A stretch of 64,000 bases of DNA from Deltaproteobacteria bacterium (lineage in GTDB: Bacteria > Desulfobacterota > Desulfobulbia > Desulfobulbales > Desulfurivibrionaceae): the NCBI GenBank assembly GCA_026388695.1, contig JAPLJH010000063.1, positions 12,205 through 76,204 of the forward strand. Reading direction: 5' to 3'. Below, piece after piece: positions 1-64,000 of the stretch (the first letter of the stretch is position 1; each line of letters opens with the position of its first letter). Below the pieces are notes generated by a model. The model ran no database searches, was not told where the DNA came from, and saw only the letters and a list, made by a program, of their open reading frames with translations. A program made the translations under genes and the position numbers.

Positions 1-396
1 GTCAAGCTGCGCCCGGTGGAACTGCCGGTGAGCGGGGTCTATGTTTGCGGCCTAGCCCATTCGCCCAAGCCGGTTGAGGAGATCATCGTCCAGGCGCAGG
101 CGGCGGCGGCCAAGGCATCCATTCCGCTCTGTAAGGGCTTTGTTTCGGTGGAACCCACCATTTCCTGCGTGGACAAGGAAGCGTGCATCGGTTGCGGCCT
201 GTGCGAATCGCTCTGCCCGTACCAGTCCATCCGGATCATCAAGGACGAAAACGGCAAGCGTAAGGCCGAGACCATCACCGCCTCCTGCAAGGGCTGCGGC
301 ATCTGCGCCTCGCATTGCCCGGTATTTGCCATTTCCATGGGCGGCTACACCGACGAACAGATCAACGCGCAAATCACCGCCTTTGGTGCACAATAG
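1..396 (+). CDS. hdrA: Heterodisulfide reductase subunit A-like protein, C-terminal part (runs off the window start)
   Basis: Open frame from base 1 ([19 protein letters not shown]) with two ferredoxin motifs [12 protein letters not shown] and [12 protein letters not shown]; followed by mvhD. Confidence 0.85.
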
Positions 397-406
397 AGGA
401 GCAGTT

Positions 407-1039
407 ATGAGTCAGAAAGATTTCAACCCGAAGATCCTGGGTTTTCTCTGCAACTGGTGCTGCTATGCCGCAGCGGACAGTGCCGGGGTTTCCCGCTACC
501 AGTATCCGCCGAATCTGCGGACCATCCGGGTGATGTGCACCGGACGGCTCGATCCGGCTTTTGTTTTGCGTGGATTTGCCGAAGGTGCCGATGCCATCTT
601 CTCCGGTGGCTGACAACTCGGTGAATGCCATTACCAGGTTGGTAATTACGACGCGATGGGTGTGAGTGCATTGGTGAAAAAGGTTCTGGCCGAGGTCGGG
701 ATCAATCCGGATAGGTTTGGTCTGCAGTGGGCTTCAGCGGCGGAGGCGCCGCGTTTTGTCAAACTGATCACCGATTTTACCATGAAGACCAAGGAGCTTG
801 GCCCAATTGGCCAGGCCGAAGGCTTGACTCCCGAGGAGTTGAAGGTTCGCATCGACAAGGCCCTTGCCCTGGTGAGCGATCGCAAGTTGCGGATTGCCCT
901 GGGCAATGCTACCAAGACCATCCGTAAAGAGGCGATCTTTACCCAGGACGGCATCACCGCCCTGATCGAAGAGAAGCTGAGCAAAACCATCACTGCTGGA
1001 CTGGAAGGCGGTGGGGCGGAGGTTGCTGCCAAGAAGTAA
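407..1039 (+). CDS. mvhD: MvhD/FlxD-family iron-sulfur subunit, selenoprotein (Sec at TGA 611-613)
   Basis: GAGGAG RBS then ATG 407; [31 protein letters not shown] continues in frame into ORF 656..1039; TGA occupies the Cys of the GC(H)xGxCHY motif; hairpin follows. Confidence 0.88.
630..646 (+). promoter_or_regulatory. Bacterial SECIS-like hairpin for mvhD
   Basis: ATTACC-AGGTT-GGTAAT stem-loop with G-containing loop about 23 nt after the UGA. Confidence 0.7.
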
Positions 1040-1068
1040 ACGCTGTTCGCTTTTAACGTGGATGAACC

Positions 1069-1107
1069 AAAGGGAGGTGCGAATAGTTGTCGCACCTCCC
1101 TTTTTTT
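1069..1107 (+). terminator. Rho-independent terminator, possibly bidirectional
   Basis: AAAGGGAGGTGCGA / TCGCACCTCCCTTT stem followed by T-run, between convergent genes. Confidence 0.8.
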
Positions 1108-1143
1108 GTCGAGTTGAGGCGGGAGAGGAAAAGACCGACAAAA

Positions 1144-2301
1144 TCAGGCAGAGCATACCCGATTGCGGCCTTGGGCCTTGGCGCAATAGAGGGCTTTGTC
1201 CGCCTTGCCCAGCAGCCCTTCCAGCGAATGACCGTCTTCATTATGGGTGGCAACACCAAAGCTGACCGTGATCTTGACCGGCGGTTCGCCGTGCGCAACA
1301 GGTTCCATGGCAATAGCCGCCCGTAGATGATCGGCAATAGCAACGGCTTTCTCCTTGTCGGTATCGAGGAGAAGCATGGCAAACTCTTCGCCTCCATACC
1401 GGGCCACCACGTCGCTATGGCGAAGATGACGGTGGAACAGGCGACCGAGGGAGGCCAGTACCGCATCTCCAACCTGATGGCCAAGGGTGTCGTTCACTGC
1501 CTTGAAGTGGTCGATGTCGGCGAAAAGCAGGCTGAAACGGCTATCATAACGCTTGGCTCTCTCCAGTTCATCCACGAGCCGTTCATTGAAATAACGGCGA
1601 TTGTGCAGGCCGGTCAGCTCGTCACGGATTGATTCCTGTAAGACATTGGTAAAGGCCTTAGAATGGTTGATCGCCATGCCAACCGAGTGGGCGATAATCG
1701 ATAACAGCATCACGGTCTCTTTTTCAATGGGCTGGCCGGAGAGCGAATTATCCACCAGCATCACCCCTTCGGTGGCGCGGGAATCGTACCGCAGGAACAC
1801 CGGGCATTGGCCGCAGATCTTGTCCGACGTGCCCTGCGGGGTGGCGGAGCAACATTTTGTCTGAGACAGGAGCCAGCAGCGGACCCATTTTTTGTCATAG
1901 GCTGGACATTGTTGTTCGCCGCATTGCTTGATATCCCAGCAGGCGATCCGTTTGTTGTTGATGATGGGGATCAGGGCAAAGTTGGTCAAACCCAAGGCCT
2001 GCACGAAGGGATCGGTTTCGCCGGTGCTTTCCCAGAAGGGATACCCGGAGAGTAAAGGTTTGGCGAACAGGGAATCGCCAGCGATCGGAATTTCGAGGGA
2101 GCTGATGGCCCCGGGTGTAAACCCTTTGCAGAGCTTGCCTTGAAGCACACCCCTTCGGTGCTTCACAAAAAAAAGACCGACCCGGTCAAAGGAGAAAATC
2201 TCTGCCACCAGATTAACGAAGCGTTCCTCGATGGTATCGACGTCCATTTCTTCGTAGATCAGCGAAAGCATTTCAGGAATGGCAAAGTGATTCAGCTCCA
2301 T
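1144..2301 (-). CDS. GAF-domain diguanylate cyclase with a Cys-rich (two-CW-like) insertion
   Basis: DELTGLHNRR, DIDHFKAVND, RHSD I-site and RYGGEEF; N-terminal GAF-like region interrupted by CWDIKQC..CPAY..CWL..CC..CGQCPVF. Confidence 0.88.
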   Translation of the reverse strand: MELNHFAIPEMLSLIYEEMDVDTIEERFVNLVAEIFSFDRVGLFFVKHRRGVLQGKLCKGFTPGAISSLEIPIAGDSLFAKPLLSGYPFWESTGETDPFVQALGLTNFALIPIINNKRIACWDIKQCGEQQCPAYDKKWVRCWLLSQTKCCSATPQGTSDKICGQCPVFLRYDSRATEGVMLVDNSLSGQPIEKETVMLLSIIAHSVGMAINHSKAFTNVLQESIRDELTGLHNRRYFNERLVDELERAKRYDSRFSLLFADIDHFKAVNDTLGHQVGDAVLASLGRLFHRHLRHSDVVARYGGEEFAMLLLDTDKEKAVAIADHLRAAIAMEPVAHGEPPVKITVSFGVATHNEDGHSLEGLLGKADKALYCAKAQGRNRVCSA

Positions 2302-2503
2302 TCTCCCTCCTTATTTTTCGGCAACCGCATTTTTCCCAAGGCGTGGAACCTCCTTAACGGACTGCTCTTTTCTGCGCCCCGAGATGCTATCCGGCATCAA
2401 CCCTTTGTTCTTATTATGCGGTCTCGTAAAAATCAAAGTCAACAAAAAGTATCACATTGTGGTAGAAAAAAGAGGGGGTGTTTGGGCGGAGAGGATCGCG
2501 GCT

Positions 2504-2527
2504 GATTGCACTTATCGAAGTGCAATC
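2504..2527. terminator. Perfect hairpin after the fdhF-asrAB-like operon (terminator or protein-binding palindrome)
   Basis: GATTGCACTT-ATCG-AAGTGCAATC. Confidence 0.4.
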
Positions 2528-2571
2528 CCATATTATGACGCAGTATTATGCTAAATCTTAAGTGAAAGTCG

Positions 2572-3417
2572 TTAGTCTTCCATCTCCATGATTTTTAGCT
2601 TTCGCAATTCAGCCAGGCTGAAGACCGGACCGTCCACGCAGGCCAGCTTGCCGTCCATGTGGCAGTGGCGGCAGATGCCCACCCCGCATTTCATGTGGCG
2701 TTCCATGGTGGTGAGTACTTGTTCGTCGCGAAAGCCCATGGCGGTCAGCCTGCCGAGCACCGCCCGAAACATCAGGGGCGGGCCGCAGATCAGGGCTGTG
2801 CTGCGCTCCAGCTTTGGGTGCAACCCGTCCATCAGGGAAGTGACCAGCCCCACCTGAGCGTCCCATCCCGGTTCAGCCGCATCCACGGTGAGGCGGCAAT
2901 CCACTCCTTTTTCGCGCCACATATCAAGATCAGTCTGAAAGGCGATGTCCGAGGGAGTGCGGCTGCCGTACAGCACGGTGAGCGTGCCGAATTGGTCCCG
3001 TTGATCCAGGCAGGTGTCGAGTACACCCCGCAGCGGTGCTAAGCCGATGCCGCCAGCCACGAACAACAGGTCTTTTTTCTGGAGTTGCTCCATGGGAAAG
3101 GGCCGTCCGTAGGGGCCGCGCAGCCCGATGGTGTCGCCGACCCGCAGCCCATGCATGGCGGCGGTGAGTTTTCCTGCCCGGCGGACGCTGAGGTGGATGG
3201 CTCCGGGCCTGGTTGGCGTGGAGGAAATCGAGATCGGCGCTTCCCCGCAATGGGGCATGGAGACCATCATGAATTGGCCTGGCTGGTAGCGGAAGGCGTC
3301 GTTGTAAGCATGATCGCAGAAGGCGAGGACGAAGGTGGAGATTTGTGAATTTTCGACTTCGATCTGTTCCACCTTGGCCTGCCTGGGCAGATAGATATCG
3401 GTGATGGTCTGTGGCAT
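2572..3417 (-). CDS. FAD/NAD(P)-binding oxidoreductase, AsrB/FlxA/sulfhydrogenase-gamma family
   Basis: PGQF, GEAPISISS, RGPYG, AGGIGLAP, ICGPP, ERHMKCGVGICRHC, CVDGPVF; start taken at MPQTITD. Confidence 0.88.
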   Translation of the reverse strand: MPQTITDIYLPRQAKVEQIEVENSQISTFVLAFCDHAYNDAFRYQPGQFMMVSMPHCGEAPISISSTPTRPGAIHLSVRRAGKLTAAMHGLRVGDTIGLRGPYGRPFPMEQLQKKDLLFVAGGIGLAPLRGVLDTCLDQRDQFGTLTVLYGSRTPSDIAFQTDLDMWREKGVDCRLTVDAAEPGWDAQVGLVTSLMDGLHPKLERSTALICGPPLMFRAVLGRLTAMGFRDEQVLTTMERHMKCGVGICRHCHMDGKLACVDGPVFSLAELRKLKIMEMED

Positions 3418-3442
3418 CGTCTTGTTCCGGTTGGGTTGGTAG

Positions 3443-4486
3443 TTACAGGCTGCCCTGGCAGGTGCGTTCCACGAAGCGAACAATGTCGGTGCCGCCGAAG
3501 CAGATGCCCACGCAGCGGCCACAGCCCACACAGCTTGGCCGACCGGTCAGGCGCACATCATCGCGAAGTTTGTGGGTAAAGCGCTGGCGGATGGCCCCGG
3601 TTTTGGCCTGCACCGGGTTGTGGCCTCCGGCCATGACCGTAAAGCCTGCAAAGGTGCAGGCGTCCCAGCTCCGCAGCCGTTGGCCGTTTACGGCGTCGAG
3701 CGGCTGGTCGCTGATGGTGAAGCAAGTGCAGGTGGGGCAGAGATAGGCGCAGCCGCCGCAGTCTTGGCAGCGCAGCGATAGCTTTGCAAAAACCTCATCC
3801 GGCACGGTGTCCGCTTCCAGGCGTCGGATGGCCTGTTCCACATGCACCTGGCGGCTGAAGCGACCGCGCGCCTCCAAAAAGGCTTGGTACCGGGCGGCGC
3901 GGTCCTTGTCGGTGGAGGGCGAGAAAAAGCCCTGCCAGCGCTCGGTTAGGGTATGGCCCGACGTCCGTCCGGTCTCCACTAGGAAGCGGTCGCCCAGATC
4001 GGTGAGCTGCAGGTCGCTGCCCATCTCGATAAAGGGGCCGGAGCCGGTGGCGTTGCAGAAGCACTTTGGGGATGGATTGTTGCAGTTGATTCCGATCAGC
4101 ACCGAGCCTTGACGGCGGCGGAGGTAGAAGGGGTCGCGTTGCTGGCGGGAGAAGACTACATCCATGTAGAGCACGGCGGAGAGATCGCAGGGATGTACCC
4201 CGAAGTAGACCGTGGGGGGGATGGTTGCCTTGGTGGGCTGGAAATCATAGCCTTCTGGGGTGATGGTATAGGTGGAGAGCTGTTCCTGCTGGGGCAGGAA
4301 AAATTGCTTGAGCGAATTCTGCGGCGGTTCGCTCAGCTCAATCTCCACTGCGTCCAGATCGTCGATTACGGTGAACAGCACATCGCCGTGGCGGTTGCGC
4401 ACCGGCGCCACCAGGCGGTACTCCTTGGCAAGCTTGCGCAGGAAGCCCTTCAGGTGATCCTTTTTGAGGAGGTGGCTGTCAGCCAT
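3443..4486 (-). CDS. 4Fe-4S dicluster protein, AsrA/FlxB-C/sulfhydrogenase-beta family
   Basis: GVHPCD, CFC, CQDCGGCAYLCPTCTCF, RSWDAC, CVGCGRCVGIC. Confidence 0.85.
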   Translation of the reverse strand: MADSHLLKKDHLKGFLRKLAKEYRLVAPVRNRHGDVLFTVIDDLDAVEIELSEPPQNSLKQFFLPQQEQLSTYTITPEGYDFQPTKATIPPTVYFGVHPCDLSAVLYMDVVFSRQQRDPFYLRRRQGSVLIGINCNNPSPKCFCNATGSGPFIEMGSDLQLTDLGDRFLVETGRTSGHTLTERWQGFFSPSTDKDRAARYQAFLEARGRFSRQVHVEQAIRRLEADTVPDEVFAKLSLRCQDCGGCAYLCPTCTCFTISDQPLDAVNGQRLRSWDACTFAGFTVMAGGHNPVQAKTGAIRQRFTHKLRDDVRLTGRPSCVGCGRCVGICFGGTDIVRFVERTCQGSL

Positions 4487-4566
4487 GGAGGATGCGTGGG
4501 GCATGGGATTTCCTTTTGCTGATAATCAAGTAATCTTTGCAGTCAGAGTTAGATACTTCGCTCTTC

Positions 4567-4754
4567 TGTTCATTTCTTTGCTTGCCCAAAGAAACGAACC
4601 AAAAGAAAAGGCACCCTGTGTCCCTTGTCCCGCCGGAGGCGGGATGCCCTGCGCTCCTCGATGCTGCCGGGGCTTTGCAAACTCGGCTGCGCCTCAAACA
4701 GTGCAAATTCCCTTTTCGGCAGCCTCTCCGGTGCTCGGCTGCGTGCCAATGGGA
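4567..4754. repeat. Structured ~185-bp dispersed element, copy A
   Basis: Close reverse-complement match to 29490-29674; three hairpins; abuts the fdhF stop codon. Confidence 0.9.
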
Positions 4755-4756
4755 TT

Positions 4757-6793
4757 TTAACTGCTCATTTTTTCCACCCGTACCGCGCAGACCTTGTACT
4801 CCGGGCAACCAGAGCCGGTGTCGAAGGCGTCGTTGGTGAGCCGATTGATGGGCGCTTCGTGGAAGTGAAAGGTGGTGTAGACCATGCCGGGTTCCACCTG
4901 ATCGGTGATGGAGGCGGCCAGGGTTATCTGACCCCGGCGGGAGGCCAGTTGCACCGACTCGCCCTGGCGCAGGCCATGGGCCTTGGCGTCTTCCGGGTTT
5001 ATCTGGAGCACCGCATGGTTGCATTCCCTGTTCAGCCGTTCGCTTTTGCGGGTCATGGTGCCGGTGTGGTAGTGGTGGTAAATTCGGCCGGTCATCAGCA
5101 GCAGCGGATACTCCGCGTCGGGCAGCTCGCCGGGTGGGGTGTGGCTGGCTGGCATAAAGTGGCCCCGTCCACGGGTAAAGTAATACTTGTGCAGGAACGG
5201 TGTGCCTGGGTGGCTTCGGTCCCAGCAGGGCCATTGCAATCCCCAGCTCTGGTCCAACCGGTCGTGGTGCATGCCGCCGTAAATGGGGGAGAGCAGGGCG
5301 ATCTCCTCCATTACCTCGGCGCTGGAGTCGTATTCCATGGCATAGCCCAAGCGGCTGGAAAGCTCCATGATGATCTCGCTGTCGGTGCGGCACTCGCCCG
5401 GCGGGGCCACGGCCTGGCGCACCATCTGCACCCGGCGTTCGGAGTTGGTAAAGCTGCCGCTCTTTTCAGCAAAGCAGGCAGCCGGGAAGACCACCTGGGC
5501 AAGCTGCGCCGTCTCGGTGAGGAAGATATCGCTCACCGCCAGGAAATCCAGGCCGCGTAGGGTTTCCTCCACCTTGCTCAAGGTGGGGTCGCTGAGCATG
5601 GGGTTTTCGCCCATGATGTACATCCCTCGAATTGGGCCTTGCTTGCCGCCGTGGGTCATCTCCACCAGGGTTTTTCCTGGGGCCTCCGGCAGACTTGCGC
5701 CCCAGGCCCGCTCGAATTTGTCCCGGTAATCTTGATTGGCCACCGCCTGGTAGCTGGGCAGCATGTTGGGCAGCGCCCCCATGTCGCAGGCACCCTGCAC
5801 GTTGTTTTGGCCCCGGAGCGGATCGACCCCGGTGTCCTCTTTTTCGATATGCCCTGCCAGCATGGCCAGGTTGGCGATGGTCTGTACGTTTTCGGTGCCG
5901 CAGACATGCTGGGTCACGCCTAGACAGTAGCAGATCACTGCTTTGCGGGCTCGGCCATAGAGTTGCGCTGCCTGGCTGATCAGGGGCAGGGGCACACCGG
6001 TGAGGGCGGCGGTTTCTTCCAGATCAAGGCGGTTGAGCATGTCGCGCAGGGCCAGGAAGTTTTCGGTGCGCATCTCGATGAATAGCTCGTCGGCCAGGCC
6101 CTCATCCAGCAGCACCCGCATCATGGCATTGAGCAGGGGGATGTCGGTGCCGGGCCGCAGGGCCAGGTGGAGATGGCTGCACTCGGCCAACCGGGTGCGG
6201 CGCGGGTCGATGACGATCAGTCTGGCGCCCCGATCCACCGCGTCCAGCATCCGGCGGGCCACCTGGGGATGGGCCTCGGTGGTGTTGGAGCCGGAAACCA
6301 GGATTACCTCAGCGTTTTCGATTTCGTTGATGGAGTTGGTCATGGCCCCGCTGCCGAAGGTGGTGGCAAGACCTGCCACCGTGGGAGCGTGTCAGAGCCG
6401 GGCGCAGTGGTCCACGTTGTTGGTGGCAAGCGCGGTGCGGGCGAACTTTTGCAGCAGGTAATTTTCTTCGTTGGTGCATTTGGCCGAGGCCAGCACGCCG
6501 ATGGCTTTGCCGCCATGGTTTTCGCGGATGTGGCCAAGCTGCTGGGCGGTGAAATCCAGGGCCTCCCCCCAGGTTGCCGGGACAAGGGCGTCGCCTTTGC
6601 GGATGAGCGGGGTGGTGAGCCGGTCAGGATGGTTGATCGATTCGTGGATGTGCCAGCCCTTAACGCAGAGATTATCCCGGGAGACCGGATGGTGTCGGCT
6701 GGGCTGGCTGCCGCAGACTTGGCCATCCTCCACATGCAGGTAGAGACCGCAACCGCAACCGCAGTAAACACAGGTGGTCAGCACATCTTGCAT
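4757..6793 (-). CDS. fdhF: Formate dehydrogenase alpha subunit, selenocysteine-containing, cytoplasmic
   Basis: TTCVYCGCGC..LCVKG; DHCARL-TGA-HAPTVAGL (TGA at 6394-6392) joins ORFs 6392..6793 and 4757..6379 in one frame; LRGQNNVQG; PEYKVCAV; no Tat signal. Confidence 0.95.
6362..6380 (-). promoter_or_regulatory. SECIS hairpin for fdhF
   Basis: GGTGGCA-GGTCT-TGCCACC stem-loop starting 11 nt after the UGA, like the E. coli fdhF SECIS upper stem. Confidence 0.88.
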
Positions 6794-6914
6794 ACCGTTT
6801 CTCCTGTTTGGATCAGGCCGGGGTACGGATTAGTCCGGACAGCCTGCATCAATTGTAGCAGAGAAACAGCGGGGGAACCAAAGGGATAATGTTTGGAACC
6901 TGATTCGGAAGGGC

Positions 6915-7436
6915 TTATTGGTGCTCGTCTGGGTTGTCGTCGTGACGCCGTTTAAAAGGCAGATGCGGAGGATGCACATGCACCCCTTCGCGTAGCATGA
7001 GGAAGCTGGTTTCGAGAAGCTCGACCCCGGTCAGCACCCCGACCGTCAGCACGGCCAGAACCACGCCGGCATGCTCATAGCCCAGGCCGACGGCCGAGCC
7101 GATGGCCGCCAGAATCCAGATCACCGCTGCGGAGGTAACCCCTTGCAGCAACCCCTCTTTGGCCATGATCACGCCCGCGCCGAGGAAGCCGATACCGGTG
7201 ACCACCTGGCCTACCACCCGGCTGGGATCAGCGCCTGTGCCCTCGGTGATCAAAGCGCCCAGGGCGACAAAGACCTCGGTGCCGAGGCAGATCAGGATGC
7301 TGGTGCGGATACCCGCCGGTTTGCCGCGCAACTGGCGCTCCAGGCCGATGATGCCGCCACAGATAAGGGCAACGGCGATGCGCTGCCAGAAGATCGGGGT
7401 GTAGGGGTCGAATACGGGCATGGGTAAAGGCTCCAT
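6915..7436 (-). CDS. MgtC/SapB family membrane protein
   Basis: GGIIGLER..KPAGIRT, DPSRVVGQVVTGIGFLGAG. Confidence 0.9.
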   Translation of the reverse strand: MEPLPMPVFDPYTPIFWQRIAVALICGGIIGLERQLRGKPAGIRTSILICLGTEVFVALGALITEGTGADPSRVVGQVVTGIGFLGAGVIMAKEGLLQGVTSAAVIWILAAIGSAVGLGYEHAGVVLAVLTVGVLTGVELLETSFLMLREGVHVHPPHLPFKRRHDDNPDEHQ

Positions 7437-7574
7437 TGGGTGTATGGTGCTGCTGAGGGTTTCCCGTTGGGAGGAAGTTTGTTAGAGTTTACGTCAATCA
7501 TGCAATAACGTCCTCTTTTTTTTTGAGAATGGTATAATCGTTTTTTACAAATCCCCAACACAAGGAGAGCCAAG

Positions 7575-8078
7575 ATGAAACGTTTTCTCATTGCCGCAGC
7601 TATAGTCGCGGTCTCTTTTAGCACCCCGGCACTCGCCACCGATGTTGGCGTTTCGGTAAGCATCGGTCAGCCCGGTTTCTATGGCCACATTGATATCGGC
7701 GACTTTCCCCAACCCCGAGTGATCTATTCTAAACCGAGAGTCATTCTGCGTGGGGTGTCTATGCACCGACCGCCCATTTATCTGCGCGTGCCGCCTGGTC
7801 ATATCAAACATTGGGATAAGCATTGTCGCGAGTACAACGCCTGCGGCGAACGGGTCTTCTTTGTCCACGACGACTGGTACGAGCGCGAGTACGTTCCGTA
7901 TTATCAGGAAAGGCATCGTGATCGCCAGGATGACCGCCGAGAGTATCGTCATGATGATCGGCAAGATGACCGTCGAGATGATCGTAGGGATGATGATCGC
8001 CGTGACGAGGGCCGGGACGATGACCGCGGCAACGGCAAAGGCAAAGGGCACAACAAAGGCCACGGCCATAATCGTTAA
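7575..8078 (+). CDS. Secreted hypothetical protein with low-complexity DDRR tail
   Basis: AGGAG RBS, signal peptide, DVGVSVSIGQPGFYG, PIYLRVPPGH; DDR(R/Q) repeats. Confidence 0.75.
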   Translation: MKRFLIAAAIVAVSFSTPALATDVGVSVSIGQPGFYGHIDIGDFPQPRVIYSKPRVILRGVSMHRPPIYLRVPPGHIKHWDKHCREYNACGERVFFVHDDWYEREYVPYYQERHRDRQDDRREYRHDDRQDDRRDDRRDDDRRDEGRDDDRGNGKGKGHNKGHGHNR

Positions 8079-8162
8079 CTCTTGGCGTAATCCCTTTATC
8101 TGTTGATATCTTTACTTCTCTCTTGATGCGGCCTTGAGCGGGGAATTCACGAAGCCGCCATA

Positions 8163-9413
8163 ATGGAATGCCAAGTGAGTTCGCCCGCTGCAAGCGCCCA
8201 GCCGCCCGCTGAAAAAACCGCCTTTATCATCCTGATCATCATCAGTGTCTGCCATCTGCTCAACGACATGATGCAGACCCTGTTGTCCGCGATCTATCCG
8301 CTGCTCCAGAGCAACTATGGCTTGAGCTTTGCCCAGATCGGCATGATCACTCTCACCTTTCAGGGCACAGCCTCGATCCTCCAGCCCATGGTCGGTTTTT
8401 TCATCGACCGCAACCCCAGGCCCTATTCCCTGGCCGTGGGCATGGGCCTTACCCTCGCGGGGCTGGTGCTGTTTTCCCAGGCCGGGAGTTATCCGGTGCT
8501 CTTGCTGGCCGCTGCCCTGGTGGGGACCGGCTCGTCGGTGTTCCATCCCGAATCCTCCCGGGTGGCGCGGATGGCTTCAGGCGGCAGGCACGGCTTGGCC
8601 CAGTCGTTGTTTCAGGTGGGGGGCAATGCCGGGTCGGCCATCGGCCCCTTGTTGGCCGCGCTCATCGTTTTGCGCCACGGGCAAACAAGCCTGGCCTGGT
8701 TTTCCCTCGCCGCCCTGCTGGGCATCTATCTCCTGATCCGGGTCGGCCACTGGTACAAGGGGCACGGGCTGATGCGGCTCATGTCCCGCGCTGGCACCGC
8801 CATGCCGCAGATGGAGCTGCCCCGCGGCAGGGTGGCCCTTACCCTGGCGGTGCTGCTGGCCCTGATGTTCTCCAAGTTTTTCTACATGGCCAGCATCTCC
8901 AGCTACTACATCTTTTATCTGATGGGCAGGTTCCAACTTCCGGTGCAGAGCGCACAGCTGTACCTCTTTGTCTTCTTCGGCGCGGTGGCGACCGGCACCC
9001 TGGTGGGCGGTCCGATTGGCGACCGCTTTGGCCGCAAGGTGGTGATCTGGGTGTCGATTCTGGGGGTGCTGCCCTTTACCCTGGCCCTGCCTTATGCCAA
9101 CCTGTTCTGGACCGGGGTGCTCAGCGTGTTCATCGGGGTGATCCTTGCCTCCGCCTTCCCGGCCATAGTGGTCTATGCCCAGGAGCTGCTTCCGGCCAGG
9201 GTCGGCATGGTGGCCGGGATGTCGTTTGGTTTTGCCTTCGGCATGGGAGGGATCGGCGCTGCGGTGCTCGGGCACCTTGCCGATGCAACCAGCCTTGGAT
9301 ACGTGTATCACCTCTGCTCGTATCTGCCAGCTATCGGGTTGTTGGCTATTTTTCTGCCGCCGTTGGAGACGGAAACCAGGCAGCGGAGGAGATTGGCTAG
9401 TGGTGGGGCGTAG
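8163..9413 (+). CDS. fsr: MFS transporter, fosmidomycin-resistance (Fsr) family
   Basis: HLLNDMMQ, SSVFHPESSRVARMASGGRHGLAQSLFQVGGN, GDRFGRK. Confidence 0.85.
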   Translation: MECQVSSPAASAQPPAEKTAFIILIIISVCHLLNDMMQTLLSAIYPLLQSNYGLSFAQIGMITLTFQGTASILQPMVGFFIDRNPRPYSLAVGMGLTLAGLVLFSQAGSYPVLLLAAALVGTGSSVFHPESSRVARMASGGRHGLAQSLFQVGGNAGSAIGPLLAALIVLRHGQTSLAWFSLAALLGIYLLIRVGHWYKGHGLMRLMSRAGTAMPQMELPRGRVALTLAVLLALMFSKFFYMASISSYYIFYLMGRFQLPVQSAQLYLFVFFGAVATGTLVGGPIGDRFGRKVVIWVSILGVLPFTLALPYANLFWTGVLSVFIGVILASAFPAIVVYAQELLPARVGMVAGMSFGFAFGMGGIGAAVLGHLADATSLGYVYHLCSYLPAIGLLAIFLPPLETETRQRRRLASGGA

Positions 9414-9481
9414 TGATTATTGCGGGGTGAGGGGGGTGGTTTACTGAGAGGGCTTGACCGCTTTTGGGGAACGTTGTTAGT

Positions 9482-10180
9482 TTATTGAATTTTTGCGCTT
9501 TTCTTCAGGTTGTGGCGCGCGCATAATAGCTGAATATTCTCGGCTTTTAACGATGTTCCGCCTTTAGAAAACGGAACAATATGATCAAAATGCAGTTCAT
9601 CGGTAGCGCCACAAGTTATACAGCGACCGCCATCACGCGCCCAGACTTCCAGCTTCACGTTTGTTGGAATAATCCGACTCCGTTCTACCAATCGATCGCG
9701 TAAATCTTCTGCTAACGATTCATCCTCGACGTCTTCGATAGCTGCTAATTTGAACTTGAAAACGTTTCGATTTCCATCGTGCTCTGTCCATGAGTCAACA
9801 AGGTGAAAATAGCCGTTATCTGACCAAATCCCGGCCTTGATTTTTTCATAGACCCGGACAATATCAGGACCTTTCTTGCCGGTTTTAAAATCTTGTGCTG
9901 CTTTATGAAATTTCCCGTTTTCTGTTAATGCTCCATTCCCACGGCCTTCGGGTTGATCTAGTAACTTTGGGTTGGCAACGTTCTTTGTCCTTGGCTCATC
10001 GTGACCTTCATAGATCAGTACAGCTCCATCTTCCTTTATTTCATCCTTGTAAGGAGCATTTGGCCGGACCGACATGAGGATTATTGAATGTTTACCTTTC
10101 AGCCTAAAATTCATCCCTTTCTGCAAACTTGTGCCTTCCTTCTGGCACATTTCTATATAGGAAATGATGTTGCCTCTCAT
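9482..10180 (-). CDS. HNH endonuclease with N-terminal SRA-like domain (putative modification-dependent restriction enzyme)
   Basis: C-terminal RDGGRCITCG..HFDHIVPFSKGG..NIQLLCARHN; N-terminal PYKD..LIYEG pattern; lower GC than flanks. Confidence 0.75.
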   Translation of the reverse strand: MRGNIISYIEMCQKEGTSLQKGMNFRLKGKHSIILMSVRPNAPYKDEIKEDGAVLIYEGHDEPRTKNVANPKLLDQPEGRGNGALTENGKFHKAAQDFKTGKKGPDIVRVYEKIKAGIWSDNGYFHLVDSWTEHDGNRNVFKFKLAAIEDVEDESLAEDLRDRLVERSRIIPTNVKLEVWARDGGRCITCGATDELHFDHIVPFSKGGTSLKAENIQLLCARHNLKKSAKIQ

Positions 10181-10212
10181 GCGCTTTTTTTCCTAACCCC
10201 CTTTGGGGGTGG

Positions 10213-11415
10213 TTATTGATGCTTTCCGCAGTGATTACAGTGCTTGCCAAAGACAAACGTCGGCTTATCGCAACTGCCGCAAGGCTTATACTGAATAAAT
10301 CCGCAAAAAGAACAGGCCTGTGATCCCTTGGGGAGTAACTTTCCGCACTGTTGGCATTGGCCTTTCATAATTCGTCGTTCCATCAGCTTTTCCCGCGAAA
10401 AAATCTTCCGCTGAAAGACATAGATGCAAAAAAGCGCCGCAGCGATTGCGAGGGCGATCACCAGATAATGCCATATGGCGATGAGTTTGAGTGACTCCAG
10501 CAGCTCGATAAGGTTTTGCAGCAGTTTTTTGGGCAGGATGTCGTAGATGGTTTCGATGATTTTGAAAAAGATAGGAATGAACGCAACAACCAGCAGGTGG
10601 GCGGAGACCAGGGTCTGGATGCCTCGGCTTTTTCTGACGCTGGCGCTGTTCCAAACGTAGAAGATTGCGAAGAGCGGCAGGAGAAAGAGTATCTGCATCC
10701 CCAGTTTTTTCAGGGGATACCAAAAGTATGCATTCTGGAGATCGGCCCGCAACTGTGCGCGGGCAGCTTGTTGTTGCGTTTCCAATTTTTCCCAAAGCAG
10801 ACGCACGGTGGGATTGTTGTTGATCTCCAGCTCCAATGCCGCGATCTGGCCGCGCAGGGTGTTCAGGGATTCGGTTTTCGCCTGGAGGTCTTTTTGTATC
10901 CGGTCAACATTGGCCTGGCCCTCCTCCTGTTTGGCAATGGTCTCCAAGAGGGAGGTGTCGTAGGCCCCTTTTTCCGTATTGATCTGGCGCTGAAGCTCTT
11001 GGGCCTCGCGGTTGAATTTCTTGCGTTCTTCAAAGACAGCGGCCAGCTCCTTGTTGTTCTTGAGCTTGTCGAAGAGATCAAGGTAGGGAGCGCAGGTTGG
11101 ATGCCATTTTCTCTTTGTTTCCGCAGGCTGATAATAGCTGTTGTTGTACGAGATGATGAGGTTGGAGAGGTTCTCGGTCCGGCTGGTGGGATTCCATTCC
11201 TGGTTTATGACAACCTCGCGGCAGAAAGAGGGGATGGAATCGTCAGGGGAGGCGAGCTGCCTGGTATGTTGCTCCATACCGGTAAAGATGGAGGTGAGGA
11301 TAAAGAAGTCGAGAAACAGGATGATGACCAGCGCCGCTTTGCTGATCGGCTGATTATCAAGGCTCGTGAGGTTGCCCTTGATCTTGAAAAACCCATCCTT
11401 TACTCGTGCAAGCAT
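10213..11415 (-). CDS. Membrane protein with periplasmic coiled coil and C-terminal double zinc ribbon
   Basis: TM segments, coiled-coil region, four CxxC pairs at the C-terminus. Confidence 0.7.
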   Translation of the reverse strand: MLARVKDGFFKIKGNLTSLDNQPISKAALVIILFLDFFILTSIFTGMEQHTRQLASPDDSIPSFCREVVINQEWNPTSRTENLSNLIISYNNSYYQPAETKRKWHPTCAPYLDLFDKLKNNKELAAVFEERKKFNREAQELQRQINTEKGAYDTSLLETIAKQEEGQANVDRIQKDLQAKTESLNTLRGQIAALELEINNNPTVRLLWEKLETQQQAARAQLRADLQNAYFWYPLKKLGMQILFLLPLFAIFYVWNSASVRKSRGIQTLVSAHLLVVAFIPIFFKIIETIYDILPKKLLQNLIELLESLKLIAIWHYLVIALAIAAALFCIYVFQRKIFSREKLMERRIMKGQCQQCGKLLPKGSQACSFCGFIQYKPCGSCDKPTFVFGKHCNHCGKHQ

Positions 11416-11438
11416 TCTTTACCCCCCCCCCGGTGTAT

Positions 11439-11603
11439 TTACACTGATCCCTGTCTTGGTTCGCCATTGGCCTTGGCTACGTTGCCTTGGGCCAGAAGAA
11501 AGGTCTCCCTGTCTCCTTCTGCAAGGGCGGCATTCAGGTATGCCGCCTCCGAATTTTTCAAGGCTTCAATCAGGTCTTCCTGGTATTCAGTTTCTTGTGT
11601 CAT
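11439..11603 (-). pseudogene. Truncated addiction-module antidote (HTH antitoxin) remnant
   Basis: YQEDLIEALKN..AAYLNAALAEGDRETFLLA.GNVAKANG resembles the antidote N-terminus but ends before the HTH; no toxin adjacent. Confidence 0.55.
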
Positions 11604-11616
11604 GCAAGCCTTCTCA

Positions 11617-12228
11617 TTACTGCTCCAGATTGGCAACGATATCCGGAATCGCCTGCTTCATCACATCCTGCATGGTATTGCGGAGCATGGTCTCGGCCAG
11701 ACGGTCGCGGTCCTTGATCGCCAGATCGCTGCCCTTTGCCTCGTAATGCAGCTTGCGCACTGGGGCGCCGTTTTTCAGCACGGTGAGGGAAACGCTGATG
11801 GTGCAGGTGGCGTCTACCTGGGGGACCTTGGTGATCTGATCTATAACCACTCGCGCCTCGGTGACCTCCACCACCTTGCTGTAAAGATCCGGGGCTTTTT
11901 TGGCCGGGATCACCGCATAACCGGTCTGGCCAAGTTCACGCTGCAAGGCGCTCTGCACCAGGCCAGCGGGGGAGACGCCGCTCCACAGGGTATCGACCAT
12001 CACGCCGTCACCGTTCTTGGTGTTGCCGATGGCCCAGGCACCGGAGGCTGTTGGCGGCTGCAACTCGGCGTTGATAAGATAAAGATCGCCCCCGCCGAAG
12101 CGGGTGGAGGTGATCGGATCGTAGCGCATCACAAGCTGTTTGGTATAGGTTGCGCAGCCTCCGAGGATGAGGAGGGCCATAAGGCCAAGGACCAGCAGGT
12201 TGCGACGGCGATGGGTGAAATGTTTCAT
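11617..12228 (-). CDS. Lipoprotein (YajG-like, tentative)
   Basis: AGGAG RBS; signal peptide with lipobox LGGC. Confidence 0.7.
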   Translation of the reverse strand: MKHFTHRRRNLLVLGLMALLILGGCATYTKQLVMRYDPITSTRFGGGDLYLINAELQPPTASGAWAIGNTKNGDGVMVDTLWSGVSPAGLVQSALQRELGQTGYAVIPAKKAPDLYSKVVEVTEARVVIDQITKVPQVDATCTISVSLTVLKNGAPVRKLHYEAKGSDLAIKDRDRLAETMLRNTMQDVMKQAIPDIVANLEQ

Positions 12229-12397
12229 GGTGTTCTCCTTGGGGTGTTCTATTTTCTCTGTGCCGGAACAGCCCGGCAGTACGTATTTTTTGGGTTAAAA
12301 AAGATGGAGGCATCGAAGCCTTCTTCATCGGAATGTTATGCCCAACGGGGTGGGGAAGTCAATGGGAAAAACCTGAAAGGACATCAAAGGGCAGGGG

Positions 12398-13444
12398 TTA
12401 TTCTTCCTCTTCGTCTGCCTCCGCCGCTAACTGGCCGCAGGCTGCGGAGATATCCCCGCCTCGGGACTCGCGGATCAGGGCGGTGATGCCGGAATTTCGC
12501 AGAGTTTGCTGGAACTGCTCCACCTGCTCGCGGGCGGGGCTTTGGTAGGGGAAGGTTTTGTTCTCGTTGTAGCGCAGGAGGTTGACCTTACAGCTCAATT
12601 TGTGCAGCTTTTTGATCAGCAGTTTGGCGTGGCGCACGGAATCGTTGAGGTCCTTGATCATGATGTACTCGATCATGATCTTGCGGCGGCTGGGCAGAGG
12701 GTAGGCGCGGCAGGCGGCCAACAGCTCGTCCACCGGGTAGGTCTTGTTGATGGGCATGAGCTGGGTGCGGGTTTCGTCATCCGCTGCGTGCAGGGAGATG
12801 GCAAGATTCACCGTCACCGCCTCGCCCAATTCCTTGAGTTTGGGGATGATGCCGCAGGTGGAGATGGTGATCCTCCGGCTGGAGAAATCAAGGCCGGTCT
12901 GCTCCATGAGGATGTTGAGGGCGTCGATCAGGTTGTCGAAGTTGGCCAACGGCTCGCCCATGCCCATGAAGACCAGGTTGTTGATCCGGTTTTTGCCTTG
13001 TGCCTGGACAATCTCGGTGATCGCCTGGACCTGGCCCACGATCTCGGCCGCGCTCAGGTTGCGGACAAAGCCCATGGTGCCGGTGAGGCAGAAGTTGCAG
13101 CCCATGGCGCAGCCCACTTGGGATGAGACGCACAGGGTTAGGCGATCACCCTCGGGGATGAGCACGGATTCGATGACTGCCCCGTCTGCCAGGCGAAAGC
13201 CATACTTGACGCTGCCGTCATGGGAGCGTTCCTCCATGGCCGGGGCGAGGCGGCTGATGGTCGCGATTTGGGCAAGCTTGGCCCGGACCTCCTTGGAGAT
13301 GTCGGTCATCTGCGAAAATTCGCTGATCCCGGTGCGGTAGAGCCAGGCAAAGATCTGCTGGGCTCGGAATGCTGGCCAGCCCTGGGCTTTGACCCAATCG
13401 CGCATCTGGAGCAGGGTGAGATTTTTTAGTTCGATTGTGTCCAT
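12398..13444 (-). CDS. rlmN: 23S rRNA m2A2503 / tRNA A37 methyltransferase
   Basis: CVSSQVGCAMGCNFC, MGMGEP, DISAACGQL. Confidence 0.96.
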   Translation of the reverse strand: MDTIELKNLTLLQMRDWVKAQGWPAFRAQQIFAWLYRTGISEFSQMTDISKEVRAKLAQIATISRLAPAMEERSHDGSVKYGFRLADGAVIESVLIPEGDRLTLCVSSQVGCAMGCNFCLTGTMGFVRNLSAAEIVGQVQAITEIVQAQGKNRINNLVFMGMGEPLANFDNLIDALNILMEQTGLDFSSRRITISTCGIIPKLKELGEAVTVNLAISLHAADDETRTQLMPINKTYPVDELLAACRAYPLPSRRKIMIEYIMIKDLNDSVRHAKLLIKKLHKLSCKVNLLRYNENKTFPYQSPAREQVEQFQQTLRNSGITALIRESRGGDISAACGQLAAEADEEEE

Positions 13445-14316
13445 TATAGAGCTCGCAGGTATTCGGGTTTGAGTCGGGTGTGTCCGGCCAGAGCTTGGTC
13501 GATGGCCGCAAGCACCGCCTCTTTGTCCCGAGGCATTCTGGCGTTGATCGCCAGGTAATTGGAGGCATGGTTGCTTTGGAGCTGGCCTTTTTTCAGGTCA
13601 AGATGCTCCACCATGGTGCGCAGCTCGCCCAACATGCCGTGTTGACTGGGGAGTTTGAATTCTCCCGCTTGTTCAAGCTGATAGAGCGGGGTGTTCTCAA
13701 GCAGCATCAGGGTAAGGATGCCGGTTTGATTGGGCTCCATGGCCGACAACACCTGGCCGGTGGCCTTGGCATGCTCCTGGGATAGATCGGCTCCGGCGAT
13801 GCCGAGCAGGGCGGTGACCGAGAGAAAAAGATTGGCCGCCTTGACCCGCTGGCCTGCCTCGATCATCTGCGCGGCATCCGCGCCTTTGTCGATGGCGGCA
13901 AGAACCCGATCGTAGCCGCTCTCCAGCCCCATGTACACCCGGTGCAAGCCGAGGGCTTTCAGCTCCAAGAGCTGATCCACGCTCTTGTTGCGGATGGCCT
14001 TGGCATTACCGTAGAGGCTGACCCGGTTCACCCAGGGCAATCGGTGTTTGATCTTGGTGAGCAAATCGACCAACCGAGATTGGTTCAGGGCAAGCACATC
14101 GCCGTCGGCCAGGAAAACCCGTGATTGCCTAAGGCAGTACTGGGCGGCAAAATCAAGGTCCGCATCAATTATGGTTTGATCCTTGATGCGGAAACGCTCT
14201 TCCTTGTAGGTGCCGCAGAAGCTGCACCGGTTATGGGAGCAGCCCACTGTCACCTGGAGGATGATGCTGTCCGCCTCGCTGGGCGGGCGGATGATGTGGG
14301 CGCCTTCGTAGTGCAT
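13444..14316 (-). CDS. Radical SAM protein, uncharacterised
   Basis: IRPPSEA, GCSHNRCSFC, GLESG, SNHASNY; stop overlaps the rlmN start (TAATG). Confidence 0.88.
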   Translation of the reverse strand: MHYEGAHIIRPPSEADSIILQVTVGCSHNRCSFCGTYKEERFRIKDQTIIDADLDFAAQYCLRQSRVFLADGDVLALNQSRLVDLLTKIKHRLPWVNRVSLYGNAKAIRNKSVDQLLELKALGLHRVYMGLESGYDRVLAAIDKGADAAQMIEAGQRVKAANLFLSVTALLGIAGADLSQEHAKATGQVLSAMEPNQTGILTLMLLENTPLYQLEQAGEFKLPSQHGMLGELRTMVEHLDLKKGQLQSNHASNYLAINARMPRDKEAVLAAIDQALAGHTRLKPEYLRAL

Positions 14317-14354
14317 GGCCGTACGTCATTACCTATGCAAAAGGAAAGAATTTT

Positions 14355-15272
14355 TCAGAAACTTTTTGGACTCTGAAAGCAGGATAAGCCCACGAAATTA
14401 TCGAGGTCTGAAGTATTCAGGGGGGACATATGCCAACCATCGTTCTTCAGGTTGAAGCAAATCGGGATTAATGGCTTCTGTTCGGGGGTGTTCTCCTTGT
14501 GCGGCCCAGTCAGCACGAGGTCAAAACCCGTGCCGTCTTTGTGCCAACCTTTGAACTTTGGAGACATGTTCTCATCATAAGAGAAAGAACGACTCAAGCA
14601 GTACAGCTCAAGAGAAGAAGTGCTCTCGCTCAATGACACAACACTGAGCCCAAATGGGGAGTTCAAGCCATCACTTGCAACAACCATATGCTTGCCATCA
14701 GGGGATAGGACGACCGTGTCGGCTGAATTGTGCGCATACACCATTTCCCCAGTCTTCGGGCTTACGAAAAAAGACCCAGGGCCGTCGTGACCGTACTGTA
14801 CTTCCACCCGGTGGAAACCGGCTGCTCCCACTGTTCCCATATAATAAAACGTCTCAGCGTCGCCATCGCCTTCCTTGCTTTCCGCGATATGCCAATCCTT
14901 GAAGGAGACAGATGGGGCAAGTTTTGGCTTGATAATGAGTAGCCTTCCCTTTCGGTTGACAAATTTTCGCTGGCTGAACACTCGTTTCTTTTCATCATTG
15001 CGAGTAGAATCCCCTAAGGAACTGATAATCTCCGGGGCTTCCCTGGTGAGTTCTGGGGAGTCAAGGATCTGCTTCGCATGCGCCGGGCTGATAGGGATAG
15101 GTTTAACAGATATATAACCCTTGGGTGCTGGTCGAGCCCGGAATACATTTCCCGACAGATCCAGAACCCCAGGCCTTTCAAATGCGTACTGATACGACGT
15201 TGACTCACCGCCAGCCCAGCATGGCAGACGGGAGCCAAGGACAAAGGTCAAGATAATGACCGCTAGAATCAT
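14355..15272 (-). CDS. Hypothetical exported protein
   Basis: Long ORF with signal-peptide-like start MILAVIILTFVLG; lower GC; start uncertain. Confidence 0.55.
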   Translation of the reverse strand: MILAVIILTFVLGSRLPCWAGGESTSYQYAFERPGVLDLSGNVFRARPAPKGYISVKPIPISPAHAKQILDSPELTREAPEIISSLGDSTRNDEKKRVFSQRKFVNRKGRLLIIKPKLAPSVSFKDWHIAESKEGDGDAETFYYMGTVGAAGFHRVEVQYGHDGPGSFFVSPKTGEMVYAHNSADTVVLSPDGKHMVVASDGLNSPFGLSVVSLSESTSSLELYCLSRSFSYDENMSPKFKGWHKDGTGFDLVLTGPHKENTPEQKPLIPICFNLKNDGWHMSPLNTSDLDNFVGLSCFQSPKSF

Positions 15273-15330
15273 CTTTTTGAAATTATACAAAGCAAGTCCT
15301 TGGTCGAATGGGGAAAAAGGTCTAAATAAA

Positions 15331-16413
15331 TCAGCTGTTCTTTTTCTCAAATTCTTTCATGAAGGCAACCAGCGCCTCAACCCCTGTCTTGGGGAAGGCG
15401 TTGTAGATCGAAGCCCGGCAGCCGCCGACGGAGCGGTGCCCCTTGAGACCGTCCATCCCCAGGGCGGTGGCCTCCTTGATGAACTGCGCCTCCAGCTCCG
15501 GGGTGGGCAGGTTGAAGGTGATGTTCATATTGGAGCGGGAGCCTGGCAGGGCATGGCCCCGGTAAAAATCGGTGGAGTCGATGGCGTTGTAGAGGATGGC
15601 CGCCTTCTCTTTATTGATCTTCTCCATGGCCGCAACGCCGCCCAATTTCTTGAGCCATTTCAGGACCAGGCCCACCACATAGATGGAAAAACAGGGCGGG
15701 GTGTTGAACATGGAACCGTTGTCGGCGTGGGTTTTGTACTTGAGCATGGTGGGCAGGTTTTCCGGCGCGCGATCCAGCAAATCCTCGCGGATGATGACCA
15801 CCGTAACCCCGGCAGGCCCCATGTTCTTCTGGGCCCCGGCATAGACGATGCCGAAAGGGGTGATGTCGAATTCGCGGGAGAGGATGTCCGAGGACATATC
15901 GGCGATGAGCATCTTCCCGCTCTTGGGCATGGCGGGAAACTGGGTGCCGTAGATGGTGTTGTTGGTTACGAAATAGAGGTATTCCGAGGCCGAATCAACG
16001 GTATAGTCGCCATCCTTGGGCACATGGTTGAAGGTGGACTCCTCGCTGGTGTAAGCAACCTGCACCTTGCCGAAGAGCTTTGCTTCCTTGATCGCTTTCT
16101 TGGCCCAGACCCCGGTGTTGAGGTAGCTGGCGGTTTTGCCCTCGCCCAGCAGGTTCATGGGGATCATGGCGAACTGCATGGAGGCGCCGCCCTGGAGGAA
16201 CAACACCTTGTAGTTGGCCGGGATCTTCATCAACTCACGGAGGTTTGCCTCGCACTCGTCCACCACCGCAATGAAATCCTTGGAGCGGTGGCTCATCTCG
16301 ATGAGGCCCATGCCCTTGTTGTTGAAGTTTACAATGTCCTTGGCGGCCTGGGCAAGAACCTCCTCGGGGAGGGTGGACGGTCCGGCGCTGAAGTTGTAAA
16401 TTCTCTCGGGCAT
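15331..16413 (-). CDS. serC: Phosphoserine aminotransferase
   Basis: YNFSAGP, EMSHRS, GAQKNMGPAG, GHRSVGG.RASIYNA. Confidence 0.97.
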   Translation of the reverse strand: MPERIYNFSAGPSTLPEEVLAQAAKDIVNFNNKGMGLIEMSHRSKDFIAVVDECEANLRELMKIPANYKVLFLQGGASMQFAMIPMNLLGEGKTASYLNTGVWAKKAIKEAKLFGKVQVAYTSEESTFNHVPKDGDYTVDSASEYLYFVTNNTIYGTQFPAMPKSGKMLIADMSSDILSREFDITPFGIVYAGAQKNMGPAGVTVVIIREDLLDRAPENLPTMLKYKTHADNGSMFNTPPCFSIYVVGLVLKWLKKLGGVAAMEKINKEKAAILYNAIDSTDFYRGHALPGSRSNMNITFNLPTPELEAQFIKEATALGMDGLKGHRSVGGCRASIYNAFPKTGVEALVAFMKEFEKKNS

Positions 16414-16588
16414 GATCTTCTCCTTTATTAAATATATGGTATATAGATGTCTTATTCGTTGATAATGCTGGTTTTTTCGGCCCGCAGGTGCTGGTGTTTC
16501 GGCCGGATTGGAAACTTGTATTTGTACCGGAAACCAGCCTGAAGAACAATTCTTTTCTTTGTCATATATTAAGGATACGCCGCAAGAC

Positions 16589-17545
16589 ATGGCTGGATCT
16601 GTTATCGAAACGCCTATTTCCAAACCTGTGCTGATTCTCATCGGCCCCACCGCCGTGGGCAAGACCGCGCTCTCCCTCGCCATGGCCGAGCGGTTTTCCT
16701 GCGAGATCGTCGGCCTGGATTCCATGCAGATTTACCGGCACATGGATATCGGCACTGCCAAGGCCACCGCCGAAGAGCGCGCCCTTGTGCCCCATCATCT
16801 TCTCGATATGGTTGATCCCGATGAGGAGTACCATGTGGCCCGCTATGTTGCGGACGCCACCGAGGCGTGTCGTCAGATCATCGGGAGGGGCAATCGCCCT
16901 CTGTTGGTTGGCGGCACAGGGCTTTATCTTAAGGGGTTGCTGGAAGGGCTGTTCGAGATTCCCGCCGTGCCGGAGACGATACGGGTCGGCCTGAACCAGC
17001 GCTTGGCGGAAGAGGGCAGGGCGGTACTTTTTGTCGAGCTCTCTCAGTGCGATCCGGAATCCGCCACCCGCATCCATCCCAATGATACCCACCGGTTGTT
17101 ACGGGCTCTGGAGATTTTCCTGGCCACCGGCCGTCCTTGGAGCGAGCATCTCCGAGAGCAAAAGGTGCAGCCTGCCTTGAGCAATGTGCTGCAGCTTGGG
17201 TTGCTGGCTGAACGGACCGCGCTCTACGAACGGATCAACCTGCGGGTGGAGCAGATGGTTGCAGGGGGCTTGCTGGCCGAGGTGGAAAAATTACTGGCCA
17301 TGGGGTATGATCCAGGTCTCAAGGCCATGCAGTCCATCGGCTACCGGCACATGGTTCAGTTTCTCCAGGGGGAATGGGATTGGAACGAGACCCTTTTTCT
17401 TCTGGCCCGGGACACCCGGCGTTATGCCAAGCGGCAGATGACTTGGTTTGGGAATGATCCCGATATCCGCTGGTTTGCGCCCACCGATACGGGGCCGATT
17501 TTTAAGTGCATCGAATCATTTCTTGCAGGTGCACAGGGAGAGTAA
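16589..17545 (+). CDS. miaA: tRNA dimethylallyltransferase
   Basis: GPTAVGKT, DSMQIYR.MDIGTAK, GGTGLY, TRRYAKRQ. Confidence 0.97.
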   Translation: MAGSVIETPISKPVLILIGPTAVGKTALSLAMAERFSCEIVGLDSMQIYRHMDIGTAKATAEERALVPHHLLDMVDPDEEYHVARYVADATEACRQIIGRGNRPLLVGGTGLYLKGLLEGLFEIPAVPETIRVGLNQRLAEEGRAVLFVELSQCDPESATRIHPNDTHRLLRALEIFLATGRPWSEHLREQKVQPALSNVLQLGLLAERTALYERINLRVEQMVAGGLLAEVEKLLAMGYDPGLKAMQSIGYRHMVQFLQGEWDWNETLFLLARDTRRYAKRQMTWFGNDPDIRWFAPTDTGPIFKCIESFLAGAQGE

Positions 17546-17554
17546 AGGTGTCAC

Positions 17555-18115
17555 ATGAACATTCCTAATCTTCTCACCATCGGCAGGATTCTGCTTATCC
17601 CCCTTCTGGTTATCTTTCTCTTAGATGGTAAGGAGCTTGCGGCCTTCTGGGTTTTTGTCCTGGCTGGCGTCACCGATGCTCTTGATGGATTTTTGGCCAG
17701 GGTGCTGAAGCAGAAAACCGAATTTGGCGCTTTTATCGACCCCATTGCCGATAAACTGCTGCTGATCACTTCGTATATCACCCTGGCGGTGCTGGGTCTT
17801 TTGCCAAAATGGCTGACCGTGATCGTGGTGAGCAGGGATGTGCTTATCTGTGGGGGGATCGGCATTCTCATGCTTTATGATCGAGACTTCAAGATAAAGC
17901 CATCCCTGGTCAGCAAGGTGACCACCTTTTTGCAACTGCTTACTGTGGTGTATTATCTTGGCCACGACTATCTTCAGCTCATTTTCCCTGTGGGGAGCTA
18001 TCTGATTTATGCCACAGCCGGTTTCACCATCCTCTCTGGAGCCCATTACATTATCCGGGGTTTACGTATTCTTGGCGACCCCGAGGCAGCGACTCCGCGT
18101 CAGGCAAAAGAATAG
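17555..18115 (+). CDS. pgsA: CDP-alcohol phosphatidyltransferase (PGP synthase)
   Basis: NIPNLLT, TDALDGFLAR..G..DPIADK. Confidence 0.85.
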   Translation: MNIPNLLTIGRILLIPLLVIFLLDGKELAAFWVFVLAGVTDALDGFLARVLKQKTEFGAFIDPIADKLLLITSYITLAVLGLLPKWLTVIVVSRDVLICGGIGILMLYDRDFKIKPSLVSKVTTFLQLLTVVYYLGHDYLQLIFPVGSYLIYATAGFTILSGAHYIIRGLRILGDPEAATPRQAKE

Positions 18116-18142
18116 TAATAATAGTTTCGCTCATCCGAAGCA

Positions 18143-19930
18143 ATGCAATCACAACATAAAGTAAAATATAAAGGATACTTCTTGTCCAGAATTGAGAAAA
18201 TCTGGGAGATAGCTCCCATTGATCACGCCCGCGTAAGCCTGTTGGCGGCCGAGTTGGAACTGCCGGAACCGCTGGCCGCCATTCTTTTGGGTAGAGGGGT
18301 GGAAAGCCGGGCGCAGGCGGAGCGGTTTTTTGCTCCCTCCCTGGCTGATCTGCCTTCGCCCTTTCTGATGACGGGGATGCCGGAGGCGGTGGCGGTTGTT
18401 TTGCAGGCCCTTGCCAAGCAGGCTCCGGTGATTGTCTATGGCGATTACGATGTGGATGGCACCACCGGTGCCGCGCTGCTTTTTATTTTCCTGAAAAATG
18501 TCGGTTTTACGGATGTATACGTCTGTCAACCTCATCGTTTACTTGAGGGATATGGGCTGCATCTTGAGGCGATTCTGCGGGCCGTACCACCAGGGGTTTT
18601 GGAGCAGGCGCCCCTGGTGATTACCGTTGATTGCGGCATTTCAAGCAATATTCAGGTCCGGCAGTTGCAGGATCTCGGCTGCCAGGTCGTGGTGACGGAT
18701 CACCATCAACCACCCGAGGAATTGCCCAAGGCTGAGGCGGTGTTGGACCCGCAACAAAAAGGCTGTGGGTTTCCTGAGAAAAACCTGGCCGGGGTCGGGG
18801 TTGCCTTTTATCTGGCCATGGGAATCCGAAAGGCGTTGCATGAGCAGGGTCTCTTTAAGGAAGGGCAGGAGATTCCCAACCTCAAATCCTATCTTGATCT
18901 GGTTGCCGTTGGCACTGTGGCAGATATGGTCCCGATAATAGGTATAAATCGCATACTAGTTAAAGCAGGGCTTGAGGTCTTGGCCGGTTCTGTTCGGCCC
19001 GGACTTGCGGAACTCAGCCGGGTTTCAGGCATCAGCGGCGCCGGGGTAACCTGCGAGGATATCGGCTATCGGATCGGGCCTCGCCTCAATGCTGCCGGGC
19101 GAATGGGGGATGCCGGTCGGGCTTTGGAATTGTTGATTTCGCAAGACCAGGAGGACGCCAAAAAGCTTGCCCTGGAATTGAACGCTGAAAACGAACTGAG
19201 GAAATCCGTGCTTGAGGCAATGTGTCAGGAGGCGGTTGTTCTGGCGGAAACAGCTGTGAAGGCTGGGAAGAAGGGGCTGATTATTACCGGAGAAGGCTGG
19301 CATCCCGGAGTGATCGGCATTGGCGCGGCCCGAATGGTCGAAAAGTTTAATCGGCCCACGCTGTTTTTCACTATTAAAGATGGCATGGCAAAAGGTTCCG
19401 GGCGGTCGGTGTCCGGGGTGAATCTGCACGGATTACTTAAGGAAAGGGATGAGCTTTTCACAGCCTTTGGCGGGCATAAAGCCGCCGTGGGGTTGACCCT
19501 GCCTGCGGAAAATCTCCCTGAGCTGGAAGCACATTTTCAGCAACGACTGGGCGAGATCGTAACGGATACGATGCTTGTCCCTAAGGTTGGCATCGCCTGG
19601 CATGAAGAGCATGACGGTATTTTTGAACCGGGATTCCTGCGGATGTATGAAAAAATGGCCCCATTTGGCATGGGGAATCCTGAGCCGGTTTTCAGCGCCC
19701 AGGGGTTGGCGGAGAAACCCCGTGAGGTTGGCGTGAATCATTTAAAGTTCACCGTGCGATTCAACGGTGCGATTCTGGACGGCATTGGTTTTGGTCTGGC
19801 CGGAGATTTTCAAGGTCTTATTGAAGGTGGCCAGCCCTTGAATGTGGCCTTCAAGCTTCGCCGTAATACGTATCGCGATAAAACGAGCTGGCAGGTGGAA
19901 GCGGTGGATTTCAAGCAGTTATCGCCCTGA
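18143..19930 (+). CDS. recJ: ssDNA-specific exonuclease
   Basis: GDYDVDG, DCG, DHH, GPRLNAAGR, GSGRS, GGHKAAVG, PFGMGNPEP. Confidence 0.95.
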   Translation: MQSQHKVKYKGYFLSRIEKIWEIAPIDHARVSLLAAELELPEPLAAILLGRGVESRAQAERFFAPSLADLPSPFLMTGMPEAVAVVLQALAKQAPVIVYGDYDVDGTTGAALLFIFLKNVGFTDVYVCQPHRLLEGYGLHLEAILRAVPPGVLEQAPLVITVDCGISSNIQVRQLQDLGCQVVVTDHHQPPEELPKAEAVLDPQQKGCGFPEKNLAGVGVAFYLAMGIRKALHEQGLFKEGQEIPNLKSYLDLVAVGTVADMVPIIGINRILVKAGLEVLAGSVRPGLAELSRVSGISGAGVTCEDIGYRIGPRLNAAGRMGDAGRALELLISQDQEDAKKLALELNAENELRKSVLEAMCQEAVVLAETAVKAGKKGLIITGEGWHPGVIGIGAARMVEKFNRPTLFFTIKDGMAKGSGRSVSGVNLHGLLKERDELFTAFGGHKAAVGLTLPAENLPELEAHFQQRLGEIVTDTMLVPKVGIAWHEEHDGIFEPGFLRMYEKMAPFGMGNPEPVFSAQGLAEKPREVGVNHLKFTVRFNGAILDGIGFGLAGDFQGLIEGGQPLNVAFKLRRNTYRDKTSWQVEAVDFKQLSP

Positions 19931-20117
19931 TTTTATTTGTTTTTATTTTAGTATACATAATATACATTATGCGACGTTGCGTATTGAGGTGAAACTTGAG
20001 GCGGCTGACGCCCCCCCTTTCACGAGCATTTTTTCTGTTTTCTTGGTAAAGAATCCCCTGTTATTGAAGCCGATAATTTCGGGTGAATCTGTATCGAACA
20101 AATCACATTATTGAGAG

Positions 20118-21575
20118 ATGGAGATGGTTATGAATCGTGATATCTATCAGGAGCCCTTGGTCAGTCGCTACACCAGTCGCGAGATGCAGGAGCTTTTTTC
20201 CGAACGTACCAAGTTTGAAACCTGGCGCCGCTGCTGGATTGCCCTGGCCGAGGCCCAGCATGAGATGGGTCTTTCCGATCTCGTAACCAGCGCCATGCTT
20301 GATGAGTTGCGGGCTCATGCCACGGATATAGATTTCGAGGTGGCCGCAGCCAAGGAAAAAGAAATCCGCCATGATGTCATGGCCCATGTCTATGCCTATG
20401 GATTGAAGTGCCCTACTGCCGAGCCGATTATCCATCTCGGCGCAACTTCGCAGTTTGTAGGATGCAACACCGATTTGCTGCTCCAAAAAAAGGGTTTGCA
20501 GCTCGTTAAGAAGAGCTTGGTCAATGTCATTGCCAATCTCGCCGCCTTCTGTCGTCAGCACAAAGGGCTCGCAACCCTGGGGTACACCCATTATCAGGCA
20601 GCCCAGCCCACCACGGTTGGCAAGCGTAACACCCTGTATCTTCAAGATTTGCTTATGGATCTTGACTATATCGAACATCTGGAATTGCAGGTTAAAGCGC
20701 GTGGGGCAAAAGGCACGGTCGGTACCCAGGCAACCTTTATCGAACTCTTTAAGGGAGATCACGATAAGGTGCGCAAAATGGATGAGCTTGTCGCGGCAAA
20801 GCTCGGATTTACTGATCTTTTTGCAGTTACAGGGCAAACATATACCCGCAAGCTTGATATGAAGACCGTGGAGACCCTGGCCGGTATCGGTGCCACTGCC
20901 CACAAGTTTGCCGTGGATCTTCGCTTGCTCAGCAACCTCAAGGTTCAGGAAGAGCCCTTTGAAAAGAATCAGGTCGGCAGTTCGGCCATGGCCTACAAGC
21001 GCAACCCCATGCGCTCCGAGCGCATGACCGGTTTGGCGAGAAAGCTCATGGGGCTGGTAGGCAATTTCGGAGCGACCTACGCCAATCAGTGGTTTGAGCG
21101 CACCCTGGACGATTCGGCCATCCGACGTATGGATATCCCTCAGGCCTTTTTGCTCACCGATGCAATCTTAAAATTGTTTCTTAATGTTTCTAGCGGAATG
21201 GTTGTTTATCCGAAACAAATTGCCCGCCATTTGGCCCAGGAGCTTCCCTTCATGGCCACGGAGAAAATTCTCATGGCCTGTGTAGAGAAAGGAAAGAGCC
21301 GTCAGGAGATGCACGAGGTGGTTAAGGTGCATTCCGTTGCTGCTGGCAAGGTGGTCAAGGAAGAAGGAATGGAAAACGATCTGCTCACCCGGCTTGCCAA
21401 TGATCCGGCCGTGCCCTTTTCTGTGCAGGAACTCAAGGAGCTGGTTGGTGATGGCAGCGATTTTGTCGGTCGTGCCCCGCAGCAGACCGATGAATTTCTC
21501 GATGAGATTGTCATGCCCCGGCTTGCTCAGTACAAGGACATTCTTGGCGGGGTTGATTCCGCCCTGTCCGTGTGA
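20118..21575 (+). CDS. purB: Adenylosuccinate lyase
   Basis: RHDVMAH, GSSAMAYKRNP. Confidence 0.96.
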   Translation: MEMVMNRDIYQEPLVSRYTSREMQELFSERTKFETWRRCWIALAEAQHEMGLSDLVTSAMLDELRAHATDIDFEVAAAKEKEIRHDVMAHVYAYGLKCPTAEPIIHLGATSQFVGCNTDLLLQKKGLQLVKKSLVNVIANLAAFCRQHKGLATLGYTHYQAAQPTTVGKRNTLYLQDLLMDLDYIEHLELQVKARGAKGTVGTQATFIELFKGDHDKVRKMDELVAAKLGFTDLFAVTGQTYTRKLDMKTVETLAGIGATAHKFAVDLRLLSNLKVQEEPFEKNQVGSSAMAYKRNPMRSERMTGLARKLMGLVGNFGATYANQWFERTLDDSAIRRMDIPQAFLLTDAILKLFLNVSSGMVVYPKQIARHLAQELPFMATEKILMACVEKGKSRQEMHEVVKVHSVAAGKVVKEEGMENDLLTRLANDPAVPFSVQELKELVGDGSDFVGRAPQQTDEFLDEIVMPRLAQYKDILGGVDSALSV

Positions 21576-21805
21576 TGGAAATCATGGCAAGTTCCCTGGC
21601 CAGTCTCCGGATTCGCATTGACCCGGAACAGATCTATTTCCTGAAATTTATTCTCGAGGCCTATGATAACCTGACCATCATGTCCACAGTGGATCGGATC
21701 GATGGGGTGATGGAGCTCAAATATCCCCCCGAGTTGGAACAGGATGTGAAAGGGGTATTGCAGAGTATGGCCCAGCGCCTCAAACTGGAATATTTTGATA
21801 ATTGA
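21572..21805 (+). CDS. DUF4911-like small protein
   Basis: IYFLKFILEAYDNL..STVD pattern; position upstream of miaB. Confidence 0.65.
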   Translation: MMEIMASSLASLRIRIDPEQIYFLKFILEAYDNLTIMSTVDRIDGVMELKYPPELEQDVKGVLQSMAQRLKLEYFDN

Positions 21806-21822
21806 TAATCTCACAACAAGTT

Positions 21823-21926
21823 CGTCACCCCGGCGAAGGCCGGGGTCCAGCTGTTTTTAAGTCGTTATGCCCGAATGCTTTAGTCGGGCACCACATCCCT
21901 GGATTCCGGCCTTCGCCGGAATGACG
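21823..21926. repeat. REP-like palindromic doublet with a central third palindrome
   Basis: CGTCACCCCGGCGAAGGCCGGGGTCCAG ... TGCCCGA-ATGCTTTAG-TCGGGCA ... CTGGATTCCGGCCTTCGCCGGAATGACG; related to 42240-42321. Confidence 0.8.
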
Positions 21927-21963
21927 GCGAGAGCGTATCAACACCTAAGGTAAAGCATTAAGT

Positions 21964-23295
21964 ATGTCCCAGCGTCTCTATATTGAAACCTTTGGCTGCC
22001 AGATGAATGAGCGTGATTCCGAAATCATGGCCCAGCTTCTTGGCGAGCATTCCTATATCCAGACCGATCAGCCCGAACAGGCCGATGTGGTTGTGGTCAA
22101 CACCTGCAGTATCCGTGGCAAAGCCGCGCATAAGGCGTACAGCTGCTTTGGCCGGTACAAGAAGTTGAAGGCGAGGCACCACGATTTCATCTTGGCCGTG
22201 ACCGGGTGTGTGGCCCAGCAGGATGGTGCGGCCTTGCTGGAGCGGATGCCCTATATCGATATCGTCATGGGGCCGCAGTCGATCTACGCCCTGCCCTCCC
22301 TGGTGGCAGCATTCCGCCGGGATAGAAAACCCCTGGTGGCCACGGAGCTTTCCGCCGATTTCGTTATCCCCCCTTTTTTGCCCAACCTGGCGGAAGGCCC
22401 TTCGCATAAACGGTTTATTACCATCATGCAAGGGTGCGATAATTTCTGTACCTACTGCGTGGTGCCCTATACCCGGGGCCGCGAGATAAGCAGGAGTTTT
22501 GGCGATATTCTGGCCGAGGCAACCCATCTTGTGGGCCAGGGGGTTAAGGAGATCACCCTCATCGGGCAGAATGTCAATTCTTACGGCCAAAAAGGTTGCG
22601 ACACCAAGCAGAGCCAGGGTTTTCCCGAACTTCTCCGTGCAGTGGCCGCTATTGACGGCTTACAGCGGCTGCGTTTCACCTCTTCCCATCCCAAGGATCT
22701 TTCCGAAGAGCTGATGCGTTGTTTTGCCGAGATTCCCGTGCTCTGCCCGCACTTTCATCTTCCGGTTCAGTCCGGCTCAAACAGTATCCTGCAACGCATG
22801 AACCGCAAGTACACCATCGAAGCCTATCTCGAAAAGGCAGCCAGACTGCGGGAATACCGACCGGATATAGCTCTGACCACCGATATCATCGTTGGTTTTC
22901 CTGGCGAAACAGACGATGATTTTGCCGCCACCATGCAGGTGATGGAGACGGTGCAATACCACGGCTCCTATTCCTTCAAGTATTCCGATCGGCCCAACGC
23001 CAAGGCCGCTGATTTTCCCGACAAGGTCGCGGAAGCGGTCAAGACCGAGCGGCTGGCCCAATTGCAGGCGCGGCAGGAGGAGATTGCCCTTGTGCTCAAG
23101 CAGGCGGAGATTGGTAAAACTGTGGAAGTCATGGTGGAAGGGGCAAGCAAGTCTCCAGCCAATCAATGGAGCGGCCGAACCGGTGGTAATCAGATCGTGA
23201 ATTTTTCTTGCGAAGCCAAACTGGTTCCCGGTCAGTTGCTCATGGTCGAGATTGAGGGTGCTTGCCAGAACTCCTTACGGGGGAAAATGATCTAG
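21964..23295 (+). CDS. miaB: tRNA-2-methylthio-N6-dimethylallyladenosine synthase
   Basis: TFGCQMN, NTCSIR, GCDNFCTYC, C-terminal TRAM-like domain. Confidence 0.97.
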   Translation: MSQRLYIETFGCQMNERDSEIMAQLLGEHSYIQTDQPEQADVVVVNTCSIRGKAAHKAYSCFGRYKKLKARHHDFILAVTGCVAQQDGAALLERMPYIDIVMGPQSIYALPSLVAAFRRDRKPLVATELSADFVIPPFLPNLAEGPSHKRFITIMQGCDNFCTYCVVPYTRGREISRSFGDILAEATHLVGQGVKEITLIGQNVNSYGQKGCDTKQSQGFPELLRAVAAIDGLQRLRFTSSHPKDLSEELMRCFAEIPVLCPHFHLPVQSGSNSILQRMNRKYTIEAYLEKAARLREYRPDIALTTDIIVGFPGETDDDFAATMQVMETVQYHGSYSFKYSDRPNAKAADFPDKVAEAVKTERLAQLQARQEEIALVLKQAEIGKTVEVMVEGASKSPANQWSGRTGGNQIVNFSCEAKLVPGQLLMVEIEGACQNSLRGKMI

Positions 23296-23386
23296 CCTGA
23301 AAAAGCCAGGACATCTGGCTTTGGTTGTGTGCTATGATGACGATAAATTCAGTATCCTGTTTTTGTGTTTTGCAAGGAAACCCAAC

Positions 23387-24169
23387 TTGATCAAAAAGAA
23401 GCTGCAAGCTGTACAAAAACGTCTCGAAGCGTCGCTTGAAGAAATTAGAGCTTCGCATTCTCACAGAGGCAATCGGGGGTCGGTTGCAGAGGTAGTGGTT
23501 CGTGCGTTCTTGCGAGAATATTTACCTCCAGATAATCGAGTTGGTGAAGGTGAGATAATCGACTCGAAAGAGCACATATCCACACAACTAGATATTGTTA
23601 TAACCAACCCTAATCATCCCTATATTAATGATCTCAAGGAACCAGGATTATTTTTAATTGAAGGTGTTGCGGCAGCAGGAGAGGTAAAAACAAACCTCAA
23701 CAGCAAAGATATTGACACTCTTATTCAGAGCTGCATTTCTTATAAGAATCTGCAAATAATCCACCAAGCCGGTACGCAAATATATTCCAACGACTCGGAT
23801 ATAAAACGGTTCATCGATCACCGACCATATTTTGTATTTGCTTTTGAATCACAAATCACCATCGAAACGATTCACTCGAAGCTTGACGACTACTATGCGG
23901 AGAATAATACCCCAGTAGAAAATCAGATTGATGCTGTTTTTTGTCTTGATCGAGGCGCGATAATCAATTTTGGTGACGGACAGGGGGCGCTTAAATGGTC
24001 AAAGCCAAACCAGAGCAGCGTTCCAGGCATCCACATAGTGGAATTTGGGCCAGACAATGTATTACTGAGCCTCTTGTCATGGTTAAGCATATCCATACAA
24101 CGTATTACTCTGTTTCACTCACCTTTGGTTGATTACCTGATTAGCAAAAAGCCAGTTGCAGAATGTTAG
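23387..24169 (+). CDS. DUF6602-like PD-(D/E)xK-fold protein
   Basis: GSVAE..FLREYLP..GEIID..STQLDIVI..GEVK; AT-rich; TTG start after AAGGA. Confidence 0.65.
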   Translation: MIKKKLQAVQKRLEASLEEIRASHSHRGNRGSVAEVVVRAFLREYLPPDNRVGEGEIIDSKEHISTQLDIVITNPNHPYINDLKEPGLFLIEGVAAAGEVKTNLNSKDIDTLIQSCISYKNLQIIHQAGTQIYSNDSDIKRFIDHRPYFVFAFESQITIETIHSKLDDYYAENNTPVENQIDAVFCLDRGAIINFGDGQGALKWSKPNQSSVPGIHIVEFGPDNVLLSLLSWLSISIQRITLFHSPLVDYLISKKPVAEC

Positions 24170-24190
24170 CCCTAAAAATGGAGACCTCCC

Positions 24191-24841
24191 ATGATCGACC
24201 TACATACCCACTCCCTGTTCAGCGACGGTGAACTTGTTCCGGCCGAGCATCTGCGCCGAGTGGAAATCCTCGGTTATTCAGCCATTGCCATCACCGATCA
24301 CGCCGACTCCTCCAATCTGGATTTCATCATCCCCCGCATTGTGCAGGCGGCGGCTGATCTGAACAAGTACTCCAAAACCCAGCTTCTGCCCGGCATCGAA
24401 CTGACCCATGTGCCGCTGGAGCAGATTGCCGAACTCACCCGCAGGGCACGGCAGCTTGGGGCCAAGATCGTGGTCGGCCACGGGGAAACCCCGGTTGAGC
24501 CGGTGCGGCCTGGAACCAATCGGGCCACCCTTGAGGCGGGCGTGGATATCCTGGCTCACCCCGGTTTCATTACCCTTGAAGAGGCCAAACTTGCCGCGGA
24601 CAAGGGCATCCTCCTTGAGCTGTCCGGCCGTAGGGGGCACTCGCTCACCAATGGGCATGTGGCTAAGATGGCTCTGGCCGCAGGCGCTGGATTGGCGGTG
24701 AACGCCGACGCCCATGGTCCTGGCGACTTTCTCACCGCAAAAATGGCGGAGATGGTGGCCCTCGGCGCCGGACTCTCCCTCGAGGAGTATGCCAAAATCC
24801 GCAAAGCCATGGCGGCGCTGGTTGCGAAGGTTACAGCCTGA
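24191..24841 (+). CDS. PHP-domain (histidinol-phosphatase-like) protein
   Basis: DLHTHS..SDG, ITDHAD, AHPG, DAH. Confidence 0.88.
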   Translation: MIDLHTHSLFSDGELVPAEHLRRVEILGYSAIAITDHADSSNLDFIIPRIVQAAADLNKYSKTQLLPGIELTHVPLEQIAELTRRARQLGAKIVVGHGETPVEPVRPGTNRATLEAGVDILAHPGFITLEEAKLAADKGILLELSGRRGHSLTNGHVAKMALAAGAGLAVNADAHGPGDFLTAKMAEMVALGAGLSLEEYAKIRKAMAALVAKVTA

Positions 24842-24882
24842 TTTTTCCCGGAATTACTCTAACAAAGGGGCTAGAAAATTAT

Positions 24883-25767
24883 ATGCCAGTAGAGACTTTT
24901 GCCGAAGGCCAGGAATACAGCAATGCATCTGAGTATCTTGTGTTCACTTCCGCCAATCAGAAATTTGGCTTGAGGCAGGAGGTTCTGGTTGCGATCATCG
25001 ACATGCCCAACCACACCCTGATTCCGCGCATGCCTTCTCATATGCGGGGCGTCATAGATTATATGGGCCAGGCTGTGCCTGTGTACGATATCCGGAAGAA
25101 AATGGGGCTTCCTCCTCTGGCAGAGGAGACCAACCTCCTGATCGACTCTCTTGTCCAGCGCAAGCAAGACCATCTTTCCTGGCTGGAAAAACTGAAGGAT
25201 CAGGTTGCCCACAGCCAGGAAATCTCGGTACAGACAGACCCCCATAAATGCGCCTTTGGTCTCTGGTATGACGCCTGCAAGTTTCACAGTTATAACATAA
25301 CCGACTACATGGCTAACTTTGACGCCCCGCACAAAAGGATTCATTCCCTGGCCATTGAGGTGAGTATCCTTATCCAGGCCGGAAAACTTGAAGCAGCAAA
25401 AGATGTTATTCATCAAGCGGAAAATGATGAGCTGCAAACTCTGCTCATCTTGTTTGATGGGGCAGCCAAGAAGATAAAGCAATTCACCTACGAATATGCG
25501 GTTATTTTAGAACGTGCCAGTGGTCAGCGTGTTTCTATCCTTGCCGATAACCTCGAATACTTCGGCCTGCTTGACGAGGTTGTCTCTCCCCTGCCAATCG
25601 CCTTTGCCCAACAGCACAATAATTTCATAGACGCTTTGGGACGGAAAACCAAGGGGGATGGCAAGGAAGAGATTCTTATCCTGAACATCGAAAAATTCCT
25701 GCTTGATGAAACGGGCAACCCACCGTCGCCATTGTCGGATGGGCCTGAAATCTCACCTGCTTCCTGA
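24883..25767 (+). CDS. CheW-like protein with an inserted CZB zinc-binding domain
   Basis: CheW-like GVIDYMG..PVYDIR; DHLSW..DPHKCAFGLWY..HKRIH. Confidence 0.75.
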   Translation: MPVETFAEGQEYSNASEYLVFTSANQKFGLRQEVLVAIIDMPNHTLIPRMPSHMRGVIDYMGQAVPVYDIRKKMGLPPLAEETNLLIDSLVQRKQDHLSWLEKLKDQVAHSQEISVQTDPHKCAFGLWYDACKFHSYNITDYMANFDAPHKRIHSLAIEVSILIQAGKLEAAKDVIHQAENDELQTLLILFDGAAKKIKQFTYEYAVILERASGQRVSILADNLEYFGLLDEVVSPLPIAFAQQHNNFIDALGRKTKGDGKEEILILNIEKFLLDETGNPPSPLSDGPEISPAS

Positions 25768-25777
25768 AGATTTGGGG

Positions 25778-26566
25778 ATGGGGAAATCCCATCATTTTTC
25801 TTGGTATCCTGGGGATAATCATTTGGAAGCCTTCCTTGACGTCACCATCCTCCCGCAGCCCGACCTCACCACCTGCGGCCCGACCTGTCTCCATGCCGTG
25901 TACCAATACTACGGCGACGACATCCCACTGACTCAAGTGATCGACGAGGTGAAAAGCCTGGAAACCGGCGGTACCCTGGATGTCTTCCTCGCCTGCCACG
26001 CCCTGCAGCGCGGTTACAAGGCACGAATCTACACCTACAACCTCCAGGTTTTCGACCCCACCTGGTTTCTTCATGGCCCGGAGTATATCGAGGAACGGCT
26101 CTTGGCCCAGATGGAGGTCAAGGACGATGCAAAACTCCACCTTGCCACCCGGGGCTACCTCAACTTTCTCAACCTTGGCGGGGAACTGCGTTTCGCCGAT
26201 CTCACCCCTTCCCTGCTCCGCAAATATCTGAAACGCTCCATCCCGGTGCTCACCGGCCTAAGTTCCACCTATCTCTACCGGAGCATGCGGGAATACGGCG
26301 ATCTCTGCGAGGATGACGATGTGCGCGGCCATGTCTCCGGCCATTTTGTTCTGCTCTGCGGCTACAACCGGCCCGACCGGCTGGTGGCCATCGCCGATCC
26401 GCACATGGATAACCCCATGGCCGACGGCCAGAAATACGAGGTCTCCATTGACCGGGTTATCTGTTCCATCCTGCTGGGCATCGTGACCTACGACGCCAAT
26501 CTGCTGATCATCGAGCCGGGTAGGAAAAATGGGAATGGCCGGGCGAATCAGGCGGTGAGTGCATGA
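25778..26566 (+). CDS. Peptidase C39-like (papain-fold) protein
   Basis: QPDLTTCGPTCL, GHFVLLCGY, IADP (Gln/Cys/His/Asp catalytic set); start uncertain. Confidence 0.8.
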   Translation: MGKSHHFSWYPGDNHLEAFLDVTILPQPDLTTCGPTCLHAVYQYYGDDIPLTQVIDEVKSLETGGTLDVFLACHALQRGYKARIYTYNLQVFDPTWFLHGPEYIEERLLAQMEVKDDAKLHLATRGYLNFLNLGGELRFADLTPSLLRKYLKRSIPVLTGLSSTYLYRSMREYGDLCEDDDVRGHVSGHFVLLCGYNRPDRLVAIADPHMDNPMADGQKYEVSIDRVICSILLGIVTYDANLLIIEPGRKNGNGRANQAVSA

Positions 26567-28044
26567 AGGTTTTGATCGTCGTCAACGACCCCAAGGACTG
26601 GCCCCTGGCCATCAGCGACGTGGAGATCGTCCCGGCCCGCGCCTACCTTACCGATGCCGCCTATGCGGAGATGACCTCGGCCAGGGTGTTCAACCTGTGC
26701 AAATCCTATCGCTACCAGAGCACTGGCTATTATGTTTCGCTGCTGGCCGCAGCCCGCGGGCACAAGCCTTTGCCGGATGTGGCCACTATCCAGGATTTCA
26801 AGACCCAGGCCATTATCCGCATCGCCTCCGACGATCTGGACCAGATCATCCAGCAGAGCTTGGGCCAGATTAAATCGTCGGAGTTTGTGGTGAGCATCTA
26901 TTTTGGCCATAATGTGGCCAAGAGGCACGAAAAGCTTGCCCAACAGTTGTTCAAGATATTTCAGGCCCCTTTTCTGCGCGCCAGCTTCAGCCATAATGAC
27001 AAAGAGGGGAAATGGCAGTTGGCTGGGATCACCCCCATTGCGGCCAGCGATATTCCCGAGGACCACCGCGATTTTGCGGTGGATATGGCCCGTGAATATT
27101 TCAAGGGCCGACATCGCATCTTTCATCGGCGGCGCACCGCGCGCTATGATCTGGCCATTCTTCACGACCCGGCCGAGGCGGAAGCACCCTCCAATGCCAA
27201 GGCCTTGCAGCGCATGGTCAAGGCGGCGGAGGCTGTGGGCTTTGCCACGGAGTTCATTCAAAAAGATGATTACGGCAGGCTTGCTGAGTTTGACGCCTTG
27301 TTTATCCGAGAAACCACCAGCGTTCTCCACCACACCTACCGTTTCGCCCGCAGAGCCGCGGCTGAAGGGTTGGTGGTGATCGATGACCCTGAATCGATTT
27401 TGCGCTGCACCAACAAGGTGTTTCTGGCGGAGATTCTGACCCGACACCGGATTCCCATCCCTAAGAGCCGCATTGTCCACTCGGGGAACTGGCAGCAGCT
27501 CAGCGTGGAGTTGGGCTTCCCCTGTGTGCTCAAGCGGCCGGACAGCTCTTTTTCCCAAGGTGTGGTCAAGGTGGGAAACGAGACGGAGTTGGCCCGCGAG
27601 CTTCCGGCCCTGCTGCAGAAATCAGAGCTGGTCATTGCCCAGGAGTTCATGCCCACCACCTATGATTGGCGGGTCGGCATTTTTGATGGGCAGCCGCTCT
27701 TTGTCTGCAAATATTTCATGGCCCCGAAGCATTGGCAGATCATCAAGCGCGACCAGGATGGGCGTAAGCTCACCGATGGCGAGGCAGAAACCCTGCCGGT
27801 GGAGCATTGTCCCCCTGGCCTGATCAAGCTGGCGCTCAAGGCCTCGGCCCTCATCGGCGACGGCCTCTACGGGGTGGATATCAAACAGGTCGGCAAGCGT
27901 TTCTATCTCATCGAGATCAACGACAACCCTAATATCGATGCGGGGGTGGAAGACAAGGTGTTGAAGGACGAGCTGTACCTGCGCCTGATGCGGGTCTTCG
28001 CCCGCAGGGTGGACGAGCGTAAGGGCGGTGGGTTGTGGGCGTGA
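26563..28044 (+). CDS. RimK-like ATP-grasp ligase with N-terminal RLAN domain
   Basis: NLCKSYRYQSTGYYVSLLAAARGH; FIRETT, PCVLK.PDSSFS.GV, QEF, YGVDIK, EINDNP. Confidence 0.9.
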   Translation: MKVLIVVNDPKDWPLAISDVEIVPARAYLTDAAYAEMTSARVFNLCKSYRYQSTGYYVSLLAAARGHKPLPDVATIQDFKTQAIIRIASDDLDQIIQQSLGQIKSSEFVVSIYFGHNVAKRHEKLAQQLFKIFQAPFLRASFSHNDKEGKWQLAGITPIAASDIPEDHRDFAVDMAREYFKGRHRIFHRRRTARYDLAILHDPAEAEAPSNAKALQRMVKAAEAVGFATEFIQKDDYGRLAEFDALFIRETTSVLHHTYRFARRAAAEGLVVIDDPESILRCTNKVFLAEILTRHRIPIPKSRIVHSGNWQQLSVELGFPCVLKRPDSSFSQGVVKVGNETELARELPALLQKSELVIAQEFMPTTYDWRVGIFDGQPLFVCKYFMAPKHWQIIKRDQDGRKLTDGEAETLPVEHCPPGLIKLALKASALIGDGLYGVDIKQVGKRFYLIEINDNPNIDAGVEDKVLKDELYLRLMRVFARRVDERKGGGLWA

Positions 28045-29279
28045 GTCAGGACGGATTGTTCCAGAAGTTTGGCATTGAGCTGGAATACATGCTGGTCCGC
28101 GAGGACACCCTGGATGTGGCGCCCATTGCCGACCGAATTTTGGAACAGGCTGCGGGGCGAATCACCAACGAGGTGGAACGGGGAATCATGGCCTGGTCCA
28201 ATGAGCTGGCCCTGCATGTGATCGAGATCAAGAACAGCGGCCCTGTCCCTGCCCTGCCCATGCTGGCGGAAAAACTTCAGAAAGAGGTTGAGGAACTTGG
28301 TCTGGTGGCGGCGGAACAGGGGGCGATTCTCCTGCCCACTGCCATGCATCCTTGGATGGACCCCCACAGCGAAACCCGGCTCTGGCCCCACGGCAACAAG
28401 GACATCTACAACACCTACAACCGGATCTTCAACTGCCAGGGCCATGGTTGGGCCAACGTGCAGTCCACCCATCTCAATCTTGGTTTTGCCACGGATGAAG
28501 AGTTTGGCCGCTTGCACGCAGCGATTCGGGTGCTATTGCCTATTCTCCCGGCCATAGCCGCCAGCTCGCCTGCGGCGGATGGCGCGCTCACCGGCTGGCT
28601 GGATACCCGGCTGAACTATTACCAGAATAACCAGAAGCGGATTCCTTTCATCACCGGTCAGATCATCCCGGAGCCGGTATTTAGCGAGGCCGAGTACGAG
28701 CAGGAAATCTACCAGCGTCTGCGCCGCGACATCGCGCCCTTTGATCCGGACGGGGTGTTGGAGGCGGAATGGCTCAACTCCCGTGGGGCCATTGCCCGGT
28801 TTGACCGCAATGCCATCGAGATTCGGGTGCTGGACATCCAGGAATGCCCGTTGGCTGATGTTTCCTTGGCTGTGCTGATCTGTGCGGTATTGAAAGGTCT
28901 GACTGCTGGGCGTTGGGCCGGGTTGGTCGAGCAGAAGGCGGCGAATACCGGAGAATTGGCGGAGATTTTTGTTGGTGCGGTCCGGGACGGCGAGGAGGCG
29001 GTGATCGATAACCATCGCTACCTTGCTCTGTTTGGCAGAGGGGTAAAGGCAGCGATGACTGCAGGCGAGCTCTGGCAGGAGCTCGCTGCGGACTGCGGCC
29101 CGGAGCTGGCCGAGGCCGGACACGGCATCCAGCAGACCGTGAGCGCCATCCTCGCGCAAGGGCCGTTGTCTCGGCGGATTATTCGGGCGCTTGGCGACAA
29201 GCCCGGTCGGGAGCGGTTTCGGGAGGTGTATCGGGAGTTGGGCCGATGTCTGGCCCAAGGGCGGCTCTTTTTGCCATAG
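28041..29279 (+). CDS. Glutamate-cysteine ligase family 2 (carboxylate-amine ligase)
   Basis: FGIELEYM, SNELALHVIE, AMHPWM, NSRGAIARF.RNAIEIRVLD; GTG overlaps the upstream TGA. Confidence 0.88.
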   Translation: MSQDGLFQKFGIELEYMLVREDTLDVAPIADRILEQAAGRITNEVERGIMAWSNELALHVIEIKNSGPVPALPMLAEKLQKEVEELGLVAAEQGAILLPTAMHPWMDPHSETRLWPHGNKDIYNTYNRIFNCQGHGWANVQSTHLNLGFATDEEFGRLHAAIRVLLPILPAIAASSPAADGALTGWLDTRLNYYQNNQKRIPFITGQIIPEPVFSEAEYEQEIYQRLRRDIAPFDPDGVLEAEWLNSRGAIARFDRNAIEIRVLDIQECPLADVSLAVLICAVLKGLTAGRWAGLVEQKAANTGELAEIFVGAVRDGEEAVIDNHRYLALFGRGVKAAMTAGELWQELAADCGPELAEAGHGIQQTVSAILAQGPLSRRIIRALGDKPGRERFREVYRELGRCLAQGRLFLP

Positions 29280-29297
29280 TTAGGATGTTGTTGTTTT

Positions 29298-29477
29298 CTT
29301 TCTTCTTTTGCGTGCCCAAAAGAAGAAACAAGAAAAAGGCACCCCAGCCAGTCCTGGCCCTGCGGGCTTCCCTTACTTCTCGACGAGGGCGGGACGCGGA
29401 AAAACTCGGGCTTCGCCCTCAAACAGTTCCCGCGTCTTTTCCGTCCTCGCCTGCGAGGCGCGGCAGGACAAATGGGG
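29298..29477. repeat. Structured ~185-bp element, divergent copy C (same orientation as copy A)
   Basis: Same hairpin order and conserved linkers (AAAGGCACCC; AACTCG..CTCAAACAG; AATGGG) with different stem sequences. Confidence 0.8.
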
Positions 29478-29489
29478 GAGGAAGAAGAT

Positions 29490-29674
29490 TCCCATTGGCA
29501 CGCCGCCGAGCACCGGAGAGGCTGCCGAAAAGGGGATTTGCACTGTCTGAGCGCAGCGAGTTTGCAAAACCCCGGCAGCATCGAGGAGCACAGGGCATCC
29601 CGCCAACGGCGGGACAAGAGACACAGGGAGCCCTTTCTTTGGTTCGTTTCTTTGGGCAAGCAAAGAAATGAACA
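29490..29674. repeat. Structured ~185-bp element, copy B (inverted relative to A and C)
   Basis: Reverse complement of 4567-4754 with few differences. Confidence 0.9.
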
Positions 29675-29676
29675 TA

Positions 29677-30174
29677 CTAATCAACAACCAGATAGGTCTT
29701 GAGTATCTTCAACTTGGCCGGGCCGATGCCCTTCACCTCGTCCAGCTCCTCAATGGCGGTGATCCTGCCGTGCTGCCCGCGAAACTCGATGATTCTTTTG
29801 GCCAGAACCGGGCCGATCCCTTTAATGGTGATCAGCAGTTCTTCGTCGGCCTTATTGATGGGAATGGGCTTGAAAAATAGGGGGGCCAGTTTGGCTGGGG
29901 GTCTTCTGGATGCTTTGTTTTCCTGGCCGGGAGCGGCTTCGGCCTGGGGATGCTCTTCCGCATCTGGGTAAGCGGCATCGGCTGGCACCCGATAGAGCCC
30001 GGTGGCGACGGAACCATCGCACCAGGCAAGTTTTTGCGGGGCGGAAACGGGTTTGGAGAAAGAGGAAAGCCAGCCATTGCGGATAGCGGTGACGCTCAAG
30101 ATGCACAAGGCAAAAAGGATCAGCACCAGTGGGCGCAGGTCCTTTTTGCCGGTATCACTGCTTGTGCTGTTCAT
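29677..30174 (-). CDS. comEA: ComEA-family helix-hairpin-helix DNA-binding protein
   Basis: [25 protein letters not shown]; N-terminal TM. Confidence 0.8.
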
Positions 30175-31747
30175 CCTTCATGAGTTTGTAGGTGATGCTG
30201 TCCACCAGGGCCTGCCAGCTTGCCTCGATGATGTCCGGGGAAACCCCCACCGTGCCCCAGTGGCTATCGTGATCGCGGGATTCGATGAGCACCCGCACCC
30301 GGGCTTCGGTGCCGTGTTCGCTGGCCAGCACCCGCACCTTGTAATCCTGCAGCTCCATCTCCTTGAGATTCGGATAGAACTGGGTCAGGGCCTTGCGTAA
30401 TGACTTGTCCAGGGCGTTGACCGGGCCATTGCCCAAGGCGGCGGTATGCACCTCTTCACCGCCCACGGCCAGCCGAATGGTGGCCTCTTCCTGAAGCACG
30501 CCGTCCGGGGTCTTCTGGCTCATCACCCGAAAGCCGTGCAGATCGAAATACTTCTTCGGGGTTCCCATGGCCCGGCGCATGAGCAGCTCAAAGGACGCCT
30601 CGGCCCCTTCGTACTGAAAGCCCTGATTCTCTAGGTCCTTCAGCTCCTTGACAATGGCGCTGACCACCGGGTCCTTGCTGTCCATATCCAGTCCGAACTT
30701 CTTCGCCTTGACCAGCACGTTGCTTTTGCCGGAAAGATCCGAGATCAGCACCCGCCGCACATTGCCCACCTTTTCCGGCTCCATGTGCTCGTAGGTCAGG
30801 GGGTTGCGCTGCACGGCGCTGACATGGATGCCGCCCTTGTGGGCAAAGGCGGACTGGCCCACGTAGGGCTGGTACTTGTTGGGCGAGAGGTTGGCCAGTT
30901 CGCTGACAAAGCGGGACACCTCGGTGAGCCGGTGCAGATTGGCAGCAGCGGTAAACTCGTAGCCCATCTTCAGGGCCAGGGCAGGCATGATCGATGTGAG
31001 GTTGGCGTTGCCGCAACGCTCGCCAAAACCGTTGGCCGTGCCCTGCACCTGGGAGGCACCCATAGAAACGGCGATCAGGGAGTTGGCCACCGCACACTCG
31101 GAATCGTTGTGGGCATGGATTCCGAACTCAATCGTGGATTTTTTCGCCTTCAGATGCGCCTTCACCGCTTCGATGATTGCGGTAAGTTCGGTGGGCAGGA
31201 CGCCGCCATTGGTCTCACAGAGCGCCAGGCAATCGGCCCCTCCGGCAATGGCCCGGTCTAGAGTGGCCAGGGCATATTCCCGGTTGGCCTTGAAGCCGTC
31301 GAAAAAATGCTCGGCATCGTAAAACAGGTGCTGGACATGGGGCCGCAGATATTTGAGCGACTCCTCGATGATCAGCAGGTTGTCGTCAAGGCCGATGCGC
31401 AGGGCATCGTGAACATGGATATCCCAGGTCTTGCCGAAGATGGTAATCCCCGGGGTTTTCGCGGCCAGCAAAGCATTGAGGTTGGCATCCTGCTCCGCCG
31501 GGTTGGCAAACAGCCGGGTGGAGCCAAAGGCCGTGACCTTGGTGTGTTTGAGCTCGTACTTCTGAATTTCCTTAAAGTATTCGACGTCCTTGGGGTTAGA
31601 TCCCGGCCAGCCACCCTCGACATAATCAATCCCCAGTTCGTCGAACTTGAGGGTGATGCGCAGCTTGTCCTCCACCGAGAGGTTGAAATTCTCGGCCTGG
31701 GTTCCATCCCGCAGGGTGGTGTCGTAGATGGCGACTGGATGCGTCAT
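30155..31747 (-). CDS. cimA: Citramalate synthase
   Basis: [41 protein letters not shown]. Confidence 0.93.
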
Positions 31748-32970
31748 GCCCCGGCGCCTTTTTCCAGCTTGAATGCGTCATGCAGGGCCCGCACAGCCAG
31801 TTCGGTGTATTTCTCCTCGATTACGCAGGAGACCTTGATCTCGGAGGTGCTGATCATTAGGATGTTGATCCCCTCCTGGGCCAGGACCTTGAACATGGTG
31901 GAGGCGATGCCTGCGTGGTTGCGCATACCAACCCCGACGATGGAGACCTTGGCGATGTTCTCGGAACCGGTCACCCGTTCGGCGCCGATTTCTGCGCCAA
32001 CCCGCTCCATGATCTGCATGGTTTTTTTGTAATCGGTGCGCGGCACGGTGAAGGTCATGTCGGTGAGTGCGCCTTCGCGGGTGTTCTGGATGATCATATC
32101 CACCACGATGCCCTCGCTGGTAAGCGGATCGAAGACCTTGGCGGCGGTGCCGGGCACGTCTGGGATTCTGGCGATGGTGATGCGGGCTTCGTTTTTGCTG
32201 CAGGTTACTCCGGATACGGGATTCGATTCCATTTCTTTATCCTCCTCTACCACCCATGTTCCTTCGGTTTCCGTGAAGGTGGAACGAACATGGACAGGGA
32301 CTTTATAGCGTTTGGCAAAACCGACCGAGCGGATATCCAGCACCTTGGCGCCGAGACTGGCCAGTTCAAGCATTTCATCATAGGAGATGCGGTCTATTTT
32401 CCTGGCGGTGGAGCAGATGTTGGGATCGGTGGTGTAGACCCCTTCCACGTCGGTGTAGATCTCGCATTCGTCGGCCTTGAGCGCCGCAGCCAGGGCCACG
32501 GCCGTGGTGTCGGAGCCGCCTCGGCCCAGGGTGGTAAGGTCGCCGTCTTCGGTAACCCCCTGAAATCCGGCCACCACCACGATTTTGCCCGCATCCAGGT
32601 GCCAGTTGATCAGTTTTGCATCGATGGTCTGGATCCTGGCCTTGGTGTGCATCCGGTCGGTGGTGATCCTGACCTGATCGCCCAAAAGCGAGATGGCATC
32701 AAGCCCCGCATCCTTCACCGCCATGGCAAAAAGGGCGATGGTCGCCTGTTCGCCGGTGGCCAGGAGTACGTCCATTTCCCGAGGGTCGGGAATGGCCTGC
32801 ATCTGATTGGCCAGATCGACGAAACGGTTGGTCTCACCGGCCATGGCCGAGAGCACCACCACCATGCGATGTCCCTTGCGGCTGTAGCCCATAACCCGTT
32901 CGGCCACCGCCTTGATTTTTTGCGGGTTTGCCACCGAGGTCCCGCCGAATTTCTGCACGATTAACGCCAT
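31744..32970 (-). CDS. lysC: Aspartate kinase
   Basis: [19 protein letters not shown], two ACT domains, STSEIKVS. Confidence 0.96.
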
Positions 32971-33262
32971 TGCTGCCTGCTGCTCCTGCTTTGTTTATGT
33001 TAAAAAAATATCCGGCTTCCCACTTGTTGAAGCCGGAAAAATTCCGAAAACGCAGTGTGCTACAATTTTATTTTTTTTTCAACCGAACAAATTGCCTGGA
33101 GCAGGATTTTCCCGATGGGGCCAAGGCAAACCATGATGCAGTATGGGAACAGGCAAAAGAAACTTGTAAAAATCGCCCTATATTGCTAAATAATATATGT
33201 TTATCTGAGTTCGGCATCCAGGCGGTTGCACGGAGTGGCCGCTGAAATCCCCATGGAATACA

Positions 33263-34690
33263 GTGTTAATGGTAAAAATAAGCAACATATCCGCTCTTGT
33301 TTCCAATGCGTGCAAGGCCTGCCTTTCCCGGTTATGCCCGCCGTGTCTCCTCGCCTTTTCCAAAGGATTGGCCCGCTTTCGCAACCACACGAAAAGACAT
33401 CTGGCTATATTCTTAAACACCACCCATTTTCTCACCCTGGGCATATCCCTCGCACTGATTGTCGCCTTTTTTCTCTATGCCGTGAATGGAAAGGCCATGT
33501 TGGCTCGGTACCAGGCAAACGAAACAGAAGAATTCCTGCCCAACGTTCGTGAGATTGTCGGGGAGATCCGTCCCGGAGATTCGTTGAGTTCTTCCTTCCG
33601 CTCCAACGGGGTTGATGAAGAGGTCCGGAAATCGGTGGTCACCGCCTTTAGCGGTATGGTGAATTTTCGGGAGATGAAGCCGCATGATCGCTATACCCTG
33701 ACCCTTGATGACGGTGGCGGTCTGGTTAAATGTCTGTACGAATCCGGCCCCCTTGAGGTTCATACCATCGAGCGCACGGCCGAGGGCTGTCTCAAGGCCA
33801 AGAAGCTGGATGTCTCCCTTGATTGTCGGACGGTCAAATTGCGGGGCAGGATTGAATCATCCCTGTATGCCGCGCTCAGCGCCTTCCATGAAGACCCCAA
33901 ACTGATCTACAGCTTTGCCGATATCTTTGCTTCAAAGATCGATTTCAACACCGAGACCCGGTACGGCGACACCTTTGAGCTGGTTTTTGAAAAATATTAC
34001 AAAAACGACCAGTTTGTCGGCTATGGCAAGATCCTGGTGGCGCGCTACAACAGCAAGGAAGTCGGCCCGCTTGAGGGTTTTTACTATGACCGGGGCAGAG
34101 ATGATGCCGCCTATTTCGACCACAGCGGCTTTGAGCTGGGCGAATCATTTATCCGTTCTCCCCTGCCCATGGCCAGGGTCTCTTCCGGGTTCACCTATAA
34201 CCGGTATCATCCGGTGCTGGATATTGTCCGGCCCCACTTGGGCGTCGATCTTGCAGCCCCGTCAGGAACCCCAATCATGGCCGCCTCCGATGGTCGGGTG
34301 AATTTTGCCGGCTGGAAAGGCGGCTTTGGCAAGCAGATCATTATCGACCATGGCGGCGGCTACCAGACCTACTATGGGCATCTTTCCGGCTTCGCCAATA
34401 ATATTACGGCAGGGGCCAGGGTGCATCAGAAACAGATCATCGGCTATGTCGGCTCCACCGGCATCTCCACCGGTCCGCATCTTGATTATCGGCTGGCCCA
34501 AAACGGCACCTTCACCAACCCCTTCAGCGTCAAGTTCCGTCCCCGCTCCCAGTTGGCAGGTACCCAGCTGGTTCTTTTCCGTCAGGATTTACAGTCGCTT
34601 ACCCAGTTGGCCAGCAGTCTGGATGATCCCAAGGTTATGGTGGTAAAAAATGTGGTGGTGACCCCGGACACCCCGATCTCCATGCTGTAA
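33263..34690 (+). CDS. M23 family peptidoglycan DD-endopeptidase
   Basis: HLGVDLA, YGHL, STGPHLDY; start uncertain. Confidence 0.9.
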   Translation: MLMVKISNISALVSNACKACLSRLCPPCLLAFSKGLARFRNHTKRHLAIFLNTTHFLTLGISLALIVAFFLYAVNGKAMLARYQANETEEFLPNVREIVGEIRPGDSLSSSFRSNGVDEEVRKSVVTAFSGMVNFREMKPHDRYTLTLDDGGGLVKCLYESGPLEVHTIERTAEGCLKAKKLDVSLDCRTVKLRGRIESSLYAALSAFHEDPKLIYSFADIFASKIDFNTETRYGDTFELVFEKYYKNDQFVGYGKILVARYNSKEVGPLEGFYYDRGRDDAAYFDHSGFELGESFIRSPLPMARVSSGFTYNRYHPVLDIVRPHLGVDLAAPSGTPIMAASDGRVNFAGWKGGFGKQIIIDHGGGYQTYYGHLSGFANNITAGARVHQKQIIGYVGSTGISTGPHLDYRLAQNGTFTNPFSVKFRPRSQLAGTQLVLFRQDLQSLTQLASSLDDPKVMVVKNVVVTPDTPISML

Positions 34691-34695
34691 TCCTT

Positions 34696-35166
34696 TTGCC
34701 CTCCCCTGCCCCTTTCCATATCGTTCTGGTCGAGCCGGAGATCCCCCCCAACACCGGGAGCATCTCCCGGCTGTGCGGGGCCACGGACACCGTCCTGCAT
34801 CTGGTCCGGCCCCTGGGATTTTCCACCGATGACAAGCATTTGAAACGCGCCGGGCTTGATTACTGGAAGTTTGTCGATATCCGCTACTGGGAGAGTTTCG
34901 AGGAATTTCTTGCAACCCAGGACGAGCTGCGGCTGCACTTTTTCACTACCAAGGTGGAGCGGCCGTACACCGAGCCGCGCTACCAGCCCGGCGATTATCT
35001 GGTCTTTGGCCGCGAGACCAAGGGGCTGCCTGAAGAGATCATCAATCTCTATAGGGAACGCTGCGCCACCATCCCCATGAGCAACCCCAACATCCGCAGC
35101 ATCAACCTAGGTATGGCCGCCGCGGTGGTGCTTTACGAGGCGATCAGGCAGCGGGATTTGGGCTAA
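34696..35166 (+). CDS. trmL: tRNA (cytidine34-2'-O)-methyltransferase
   Basis: PEIPPNTG, KRAGLDYW, FGRETKGLP, RSINL. Confidence 0.95.
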   Translation: MPSPAPFHIVLVEPEIPPNTGSISRLCGATDTVLHLVRPLGFSTDDKHLKRAGLDYWKFVDIRYWESFEEFLATQDELRLHFFTTKVERPYTEPRYQPGDYLVFGRETKGLPEEIINLYRERCATIPMSNPNIRSINLGMAAAVVLYEAIRQRDLG

Positions 35167-36316
35167 TCGTTTCAAGGGCCAGCCTGGCCGCCTTGACCGA
35201 AGCCCCTTCTCCGCCTAGACGTTCCCGGACCTCGGAAAGCCCCTCCAGCATGGCGGCGCGCTCTGCCTGATTCGCAACAAGCCGCACAGTGGCTGCGGCG
35301 ATTTTCTCCGGCACCGCCTCATCCTGCAACAACTCCGGCACCACCTCCCGCCCTGCCACAAGATTGACCAATGACGCGTATTGCACCTTGATCAGCCGCC
35401 TTCCTAAAAAATAGGTGAGCGGTGAAACCCGGTAGGAAATAACCATGGGCACATCCAAAATGGCCAGCTCCAGGGAAACGGTACCCGAGGCTGCCATTAC
35501 TGCGTCGCAGGCGGCCATGAGTTCGTAGCGGTTCTCTCGAATCACCCGCACCTCCACCCCCGCTTCGGCCAGTCCGTGGGCCAGAAGATCATTCTCGCTC
35601 AAGGTGGGGGCCAGGGGCAGGAGAAAGACCGGTTTGACCAGTTGCGCCCGCATCAATCTTGCCGCAGCCAGGAATATCGGGAGCATCCCGGCTATCTCTC
35701 GCCTGCGGCTACCGGGTAGGATGCCGATTACCTGGCTGTCCTGGGCAATGCCCAGGGATTGCAGAAACTCCGTCCGGGGTCTGGCGGCGCGCACCGTGTC
35801 CATGAGGGGGTGGCCCACATACTCCACCGCCATCCCAAGTTTTTGGTAAAAATCTTTTTCAAAGGGCAGGATCACGGCCATGCGATCCACCCGTTTTTTG
35901 ATGGTCTTGACCCGACCGCTGCGCCAGGCCCAAACCTGAGGGCTGATATAATAGAAAACCGGGATACCGAGCCGCTTGGCTTTTTTGGCCAGGATCAGAT
36001 TGAAGTCGGGATAGTCGATGAGGATCAACAGTTGGGGCGGTTGTTCTTGTAGCCGTTTTTTTAGGGCCTGCATGGCCTCGCGGATAAAGCGAAAATGGCT
36101 GATAACTTCGACGATGCCTACCACGGCCAGTTGCGAAGAATCGTAGAGAATCTCCACACCTTGGGCGGCCAAGGCCGGTCCGCCGATGCCGCAGACCGCG
36201 AGATCTGCGGCTTGTTCCCGCATGGCGGCGACGAGCTTCGCCCCGTGCATGTCGCCGGAAGCCTCGCCGGCCACGATCATGATTTGCAAGGGGGCTTTCA
36301 TGATTGGCTCAGCCAT
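35144..36316 (-). CDS. lpxB: Lipid-A-disaccharide synthase
   Basis: AGEASGD, IDYPDFN, SPQVWAWR, VGHP, LPGSR, SGTVSLE. Confidence 0.96.
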   Translation of the reverse strand: MAEPIMKAPLQIMIVAGEASGDMHGAKLVAAMREQAADLAVCGIGGPALAAQGVEILYDSSQLAVVGIVEVISHFRFIREAMQALKKRLQEQPPQLLILIDYPDFNLILAKKAKRLGIPVFYYISPQVWAWRSGRVKTIKKRVDRMAVILPFEKDFYQKLGMAVEYVGHPLMDTVRAARPRTEFLQSLGIAQDSQVIGILPGSRRREIAGMLPIFLAAARLMRAQLVKPVFLLPLAPTLSENDLLAHGLAEAGVEVRVIRENRYELMAACDAVMAASGTVSLELAILDVPMVISYRVSPLTYFLGRRLIKVQYASLVNLVAGREVVPELLQDEAVPEKIAAATVRLVANQAERAAMLEGLSEVRERLGGEGASVKAARLALETISPNPAA

Positions 36317-37277
36317 GGAACAACTGGCGATGGGTGTCGGCATGTTCCTTGATCCGGGCCATGATCTCCTGGGCTACGGCCAGGGCCAGTCGCCCTTCCC
36401 GGCCCGAGACCTTGGGTTGGGTTCGGTTGCGGACATTTTTGACAAAATCCTTTAGCTCCATCTCCAGGGCGTCCTGGTGTAGGTAACAGGAAGAGATGAT
36501 ATCCTCCTGGGGCATGCCGTTTGCATCCAGCTCCTTGCCCGGCTTGATCACGGTGATCTCTTTTTTGCCGTAATCAACCGCCACGAAGGAATGGGGCTGG
36601 AACACCCGGAGCCGCCGGATGTTGTCCTTGGAGATGCGGCTTACGGTGAGATTGGCGGTGCAGCCGTTTTCAAAGATCAGGCGGACATTGGCGATATCCG
36701 TGGTCTGGGTGAACACCGGCATGCCCACCGGTTGCATAGAGGCGATGGGTGATTTGACGATGCTTAAGACAATGTCGATGTCGTGGATCATCAGGTCGAG
36801 AACCACGTCGACATCAAGGCCTCTGGGCTTAAAAACATGGATCCGGTGCGACTCGATGAAGAGCGGCTGGGTGAGGTGCTCGGCCATGGCTAGAACGGCT
36901 GGATTGTACTGCTCGATATGGCCGATCTGAAGGATGCGTTGTCCTTTGTCGGCCAGGGCAATGAGATCGTCGGCCTCGGCCAGCGTAGTGGTCATGGGCT
37001 TTTCCAGCATCACGTCTTTGCCGGCCAGGAGACAGACTCGGGCCACCTGATGGTGCAGGCTGGTGGGCACCACCACGCTTACGGCATCGACCTGGTCGAG
37101 CAGCGCCTGATAATCACCAAAAGCGGTGGTGTTGCAGGCCGCGGCAACCTCGGCGGCGTAGGCCGGATTAAGATCCGCCACCCCAACCAGCTCCACCTCC
37201 GGGTTTGCCATATATTTTTGGGCGTGAAACTTGCCGAGATACCCTACCCCGATAACCCCGATGCGTGTCTGTGTCAT
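36309..37277 (-). CDS. Gfo/Idh/MocA oxidoreductase (GnnA-like UDP-GlcNAc 3-dehydrogenase candidate)
   Basis: GVGYLG.FHA, EKPM, GHIEQYNP, DVVLDLMIHDID; overlaps the lpxB start. Confidence 0.8.
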   Translation of the reverse strand: MTQTRIGVIGVGYLGKFHAQKYMANPEVELVGVADLNPAYAAEVAAACNTTAFGDYQALLDQVDAVSVVVPTSLHHQVARVCLLAGKDVMLEKPMTTTLAEADDLIALADKGQRILQIGHIEQYNPAVLAMAEHLTQPLFIESHRIHVFKPRGLDVDVVLDLMIHDIDIVLSIVKSPIASMQPVGMPVFTQTTDIANVRLIFENGCTANLTVSRISKDNIRRLRVFQPHSFVAVDYGKKEITVIKPGKELDANGMPQEDIISSCYLHQDALEMELKDFVKNVRNRTQPKVSGREGRLALAVAQEIMARIKEHADTHRQLFHG

Positions 37278-37570
37278 ATTTTTTCTGCCTGTGAGCTTGA
37301 ATTTCTTGAGAAATTACGCCATTGCGCCTGAACTGACAAGGTAAATCTGCCGGAAAGACTGTCTGTCATGGGCAGGGTTCCCGGTAGAACCACAAGGAGC
37401 GCTTTTCTTGAATATAGTTTGGCAAATCTGAGGAAATCAATTTATAGGGCCGACAAGTTGTGCTAGTATCCCTTTGATATTTTGCTGAGCTGCCAGGCAC
37501 ATTTTTTATCCCAGCCCGCAGCTAAACCCAGCCATATGCCGGCCGTCAGCGGCCCAGCCTTCGATACTCT

Positions 37571-40500
37571 ATGAAACTGCCACGAATTTCCAACCCGCGC
37601 CTCAAAACCAGAATCATTCTGGCCTGCGCCGTTATCGCATTATTAGGAGTCCTTGGCCCGATCGTGCTGCTTCCGCAGTTTGTTGATCTTGATGCCCTTA
37701 AGGCGCGAATGAGCACCCAGGTAAATGCCAGACTGGAGGGTGCTCTGCAAACCGACCGTCTGGAATGGGCCTGGCTGCCCCTGCCCCATTTGTATCTGCG
37801 CAACACCCGTTTTGCCAGCGAAGAGACCGCTTTGGTTGCGCCCGTGGCCAATGTGTATCCGGATTGGTGGTCGTTATTCCGTGGCAAGGTCCGGATCGGT
37901 ACGGTTGTTTTGCTGAACCCGGATATCAGGGTGAAACGGTTTCCCACCGCGCTCTCAGAACCCCCTGATCCCGAACTTTCCGGCCTGAAAATTGTGATCC
38001 GCAATGGGACATTGCAGGTTGCCGCCAACAGTCAGTGGCCCGTTCTGCGCAGCAAGGATTTCACCATGAAAGCCTTGAACGGCAGCATGGCTGTGAGCCT
38101 CGACGATATTGATTTTGACCTTTCCGGTAAACCTGCGGAAGGGGAGCACCTTGCCGTGTCCGGCGAGTATCATCGGGAGGATGCATCCTACCGAATGAAG
38201 TTTTCCTGCCGCAACTTCAATCCCCATGAAATATTTTATTCCTTTGCCCAGGGCAAACTGACGCCCGCCGATTCCCCGCTCAATCTCACCGGCAGCCTTG
38301 AGGGCCAGGGGCTTGAGAAAATGACCGGTAAGATCGAAGGCGATGCCCCCTGCCTGCTGGCGTTTCCCAAGGATAAAAAGATTCTGCTGAACTGCGGCTT
38401 TGTCGATCTGGCCTTTGTCAAGGATGGCGACGATCTGCTGTTGACGCTCAATGAATTTGAACTGCGTGAACCAGGGCTCAAACTCGCCGGTACGGTGCGA
38501 CGTTTCGCCGGAGGCGAGGCAGGCGCCGCGCCGGTGTGGCAGATCGACCTCAAGGGCGAGGATCTTGATCTGACCAAAATCCGTGAGGCGGTTCTCGCCA
38601 TGTGGGGGGAGAACGAGATTGCCAAAAAGTTTGGGCAGATCGTGCAGGGCGGCACGGCAGGCAAGGTCAGCTACAGTTTTAAGGGCCCTGCGGCAGATCT
38701 TCATTATGCCCGCAAGATGCACGTCACTGCTGAGGACGTTGAAGCCACAATCGTTACCCCGGAGGGAAATCTGCTGCTGACCAACGTCAAAGGAAAGATG
38801 CGGATTGAAAAAGGTCTGCTCGTGGTGGATGGCGATGAGGCCCGGATGGGCAATAGCCGGGGCAAAAACGGCCATCTGGTGTTGGGTTTGCCCGATGATG
38901 ATTTCACCTTCACCCTCGATGTTGACCTCGATGCCGATCTGGCTGAGCTTCCAGATGTTTTGAAGCGGCTTGTCGCCCACCAGCCCTTTCAGACCGAGCT
39001 GGCCAAGTTCAGCGATGTTTCGGGGCGGGCCACCGGCCATCTCCATCTTGGCGATCACCTGAGGAATTTCAAGGTCGCCCTTGAGGTTGCCACCATGGAG
39101 GGTAAGGGCCGCTATGCGCCGCTGGCCTGGGATTTCATCGTCGAGGGCGGGGGGATGACCATTGCCCCGCCCATGGTGCAATGGCGGAACGTGCGTGGCG
39201 CCTATGGCCCCCATGTGGTGAAAAAGGCCGCCGGGCAGGTACGTTGGCCAGACGATACTCTTCTCGAGGTATCCCAGCTTGAGGCCGTGCTGGCCGCAAA
39301 AGAGTTGGAAAAAGAAGATCTCTCTTATTTCAAGGAAATAAGCGGGGCACTGCACGAAAACATCACCCGAGCCGATGGCAAGATTGAGCTGCGGAATACC
39401 ACGCTCTCTGGGAAGGCCTCGGAACCAAAGCTGTGGAAGGCGGACACGGATTTTCTTGTACAGAATCTTGCCGTGGAAACGCCATTTTTCCCGGAACCGA
39501 TTCGGATAAAACAGGGAAAGGGGCATTTCTCGAATACGGCAATCACCGTTGCCAATGCCACCGGCTCTGTTTTTGGCGACTCCTTCACACTGGGCGCCTC
39601 CCTGACCCATCAGGCTTTTGCCGCGTTGCGCGGCAAGGTATCCCTGCAAGGAAAGGTCGGACAGGGCTTGGGGCAGTGGCTCAAGGACCGGCATCTTATT
39701 TCCCCTACCCTTTTCCCGCACCGCCCCTTCCAGGTGGAATCCTTGCAGATCGATCTCCAGGAAGGGAAAACCCATGCCAAGGGCCTGATCCGGCCGGAGG
39801 GTACTCTGTTCAGCAGCCCGCCAAAGGCTGATTTTTCCCTGGAATTCGCCAAGGATGACCCGTTGAAAATGGCGGCCCATGTGTACGGAGGCAAGGAAGA
39901 CGCCACGATCACCCTGGATTTTCTGGACAACACCCAGGAAACCTTTCTCTTCTCCTGGAAGGGAGAATTGTCCAAGCAAACCGTTGACCAGTTGCTGGAG
40001 CGGAAAAACCTGCTTCGGGGCAAGATTGCCGGAGATTTCCAGCTCTATCTGCCTTTAGACCCAAACAAGGTTGCCTTCAGCGGGCAGCTTGAAGCCACGG
40101 ATCTGCGCTGGTTTCTGGATGAGGAGGCTGAACGCTTTGTTGATATTCAGGAACTTCGCCTGGCAGGAGTGGGCAAGGATCTTAAGGTGAAACGCCTGGC
40201 CTGCGCTTTTAACGACAAGGAATCCATGGTGGTCAATGGGCTGGTTTCGCGGGTTGCCACCGGGCTTGCCCTGAAGCTCGATCTGGCCTCTCCGGCGCTT
40301 TCCAAAAAGACGTTGCTCGATTTACAAGAGGCCCTAAAACGGCTCAAGGACAAAGGCAGCAAGCCCGCTTCTTCCGAGGAGGCGCAGCAGCAGCCCCCCT
40401 GGAATATCACCGGCACCGTGGCCTTTGATGTGGATGAATTCACCTCCGGCCCCAAGCCTGGGGAGACTACCCCTTCCACCCTGGTCTGGCAGCCGTTGCA

Positions 40501-41302
40501 GGGCGAATTCAGGATTCATCCCCAGTGGAGGATGTCCGCCCTTATAACCAATGGTCGCCTCTGTTGTCTGGACACCACCGGCGAATGGTTTTCCACTCCA
40601 GAGCTGGGCACAAGCCATTTTGCCTTAAACAGTGCTTGCCCCACCCCACCCCGTTTTGAAAATGTGTTGCCTTGTCTTGGCTATCCGCAGGATATCATTG
40701 AAGGCGAATTTTCCCTCAATGGTCGGCTGGAGGGGGTGCTGAACAACTGGAAGGACGGAAATCTACAGATCGACTCCCATCAGGGGCGGATTTTGCGTAT
40801 GAAGTTTCTTTCAAAGATCTTCAGTGTGGTCAATATCACGGATCTCTTTAGCATGGGGCAAATGGGGGATGGCGTCGGGACGTCTTCCAAGGGCTTTCCC
40901 TACACGGATCTGCATTTAAAAACCCATGTGAAAGACAACGACCTGATCATCGACGAGGCAGTGGTGCGCGGTGAAGGGCTTAACCTCTTTGCCAGGGGCA
41001 AAATGAATCTCAGCACCTTTGAGCTGGATGTCGTGGTCATGATCTCCCCGTTTAAAACCCTGGATGCCATTGTTAGCAAGGTGCCGCTGGTGGGCCGGGT
41101 CATTGGTGGGGAAACCGCCACCCTGGTTACTTTCCCGGTCGGGGTAACGGGCAAGGCCAGCGACCCTCAGGTTACGCTTCTGCCGCCGAGCGCGGTGGGC
41201 GAGGGTCTGGTGAATATCGTCAAAAGAACGCTGCTGCTGCCGTTTCACATTCTTTCCCCAATGTTGCCCGAGGCGTCACCGGAGCCTGCAAAAAAGCCGT
41301 AG
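37571..41302 (+). CDS. AsmA/YhdP-like large envelope protein
   Basis: N-terminal TM, long beta-rich body, C-terminal SKVPLVGRVIGG..GKASDPQV. Confidence 0.8.
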   Translation: MKLPRISNPRLKTRIILACAVIALLGVLGPIVLLPQFVDLDALKARMSTQVNARLEGALQTDRLEWAWLPLPHLYLRNTRFASEETALVAPVANVYPDWWSLFRGKVRIGTVVLLNPDIRVKRFPTALSEPPDPELSGLKIVIRNGTLQVAANSQWPVLRSKDFTMKALNGSMAVSLDDIDFDLSGKPAEGEHLAVSGEYHREDASYRMKFSCRNFNPHEIFYSFAQGKLTPADSPLNLTGSLEGQGLEKMTGKIEGDAPCLLAFPKDKKILLNCGFVDLAFVKDGDDLLLTLNEFELREPGLKLAGTVRRFAGGEAGAAPVWQIDLKGEDLDLTKIREAVLAMWGENEIAKKFGQIVQGGTAGKVSYSFKGPAADLHYARKMHVTAEDVEATIVTPEGNLLLTNVKGKMRIEKGLLVVDGDEARMGNSRGKNGHLVLGLPDDDFTFTLDVDLDADLAELPDVLKRLVAHQPFQTELAKFSDVSGRATGHLHLGDHLRNFKVALEVATMEGKGRYAPLAWDFIVEGGGMTIAPPMVQWRNVRGAYGPHVVKKAAGQVRWPDDTLLEVSQLEAVLAAKELEKEDLSYFKEISGALHENITRADGKIELRNTTLSGKASEPKLWKADTDFLVQNLAVETPFFPEPIRIKQGKGHFSNTAITVANATGSVFGDSFTLGASLTHQAFAALRGKVSLQGKVGQGLGQWLKDRHLISPTLFPHRPFQVESLQIDLQEGKTHAKGLIRPEGTLFSSPPKADFSLEFAKDDPLKMAAHVYGGKEDATITLDFLDNTQETFLFSWKGELSKQTVDQLLERKNLLRGKIAGDFQLYLPLDPNKVAFSGQLEATDLRWFLDEEAERFVDIQELRLAGVGKDLKVKRLACAFNDKESMVVNGLVSRVATGLALKLDLASPALSKKTLLDLQEALKRLKDKGSKPASSEEAQQQPPWNITGTVAFDVDEFTSGPKPGETTPSTLVWQPLQGEFRIHPQWRMSALITNGRLCCLDTTGEWFSTPELGTSHFALNSACPTPPRFENVLPCLGYPQDIIEGEFSLNGRLEGVLNNWKDGNLQIDSHQGRILRMKFLSKIFSVVNITDLFSMGQMGDGVGTSSKGFPYTDLHLKTHVKDNDLIIDEAVVRGEGLNLFARGKMNLSTFELDVVVMISPFKTLDAIVSKVPLVGRVIGGETATLVTFPVGVTGKASDPQVTLLPPSAVGEGLVNIVKRTLLLPFHILSPMLPEASPEPAKKP

Positions 41303-41323
41303 TGAGACAATATGGGAATATGC

Positions 41324-41665
41324 ATGAAGGAATTTGTCCGGCTGATGAAGGCGCTGTCCGATCCGAACCGGGTCAAGATCGTCACGATGCTGGGAGAGCG
41401 GGAGCTGTGTGTCTGCGAGTTGACCGCGCTTCTTGGCGTGGCCCAGCCTACGGTATCCAAACATCTTCGCATCCTTGAGGATAGCGGGTTGGTTTCTTTC
41501 CGCAAGGAGGGGAATTGGATCATCTACCGGCTGAACGCCGAGTGCCAGGATCAGGCCCGGACCATGCTTGGCTTGGTGGGGCAGTGGTTGGACAACGCCC
41601 CGGAGATAGAAGGGTTGCGTCAGAGATTGCCGGAGGTACAGCATCTGCGGAAAGTTATGATCTAG
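41324..41665 (+). CDS. ArsR/SmtB transcriptional regulator
   Basis: KALSDPNR, ELCVCEL, QPTVSKHL. Confidence 0.92.
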   Translation: MKEFVRLMKALSDPNRVKIVTMLGERELCVCELTALLGVAQPTVSKHLRILEDSGLVSFRKEGNWIIYRLNAECQDQARTMLGLVGQWLDNAPEIEGLRQRLPEVQHLRKVMI

Positions 41666-42099
41666 CCAAGCCGAAAAAGTCTTTTCAGCCAGCCACCTTC
41701 TAGAGAGGGGTGAATGGCAAGAAAAGCGTGCAGCCGTGCAATATTGGGGTCTTCTGGGGGGATAAGAAATTCTAGCCCCAGCTCAAAATGCTTGGCCGGG
41801 CCGGAAAGAACATGGTCGAACCAGACGGGATGGGCAGGAATAACAAGCCTGTCTCCCTCTTCCCTGTCGATCACTTCGAGATGGATAACCTTGTGGGGAT
41901 CATCGTTACAGGCATAAAAAAGATGGTAGTTTCCGGTGCGGATGTGGGGAACGGACAGGCGGGCGCCATAGAGCGAGATATCCACCAAGGCGCCCATTAC
42001 AGGATCGGCAAGAGCCAGCCTGTTTTTCGTGTCCCGCAGGATAAGCGTGACCGCCATGCTGACGTTGAACCGTGTCGCCCGTCGATGTTCTTGGCCCAT
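41662..42099 (-). CDS. PilZ-domain protein
   Basis: RRATRF (RxxxR) and DISLYG (DxSxxG). Confidence 0.8.
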   Translation of the reverse strand: MGQEHRRATRFNVSMAVTLILRDTKNRLALADPVMGALVDISLYGARLSVPHIRTGNYHLFYACNDDPHKVIHLEVIDREEGDRLVIPAHPVWFDHVLSGPAKHFELGLEFLIPPEDPNIARLHAFLAIHPSLEGGWLKRLFRLG

Positions 42100-42239
42100 A
42101 CAGATTCGCCTTAGGGGGGGACGCTATCCCCCATACCGTGTAATGCCGCCTGTCCTCCCCTCAAATTCTGTTTATAGAATATTCCTGTAACAGGTTGATG
42201 TCAAAGAAATTTATTCCGAAGAGCCTCCGGCAGGCATCC

Positions 42240-42321
42240 CGTCATTCGGGCGAAAGCCGGAATCCAGTCAGTTTTTGCAGACAATCACGACAAGGCTGGC
42301 CTCGGCCTTCGCCGGGTGACG
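42240..42321. repeat. REP-like palindromic doublet
   Basis: CGTCATTCGGGCGAAAGCCGGAATCCAG ... CTGGCCTCGGCCTTCGCCGGGTGACG; same family as 21823-21926. Confidence 0.75.
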
Positions 42322-42327
42322 ACTTTT

Positions 42328-42951
42328 TCAGTTCATTTTCTTGTCCTGCATTTCCTTAAGCATCTCGCTGATCAACTGGCCGTTGGGTGCCGTGGCCATG
42401 GGGTTGATGCTGACCAGCCCCTGCCAGGCGGCAACAGCGCCAGGCTGATCCTTAAGGTCGTAGAGCAGGACAATCCCCTTGTTGAACCGGGCGGTTTCAT
42501 GCTTGGTGTTTGCCTGAATCGCCTTGTCAAAGGAGGCGACGGCCTGCTGCGGATTGCCAGCCTGCCGGTACATTACCCCGAGATCGGTGAGCACATCGGC
42601 ATTGTTCGGAGCCAGGGCCAGGGACTTATTGTAGGCGGTGATCGCCTTGTCCGCCTGGTCGGAATCAAAATAGAGATGGCCAAGGTTGGTCCAAGCTTCG
42701 GTGTTTTGCGGGTTCTTCTGCACCTCAAGCTCAAGCTGCAGCAGCATCTGGGTCTGCTCGGCGGTGAGCTTCTTGGCCTGGGCTTCCGGCTGGCCTGCGG
42801 CAACCTTGACCGCTCCCGCACCTGCTGGCGTTTTGTAGATGCTGAAAACGATCCCAGAGAGAAAACCGATGATCAGGCAGCCAAGGCCGATGAGAAGCAC
42901 GATTTCTTTTTTAAAGCCGCCTGCGGGAGATTGCTCGGGTTGTGATGCCAT
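42328..42951 (-). CDS. Membrane-anchored TPR protein
   Basis: N-terminal TM; AWTNLGHLY..AITAYNKSL, LTDLGVMY repeats. Confidence 0.85.
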   Translation of the reverse strand: MASQPEQSPAGGFKKEIVLLIGLGCLIIGFLSGIVFSIYKTPAGAGAVKVAAGQPEAQAKKLTAEQTQMLLQLELEVQKNPQNTEAWTNLGHLYFDSDQADKAITAYNKSLALAPNNADVLTDLGVMYRQAGNPQQAVASFDKAIQANTKHETARFNKGIVLLYDLKDQPGAVAAWQGLVSINPMATAPNGQLISEMLKEMQDKKMN

Positions 42952-43065
42952 GAGGTGAAGCCTCCTTCCTGTGGATTGTGTTGAATATTTTGACAGGGTT
43001 AAGCCCTGCCACGTTTGTCTGACACGCACGGCAGGATAAATGTTCCAGGAAAATAAATGTTTTCG

Positions 43066-46000
43066 TCAGGCCCCCAACTCATGCACCTGGAGTCCTGAGG
43101 CCATGGCCATTTGCCGCGCCTCCTCAACGATCCGGCGGTGGTGGGTAAAGAGAATGACCTGGGTTTTGGCGGCCAGCTCCCCCAGAATCTTCAAAGCCGC
43201 ACGGGAACGGGCATCATCGGCGTTCACCAGAATGTCGTCGAGGATGAAGGGCATGGGCTCATGGCTGGCAAGACGCCATTCCAGAGAGGCCAAACGCAGG
43301 GCAAGGTAGAGTTGATCCCGGGTGCCGGAACTCATCCGCTCCACCAAAACCCTGGCGCCGTTTGCTCGTGTTCCCACCAGCACCGGCTGGCCCTGATTAT
43401 CCTCATCGCTTCGCAGGCCGGTAAAGGAGCCCAGGGTAAGTTCACTGAAATACCGGGAGGTGATGGCCAGCACCGGGGCTTGGTTCTCGCTGCGAAATCG
43501 CTCGATCTCGCTTTTTAGAACGTGGCCTGCCACCTTGAGCTGGATATAGCGCTCCGCCAGTCGTCGTATCTTGGCCAGCAGTTGGGCACCCTGTTCCGCT
43601 GCCTCGGCGGCCTTGGCATTGCCATCCATCTGCCGGAGCTGGTTGCTTTTTTCTCCGATGAGCACGGAGAGCCGCTTGCCTTCCGGGGCCAGTTCCCGCT
43701 CGATTTCTTGGCTCAACCGGTTGATTTCCTCGGGAAGTGCATCCGGGTCGATTTGTGCGGCCTGGGTCTCCAGTTCGCCAAGGGAAAGGCCGCCCGCGCC
43801 CTCGATTAAAATCTTTTCGGTTTGCGCGAGGCGGTCTAATAGACTGCGATATTGGGCCGAGCGTTTCTCCGCCGCCTCCAGTTCTTCCGGTAAAACCTTT
43901 CCGGCCAAGCGGCAGAGTTCCGCAAGCTGATGCCGGGCCAGAAGTGCTTCTTCCGCCAACCGCAGCTGCTCCTCCGTGGCCTCTTGTGTTTCCTGGGCAT
44001 ACCGGGCGTGGAGGGTTCGGTCGTTTCTGGCCTGATTGAGCAGGGCCTTGAGCTGCGCCACGATCTGCCCGGCCGGTTGTCCCATGAGCGCAGGGGCAAT
44101 CTTTTCCGCCAGGCTCAGGGCTGTTTCCTCAAACTGTCTGGTGTCACGATCAATCCCTTCAATCCGTTTGCGAAGCTCGTCAGCCTCTTTCAGTCTGGCA
44201 AAACAGTTGTGCAGATTCTCCAGCACATCCCCGGCCTCGGCAGGGTGGATCTGCCGGTTGCCGCCAAGGCTGCCAACCACCTCCTGCCATTCCTGCCGCC
44301 AGAGGCCAAGCTCTTCCGTGAATCGGGTCTTCTCATTTTCTGTCTGGAGGTGTTCTCCCTCCAGAGCCGCTTTCTTTTCAAGGAGCCGCTGTCGTTTGTC
44401 TTCCATGGCCATGAGCCGCTCCAGGGTATCCTCAACCTGAAGCAGGAGCGGCTCGAGCTCCTTGCTCTGGGGCGGGGTGTGTTCCCCAAATCCGGCAAGT
44501 TCCTGGAGCAGGGCCGCGCTGATTTTTTCCCGCTCCGCGCTTTTTCTTTCCAGTTCGGCTTCCCTTGCCTGTAACTCCTCCGCGCTGAGCCGGAGAGTGG
44601 CGGCCCCGTTGAGCCAGGCCAGCATCTCCGCAGGAGAAAGGGGGATGATTGCGCAGGGTTGCCACAGGCAGCGCCACTGCGTATCCAAGTCCGTAGCCGC
44701 CAGGCTAATCTCGACCGCTTTGTTCTCCAGTTCGGCCAGAGCCCCTTCGAGGTTCTGCTGCTCTGCCCGCAAGGCCGCGAATGCTTGGACTCGCTCGGCT
44801 TCGTGGCGAAGGCGATCCGCCACCGTATCCGCCAGGGCTACCTTCTTTTCATAGGCTTCTGGCAAGGGCAGATTCTGTGCGAAAGCGGCATCCTCTCCGG
44901 CAAGGTCCTCGCCCTTGAGCCACTGACGGCGGAGAAGCTCCCAGCCCTTGTCGCGCTGGGTCCGGATCAGGACGAGCTCTTCCTCCGTGGGCGCGGTTCC
45001 AGAGGCTTCCCGCTGGCGGATATCGGCCTGCACTTCTGCCAATCTTCTGTACAGGCGGTCCCGTTCCTGCTGGCTCTCCCTTTGCCGCACCGTCTGTTCA
45101 TTAAAGGCCGCCTCGTATTTCCGCACCGTTTCCGGCAGGGGGAGGGGCAGGGCAAGGAAATCCGCGAGAGCGCCGGACCAGAGGGTTAGCCGTTCCAGGG
45201 CCTGAAGGCAGGTGCGTCTTTTTTCTTCTATAATCCTGGCCTTGTCCGCCAAGTCGGCATCGACTTCACCGGCTTTTCTCGCCATCCGCAAGGCCTGGCG
45301 CAGTCCTGCCGTGTTTTTGGCCAAGGACAATCCCGCCAGCTCCCGGTCAATCCTCGCCAGTTCTCCGCCGATTTCCAGCAGCCGTTTTCCGGTCTGGCCC
45401 AGGCCCTGCTGCAAGCCTTCGTGTCTGGCAGCCAGATGCCCGATGACCTTTCGCCTGTCGGAAACAGCCCGCAGAGTTTCCACCTGCTCCAAAGAAACAT
45501 CCTGCCGCACCAGTCTGAGAAAATCGGCAGCCTCGCGTTTGGCGCTGATCCGCATCCCCTCGCGCTTGGGTCGGTCTTCCCTACCCTTTTTGTCTTCTCC
45601 CAGGCGCTGGTGCAGCTCCTCAATGGCCTCCTCCGCCTCGAGCACCGGCTGACTAGCGGAAATAGCCGCCATCTTTCCCTGCATCTCCACAAGCTTGGCC
45701 GCAACAACGGTTTCCTTGTGGGCCAAGGTGTGGAGCGCCCTTTCGATATCCTGACGCCGGGGGGCAAAATCATCCGGCAGCTCCACGATTTCGCCCAATT
45801 CGGCAAGTTGTTGTCTCAGTGCATTGCGCAGGGCAAGCTGGGGTAGCAATTGCCGGATGCGCTCCAGTTGTCGCCTGCACCGGTCTTTTTGCCCATGCTG
45901 CTCTTCGATGGACTTGAGGGCAACCTGTGCCGCCTGCAATTCATTGTTCAGTTCTTGCCAGTCCCGGCTGGACAGTGAGGCCTCCCGCACGATTTTCTGG

Positions 46001-46566
46001 GTTTCCTTGTAGGCGGCCAGGGCCTCGTTGATCTCCCGTTTTGTGCCGCGCGCCGTGAACAGGACCTCGGTATCTATTTCCAGCCCGGCGAGTACCCCGC
46101 GCAGGGAGGATATCCCCGCCCCGGCCGAGAACAGGGCCTGACCCACCTCGCCCTTTTGGGCCAGGATATCTTCGCCACCCCTGATGAGATCCTCATGGGT
46201 CAGGCCATACAGCGATTCAAAAATTGCCTGCTCGGTGATGGGCAGAAAGGCGGCCAGTGTCTCGGCGGCCAGCGGGTTGCCTTGCGGGTCAAGGATGTCG
46301 GCCTTTCTCTTCTTGCGCCGGAAAAAGGCAAGCTCCCGGCCATCTTCCGACTCCAGGCATCCGCCCACCGAGAGTTGCTCGTTGGCATGGAGAAAATTGT
46401 CCAAGGTTCGTTCGGGAAATCCAAAGAGCCAGGCCTTGAGCGCCCTGAGGGTCGTGCTTTTTCCTGCCTCATTGGGGCCATGCACGATGTGCAGGCCAGG
46501 GCCCAGGTGCAGGGTGTGGTCGGTGAACCGGCCAAAGGCCTTGATTTCGAGTCGGGTAATCTTCAC
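43066..46566 (-). CDS. YhaN-like SMC/Rad50-type coiled-coil ATPase
   Basis: GPNEAGKST, long coiled coil, MSSGTRDQLYLALR, ILDD, FTHH. Confidence 0.88.
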   Translation of the reverse strand: MKITRLEIKAFGRFTDHTLHLGPGLHIVHGPNEAGKSTTLRALKAWLFGFPERTLDNFLHANEQLSVGGCLESEDGRELAFFRRKKRKADILDPQGNPLAAETLAAFLPITEQAIFESLYGLTHEDLIRGGEDILAQKGEVGQALFSAGAGISSLRGVLAGLEIDTEVLFTARGTKREINEALAAYKETQKIVREASLSSRDWQELNNELQAAQVALKSIEEQHGQKDRCRRQLERIRQLLPQLALRNALRQQLAELGEIVELPDDFAPRRQDIERALHTLAHKETVVAAKLVEMQGKMAAISASQPVLEAEEAIEELHQRLGEDKKGREDRPKREGMRISAKREAADFLRLVRQDVSLEQVETLRAVSDRRKVIGHLAARHEGLQQGLGQTGKRLLEIGGELARIDRELAGLSLAKNTAGLRQALRMARKAGEVDADLADKARIIEEKRRTCLQALERLTLWSGALADFLALPLPLPETVRKYEAAFNEQTVRQRESQQERDRLYRRLAEVQADIRQREASGTAPTEEELVLIRTQRDKGWELLRRQWLKGEDLAGEDAAFAQNLPLPEAYEKKVALADTVADRLRHEAERVQAFAALRAEQQNLEGALAELENKAVEISLAATDLDTQWRCLWQPCAIIPLSPAEMLAWLNGAATLRLSAEELQAREAELERKSAEREKISAALLQELAGFGEHTPPQSKELEPLLLQVEDTLERLMAMEDKRQRLLEKKAALEGEHLQTENEKTRFTEELGLWRQEWQEVVGSLGGNRQIHPAEAGDVLENLHNCFARLKEADELRKRIEGIDRDTRQFEETALSLAEKIAPALMGQPAGQIVAQLKALLNQARNDRTLHARYAQETQEATEEQLRLAEEALLARHQLAELCRLAGKVLPEELEAAEKRSAQYRSLLDRLAQTEKILIEGAGGLSLGELETQAAQIDPDALPEEINRLSQEIERELAPEGKRLSVLIGEKSNQLRQMDGNAKAAEAAEQGAQLLAKIRRLAERYIQLKVAGHVLKSEIERFRSENQAPVLAITSRYFSELTLGSFTGLRSDEDNQGQPVLVGTRANGARVLVERMSSGTRDQLYLALRLASLEWRLASHEPMPFILDDILVNADDARSRAALKILGELAAKTQVILFTHHRRIVEEARQMAMASGLQVHELGA

Positions 46567-47819
46567 CGGCTCCCCCCCTGCCCCAGCAGTCGGGCGATGA
46601 GCATTTCCTTGATCTCTTCGCGGAGGTCGTTTGCTTCGGGAATTGTGGCGGGAACAAGCCCGCCCTCGTGCAGGAGTTCCGGGGGTAGCTTTTTCTGGAG
46701 CTCGCCGATTTCCGGCACCAATTCCATGAGCGCTGCCGGCTCAAAGTCAAGGTTGTCAATGGTCCGGATCAGATCAGCCATGGGCGTTTCCGCGCCAAGC
46801 TCCGCCGTAAGCGCCACGGGCCGCTGGGTGGCAAACCGCACCTTTTCCAGCCACATCTCGCCTAGCCCTGCGGCAAGCCCGCGAAATTCCTCGGTCAGCG
46901 TTGCGGAATCACGGCGAAGCTCGGCATGGAGCGGGCTTGTTCCAATCAGTTGCAGGCGGATTGCCAGGGGCCTTCCTTCGGCGGCGGCCTGTTGCGCCTC
47001 CATGGCCTGCCGCACCGCGTCGATGGCCAGATCCATTGTGGCGCAGGCCGTGAGATCAACCTGGCAGAGCGACCAGCGCAGCACATCCAGGTCGCGGTGC
47101 TCGACTGCGGCGATGCGTCCCTCCTCCACCCGCACCAGGGTGGCCCCTTTTGCGCCAGCTTCATGGATATGTCTGCCCTGGATATTGCCGGGGAAAACGA
47201 TCCAGGGCGACTGGCTTACCTCCTCACGGATATGGACATGGCCAAGAGCCCAGTAGTCGTAGCCTTTAGCCCTCAGATCATCGGGGGAACACGGGGCATA
47301 GGGCTCATGGCCCTGTCTGCCGGTGAGCGAGGTGTGTAGCAGGCCGAGGTTCAGATGGTGCGCCAAGGCCTGGGGGTAATTTCTGGCGATATTCTCAGTC
47401 AGGGACCTAGCATGGTAGCCCTGGCCGTGTATCGCAACCCCTAATGCCTCGATGGTTTGTGTCTCGGGTTGTTTGGTGGAAAAGAGGTGGACATTGTCCG
47501 GCAGACGCAGGGCCTTGGTGATCTGGCTTGCGGCGTCATGGTTGCCCGAGACCAAAAAGACTCGGATATTTTCCTTGCGCAGTCGGGACATGCGGTCGAT
47601 GAAGAAAAGGCCGGTATTGTAATCCTTCCAGTCGCCGTCGTAGAGATCACCTGCCAAAAGGACAAAGGCGACCTGCTCTTCGATGGCCAGGGCGATCAGG
47701 TTATCGAACGCCCGCCTGGTTGCCTGCCGGAGCTGGGCAACCGGTGCGTCGGCATAGCCCTCCAGACCGCGCAGCGGGCTGTCGAGGTGGATATCCGCAG
47801 CATGGAGAAAGGTGAACAT
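46563..47819 (-). CDS. YhaO-like Mre11/SbcD metallophosphoesterase nuclease
   Basis: ADIHLD, AGDLYD, GNHD, ALGHVH. Confidence 0.9.
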   Translation of the reverse strand: MFTFLHAADIHLDSPLRGLEGYADAPVAQLRQATRRAFDNLIALAIEEQVAFVLLAGDLYDGDWKDYNTGLFFIDRMSRLRKENIRVFLVSGNHDAASQITKALRLPDNVHLFSTKQPETQTIEALGVAIHGQGYHARSLTENIARNYPQALAHHLNLGLLHTSLTGRQGHEPYAPCSPDDLRAKGYDYWALGHVHIREEVSQSPWIVFPGNIQGRHIHEAGAKGATLVRVEEGRIAAVEHRDLDVLRWSLCQVDLTACATMDLAIDAVRQAMEAQQAAAEGRPLAIRLQLIGTSPLHAELRRDSATLTEEFRGLAAGLGEMWLEKVRFATQRPVALTAELGAETPMADLIRTIDNLDFEPAALMELVPEIGELQKKLPPELLHEGGLVPATIPEANDLREEIKEMLIARLLGQGGSR

Positions 47820-47822
47820 CGC

Positions 47823-47945
47823 TTATTTGACCATAAGCATGGGGATGGTAAGAAAGGAGCCGCCACCGGCCAGGGTATTGATGAACCCGGCCAAGCCCCC
47901 GCCAAGGACCAGCAGAAAAATATTGAGCACGGAAAAACCCTGCAT
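47823..47945 (-). pseudogene. 40-aa N-terminal fragment of a TauE/SafE (TSUP) transporter
   Basis: GGAGG RBS; MQGFSVLNIFLLVLGGGLAGFINTLAGGGSFLTIPMLMVK*; not in the ORF track. Confidence 0.65.
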
Positions 47946-48126
47946 CCAACCTCCCGAAGTCATTGACTTTAAGCCTTACAGCTTCTCTCTGTACCATAGG
48001 CCTCGGCAATATGCCAGCAAACATTGAAACGCCCCAAGAGCCTCCTTTCTTCTTGACATGGGGCCTGCCGGGCAGATATCAAGAGGCTTCCACACAACGA
48101 ACAAAGGGCGATCCGGGAGAGGTTTG

Positions 48127-48960
48127 ATGGATACACATGTGGCAAGGCAATTGCAGCAGTTTCTTGAGGAAGATATCGGCCTGGGAGACATCACTACCGA
48201 TTCGGTGTTTGGGCCGGATCAGGAGGGACAGGCCATATTTATCGCCAAGGAAGACTTCGTGGTGGCCGGACTCGATGAGATCGCCCCCTTGGTTTTCACC
48301 ACCCGTAATCCCCGAATTGTCTGCACAGCCCTGAAAAAAGACGGCGAGACAATCCATTCAGGCGAGCAAATCTTTTCAGCGCAGGGTCCGGTGCGGGATC
48401 TGCTCAGCGCTGAACGCTTGGCCCTCAATCTGGTCCAGCGGATGAGCGGCATCGCCACCCTGACCGCCGCCTTTGTCCGTGAGGTCGAGGGGCTGCCGGT
48501 GAGGATTATCGACACCCGCAAGACCACTCCTGGCCTGCGGGCCATGGAAAAATACGCGGTTCGGGTCGGCGGCGGCCACAATCACCGCTTCAGTCTGGCC
48601 GACGGTATCCTGCTCAAAGACAATCATATCGCGGCCTGCGGTTCTATCACCCAGGCGGTGCAGACCCTGCGGGACAAGGCGCCGCATACCTTAAAGATTG
48701 AGGTTGAGACCGAAAATCTCGCCCAGGTGGAGGAGTGCCTGGCCTGCGGGGTGGAGATCATCATGCTCGACAACATGGCTCCGGCCCTGATGCGTCAGGC
48801 CGTGACCCTGATTGCGGGTAGGGCTTTGGTGGAGGCCTCTGGCGGGGTGAATCTGGCCAATGTCCGGGCGATTGCCGAAACCGGGGTTGATCTGATTTCC
48901 GTTGGGGCGCTCACCCATTCCGCCAGGGCCGTGGATATCAGCATGCGTCTGAGCGTTTAG
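48127..48960 (+). CDS. nadC: Nicotinate-nucleotide pyrophosphorylase
   Basis: DTRKTTPGLR, HRF.L, KDNH, EVE, MLDN, SVGALTH. Confidence 0.96.
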   Translation: MDTHVARQLQQFLEEDIGLGDITTDSVFGPDQEGQAIFIAKEDFVVAGLDEIAPLVFTTRNPRIVCTALKKDGETIHSGEQIFSAQGPVRDLLSAERLALNLVQRMSGIATLTAAFVREVEGLPVRIIDTRKTTPGLRAMEKYAVRVGGGHNHRFSLADGILLKDNHIAACGSITQAVQTLRDKAPHTLKIEVETENLAQVEECLACGVEIIMLDNMAPALMRQAVTLIAGRALVEASGGVNLANVRAIAETGVDLISVGALTHSARAVDISMRLSV

Positions 48961-48961
48961 A

Positions 48962-50278
48962 TCAGAAAGTCATGGTCAGCGAGTGGGTCAGGATGTAGAC
49001 GTTCTCGGTCTGGCTGTCATTGAGGTTTGTCTCGGACTTGAAGTAATCCCCGGTGTCAAGGTAGCCGAAATGGGCCTCGTAGGTCAGGTTGTCGAGCAGT
49101 TTGTAGGCTGATCCCAGATTGTACTCCCTGCCGTATTCATCATCCTTATTGGCAATATTGACCTTGTCCGCCTTGCCCCAGGCAACGGCGCCGTGCAGGG
49201 TCAGGCGGTTTGAAGCTGCATAGTCAGCCGCCAGCACCAGAGCATGCACGCCGTCCCGGCTCATGGCCGTGGTCTGACCGCTGAAGATGTCGTTGTTCAG
49301 CATGCCGGTATGACGACCTGTGAGGATGTACAGGGGCTCGAACCGATCGCCGGTGCCGTTGCCGCCAAGGGCGTTTTCGATGTCTCCGCCGTTGGCTGCG
49401 GTGGCATTGCGATCCTGGCCTGAGGCATAGAAATACATGAGGCTGGGGGTCAGGGCATTGAACCTGCCGCCGACCTGAAGCATGCCCGCCCAGGAATCAT
49501 AATCGCGATTTTTGAGACCAGTTTCCACATCCTGCTTCACAGAACCGAAGAAATGGCTGAGTTCGCCGTTAACAAAGCAGTTCTCCATCTTGTACTTGCC
49601 ATAGACGATCACCGCTTGCTTCCGATCGGCCTTGGTGCTGGTGGTCATATTGTTGTAGTAGCCATAGTGGATACCGGAATCCAGGCTGTCAGTCGTGTAA
49701 TACAGCCTGGCGACATAGACGTTGAAATCCGTATCGCTGGCATTCGGGGTCACCTGAAAATTGTCGGTGTTTTTCAAGGTGTAGAGCAGAGCACTCCAGG
49801 GCTTTTCCACAAACCCGGGCCACCAGGTGACCTGGTCGGCACGGCTGTCAAAATCCATAAAATTTGTGCCGTACTGGTTAACCGGCCCCCGGCCAAGGCG
49901 CATCTTGCCCACAGGAGAGTCATAATCCATGTACAGTAGGTGGACATAGACATCATTGTTGGTGCCCTGGTCATTTGTATCGCCGCCGGGCTGGTTGCCC
50001 CAGAAGGTGTCGTCTGCCAGGCGGATGGTGGAAAACATGGAGATCTTGTCGGTCACCTTCATGACGGGTTTGATTTCAAAGGTATGCAAGAAGTAGGCGT
50101 CGGATGGGGAGTTCTCCCCTGCTGCTTCAGTTAGATCAAGGCCATTGCCCCTGGCACCGGAGAGGTAGGCGCCCTCAAGCAGATACTTGCCGCTTATTGT
50201 GAACTCAACGGCTAAAGACGGTGGTGCCAGACCTGCGAGCAGTCCCAGTGCCGCGACCGAGGTCAATATCTTTTTCAT
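48962..50278 (-). CDS. Outer-membrane beta-barrel (porin-like) protein
   Basis: GGAGG RBS, signal peptide MKKILTS, amphipathic strands, C-terminal Phe. Confidence 0.75.
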   Translation of the reverse strand: MKKILTSVAALGLLAGLAPPSLAVEFTISGKYLLEGAYLSGARGNGLDLTEAAGENSPSDAYFLHTFEIKPVMKVTDKISMFSTIRLADDTFWGNQPGGDTNDQGTNNDVYVHLLYMDYDSPVGKMRLGRGPVNQYGTNFMDFDSRADQVTWWPGFVEKPWSALLYTLKNTDNFQVTPNASDTDFNVYVARLYYTTDSLDSGIHYGYYNNMTTSTKADRKQAVIVYGKYKMENCFVNGELSHFFGSVKQDVETGLKNRDYDSWAGMLQVGGRFNALTPSLMYFYASGQDRNATAANGGDIENALGGNGTGDRFEPLYILTGRHTGMLNNDIFSGQTTAMSRDGVHALVLAADYAASNRLTLHGAVAWGKADKVNIANKDDEYGREYNLGSAYKLLDNLTYEAHFGYLDTGDYFKSETNLNDSQTENVYILTHSLTMTF

Positions 50279-50488
50279 ATCTGTGCCTCCTTTGGGTCGA
50301 GCCGTTGGTGATAGTACAATCATAGGTATTTTTAGGGTGTCCGTCAATCGGGACAGGTTACAGTTTACGACAACCGGCGATTCGCCCGGCAGGGCAGGTG
50401 TTCCTTTCTTGCTCCCTGCTTGTGTTGACAAAAAAACGCCGCTGGACTATTTTGCCTTCATTTACCTTGACCATTTGCAGAGGATTCC

Positions 50489-51073
50489 ATGGACCAACTT
50501 ATCCGCGAAAGCCTGAAACACTCGATTGCCGCAAAGGAAGCGTTGGTCGCCACCCAGATGGCAGCCATCAAGCAACTGGCCCAGGCGATGATCGACACCC
50601 TCAAGCGTGGCAACAAGCTGATGATCTTCGGCAACGGAGGTAGCGCCGCCGATGCCCAGCACATGGCAGCCGAGTTCGTCAACCGTTTCATGATCGACCG
50701 CCCGCCCCTGGCCGCCATCGCCCTGACTACGGATAGCTCCATTCTGACCAGCATCGGCAACGATTTTTCCTTTGACGATATCTTCAGCAAGCAGATTCTG
50801 GCCCTGGGCAAGGAAGGCGATCTGGCCCTGGGCATCTCCACCAGCGGTAACTCTCCCAACGTGATCAAGGCGGTGGAGGCGGCCAAAAGCTTGGGGGTGC
50901 AAACTGCGGTGCTCACCGGCAAGGACGGCGGCAGGCTCATCGGCCTGGCCGACCTGACCATCAACGTGCCTTCGCCCGTGACTCCGGCCATTCAGGAGGC
51001 GCATCTTTGGGTGGAGCATCTGCTGTGCCAGATCGTGGACGAGGCCCTGTACGGACGCGGCGTTTCCGCCTGA
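50489..51073 (+). CDS. gmhA: Phosphoheptose isomerase
   Basis: GNGGSAADAQH, ISTSGNS, IQEAH. Confidence 0.95.
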   Translation: MDQLIRESLKHSIAAKEALVATQMAAIKQLAQAMIDTLKRGNKLMIFGNGGSAADAQHMAAEFVNRFMIDRPPLAAIALTTDSSILTSIGNDFSFDDIFSKQILALGKEGDLALGISTSGNSPNVIKAVEAAKSLGVQTAVLTGKDGGRLIGLADLTINVPSPVTPAIQEAHLWVEHLLCQIVDEALYGRGVSA

Positions 51074-51097
51074 TTCCCCCTGGAAAACGACAATCCC

Positions 51098-52048
51098 ATG
51101 AAAAAATACCAGCCCCTGGATTTCTCCGGTCTTAACACCTATTCGATTCACGGCCGTTACAGCAAGGTCACGGTGGATAATTTCGCCAAGCCGCTGGCGC
51201 CCGGCTCCACGCTCAAGGAATTCATGGCCTCCCTGCCGGAGCAGCTTTTGGGTCTGGATTTTCCCGAGCTGGTTGGGCGACTGGCCGCAAGCCATCGGGC
51301 AGATCGGCCTATCGTGGTCGGCATGGGCGCCCATGTGATAAAGGTGGGCTTGAACCCCATCCTCATCGATCTCATGGAGCGAGGGATCATCAGCGCCATT
51401 GCCCTCAACGGCGCGGGCATTGTCCACGACACCGAGATCGCCATGGTGGGCCGCACCTCGGAAGAGGTGGGCGACGTGCTGGGCAGCGGCGCTTTTGGCG
51501 CGGCCAAGGAAACCGGCGAGGTGGTCAACGCCGGGATCAACCTCGGCGCGGAAAAAGGCCAGGGGTTGGGCGAGGGGCTGGGCGAGTACCTGCTGGCCCA
51601 GAATTTCCCTTACAACAACATGAGCCTGCTGGCCACAGCCAAGCGGCTGGGGATTCCGCTCACCGTGCATGTGGCCATGGGCACCGACATCGTCCATATT
51701 CACCCTTCTGCCAACGGCGCGGCCATCGGCCAGACCAGCCATCAGGATTTTAGGCTCTTCTGCGGCCTGGTCGCCGATCTGGAGGGAGGGGCTTATCTCA
51801 ACTTCGGTTCTGCCGTGCTTCTGCCCGAAGTTTTTCTCAAGGCCCTGACCCTGGTCCGCAACCTGGGACATGTGGTGAACAACTTCACCACCGCAAATTT
51901 CGATTTCATCCGCCATTACCGAACCATGACCAACGTGGTGAACCGGCCTACCATGGGCGGCGGCAAGGGCTACAACATCATCGGTCACCACGAGTTGCTG
52001 ATCCCGCTTCTGGCCGCCACCCTGCTCGACCGGCTTCAAGAAAAATAA
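51098..52048 (+). CDS. Conserved hypothetical protein (deoxyhypusine-synthase-like fold, tentative)
   Basis: MGAHVIKVG, NGAGIVHD.E, GTDIVH.HP, GSAVLLPEVF, GHHE. Confidence 0.6.
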   Translation: MKKYQPLDFSGLNTYSIHGRYSKVTVDNFAKPLAPGSTLKEFMASLPEQLLGLDFPELVGRLAASHRADRPIVVGMGAHVIKVGLNPILIDLMERGIISAIALNGAGIVHDTEIAMVGRTSEEVGDVLGSGAFGAAKETGEVVNAGINLGAEKGQGLGEGLGEYLLAQNFPYNNMSLLATAKRLGIPLTVHVAMGTDIVHIHPSANGAAIGQTSHQDFRLFCGLVADLEGGAYLNFGSAVLLPEVFLKALTLVRNLGHVVNNFTTANFDFIRHYRTMTNVVNRPTMGGGKGYNIIGHHELLIPLLAATLLDRLQEK

Positions 52049-52050
52049 GC

Positions 52051-52067
52051 TTGGCGAATGACTTGCA
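52051..52067 (+). promoter_or_regulatory. Possible sigma-54 promoter upstream of hemC
   Basis: TTGGCGAATGACTTGCA has GG-N10-GC spacing. Confidence 0.3.
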
Positions 52068-52213
52068 CCCAAAGGGTATAAGTTTCGTAGGAGCAGACAA
52101 GCTGCTCAACTCAGCTTTATCTTGCGCAATCTACGGAAAAAAGATAAAGAACGGAGTCGATCTATACCAAGGATCATCCAGTCTGTTCGATAACCAACAA
52201 CAGGGGAACGTTG

Positions 52214-53149
52214 ATGCAGAAATTAATCAGAATCGGCACCAGGGCAAGCCTGCTGGCCCTGACCCAATCCACCTGGATCAAAGGGCTGATCGAGGCTCAA
52301 TACCCGGATACCACGGTGGAACTGGTGAAGATCATCACCAAGGGCGACAAGATCACCGACGTGCCCCTGGCCAAGGTCGGCGGCAAGGGGTTGTTCGTCA
52401 AGGAGATCGAAGAGGCCTTGTTGGTCAACGAGGTGGATATCGCGGTGCATAGCATGAAGGACGTGCCTGCCGAATTGCCCGAGGGTCTGCACATCGGCAT
52501 CATCACCAAGCGGGAAAACCCGTTTGACGCCTTTATCTCAAATACATGCAACACCTGCCGCGAGCTGCCCCAGGGCGCCAAGGTCGGTACCAGTAGCCTG
52601 CGCCGCAAATCCCAGTTGGCCAATATCCGACCCGATCTTGTCATTGAAGACCTGCGGGGCAATCTGGATACCCGTCTGCGTAAGCTTGACGAGGGGCAGT
52701 ACGACGCGATCATCCTGGCTGCTGCCGGTCTGAACCGCTTGTCGCTCAGCGACCGGGCCAAGTCTTATTTTACGGAGGCAGAGATGCTGCCAGCCGTGGC
52801 CCAGGGCGCGGTGGGCATCGAATTGCGCACCAGCGATGCGGAGCTTCTGGCCGGGCTGATGTTTATGGATCACCAAGAAACCTCTCTGGCGGTTCGGGCG
52901 GAACGGGGCTTTCTCCATCGGCTTCAGGGCGGCTGTCAGGTCCCCATCGCCGGGTTTGCCAGGGTTGTCGAAAAGACAATCCAGATGACCGGCTTGGTCT
53001 CTTCTGTAACCGGAGATCAAACGGTACGGCTTGAATTATCCGCCGACACCACCGATCCCGAGGGGTTGGGCGTACGGTTGGCGGAAAAGCTGCTGGCCGA
53101 AGGCGGCGGGGCTATCCTCTCGGAAGTGTACGGACACGAAATGCACTAA
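52214..53149 (+). CDS. hemC: Hydroxymethylbilane synthase
   Basis: GTRASLLA, GKGLFVKE, AVHSMKD, GTSSLRR, RGNLDTR, GGCQVP. Confidence 0.97.
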   Translation: MQKLIRIGTRASLLALTQSTWIKGLIEAQYPDTTVELVKIITKGDKITDVPLAKVGGKGLFVKEIEEALLVNEVDIAVHSMKDVPAELPEGLHIGIITKRENPFDAFISNTCNTCRELPQGAKVGTSSLRRKSQLANIRPDLVIEDLRGNLDTRLRKLDEGQYDAIILAAAGLNRLSLSDRAKSYFTEAEMLPAVAQGAVGIELRTSDAELLAGLMFMDHQETSLAVRAERGFLHRLQGGCQVPIAGFARVVEKTIQMTGLVSSVTGDQTVRLELSADTTDPEGLGVRLAEKLLAEGGGAILSEVYGHEMH

Positions 53150-53182
53150 AATACTGTCCGACCTTTGGACAGCATAAGAATC

Positions 53183-53209
53183 AAAACCGGCCATACGGGC
53201 CGGTTTTTT
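53183..53209 (+). terminator. Terminator-like hairpin between hemC and cobA-hemD
   Basis: AAAACCGGCC-ATACG-GGCCGGTTTTTT. Confidence 0.65.
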
Positions 53210-53225
53210 GTTAATGAGAAGAAGC

Positions 53226-54773
53226 ATGAATCAAGACACGACGAAAAAAACGACACGTTCCAGAGGCAAGGTCTATCTCATCGGCGCAGGCCCAGGCGAC
53301 CCTACCCTGATCACGGTGAAGGGGCTGGAGCTTCTTAAACGGGCCGAGGTTCTGGTCTATGACTACCTGGCCACTCCCAAGCTGCTCAAATATGTGCCCA
53401 AGGATGCCAAGCTGATCTACGCCGGGAAAAAGGGCGGCGAGTGCCACGCCCATACCCAGGAGGAGATCAATCAGATCCTGGTGGACCATGCCAATGCCGG
53501 GAAGATCGTGGTGCGGCTCAAAGGTGGCGACCCCTTCATCTTTGGCCGGGGCGGCGAGGAGCTTGAAGAGCTGGCCAAACACGGCATCGCCTTTGAGGTG
53601 GTGCCTGGGGTGACTTCGGCCACCGCTGCGGCCACCTATGCGGGCGTGCCCATCACCCATCGGGAATACACGGCCTCGGTGGCCTTCATCACCGGCCATG
53701 AAGACCCCACCAAGGAAGTCTCCAATATCGCCTGGGACAAGATCGCCACCGGTATCGGCACCCTGGTTTTTTACATGGGGATCAAGAACCTCTCTTTTAT
53801 CACCGAGAATCTGATCAAGCATGGCCGCGATCCTCATACCCCGGTGGTAGTGGTGCGTTGGGCCTCCACCCCGATCCAGCGTTCGGTGGTGGGGACGCTT
53901 TCCACCATTGCCGAGGTGGTCAAACAGGAAAAGATTAAGCCCCCTGCCCTCATCGTGGTGGGCGAGGTGGTCAAGCTGCGCGACACCCTCAACTGGTTCG
54001 AGAAAAGGCCGCTGTTCGGCAAACGCATTCTGGTGACTCGGACCCGCGAGCAGGCCAGCGAGCTGGTTCGCCTGCTGGAGGACCAGGGTGCGGACTGCGT
54101 GGAAGGGGCCACCATCGCCTTAGCGCCGCCGGACAGTTGGGACGAGTTGGATGCCGAATTGAACCGGATTGGCGAGTATCAGTGGCTGGTGTTTACCAGC
54201 ATCAACGCCATCCGTTTCTTCTTCACCCGGCTTTTTGAGCGGGGCTTGGACTGCCGTGCCCTGGCCGGGCCGAAGATCGCCGTGGTCGGCACGGCCACCG
54301 CGGAGATATTGAAAGAGTATGGGCTGGCCGCCGATCTGGTGCCTGAGGAATTTACCGGCGAGGGCCTGGCTGCCAGCATGGTGGCCCGAGGGGTTAAGGG
54401 CTGCAAGGTCTTGCTGCCCAGGGCCAAGAAGGCCAGGGAGGTTCTGCCGGAGATTCTCCAGGAGAACGGGGCCGAGGTTGCGGTGGTGCCGGTATACCAG
54501 AATGTCCGGCCCAAGGATTACGAGATGGTGCGACAGGAACTGGCCGAAGGCGGGATCGACATGGTCACCTTTACCAGCTCGTCTACGGTGACGAACTTTC
54601 TTGAGATGCTGGGGCCGGAGCGTGATACGCTGCTGGCAGGAGTCAAGGTGGCGACCATCGGCCCGATCACCGCGAGAACTGCGGAAAAGGCCGGGCTGGC
54701 CATCGATGTGCAGCCCAAGACCTACACCATCCCAGCCCTGGTGGAAAGCATCCTGGATTTTTACGAGAAATAA
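53226..54773 (+). CDS. cobA: Uroporphyrinogen-III C-methyltransferase / synthase fusion (CobA-HemD)
   Basis: GAGPGDP, RLKGGDPFIFGRGGEE, then HemD domain (VTR.REQA, FTSSSTV, IGPITA). Confidence 0.95.
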   Translation: MNQDTTKKTTRSRGKVYLIGAGPGDPTLITVKGLELLKRAEVLVYDYLATPKLLKYVPKDAKLIYAGKKGGECHAHTQEEINQILVDHANAGKIVVRLKGGDPFIFGRGGEELEELAKHGIAFEVVPGVTSATAAATYAGVPITHREYTASVAFITGHEDPTKEVSNIAWDKIATGIGTLVFYMGIKNLSFITENLIKHGRDPHTPVVVVRWASTPIQRSVVGTLSTIAEVVKQEKIKPPALIVVGEVVKLRDTLNWFEKRPLFGKRILVTRTREQASELVRLLEDQGADCVEGATIALAPPDSWDELDAELNRIGEYQWLVFTSINAIRFFFTRLFERGLDCRALAGPKIAVVGTATAEILKEYGLAADLVPEEFTGEGLAASMVARGVKGCKVLLPRAKKAREVLPEILQENGAEVAVVPVYQNVRPKDYEMVRQELAEGGIDMVTFTSSSTVTNFLEMLGPERDTLLAGVKVATIGPITARTAEKAGLAIDVQPKTYTIPALVESILDFYEK

Positions 54774-54801
54774 CTGCGTTTCTTGCAACAGTCCGATAAA
54801 T

Positions 54802-54825
54802 TCCCTCTCCCCTTGGGGAGAGGGA
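54802..54825. repeat. Short perfect palindrome (REP-like or terminator) between convergent genes
   Basis: TCCCTCTCCCC-TT-GGGGAGAGGGA. Confidence 0.55.
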
Positions 54826-54859
54826 TTCAATTTGTCAGCGCCTCCGCGCTAACAAACAG

Positions 54860-55354
54860 TTAGTCTATTTTCTCAAAGGCCTTTGAACTGGCCCCGCACC
54901 CCGGACATTTCTCCGGGGCCTCACCCTCGCAGGTATAGCCGCACACCGAGCAGACATGGAAGTCCGTCTCTTCCTTGCTGCCCAGGCTGTCCAAAGCCTT
55001 TTGGTACAGCGCGGCATGGATTTTCTCCACCTCATTGGCATAGCTGAAGCTGCGCTCGCCCGCCTTGTGCCCTTCCTCCTTGGCTGCGGCAATCATCCCC
55101 GGATACATCTTTTGAAATTCCTCGGTTTCTCCGTTGATGGCCTCTTTCAGGTTGGCGGCGGTGTCACCGATGGCTTTCAGCGCCCGGAGATGGGCATGGG
55201 CGTGGATGGTTTCCGCGTGGGCCGCAGCGCGGAAGAGTCTGGCAACTTGCTTATTCCCCTCTTTGTCCGCCTTGTCAGCAAAGGCCAGATACTTGCGATT
55301 TGCCTGGGATTCTCCGGCAAAGGCGTCCCAAAGATTCTTCTCGGTTTTGGTCAT
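54860..55354 (-). CDS. rbr: Rubrerythrin
   Basis: AFAGESQA, ETIHA, EKIH, CSVCG..CPGCG. Confidence 0.92.
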   Translation of the reverse strand: MTKTEKNLWDAFAGESQANRKYLAFADKADKEGNKQVARLFRAAAHAETIHAHAHLRALKAIGDTAANLKEAINGETEEFQKMYPGMIAAAKEEGHKAGERSFSYANEVEKIHAALYQKALDSLGSKEETDFHVCSVCGYTCEGEAPEKCPGCGASSKAFEKID

Positions 55355-55484
55355 GTGGTTTCTCCTTTTTCTAAATTATTGGTGACAAAAGTCTTTTAAT
55401 GGGGACTAGGTCATGGGTAAATGCATGCATTTCGTGGAGATGTCATCCATGTGCAAAGTATTCGCCAAACTCAAGGAAAACGCC

Positions 55485-56738
55485 ATGAAAAAAAGCCCCC
55501 TTACCACATTCTTGTTCGCGAAACCGAGCGGGATGCAGCGCGTTTTCTTGCTTAGTCTGGGTCTGTGTCTCGCCCTGCCCGGCACGGTCTGGGCCGGGGC
55601 GGGCCAGTCCCTTGAAACCCTGGTGGAAAACGGCGGCCTCATCGTCACCAGAAACGGGGGCAACATCTACGAACAGAACGCCGACAGCCAGTTCATGCCG
55701 GCCAGCGTGCAGAAGATCGGCACGGCCTTGGCCGCCATCAAGATCCTGGGCAAGGACTACCGCTTCAGCACCCGGTTGTATCTCAGCGCCGAGCGCGACC
55801 TGTACATCCGGGGCCTGGGTGATCCCCTGCTGGTTTCCGAAGAGGTGGCTCAGATAGTAACAGCGCTGAAGGGGCGCGGGGTTTCCGCGATCCGCAACAT
55901 CCATGTTGATGACAGCGCCTGCCAGCTTGAAAACCCAACCGATGGGGCCAGCAACACCTTAAATCCCTACGACGCCCAGAACAGCTGTCTGGCGGTAAAC
56001 TTCAACACCATCAACCTTATCAAAGGTGCAGACGGCAGCGTGCGCTCCGGCGAGGAGCAGACCCCTGCCCTTCCGCTGATGCGGGAATTGGCGCAAGGGC
56101 TGCCGCCCGGCAGCAACCGGATCAATGCCACAGCCATCGGCAATCAGAGCCTGCGCTATGTTGGGGAGTTGTTTGCCGCAATGTGTAAAAAACAGGGGAT
56201 AACGGTGAGCGGCGAGATCATTCCCGCTTCGGTGCCGGAGGGGCTTAAGCCGGTATACGAACATGCCTCAAGCAAAACCCTGGACGAGGTGCTGACCAAG
56301 CTGCTCAAGTATTCCAACAACTTTACCGCCAACCAGATTTTCCTGGCCATGGGCGCAAAACAGTACGGCTGGCCCGCCACATGGGACAAGGGCCAGCGGG
56401 CCATGACCACTTTTTACCGCAATGAATTGGGGCTTTCAGAAAAAGACATCGTGGTCCGTGAAGGCTCTGGCCTCTCCCGGCAAAACCGGGTAACACCCAA
56501 GGCCATGCTCGCCATCCTGGAGGCGTTCAAGCCCCATGCCGGATTGCTTCCCTTTGAGAACAACTGTCTGCGCAAGTCCGGCACCATGACCGGGGTGTAC
56601 GCCTATGCCGGATATTTTTCCGGAGAGCACGGGCTGGACAGCTTTGTCCTCATTCTCAACCAGCCGAAAAATACACGGGATCAAGTACTGGGACTACTTG
56701 CCGCCATGCACGATGCAAAAGGAAAACGCAAGAATTGA
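55485..56738 (+). CDS. dacB: D-Ala-D-Ala carboxypeptidase/endopeptidase (peptidase S13)
   Basis: PASVQK (SxxK), GDP, SNN, GSGLSR, KSG. Confidence 0.88.
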   Translation: MKKSPLTTFLFAKPSGMQRVFLLSLGLCLALPGTVWAGAGQSLETLVENGGLIVTRNGGNIYEQNADSQFMPASVQKIGTALAAIKILGKDYRFSTRLYLSAERDLYIRGLGDPLLVSEEVAQIVTALKGRGVSAIRNIHVDDSACQLENPTDGASNTLNPYDAQNSCLAVNFNTINLIKGADGSVRSGEEQTPALPLMRELAQGLPPGSNRINATAIGNQSLRYVGELFAAMCKKQGITVSGEIIPASVPEGLKPVYEHASSKTLDEVLTKLLKYSNNFTANQIFLAMGAKQYGWPATWDKGQRAMTTFYRNELGLSEKDIVVREGSGLSRQNRVTPKAMLAILEAFKPHAGLLPFENNCLRKSGTMTGVYAYAGYFSGEHGLDSFVLILNQPKNTRDQVLGLLAAMHDAKGKRKN

Positions 56739-56768
56739 CGTATGATTTTTGGTTGTTACATTCCTATG

Positions 56769-57044
56769 TTATGGGAATTGCGGATCATATCGCACCCTGA
56801 TCACATCTTTGCTAACACAAATATCGTGGATGCCAACCTTGGCTGTTTTGTTTTTGGTCTGATTTATTGCTTCAACTGGTCCCTGGGAGACTTTGCCAAA
56901 TTTAACGATATCGTTCAGGTCGAAGCAAAAATCTGACCCATTATCTATTGGCGAAAACACCACATATTCATCAGTACCTTTCTTGCCGAACATGTATCGT
57001 GGAGATTCATTTGACGGGAAGATTGATTCAATTTGGACTTTCAT
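56769..57044 (-). CDS. Small hypothetical protein, low GC
   Basis: AAGGAG RBS, 91 aa, own promoter-like sequence. Confidence 0.55.
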   Translation of the reverse strand: MKVQIESIFPSNESPRYMFGKKGTDEYVVFSPIDNGSDFCFDLNDIVKFGKVSQGPVEAINQTKNKTAKVGIHDICVSKDVIRVRYDPQFP

Positions 57045-57126
57045 CTTGCTCCTTTTTTCTGGTTTAGGTTCAAGGGGAAATTCTATTATTGCTGATATAT
57101 GCGATGGTGTTCATCCATTCTAATGG

Positions 57127-57155
57127 ATCGTATGTTATCAGACATGGGAAGTCAA
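57127..57155 (-). promoter_or_regulatory. Sigma-70-like promoter for the 56769-57044 gene
   Basis: TTGACT-17 nt-TACGAT on the minus strand. Confidence 0.5.
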
Positions 57156-57181
57156 AAGAAAAACAAGACCCAATACCGGCC

Positions 57182-58525
57182 CTAGTTCCGCTCCAGCCTC
57201 GCCATGGTTTCCTGATGGGCGGTTTGCGGGAACATGTCCACTAGGCGGACCTCGGCCAGCCGGTAACCAGCCTGGGTTAGGCCGATCAGATCACGGGCCA
57301 GGGTGGCTGGGTCGCAGGAGATGTAGATGATCCGCCGGGCCGCAAGGCCAGGCAGCAGGGGAATGAGTTCGGCACAGCCGGAACGGGGCGGGTCGAGGAG
57401 GAGGCAATCAAAGGTGGCCTTTTCCGCCAGTAGACGCCTGGCTGCCTTGGTGGCGCTTTCCTGGCTGAATCGGCAGCGGTCGGCAAACCCGGCAGCCTCG
57501 GCATTGCGCACGGCGCTGCGGATGGTGGAGCGCTGCATGTCCATGCCGGTCACGTCCCACCCCTGCATGGCCAGGGGAAGAGAAAAATTGCCCATGCCGC
57601 AGAACAGGTCCAGCGCCTTGCCGGGCTTCATTCCCCGTGTCCACTCCAACAGCAGCCCGATGCAGTTTTCATTTTGGCCGAGATTGACCTGGCAAAACCC
57701 TCCCGGTTCCAAAGCAAGGGTGAGTGGCTGATCGCATAGTTTGGCAGACAGGGAAAATTCCACCAAGAGTCCGCTTAACGGAATCTCGCCCGTGTCATTG
57801 AAACCCGGCCCCTTGGCCTGGCCGTCCACGCTGAAGATTACTGCCTCCAGTAGGGGCAGTGCCTGACAGAGAAGCCGGGCTGCCTGGTGGTCTCCAGGCC
57901 GAGTTTTCCTGGTGTAGTGGATGAGCAAGATCACCGAGTTGTGGGTGGGGTTTTCGAGAAGCTCGATGGCCGAGGCCAAGTCCAGCAGGGCCTGGAACGG
58001 CCTGCGGGCGGAAAGGTTGGCAAGCACCGAGTTGATGGCTTCCCCTGCCAGAAGGCAGCGGGAAATCGGAACCAGATCGTGGCTCTGACGGCTAAAATAC
58101 CCCGCCCTCCCCTGTGCTACCTGCAATCTGATCCGTTGCCGATAGCCAAAGGGTTTGGGTGAAGCTAGGGGCGCTCCCATAAGACCGGGAAGCTCATCCT
58201 CCTGGCATAACCCGGCCCGGCAAAGCGTCTCGGCCAGAATGGAATTTTTCAAGCGAAGTTGTTCATCGTAGATGGCGTGCTGGAAATTGCAGCCGCCGCA
58301 TGTATCGTACACGGGGCAGGCCGGGGTTATCCGCTGATCCGAGGACACAAGCACTTCCAGCAGGTCTGCCTCCTGATACTGCTTGTGCCGACGCCGCAGT
58401 TGCACCCGCACCAGCTCTCCAGGCAGCACACGCGGCACCATGACTACTTGGCCATCCGTCAACCGCCCCAGGCCAAGCCCTCCCTTAATTACCCTGTCAA
58501 CCGTGAGTTCCACGGAATTGGTCAT
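57182..58525 (-). CDS. rlmD: TrmA/RlmD-family RNA m5U methyltransferase
   Basis: TRAM domain, CPVYDTCGGCNFQ, FCQVN, DLFCGMG, DPPR, YISC, DMFPQT.H.E. Confidence 0.85.
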   Translation of the reverse strand: MTNSVELTVDRVIKGGLGLGRLTDGQVVMVPRVLPGELVRVQLRRRHKQYQEADLLEVLVSSDQRITPACPVYDTCGGCNFQHAIYDEQLRLKNSILAETLCRAGLCQEDELPGLMGAPLASPKPFGYRQRIRLQVAQGRAGYFSRQSHDLVPISRCLLAGEAINSVLANLSARRPFQALLDLASAIELLENPTHNSVILLIHYTRKTRPGDHQAARLLCQALPLLEAVIFSVDGQAKGPGFNDTGEIPLSGLLVEFSLSAKLCDQPLTLALEPGGFCQVNLGQNENCIGLLLEWTRGMKPGKALDLFCGMGNFSLPLAMQGWDVTGMDMQRSTIRSAVRNAEAAGFADRCRFSQESATKAARRLLAEKATFDCLLLDPPRSGCAELIPLLPGLAARRIIYISCDPATLARDLIGLTQAGYRLAEVRLVDMFPQTAHQETMARLERN

Positions 58526-58540
58526 CGGTTACTCCATAAC

Positions 58541-58583
58541 AAAAAAATGCCGGTTACAGGGCCGCTGCCCCATACCGGCATTT
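58541..58583 (-). terminator. Terminator after leuCD
   Basis: AAATGCCGGT..ACCGGCATTT stem followed by a T-run on the minus strand. Confidence 0.6.
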
Positions 58584-58608
58584 GCGGGGCAATCCTCCCC
58601 GTCACAAC

Positions 58609-59124
58609 CTAATAATTCTTATCCGCATAGGCGAGCCAACCGCCTGCTTCCACGAGATTTTTATCAAACTCGTTGAGATTGAATGAAATAACCACCTTCT
58701 TGCTACCTTTGGCAGTAAGCGTGCAGGCAGCCATATCCACGGTAATAGTGACCGTATCCCCTAAGCCAAAGAGGGTCTCGATATCCTTCTTCGGCAACTC
58801 GATGGCCAGCATGCCGCAGTTGTACATGTTCTGTCGGAAGATGCGGGCAAAGCTTTCGGCAATGACCACGTTGATGTCGTTGACCTCAAAGACCCAGACC
58901 GCATGCTCGCGGGAGGAGCCGCAGCCGAAGTTGGCCCGGGTGATGATAACCCCTTTGCCTTCGATGTCCTTGCGCGGGTCGAAGCCCCCGAGCTTAAGGT
59001 CTTCCAGAATAAAAGGCTGGAGGGCCAGCTTGGTGTTTTCGGTCAGGTACTTCGCCGGGATGATCTCGTCGGTGTTGATGTCGTTTCTATCAAGAAACAG
59101 CGCTTTGCCGCCAAACTCTTTCAT
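58609..59124 (-). CDS. leuD: 3-isopropylmalate dehydratase small subunit
   Basis: INTDEIIPAKY, NFGCGSSREHA, SFARIF. Confidence 0.93.
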   Translation of the reverse strand: MKEFGGKALFLDRNDINTDEIIPAKYLTENTKLALQPFILEDLKLGGFDPRKDIEGKGVIITRANFGCGSSREHAVWVFEVNDINVVIAESFARIFRQNMYNCGMLAIELPKKDIETLFGLGDTVTITVDMAACTLTAKGSKKVVISFNLNEFDKNLVEAGGWLAYADKNY

Positions 59125-59160
59125 TATCGTTCACTCCATTGATGTTGGAATTGATTGCCC

Positions 59161-60444
59161 TTAGAGGAGCTTTCGCGGGTCGGCGATATGGCCCAGCACC
59201 GCGGTGGCCGCGGCGGTGAGCGGGCTCATCAGGTGGACGATGCCGCCCTTGCCCATCCGGCCGTTGAAGTTCCGGTTGGTGGTGGAGGCGCAGATTTCGC
59301 CTTCTGCCAGAACCCCGTTGCTCATGCCCAGGCAGGCGCCGCAGGTGGGGTTGGTCACACAAAAACCCGCTTCCATGAAGATGGCGATGATCCCTTCTTC
59401 CATGGCTTGGGAATACACCTTGGGCGTGGCCGGGGAGAGGATACCGCGTACAGTGGCCGCGATCGTTTTCCCTTTGAGTATCCGGGCTGCGGAGCGCAAA
59501 TCCTCGATGCGGCCGTTGGTGCAGGAGCCGATGTACACCTGGTCCACCGGGGTGCCCTCCATCTCGGTGACGTCCTTCACCTCGTCGGGCTTGTAGCCGA
59601 AGGTCACCTGGGGCACCAGCTTGGACACGTCCAGGGTCATCTCCTTAACGTATTCGGCATCCGGATCGGAATGCCATTGGACAAAATCCTCCACCGCCAG
59701 ATCGATGGATTCATACTGATCCTTAATAAACGGCCAGAGGTATTTGGCCGTCACTCGGTCGGGCAGGCAGATGCCGCAGGTGGCCCCGGCCTCGATGGCC
59801 ATGTTGCACAGGGTCATCCGCGCTTCCATGCTCATGGCCTCAACCACCGGGCCGACAAACTCCATGATCTTGTCAGTGGCCCCGTTCACGGTCAGTTCCT
59901 TGATGATGAAGAGGATCACATCCTTGGCGGACACACCGTCCTGTAGCTTGCCGCTGATGGTTATCCGCATGGTTTCCGGGGTGCGGAAGGAGCAGACTCC
60001 CTTGAGGATACCCACCTCAAGATCGGTGGTGCCGACACCTGCGGCAAAGGCGCCGAAGGCCCCGTGGGTGCAGGTATGTGAATCGCCCATGATCACCGTA
60101 TAGCCGGGGCGGACAAAGCCCTTTTCCGGGAAGAGCGCATGGCAAACCCCGTTGGCGCCGATGTCGAAAAAATCTACAATCTTGTGGCGCCTGGCCCAAT
60201 CGCGGAGAATTTTGCCCTGGGTGGCGGTTTTGGAATCTTTGGAAGGCGTGACATGGTCGATAACCGCTTTGATCTTGGTGATGTCAAAAACCCGGTCCAT
60301 GCCACGGGCCTCAAGATCGGTGATCGCGATAGGCGTGGTGATCTCGTGGCACATGACCACATCGATATCCAGGATGACATTTTCAGGGGTGGGAGTGTCG
60401 CGCAGATGCGCGGCAAAAATCTTTTCAGCTATGGTTTTACCCAT
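59161..60444 (-). CDS. leuC: 3-isopropylmalate dehydratase large subunit
   Basis: DSHTCTHGA, IGSCTNGR, PTCGACLG, TNRNFNGR. Confidence 0.93.
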   Translation of the reverse strand: MGKTIAEKIFAAHLRDTPTPENVILDIDVVMCHEITTPIAITDLEARGMDRVFDITKIKAVIDHVTPSKDSKTATQGKILRDWARRHKIVDFFDIGANGVCHALFPEKGFVRPGYTVIMGDSHTCTHGAFGAFAAGVGTTDLEVGILKGVCSFRTPETMRITISGKLQDGVSAKDVILFIIKELTVNGATDKIMEFVGPVVEAMSMEARMTLCNMAIEAGATCGICLPDRVTAKYLWPFIKDQYESIDLAVEDFVQWHSDPDAEYVKEMTLDVSKLVPQVTFGYKPDEVKDVTEMEGTPVDQVYIGSCTNGRIEDLRSAARILKGKTIAATVRGILSPATPKVYSQAMEEGIIAIFMEAGFCVTNPTCGACLGMSNGVLAEGEICASTTNRNFNGRMGKGGIVHLMSPLTAAATAVLGHIADPRKLL

Positions 60445-60673
60445 TGTTCATGAGCCTCCGTGCGGGGATTGTCTGAATATTTTTTTGCGGGGGTATTGCC
60501 CACGGTAGAGAAAAGTTTTTACCATATATCAGTAGGTCTTAGCCATGATAAATGAAGGAAACACTGTTTTTTCATACTTTGCGTTTGACCGAAGTTGTCA
60601 GGCTGTATATCATGTCGCAATCGAATGTTTTGCCGCCGGATGCATGAATTTCTTTTCAGGATACAGCAGGCAC

Positions 60674-62344
60674 ATGGCACGAAAAAAGATCAAAAAACCT
60701 GACCAGCAGTTGCCTGCCTCACACGCTGCCAACCAGCAAACGGTCGAACTGATCCTCGCCATTTATCGCGAGGAATACGGGAAGGTTCCCTCCAGCCTTG
60801 CCGGGCTCTTCTCGGATGCGGCCGATCTGTACGCCGGTCGTTGGGCAAGTCACGAAGCCTGTGCCGTCACCTATCATAATTTCAGCCACTCCCTGGATGT
60901 CTGTCTTGCTGCCGCCCGCATGCTTTCCGGCTGGAACAAGGCGGAACAGGCGCAGGCCCTGGACGAGAAATACTTCCAGCTTGGCATGGCCGCAGGCCTT
61001 TTCCACGACGCCGGATACATCAAGAACAAGGGCGACCATGCCGGATCGGGGGGCAAATTCACCCTAATCCATGTCGGGCGGAGTATGGAGATTTCTCGTG
61101 AATACTTGAGCAAAAAACAGTGGCCACCCGAAGATGTGGACGCTGTTTGCCGGATAATTTCCATCACCGACTATGCCAAGCTCCCGGATCTCGACCCACT
61201 GTTTACGGACCTCAAGCTCAAGACCATGGCCCAGATGGTGGCCACCGCCGATCTGGTGGCCCAGATGGCGGACACCGACTATGTTCAGCGGATCGACGAC
61301 CTGTTTGCTGAGTTTAAGGAGGTCTATAAGTTTGAAAAACGTGCGGAACTGATCAAAAAAGGGACCAAGGTCTACAAGACCGTGCAGGAGATCAAGGACG
61401 GCACCATCGATTTTTACGAGCAGTTTGTCGTGCCGACCCTTGGTAAGCTTGGCCGCATGGACCGTTACCTGACCAATTTTTTCGGCGACGGCAGAAACCC
61501 GTATCAGGAAAACATCGCGGCCAATCTTTCCGGGCATCTCATGGATGTCCGTTCCCAGTGGCGACGGCTGGGCGATATCCTCACCGAGCTGGGGCTGGCC
61601 ACCAACGATCAGATCACCAGCGCCCTGGCCAGACAGCAGACCCTGGCCGGACCAAAGGCCGATTCCAGCAAAAGCTTCAACGTCCTGCTCCGTGAGCATT
61701 TGTTGCCCTGGTTTTCAGCCCGTGCCCAGGAAGGCCGCTGTCTGGGCGATATCCTTATGGAGATGCAGGCGGTAGAGCCAAAATCCCTGGCCAAGGGATT
61801 GCTGGCCCAGATGCTGCCCGATTCTCTGTACGCATCGCTCTCGCCCAAAGAGCTGCACTTCCTGCTCCAGGCCGCGATCCTCTTGCAGAATATCTGCAAA
61901 GGCCCGTGGATTCTGGGGGTGGTCCTGGAAATGGCCAACGAAATTCTAGACTGCGAGGCCAGCTCGATTCTCATCGCGGATCTTGACGAAAAAGAGATGC
62001 TGGTTGCCCTGCCCACTGGCCCCAAGAAAAACGTGGTCTACGGCAAAGGAATTGCCATGGACAAAGGACTTTCCGGCTGGGTCTATCGCAACGGTCAGCC
62101 GGCGCGGGTGAGTAATGCCAGCGCCGACGCCCGCTTTGACCGCGGCATGGACAAGAATATCGATTTCGTAACCCGCTCCATCCTCGCCGTGCCCCTGCAT
62201 GTGAACGGGGAATGCATCGGCGCGGTTGAAGCGCTGAACAAAAGCGATGACAATTTTACCAACCATGACATGAATGTACTTTCCATCCTGGCCAATATGC
62301 TGGCCAACGTCATGGTTGGTGTTTTGTGCATCCAAAGCCATTGA
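60674..62344 (+). CDS. HD-domain phosphohydrolase with MshEN-like motifs and C-terminal GAF domain
   Basis: YHNFSH..FHDAG..ADL; RLGDILTELGLATNDQITSALARQ; GAF (GLSGWV, DARF, TRSILAVPL, VEALNK). Confidence 0.78.
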   Translation: MARKKIKKPDQQLPASHAANQQTVELILAIYREEYGKVPSSLAGLFSDAADLYAGRWASHEACAVTYHNFSHSLDVCLAAARMLSGWNKAEQAQALDEKYFQLGMAAGLFHDAGYIKNKGDHAGSGGKFTLIHVGRSMEISREYLSKKQWPPEDVDAVCRIISITDYAKLPDLDPLFTDLKLKTMAQMVATADLVAQMADTDYVQRIDDLFAEFKEVYKFEKRAELIKKGTKVYKTVQEIKDGTIDFYEQFVVPTLGKLGRMDRYLTNFFGDGRNPYQENIAANLSGHLMDVRSQWRRLGDILTELGLATNDQITSALARQQTLAGPKADSSKSFNVLLREHLLPWFSARAQEGRCLGDILMEMQAVEPKSLAKGLLAQMLPDSLYASLSPKELHFLLQAAILLQNICKGPWILGVVLEMANEILDCEASSILIADLDEKEMLVALPTGPKKNVVYGKGIAMDKGLSGWVYRNGQPARVSNASADARFDRGMDKNIDFVTRSILAVPLHVNGECIGAVEALNKSDDNFTNHDMNVLSILANMLANVMVGVLCIQSH

Positions 62345-62357
62345 GCCCCCTTTCCCC

Positions 62358-64000
62358 ATGAAGATATTCTTTTCCGCCCTGCTGGCCCTCGTTGTCGCCC
62401 TGCCTATCTCCGTCCTTGCCGCCCAGGGAATCAGTATCGACGGCAAGGTGAAATACTCACAGGGTTTCAACAAGTTCGACTACGCCTCTGATAAAGCGCA
62501 GAAAGGCGGGCATCTGGTGCTCCACGATTTGGGCAGCTATGATAAGCTCAACCCCTTCACCCTCAAGGGCACTGCCCCGGCCGGGCTTGACGAGCTGGTC
62601 TTCGAGACCCTTGCTGTGCCGAGCCTGGATGAACCCTTTGCCTCCTATGGCCTGATTGCCAAAGACATTGTTGTGGCTGAAGACCGGCTGTCTGTCACCT
62701 TCACCATCCATGAAAATGCAAAATTTTCCGACGGCACCGCGATCAGCCCGGAGGATGTGAAGTTCTCCCTGGACACCCTGAAAAGCCCGGCGGCAAGTCC
62801 TTCGTATCAAATTTACTTTCAAGACATCTCATCCGCCGAGGTTCTTGACCCGCACCGGGTCCGCTTCAATTTTTCCCAGCGCAACCGCGAACTGCACCTG
62901 ATCGCCAGCCAACTCCCGGTCTTCTCCAAAAAATTCTACACCGCCCATCCCTTTGACGCCTCGGACATGACCCCGCCGGTTGCCTCCGGCCCCTATCTGG
63001 TCAAGGAGATTATCCCCGGCAAGGCCATCACCTATGTACGCAACCCCGAGTATTGGGCCAGGGATCTCAACGTGCGGCGCGGGATGTTCAACTTCGACAC
63101 CATCACCTACAAATATTTCAAGGACCAGATCGTGGCGGTGGAGGCATTCAAGGCCGGGGAATTCGATTTTCTCCCGGTCAATATGGCCAAACAATGGGCC
63201 CGTGATTTTGATGGGCCTAAGTTCAAGCGCGGCGAGCTGGTCAAGGAGACCCTGCCCCACAAGAATAACGCCGGAATGCAGGCCTTTGTCTTCAATGTGC
63301 GCAAGCCGGTTTTTAAGGATCGCCTGGTGCGCAAAGCCTTGTCCCTGGCCTTTGATTTTGAATGGACCAACGCCGCCCTTTTCTTTGGCCAGTACACCCG
63401 CTGCGACAGTTTTTTCAGCAACTCGGCCATGAGCGCTAAGGGGCTGCCCGCAGGCCTTGAGCTTTCCTATCTCGAACCTTTTCGCGCCACCCTGCCCCAA
63501 GAGGTGTTCACCGCGCCGCTTGTTCCTTTCAGCACCAAGCCCCCTGCCAGTCTGCGCGCCAATCTGCTCCAGGCCAAAATAATTCTCAGCCAGGCGGGAT
63601 GGGTCGTAAAAAACGGGGTGCTCACCAACAGCGCAGGCCAAGCGCTGGAGTTTGAAATCCTCCTGGTGGGTGCGGGGTTTGAACGGGTGATGGAGCCCTA
63701 TATCAACAACCTGAAAAAACTCGGGGTGCGCGTGCATTCGCGGGTCATCGACCCGGCCCTGTATATCCGACGCATGGATAATTTTGATTTCGACATGACG
63801 GTCAACGTCTTCGGCCAGGCTCAATCTCCGGGCAATGAACAGCGTAACTACTGGCATTCGGCAGCAGCCGAGCGCAAAGGCTCCCGCAACCTCATCGGCA
63901 TCGCGGACCCGGCGGTGGACCAGTTGGTGGATCGGATCATTTACGCCCAGACCCAAGAAGAACTCACCGCCGCCTGCAAGGCCCTAGACCGGGTTCTCTG
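62358..64000 (+). CDS. Peptide ABC transporter substrate-binding protein (YejA-like, family 5), partial
   Basis: Signal peptide MKIFFSALLALVVA; FDY..KGG, LNPFTLKG, YGLIA, FSDG, RNPEYW, AFDFEWTN; open to the window end. Confidence 0.88.
   Translation, partial: MKIFFSALLALVVALPISVLAAQGISIDGKVKYSQGFNKFDYASDKAQKGGHLVLHDLGSYDKLNPFTLKGTAPAGLDELVFETLAVPSLDEPFASYGLIAKDIVVAEDRLSVTFTIHENAKFSDGTAISPEDVKFSLDTLKSPAASPSYQIYFQDISSAEVLDPHRVRFNFSQRNRELHLIASQLPVFSKKFYTAHPFDASDMTPPVASGPYLVKEIIPGKAITYVRNPEYWARDLNVRRGMFNFDTITYKYFKDQIVAVEAFKAGEFDFLPVNMAKQWARDFDGPKFKRGELVKETLPHKNNAGMQAFVFNVRKPVFKDRLVRKALSLAFDFEWTNAALFFGQYTRCDSFFSNSAMSAKGLPAGLELSYLEPFRATLPQEVFTAPLVPFSTKPPASLRANLLQAKIILSQAGWVVKNGVLTNSAGQALEFEILLVGAGFERVMEPYINNLKKLGVRVHSRVIDPALYIRRMDNFDFDMTVNVFGQAQSPGNEQRNYWHSAAAERKGSRNLIGIADPAVDQLVDRIIYAQTQEELTAACKALDRVL

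Follow-up and report, generated by a model that had tools for sequence, protein, structure and literature searches.

What are the three similar, strongly folded copies in this window (the whole stretch of 64,000 nucleotides analysed here), and does selection act on them as DNA, as RNA or not at all? The earlier note had placed copy A at 4567-4754 (plus strand), copy B at 29490-29674 (minus strand) and copy C at 29298-29477 (plus strand), and these positions were borne out (Table 1). As described there, A and B are nearly identical (93%), and C is divergent with the same architecture: BLAST barely links it to A, and the structure model recovers it with 131 bits. The quoted details are all present, namely hairpins with differing loops on preserved stems, the long stem that is rewritten yet retains its TTTT bulge, AACTCG/CTCAAACAG and the opposite-strand GC-GCA-GC. 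B and C both exist but are not independent, forming one inverted doublet. The three copies are members of a large, widespread, uncatalogued and mobile-looking family of bacterial repeats of ~190 nt.

Table 1. Positions of the repeat copies, their structural parts and related sites in the window.
Feature	Position	Strand	Remarks
Left outer inverted-repeat arm of the "extended A" unit	4517-4563	+	TGCTGATAATCAAGTAATCT...; right arm missing in copy A
Copy A	4564-4759	+	full module, A-type, lone; covariance model R1 188 bits, full length; nhmmer 220 bits; neighbours asrA-like and fdhF-like genes, both minus strand
Hairpin P0	4568-4599	+	GTTCATTTCTTTG / CAAAGAAACGAAC; duplex of the proposed triple helix
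P0 loop	4581-4586	+	includes TGCC 4583-4586, one pseudoknot strand
A-rich linker	4600-4609	+	proposed third triplex strand
GGCA	4610-4613	+	pairs with the P0 loop
Closing helix P1	4614-4616 / 4751-4753	+	CCC / GGG
Hairpin P2	4628-4644	+	TCCCGCC-GGA-GGCGGGA
Long irregular rod P3-P7	4646-4739	+	TTTT bulge; conserved internal loop AAACUCG / CUCARACAGU; terminal hairpin (loop 4688-4690)
Whole C/B doublet	29280-29680		inserted DNA between GCS2-like and comEA-like genes
Copy C	29294-29483	+	C-type, left half of inverted doublet; R1 131 bits, full length
Copy C, P0	29299-29328		
Copy C, linker	29330-29337		
Copy C, GGCA	29338-29341		
Copy B	29485-29677	-	A-type, right half of doublet; R1 181 bits
Copy B, P0	29642-29673		
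Empty site	58523-58553	-	relative G012 has an A/C doublet exactly there
Unit termini			TCTGATTRCCAAG...

The earlier description of a three-copy element holds for the window only; the source genome (2.6 Mb) carries 46 modules at 33 intergenic loci, a copy number that had been overlooked. The repeat occurs in 24 of the 24 sampled species of the genus; of 16 other families in the order, 4 have it. Carriers include Desulfurivibrio/Desulfurivibrionaceae, Hydrosulfovibrio, Desulfobulbaceae, Desulfocapsaceae, Desulfococcaceae and Desulfobacteraceae MAGs and two gammaproteobacterial genomes (Pseudomonadales NAT4, 95 bits, and Ketobacter, 91 bits, by the structure model). An evenly drawn sample of the phylum contained 10 positive genomes out of 150; the repeat was found in 4/4 of one family, and a genus of the same family is without it. 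No Rfam family matches the repeat, and RF01731 gave no match to any member even at E ≤ 1 (E ≤ 10 for copy A). The source genome holds two subfamilies, A-type and C-type. All 13 C-type modules are paired with an inverted A-type module, and this recurrent doublet architecture, with members 4-14 nt apart, makes up 14 of the 33 loci. Deletion variants and nested mini-insertions are found among the copies, and orthologous copies are 92-99% identical compared with 82-92% for their flanks in seven of nine pairs.

The proposal that the fold is conserved by covariation was upheld on an alignment of 78 distinct sequences, far beyond chance. Compensatory changes on both sides occur in 45 of 56 pairs, and 87.6% of cells are paired compared with 70.6% after shuffling (none of 500 shuffles reached the observed value). 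When the partners were slid by 1-3 columns as a control, pairing fell to 37-52%. Both-side changes affect 10 of 12 pairs in P0 (93.8% of cells paired), 7 of 7 in P2 (92%) and 10 of 12 in P5. Support for P1 is moderate (72% of cells paired), with CCC/GGG replaced by GCC/GGC in other families. Pair 4656/4731 (X93-Y168), which lies outside the model, is C-G in 28, G-C in 23 and U-A in 16 cases. These data support a non-coding repeat family selected for its single-strand fold, in line with the earlier idea of a functional nucleic acid selected on structure.

A pseudoknot and a putative triple helix had gone unnoticed. The pseudoknot between GGCA and the P0 loop is 92.4% paired and co-varies though absent from the model (variants TGTCC/GGACA, CGGGC/GCCCG and TGCA/TGCA). 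Read in parallel, the linker is complementary to the P0 5′ strand, and it mirrors the P0 purine strand with a matching G position. This G position co-varies, with 16 and 10 distinct combinations in two registers (0 of 2000 permutations), and contiguous triplex layers average 6.4, compared with 4.2 for a reversed linker (0 of 2000 permutations). P0, the A-rich linker and the GGCA pseudoknot thus show three-way covariation, as a triple helix of ~7 layers would require; the pseudoknot with this covariation is new here.

The strand that folds is most likely the one complementary to copy A as written; the earlier note had probably read the repeat in the opposite orientation. This choice is suggested by the loops, the P0 wobbles and the knot topology. 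On the complement, the terminal loops of P7 are GAA (22), GCA (11), GTA (1) or GNRA. P0 has 22 A.C cells versus 4-5 G.U cells on the written strand, so its wobbles lie on the complement. By established pseudoknot geometry, the third strand of an H-type knot crosses the deep groove of the duplex only on the complement strand. Against this, P2 favours the written strand; over the whole fold, the number of G.U cells (171) is close to that of A.C cells (144), and folding-energy z-scores favoured neither strand.

Several observations support the claim that the repeat behaves as a non-autonomous mobile element: its presence or absence at orthologous sites, the inverted repeats at its bounds, the occurrence of variants with deletions, and a phylogenetic distribution that is patchy. 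From one species to another, a unit with its bounding inverted repeats is either there or cleanly missing. At one site (C91), the unit TCTGATTGCC...GTAATCAGA, whose limits are the extended-A left arm and its partner arm, is present in G000, G008, G023 and G022. The aligned site is cleanly empty in G015 and G002, split matches with gaps of 8-31 nt indicate emptiness in G020, G005, G007, G012 and G016, and other variants fill it in G010, G006 and G019. The left arm beside copy A is subfamily-specific and, within the genome, conserved in 10 lone modules. The gap between the GCS2-like and comEA-like genes holds the C/B doublet also in G020 and G004; G012 has a relic there, and in seven other species the gap is filled with unrelated sequence. 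In G009 it is only 7 nt long. Conversely, sites that are empty in the source genome carry the repeat in relatives.

Lone modules are strongly biased with respect to replication. Their written orientation lies on the G-rich strand in 17 of 19 cases in the source genome (p = 7e-4), in 9 of 11-12 in the near-complete relative G012, whose skew forms two contiguous domains, and in 51 of 61 when 8-kb loci from many genomes are taken together (p = 1e-7). The G-rich strand is the leading strand as a general rule, which was applied rather than mapped in these genomes; in G012, dnaA and the skew switch are 400 kb apart. Doublets are unbiased (13 of 23), and each necessarily puts one folding strand on the lagging-strand template.

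We see an about even chance that this is a non-autonomous, mobile-looking repeat, moved in trans, whose fold acts as an RNA with a triplex-knot 3′ cap. The mobile units measure 250-500 bp, have subfamily-specific inverted repeats at their bounds and hold either one module of ~190 nt or an inverted pair of an A-type and a C-type module. The fold is a three-way junction of a long irregular rod with a GNA/GNRA cap, a short GC hairpin and a 3′-terminal H-type pseudoknot, in which a U-rich loop would occupy the major groove of a 12-13-bp A/U-rich stem in about seven U.A-U or C+.G-C layers. Our best guess is that the fold works as RNA, arising from read-through or weak promoters, and we infer this rather than ssDNA. 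The triplex knot may then cap the 3′ end, as do triple helices of the ENE/MALAT1 type and the 3′ pseudoknot of extended TwoAYGGAY, and a separate enzyme would move the units in trans. Copies with the folding strand as lagging-strand template are rare, which may reflect fork stalling and subsequent deletion, or fork-tied insertion. Telomerase RNA, SAM-II/preQ1-II, PAN ENE and MALAT1 place a U-rich strand in the A-U major groove, with U.A-U and C+.G-C layers. The modelled knot shares their H-type topology with loop 1 as third strand, and its position at the presumed RNA 3′ end would, by analogy, fit a protective cap; those RNAs are single-copy functional RNAs or viral or eukaryotic elements, whereas the knot here is predicted in a repeat of dozens of copies. 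The favoured strand, read as RNA, implies transcription head-on to replication, and putative RNA 5′ ends in doublets are merely 4-14 nt apart. The search for partner genes yielded neither a candidate nor a mobilising enzyme: there is no TnpB and no association with Y1/HUH genes, and no reverse transcriptase was found in three carriers searched.

A tentative second reading, possible but in our view doubtful, is that the element works as ssDNA at the fork or in a transposition intermediate, as the substrate of a strand-specific ssDNA enzyme or as a cis-acting replication signal, with RNA irrelevant. The bias of lone copies lends indirect support to the earlier claim of an ssDNA role and is not explained by gene orientation, since the two strands carry long ORFs in a ratio of 47:53. 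Neither strand of the window copies and their immediate surroundings has a sigma-70-like promoter or an intrinsic terminator, and module orientation bears no relation to flanking genes. The near-equality of G.U and A.C cells points the same way, as do the GNA mini-hairpins, whose stability in DNA is exceptional; besides such hairpins, DNA also forms Y.R-Y or R.R-Y triplexes. The blocks of the written strand moreover follow the Y-R-R order of BoxC/TMECO, which folds into an intrastrand DNA triplex in vitro (PMC4666352). However, the strand with the GNA/GNRA loops, P0 wobbles and triplex knot, the putative folding strand, is in 84% of lone copies not the one that the lagging-strand template exposes. 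An eight-helix three-way junction with conserved junction nucleotides and a pseudoknot also far exceeds attC sites, IS608 ends and ssi sites, and units bounded by inverted repeats are unlike ssDNA transposons.

It is quite unlikely that the repeat is REPIN/PATE-like and moved by an HUH/Y1 transposase (RAYT or IS200/IS605 TnpA) that acts in trans from another place in the genome. The source genome does encode two Y1 genes, an IS200-like TnpA and a RAYT-like Y1 protein, and Y1 genes occur in 37 of 41 genomes searched. IS200/IS605 elements are known for a replication-strand bias, reportedly described by Ton-Hoang et al. in 2010, and the repeat shares with REP/BIME and REPIN-RAYT systems its high extragenic copy number, hairpin potential, non-autonomous spread and inverted doublets. 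Yet genomes that lack the repeat have Y1 genes just as often as carriers do. Two carriers, G007 (95% complete) and G009 (85% complete), yielded none, and matches in G019 and G021 are weak only. No modules flank the two resident Y1 genes, and the end hairpins of the IS200-like copy are unrelated to the module. The suggestion of an HUH/Y1 nuclease substrate is not supported. Modules of ~190 nt also contrast with REPs of 20-40 nt, doublet arms are two diverged subfamilies instead of near-identical REPs, and the units have terminal inverted repeats, which IS200/IS605 lack. Finally, if the folding strand, with its special loops and knot, is the active one, the bias is opposite to that predicted by the IS608 (IS200/IS605) rule.

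Similarly improbable is an ordinary DDE-type MITE with a chance palindromic interior and a functionless fold, its covariation a by-product of few master copies: terminal inverted repeats around cleanly present or absent units, deletion variants, nested mini-insertions and equal G.U and A.C counts (suggestive of neutral decay of single copies) would fit, but the compensatory changes extend across families, orders and two phyla, and inverted-repeat symmetry cannot produce three- or four-state pairs (C-G/G-C/U-A) or pseudoknot and triplex covariation because the helices sit inside one arm, while no related autonomous element or transposase lies beside ~220 copies, the outer repeats occur only adjoining modules, no target-site duplication was definable at the filled and empty sites compared, and a DDE mechanism does not predict the replication-strand bias.

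Among published systems, extended TwoAYGGAY repeats and the intrastrand-triplex repeats BoxC/TMECO come closest. Extended TwoAYGGAY of Pseudomonadota (Rfam RF01731 core; extension in bioRxiv 10.64898/2026.09.22.753630) likewise comprises multicopy intergenic structured elements of ~200 nt, in tens to hundreds of copies with large strain differences, several hairpins, a 3′ pseudoknot, flanking repeats and a suspected mobile-element-like expansion. Its doublets are enriched and divergent in RNA orientation, as the A/C doublets would be if the complement is the RNA strand. In contrast, our repeat has no AYGGAY loops and no RF01731 match, a three-way junction that carries one long rod plus a GC hairpin, and a doublet spacing of 4-14 nt rather than a median of 249 bp; the text of that preprint does not contain "triplex", "triple helix" or "replication". 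Of the intrastrand triplex repeats (PIT elements, BoxC and TMECO; Hoyne et al. 2000; Holder et al. 2015, PMC4666352), TMECO was studied as DNA and without covariation analysis; its strand split is 13 plus to 10 minus, and the text of the TMECO paper does not mention lagging-strand placement. TMECO is a stand-alone, GC-rich motif of ~40 nt (CCCTCNCCC...), whereas the putative triplex here is A/T-rich, pseudoknot-locked and one end of a 190-nt fold. Both are dispersed intergenic repeats with three consecutive pyrimidine-purine-purine blocks in mirror symmetry, at loci prone to small deletions and rearrangement, and in both the inverted pairs always join two different subtypes (type A with type B in TMECO), a likeness that again favours the ssDNA reading (PMC4666352).

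The placement of copies A, B and C in the window, proposed in the earlier note, was confirmed, but the description of the element as three-copy was not: BLAST and nhmmer searches of the assembly (2.58 Mb, 87% complete) recovered 46 modules at 33 intergenic loci. They form one family with two diverged subfamilies of ~190-nt modules, designated A-type (33 modules) and C-type (13 modules). Copies A and B are 93% identical, and copy C represents the diverged subfamily. The family makes up ~0.3% of the 2.6-Mb genome and breaks assemblies, and its modules lie immediately next to the start and stop codons of genes of core metabolism. Scans of the copies in the window revealed neither a promoter nor a terminator consensus. 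The fdhF-like ORF next to copy A (window 4757-6379, minus strand) starts at position 96 of the molybdopterin-domain profile; the N-terminal part is probably encoded ahead of an in-frame stop, possibly a selenocysteine TGA.

Locations, neighbours and characteristic sequences of the element and of the sites discussed in the text (G000, this genome; other G numbers, genomes of relatives; L numbers, individual loci)
Feature	Location	Strand	Description
Copy A	window 4564-4759	+	
Copy A neighbour	window, start at 4504	-	asrA-like 4Fe-4S protein gene
Copy A neighbour	window, stop at 4757	-	fdhF-like molybdopterin oxidoreductase gene
Copy C	window 29294-29483	+	inverted doublet with copy B
Copy B	window 29485-29677	-	inverted doublet with copy C
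C + B doublet			gap between convergent GCS2-like and comEA-like genes
Empty site	window 58523-58553	-	
C91 site	G000 C91:40288-40575		between ABC permease gene and its ATPase gene
Y1 genes of G000	C28:18989-20944, C46:6982-7413 (L229-L231)		RAYT-like (228 aa) and IS200-like tnpA (143 aa)
Mini-insertion	G000 C65:14237-14500, L059, L063, L065, L072 (G032)		GTTTATRCCCC-loop-GGGGT
Unit termini			TCTGATTRCCAAG and GGTTCATCCGGAAATTCCGG
P0/linker combination			TTTCTTTG / AAAGAAAG
P0/linker combination			TTCTTTTG / AAGAAAAG
P0/linker combination			TTTTCTTG / AAAAGAA
P0/linker combination			TTTTCTTC / AAAAGAAG
P0/linker combination			TTTTTCTTTG / AAAAAGAAAG

All 24 other species of the genus carry the element, mostly with at least 20 matches each, as do 4 of the 16 other families of the order. 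A pattern scan over one genome per species gave at least 114 stretches, and the carriers among the matches listed are Desulfurivibrio, Desulfurivibrionaceae MAGs, Hydrosulfovibrio ferrireducens, Desulfobulbaceae, Desulfocapsaceae, Desulfococcaceae and Desulfobacteraceae. Six matches of the scan (Acidihalobacter, Phototrophicaceae, Coriobacteriales, Nitratireductor, Lentzea and the untitled locus L199) lacked support from nhmmer; the covariance model described below found nothing in the first five, and its match in L199 was partial, being truncated where the stretch ends. Two gammaproteobacterial copies are real: that of Pseudomonadales NAT4 scores 95 bits with the covariance model and lies between pilT/pilU-like genes, and that of Ketobacter scores 91 bits and lies between two gcvP genes. 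These neighbours did not point to an autonomous copy. In a phylum survey by an even draw, 10 of 150 genomes were carriers; one family had the element in all four of its genomes, and a complete genome of another genus within the window's own family had none. This patchy distribution suggests horizontal transfer and, after it, lineage-specific expansion.

In this genome, a C-type module is always located beside an inverted A-type module at a spacing of 4-14 nt, with the AT-rich hairpins (P0) facing outward. The doublets number 14, of which 5 have internal deletions. Because some matches in other genomes cover the C half alone, lone C-types are suggested to exist there. The modules are embedded in larger, subfamily-specific units. 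A left arm, CTGATTACCAAGTAATCTCAGC..., is common to ten lone A copies, several of which also have its inverted right-hand partner; the outer arms of the doublets are GGTTCATCCGGAAATTCCGGGGAAG, and other lone copies share further extensions. No outer arm or inverted repeat was found away from modules in this genome, which speaks against the outer repeats being free-standing palindromic targets.

To describe the fold, 31 diverse copies were aligned with MAFFT, and RNAalifold showed covariation in three helices. The full structure was then annotated by hand and turned into a covariance model, with which 84 matches from 61 sources were aligned; the pairing statistics were taken over 78 distinct rows. 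The fold is kept by covariation, in agreement with the earlier note. Standard pairs occupy 87.6% of the cells compared with 70.6% after shuffling (reached in 0 of 500 trials), 45 of the 56 pairs are changed on both sides (661 cells), and partners slid by 1-3 columns pair in only 37-52%. Because the alignment had been fitted to most of the structure, two features outside the model count as independent tests. The first is the X93-Y168 pair, which is C-G in 28 cells, G-C in 23 and U-A in 16, with 3 cells unpaired. The second is a pseudoknot between the P0 loop (TGCC) and GGCA, paired in 92% of cells, with variants that include TGTCC/GGACA, CGGGC/GCCCG and TGCA/TGCA.

In the resulting model, the architecture is a three-way junction of P1, P2 and P3-P7, with P0 and the knot placed outside the junction. 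The closing helix P1 is paired in 72% of cells, which is moderate support. P2 is the GC hairpin of the junction, and P3-P7 form a long irregular rod that is interrupted by a U4 bulge and by an internal loop, AAACUCG / CUCARACAGU, whose sequence is strictly conserved. A first register of P4, from the minimum-free-energy fold, was replaced by the one in which X93 is paired to Y168. A mini-insertion of ~24 nt, which has a GNRA loop on the complement, was seen nested in the module at two different positions, one following P2 and one within P7.

P0 and GGCA are connected by an A-rich linker, which complements the 5' strand of P0 in parallel orientation and so is a mirror repeat of the purine strand in P0. 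A shift of the C-G pair in P0 is accompanied by a matching shift of the G in the linker, and the two main registers comprise 16 and 10 distinct combinations, examples of which are listed in the table. Contiguous triplex layers number 6.4 on average compared with 4.2 for the reversed linker, and when the linkers were permuted among the sequences, the observed value was reached in 0 of 2000 permutations. Watson-Crick pairing of the linker was rejected because it requires the reverse complement, which is not seen. As judged from the sequences, the covariation between linker and P0 is the signature of base triples. Such a triplex would rank among the longest that have been proposed for nucleic acids of bacteria. 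In copies from several genomes, the triplex linker contains a recurrent 16-nt insert, CAGCAGCGAAGCGGCG.

We favour the complement of copy A as the putative folding strand because of the P7 loops, the type of mismatch in P0 and the groove geometry of the pseudoknot. On the complement, the terminal loop of P7 is GAA (22 distinct rows), GCA (11), GTA (1) or a GNRA loop (GAAA, GTAA, GCAA); on the written strand (copy A as given) it is UNC, a loop for which we know of no special stability. The recurrent P0 mismatch on the written strand is A.C in 22 cells versus G.U in 4-5, which corresponds to G.U on the complement. H-type pseudoknots have loop 1 in the deep groove of stem 2, and the shallow groove of stem 1 is crossed by loop 3. 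In the modelled geometry, the third strand is loop 1 of the P0 stem on the complement only, where Hoogsteen triples (U.A-U and C+.G-C) of the kind present in telomerase RNA become possible. Reading the complement places the knot at the 3' end of the module and makes the doublets divergent. Other measures weigh against a definite choice: the counts over all cells are near equal (G.U 171 versus A.C 144), P2 favours the written strand, the folding-energy z-scores favour neither strand, and the orientation relative to neighbouring genes is unbiased (11 versus 8, by crude ORF calls).

The modules are biased with respect to the replication strand. The GC skew of this genome is strong and bimodal (~+/-0.07-0.09 per contig), and 27 of 33 A-type modules have their written orientation on the G-rich strand, namely 17 of 19 lone copies (p=7e-4) and 10 of 14 doublets. 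The skew of the relative G012 (2.8-Mb contig) forms two contiguous domains, and the same rule is followed there by 9 of 11-12 lone copies and 3 of 9 doublets. In 8-kb loci from many species, it is followed by 51 of 61 lone modules (p=1e-7), among them 18 of 23 divergent members. Because long ORFs are almost evenly divided between the strands (47:53), the orientation of modules relative to neighbouring genes is near random and copy A obeys the rule while antisense to both of its neighbours, the bias concerns replication and not the transcription of host genes. On contig C1 of G012, dnaA is ~400 kb from the nearer GC-skew switch (~627 kb versus ~1.02 Mb), which means that oriC is located away from dnaA or that the assembly contains a rearrangement.

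The G-rich strand is usually the leading strand, and by this rule the putative folding strand avoids the position of lagging-strand template. Two causes may be considered. One is retention, in which a structure-prone strand on the lagging-strand template would lead to stalling and deletion; hairpin and triplex repeats on that template are known to have both effects. Structure-provoked stalling and deletion have also been proposed for TMECO repeats (PMC4666352). The other would be an insertion step coupled to the fork. With the folding strand as the active one, the bias would have a polarity opposite to the rules of IS608 and group II introns. A broader reading, which we regard as possible but rather improbable, is that the element represents an undescribed, widespread class of bacterial elements that is spread or retained through a telomerase-like triple-helix pseudoknot at the replication fork, by a new strand-specific insertion mechanism or as a structured RNA or DNA signal interacting with the replisome.

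Dispersed repeats of bacteria are usually treated as simple palindromes. The fold described here has the elaborateness of a riboswitch or small ribozyme and is kept across Desulfobacterota into some Gammaproteobacteria, and the strand bias provides a first experimental handle on such elements. Should the structure cap the 3' end of an RNA, bacteria would have a counterpart to the ENE/MALAT1 stabilisers, and it might provide a compact stability tag for engineered transcripts. In annotation, the covariance model would label thousands of blank intergenic regions.

The element was not assigned to any named family, and its closest published descriptions are the extended TwoAYGGAY and the PIT/BoxC/TMECO repeats. 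Extended TwoAYGGAY repeats of Pseudomonadota are multicopy and have divergent doublets and a 3' pseudoknot (bioRxiv 10.64898/2026.09.22.753630). The element is likewise multicopy, with a pseudoknot and knots-outward doublets (divergent on the complement), which is taken as a resemblance only. TwoAYGGAY RNA itself (RF01731), in which two hairpins with AYGGAY loops stand on a common basal stem, is defined by these loops, whereas the element has them on neither strand. Neither this family nor any other in Rfam 15 was matched by the whole window at the gathering score, by copy A at E<=10 or by nine diverse loci at E<=1; matches at relaxed cut-offs were at chance level. A literature search with the conserved strings of the element found nothing related.

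The PIT/BoxC/TMECO intrastrand-triplex repeats consist of Y-R-R blocks and form inverted pairs in which two subtypes are combined (PMC4666352). The element shares the Y-R-R order and the two-subtype inverted pairs but differs in sequence, size and context, and its blocks TTTCTTTG / CAAAGAAA / AAAGAAA do not follow the TMECO consensus CCCTCNCCC-N3-6-GGGNGAGGG-N3-GGGNGAGGG. The ITxF classes have at least 6-8 triples from three consecutive blocks in one strand, for which the element qualifies with its mean of 6.4 layers; their connector limit is 6, whereas the second connector of the element is 6-8 nt and partly base-paired.

The element resembles MITEs in its terminal inverted repeats and small size (TCTGATTGCC...GTAATCAGA in a ~315-bp unit, another outer-repeat pair in doublets), but no parent insertion sequence with the same termini was found in this genome, where the termini occur solely beside modules. 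PATEs derived from IS200/IS605 also have a replication orientation bias, but its polarity here would be the reverse of the IS608 rule, provided that the folding strand is active. However, PATEs lack terminal inverted repeats, which the units possess, and have differing subterminal hairpins at their ends; they also coexist with TnpA and often TnpB. Membership in REPIN-RAYT systems was rejected on all points compared, because these have short REPs (20-40 nt versus ~190-nt modules), doublets of near-identical REPs (versus A- and C-type arms with ~73-79% identity in partial BLAST alignments) and a single-copy RAYT that is flanked by and co-occurs with the repeats, neither of which holds here.

An HUH/Y1 nuclease, suggested as a partner in the earlier note, was not borne out. 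Y1 genes are uncorrelated with the element, being near-ubiquitous in the order whether or not a genome carries it, and none was found in the carriers G007 and G009. The Y1 genes of this genome are on separate contigs (C28 and C46) on which no module was found, and its IS200-like tnpA copy has its own end hairpins, unrelated to the module. The RAYT-like gene adjoins a 229-aa ORF whose N-terminus resembles an IS110-type transposase by eye. A search for TnpB (PF07282) found none. Searches of G000, G015 and G021 gave no RVT_1, which makes a resident reverse transcriptase unlikely. Beside ~220 copies, there was no recurrent protein, and clustering of 1,541 flanking ORFs gave syntenic or generic families only.

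Insertions of the element are polymorphic among relatives. The GCS2/comEA gap, which holds the doublet in G000, G020 and G004, is 7 nt long in G009 and contains a relic of the C-type end in G012. In G021, G003, G024, G007 and G005 (L110-L114), it holds an unrelated ~120-nt palindromic repeat, CGACAGGCTCAGGGTGAACGG ... CCGTTCGTGCTGAGCCCTGTCG, and in G023 and G015 (L103, L104), three co-directional ORFs of 324, 261 and 263 aa over 2.7 kb. Read by eye, these ORFs appear to be an ABC-transporter operon (binding protein, ATPase and permease) with no transposase, and an autonomous copy in these fillings was rejected. Four sites that are empty in this genome are filled in relatives. At the one inside the window, G012 holds a complete A/C doublet in exactly the orthologous position, 3' of a terminator-like hairpin and 5' of a gene start.

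G000, G008, G023 and G022 carry the ~315-bp unit at the C91 site. Alignment shows that G015 and G002 lack the entire unit, and its absence from G020, G005, G007, G012 and G016 is seen as split matches with gaps of 8-31 nt. The gap in G010, G006 and G019 holds different variants of the element (orthologous loci L260-L265). Because three variants share this gap across species, a hot spot or replacement by conversion is suggested. AAGAGT is on both flanks at C91, and no consistent target-site duplication was found across four other two-ended copies or the filled/empty pairs. Of nine orthologous pairs, seven show 92-99% identity in the element and 82-92% in the flanks, which are mostly coding. Because the orthologous copy is frequently not the closest copy, gene conversion or replacement at hot sites accounts for this conservation with the same likelihood as purifying selection on resident copies.
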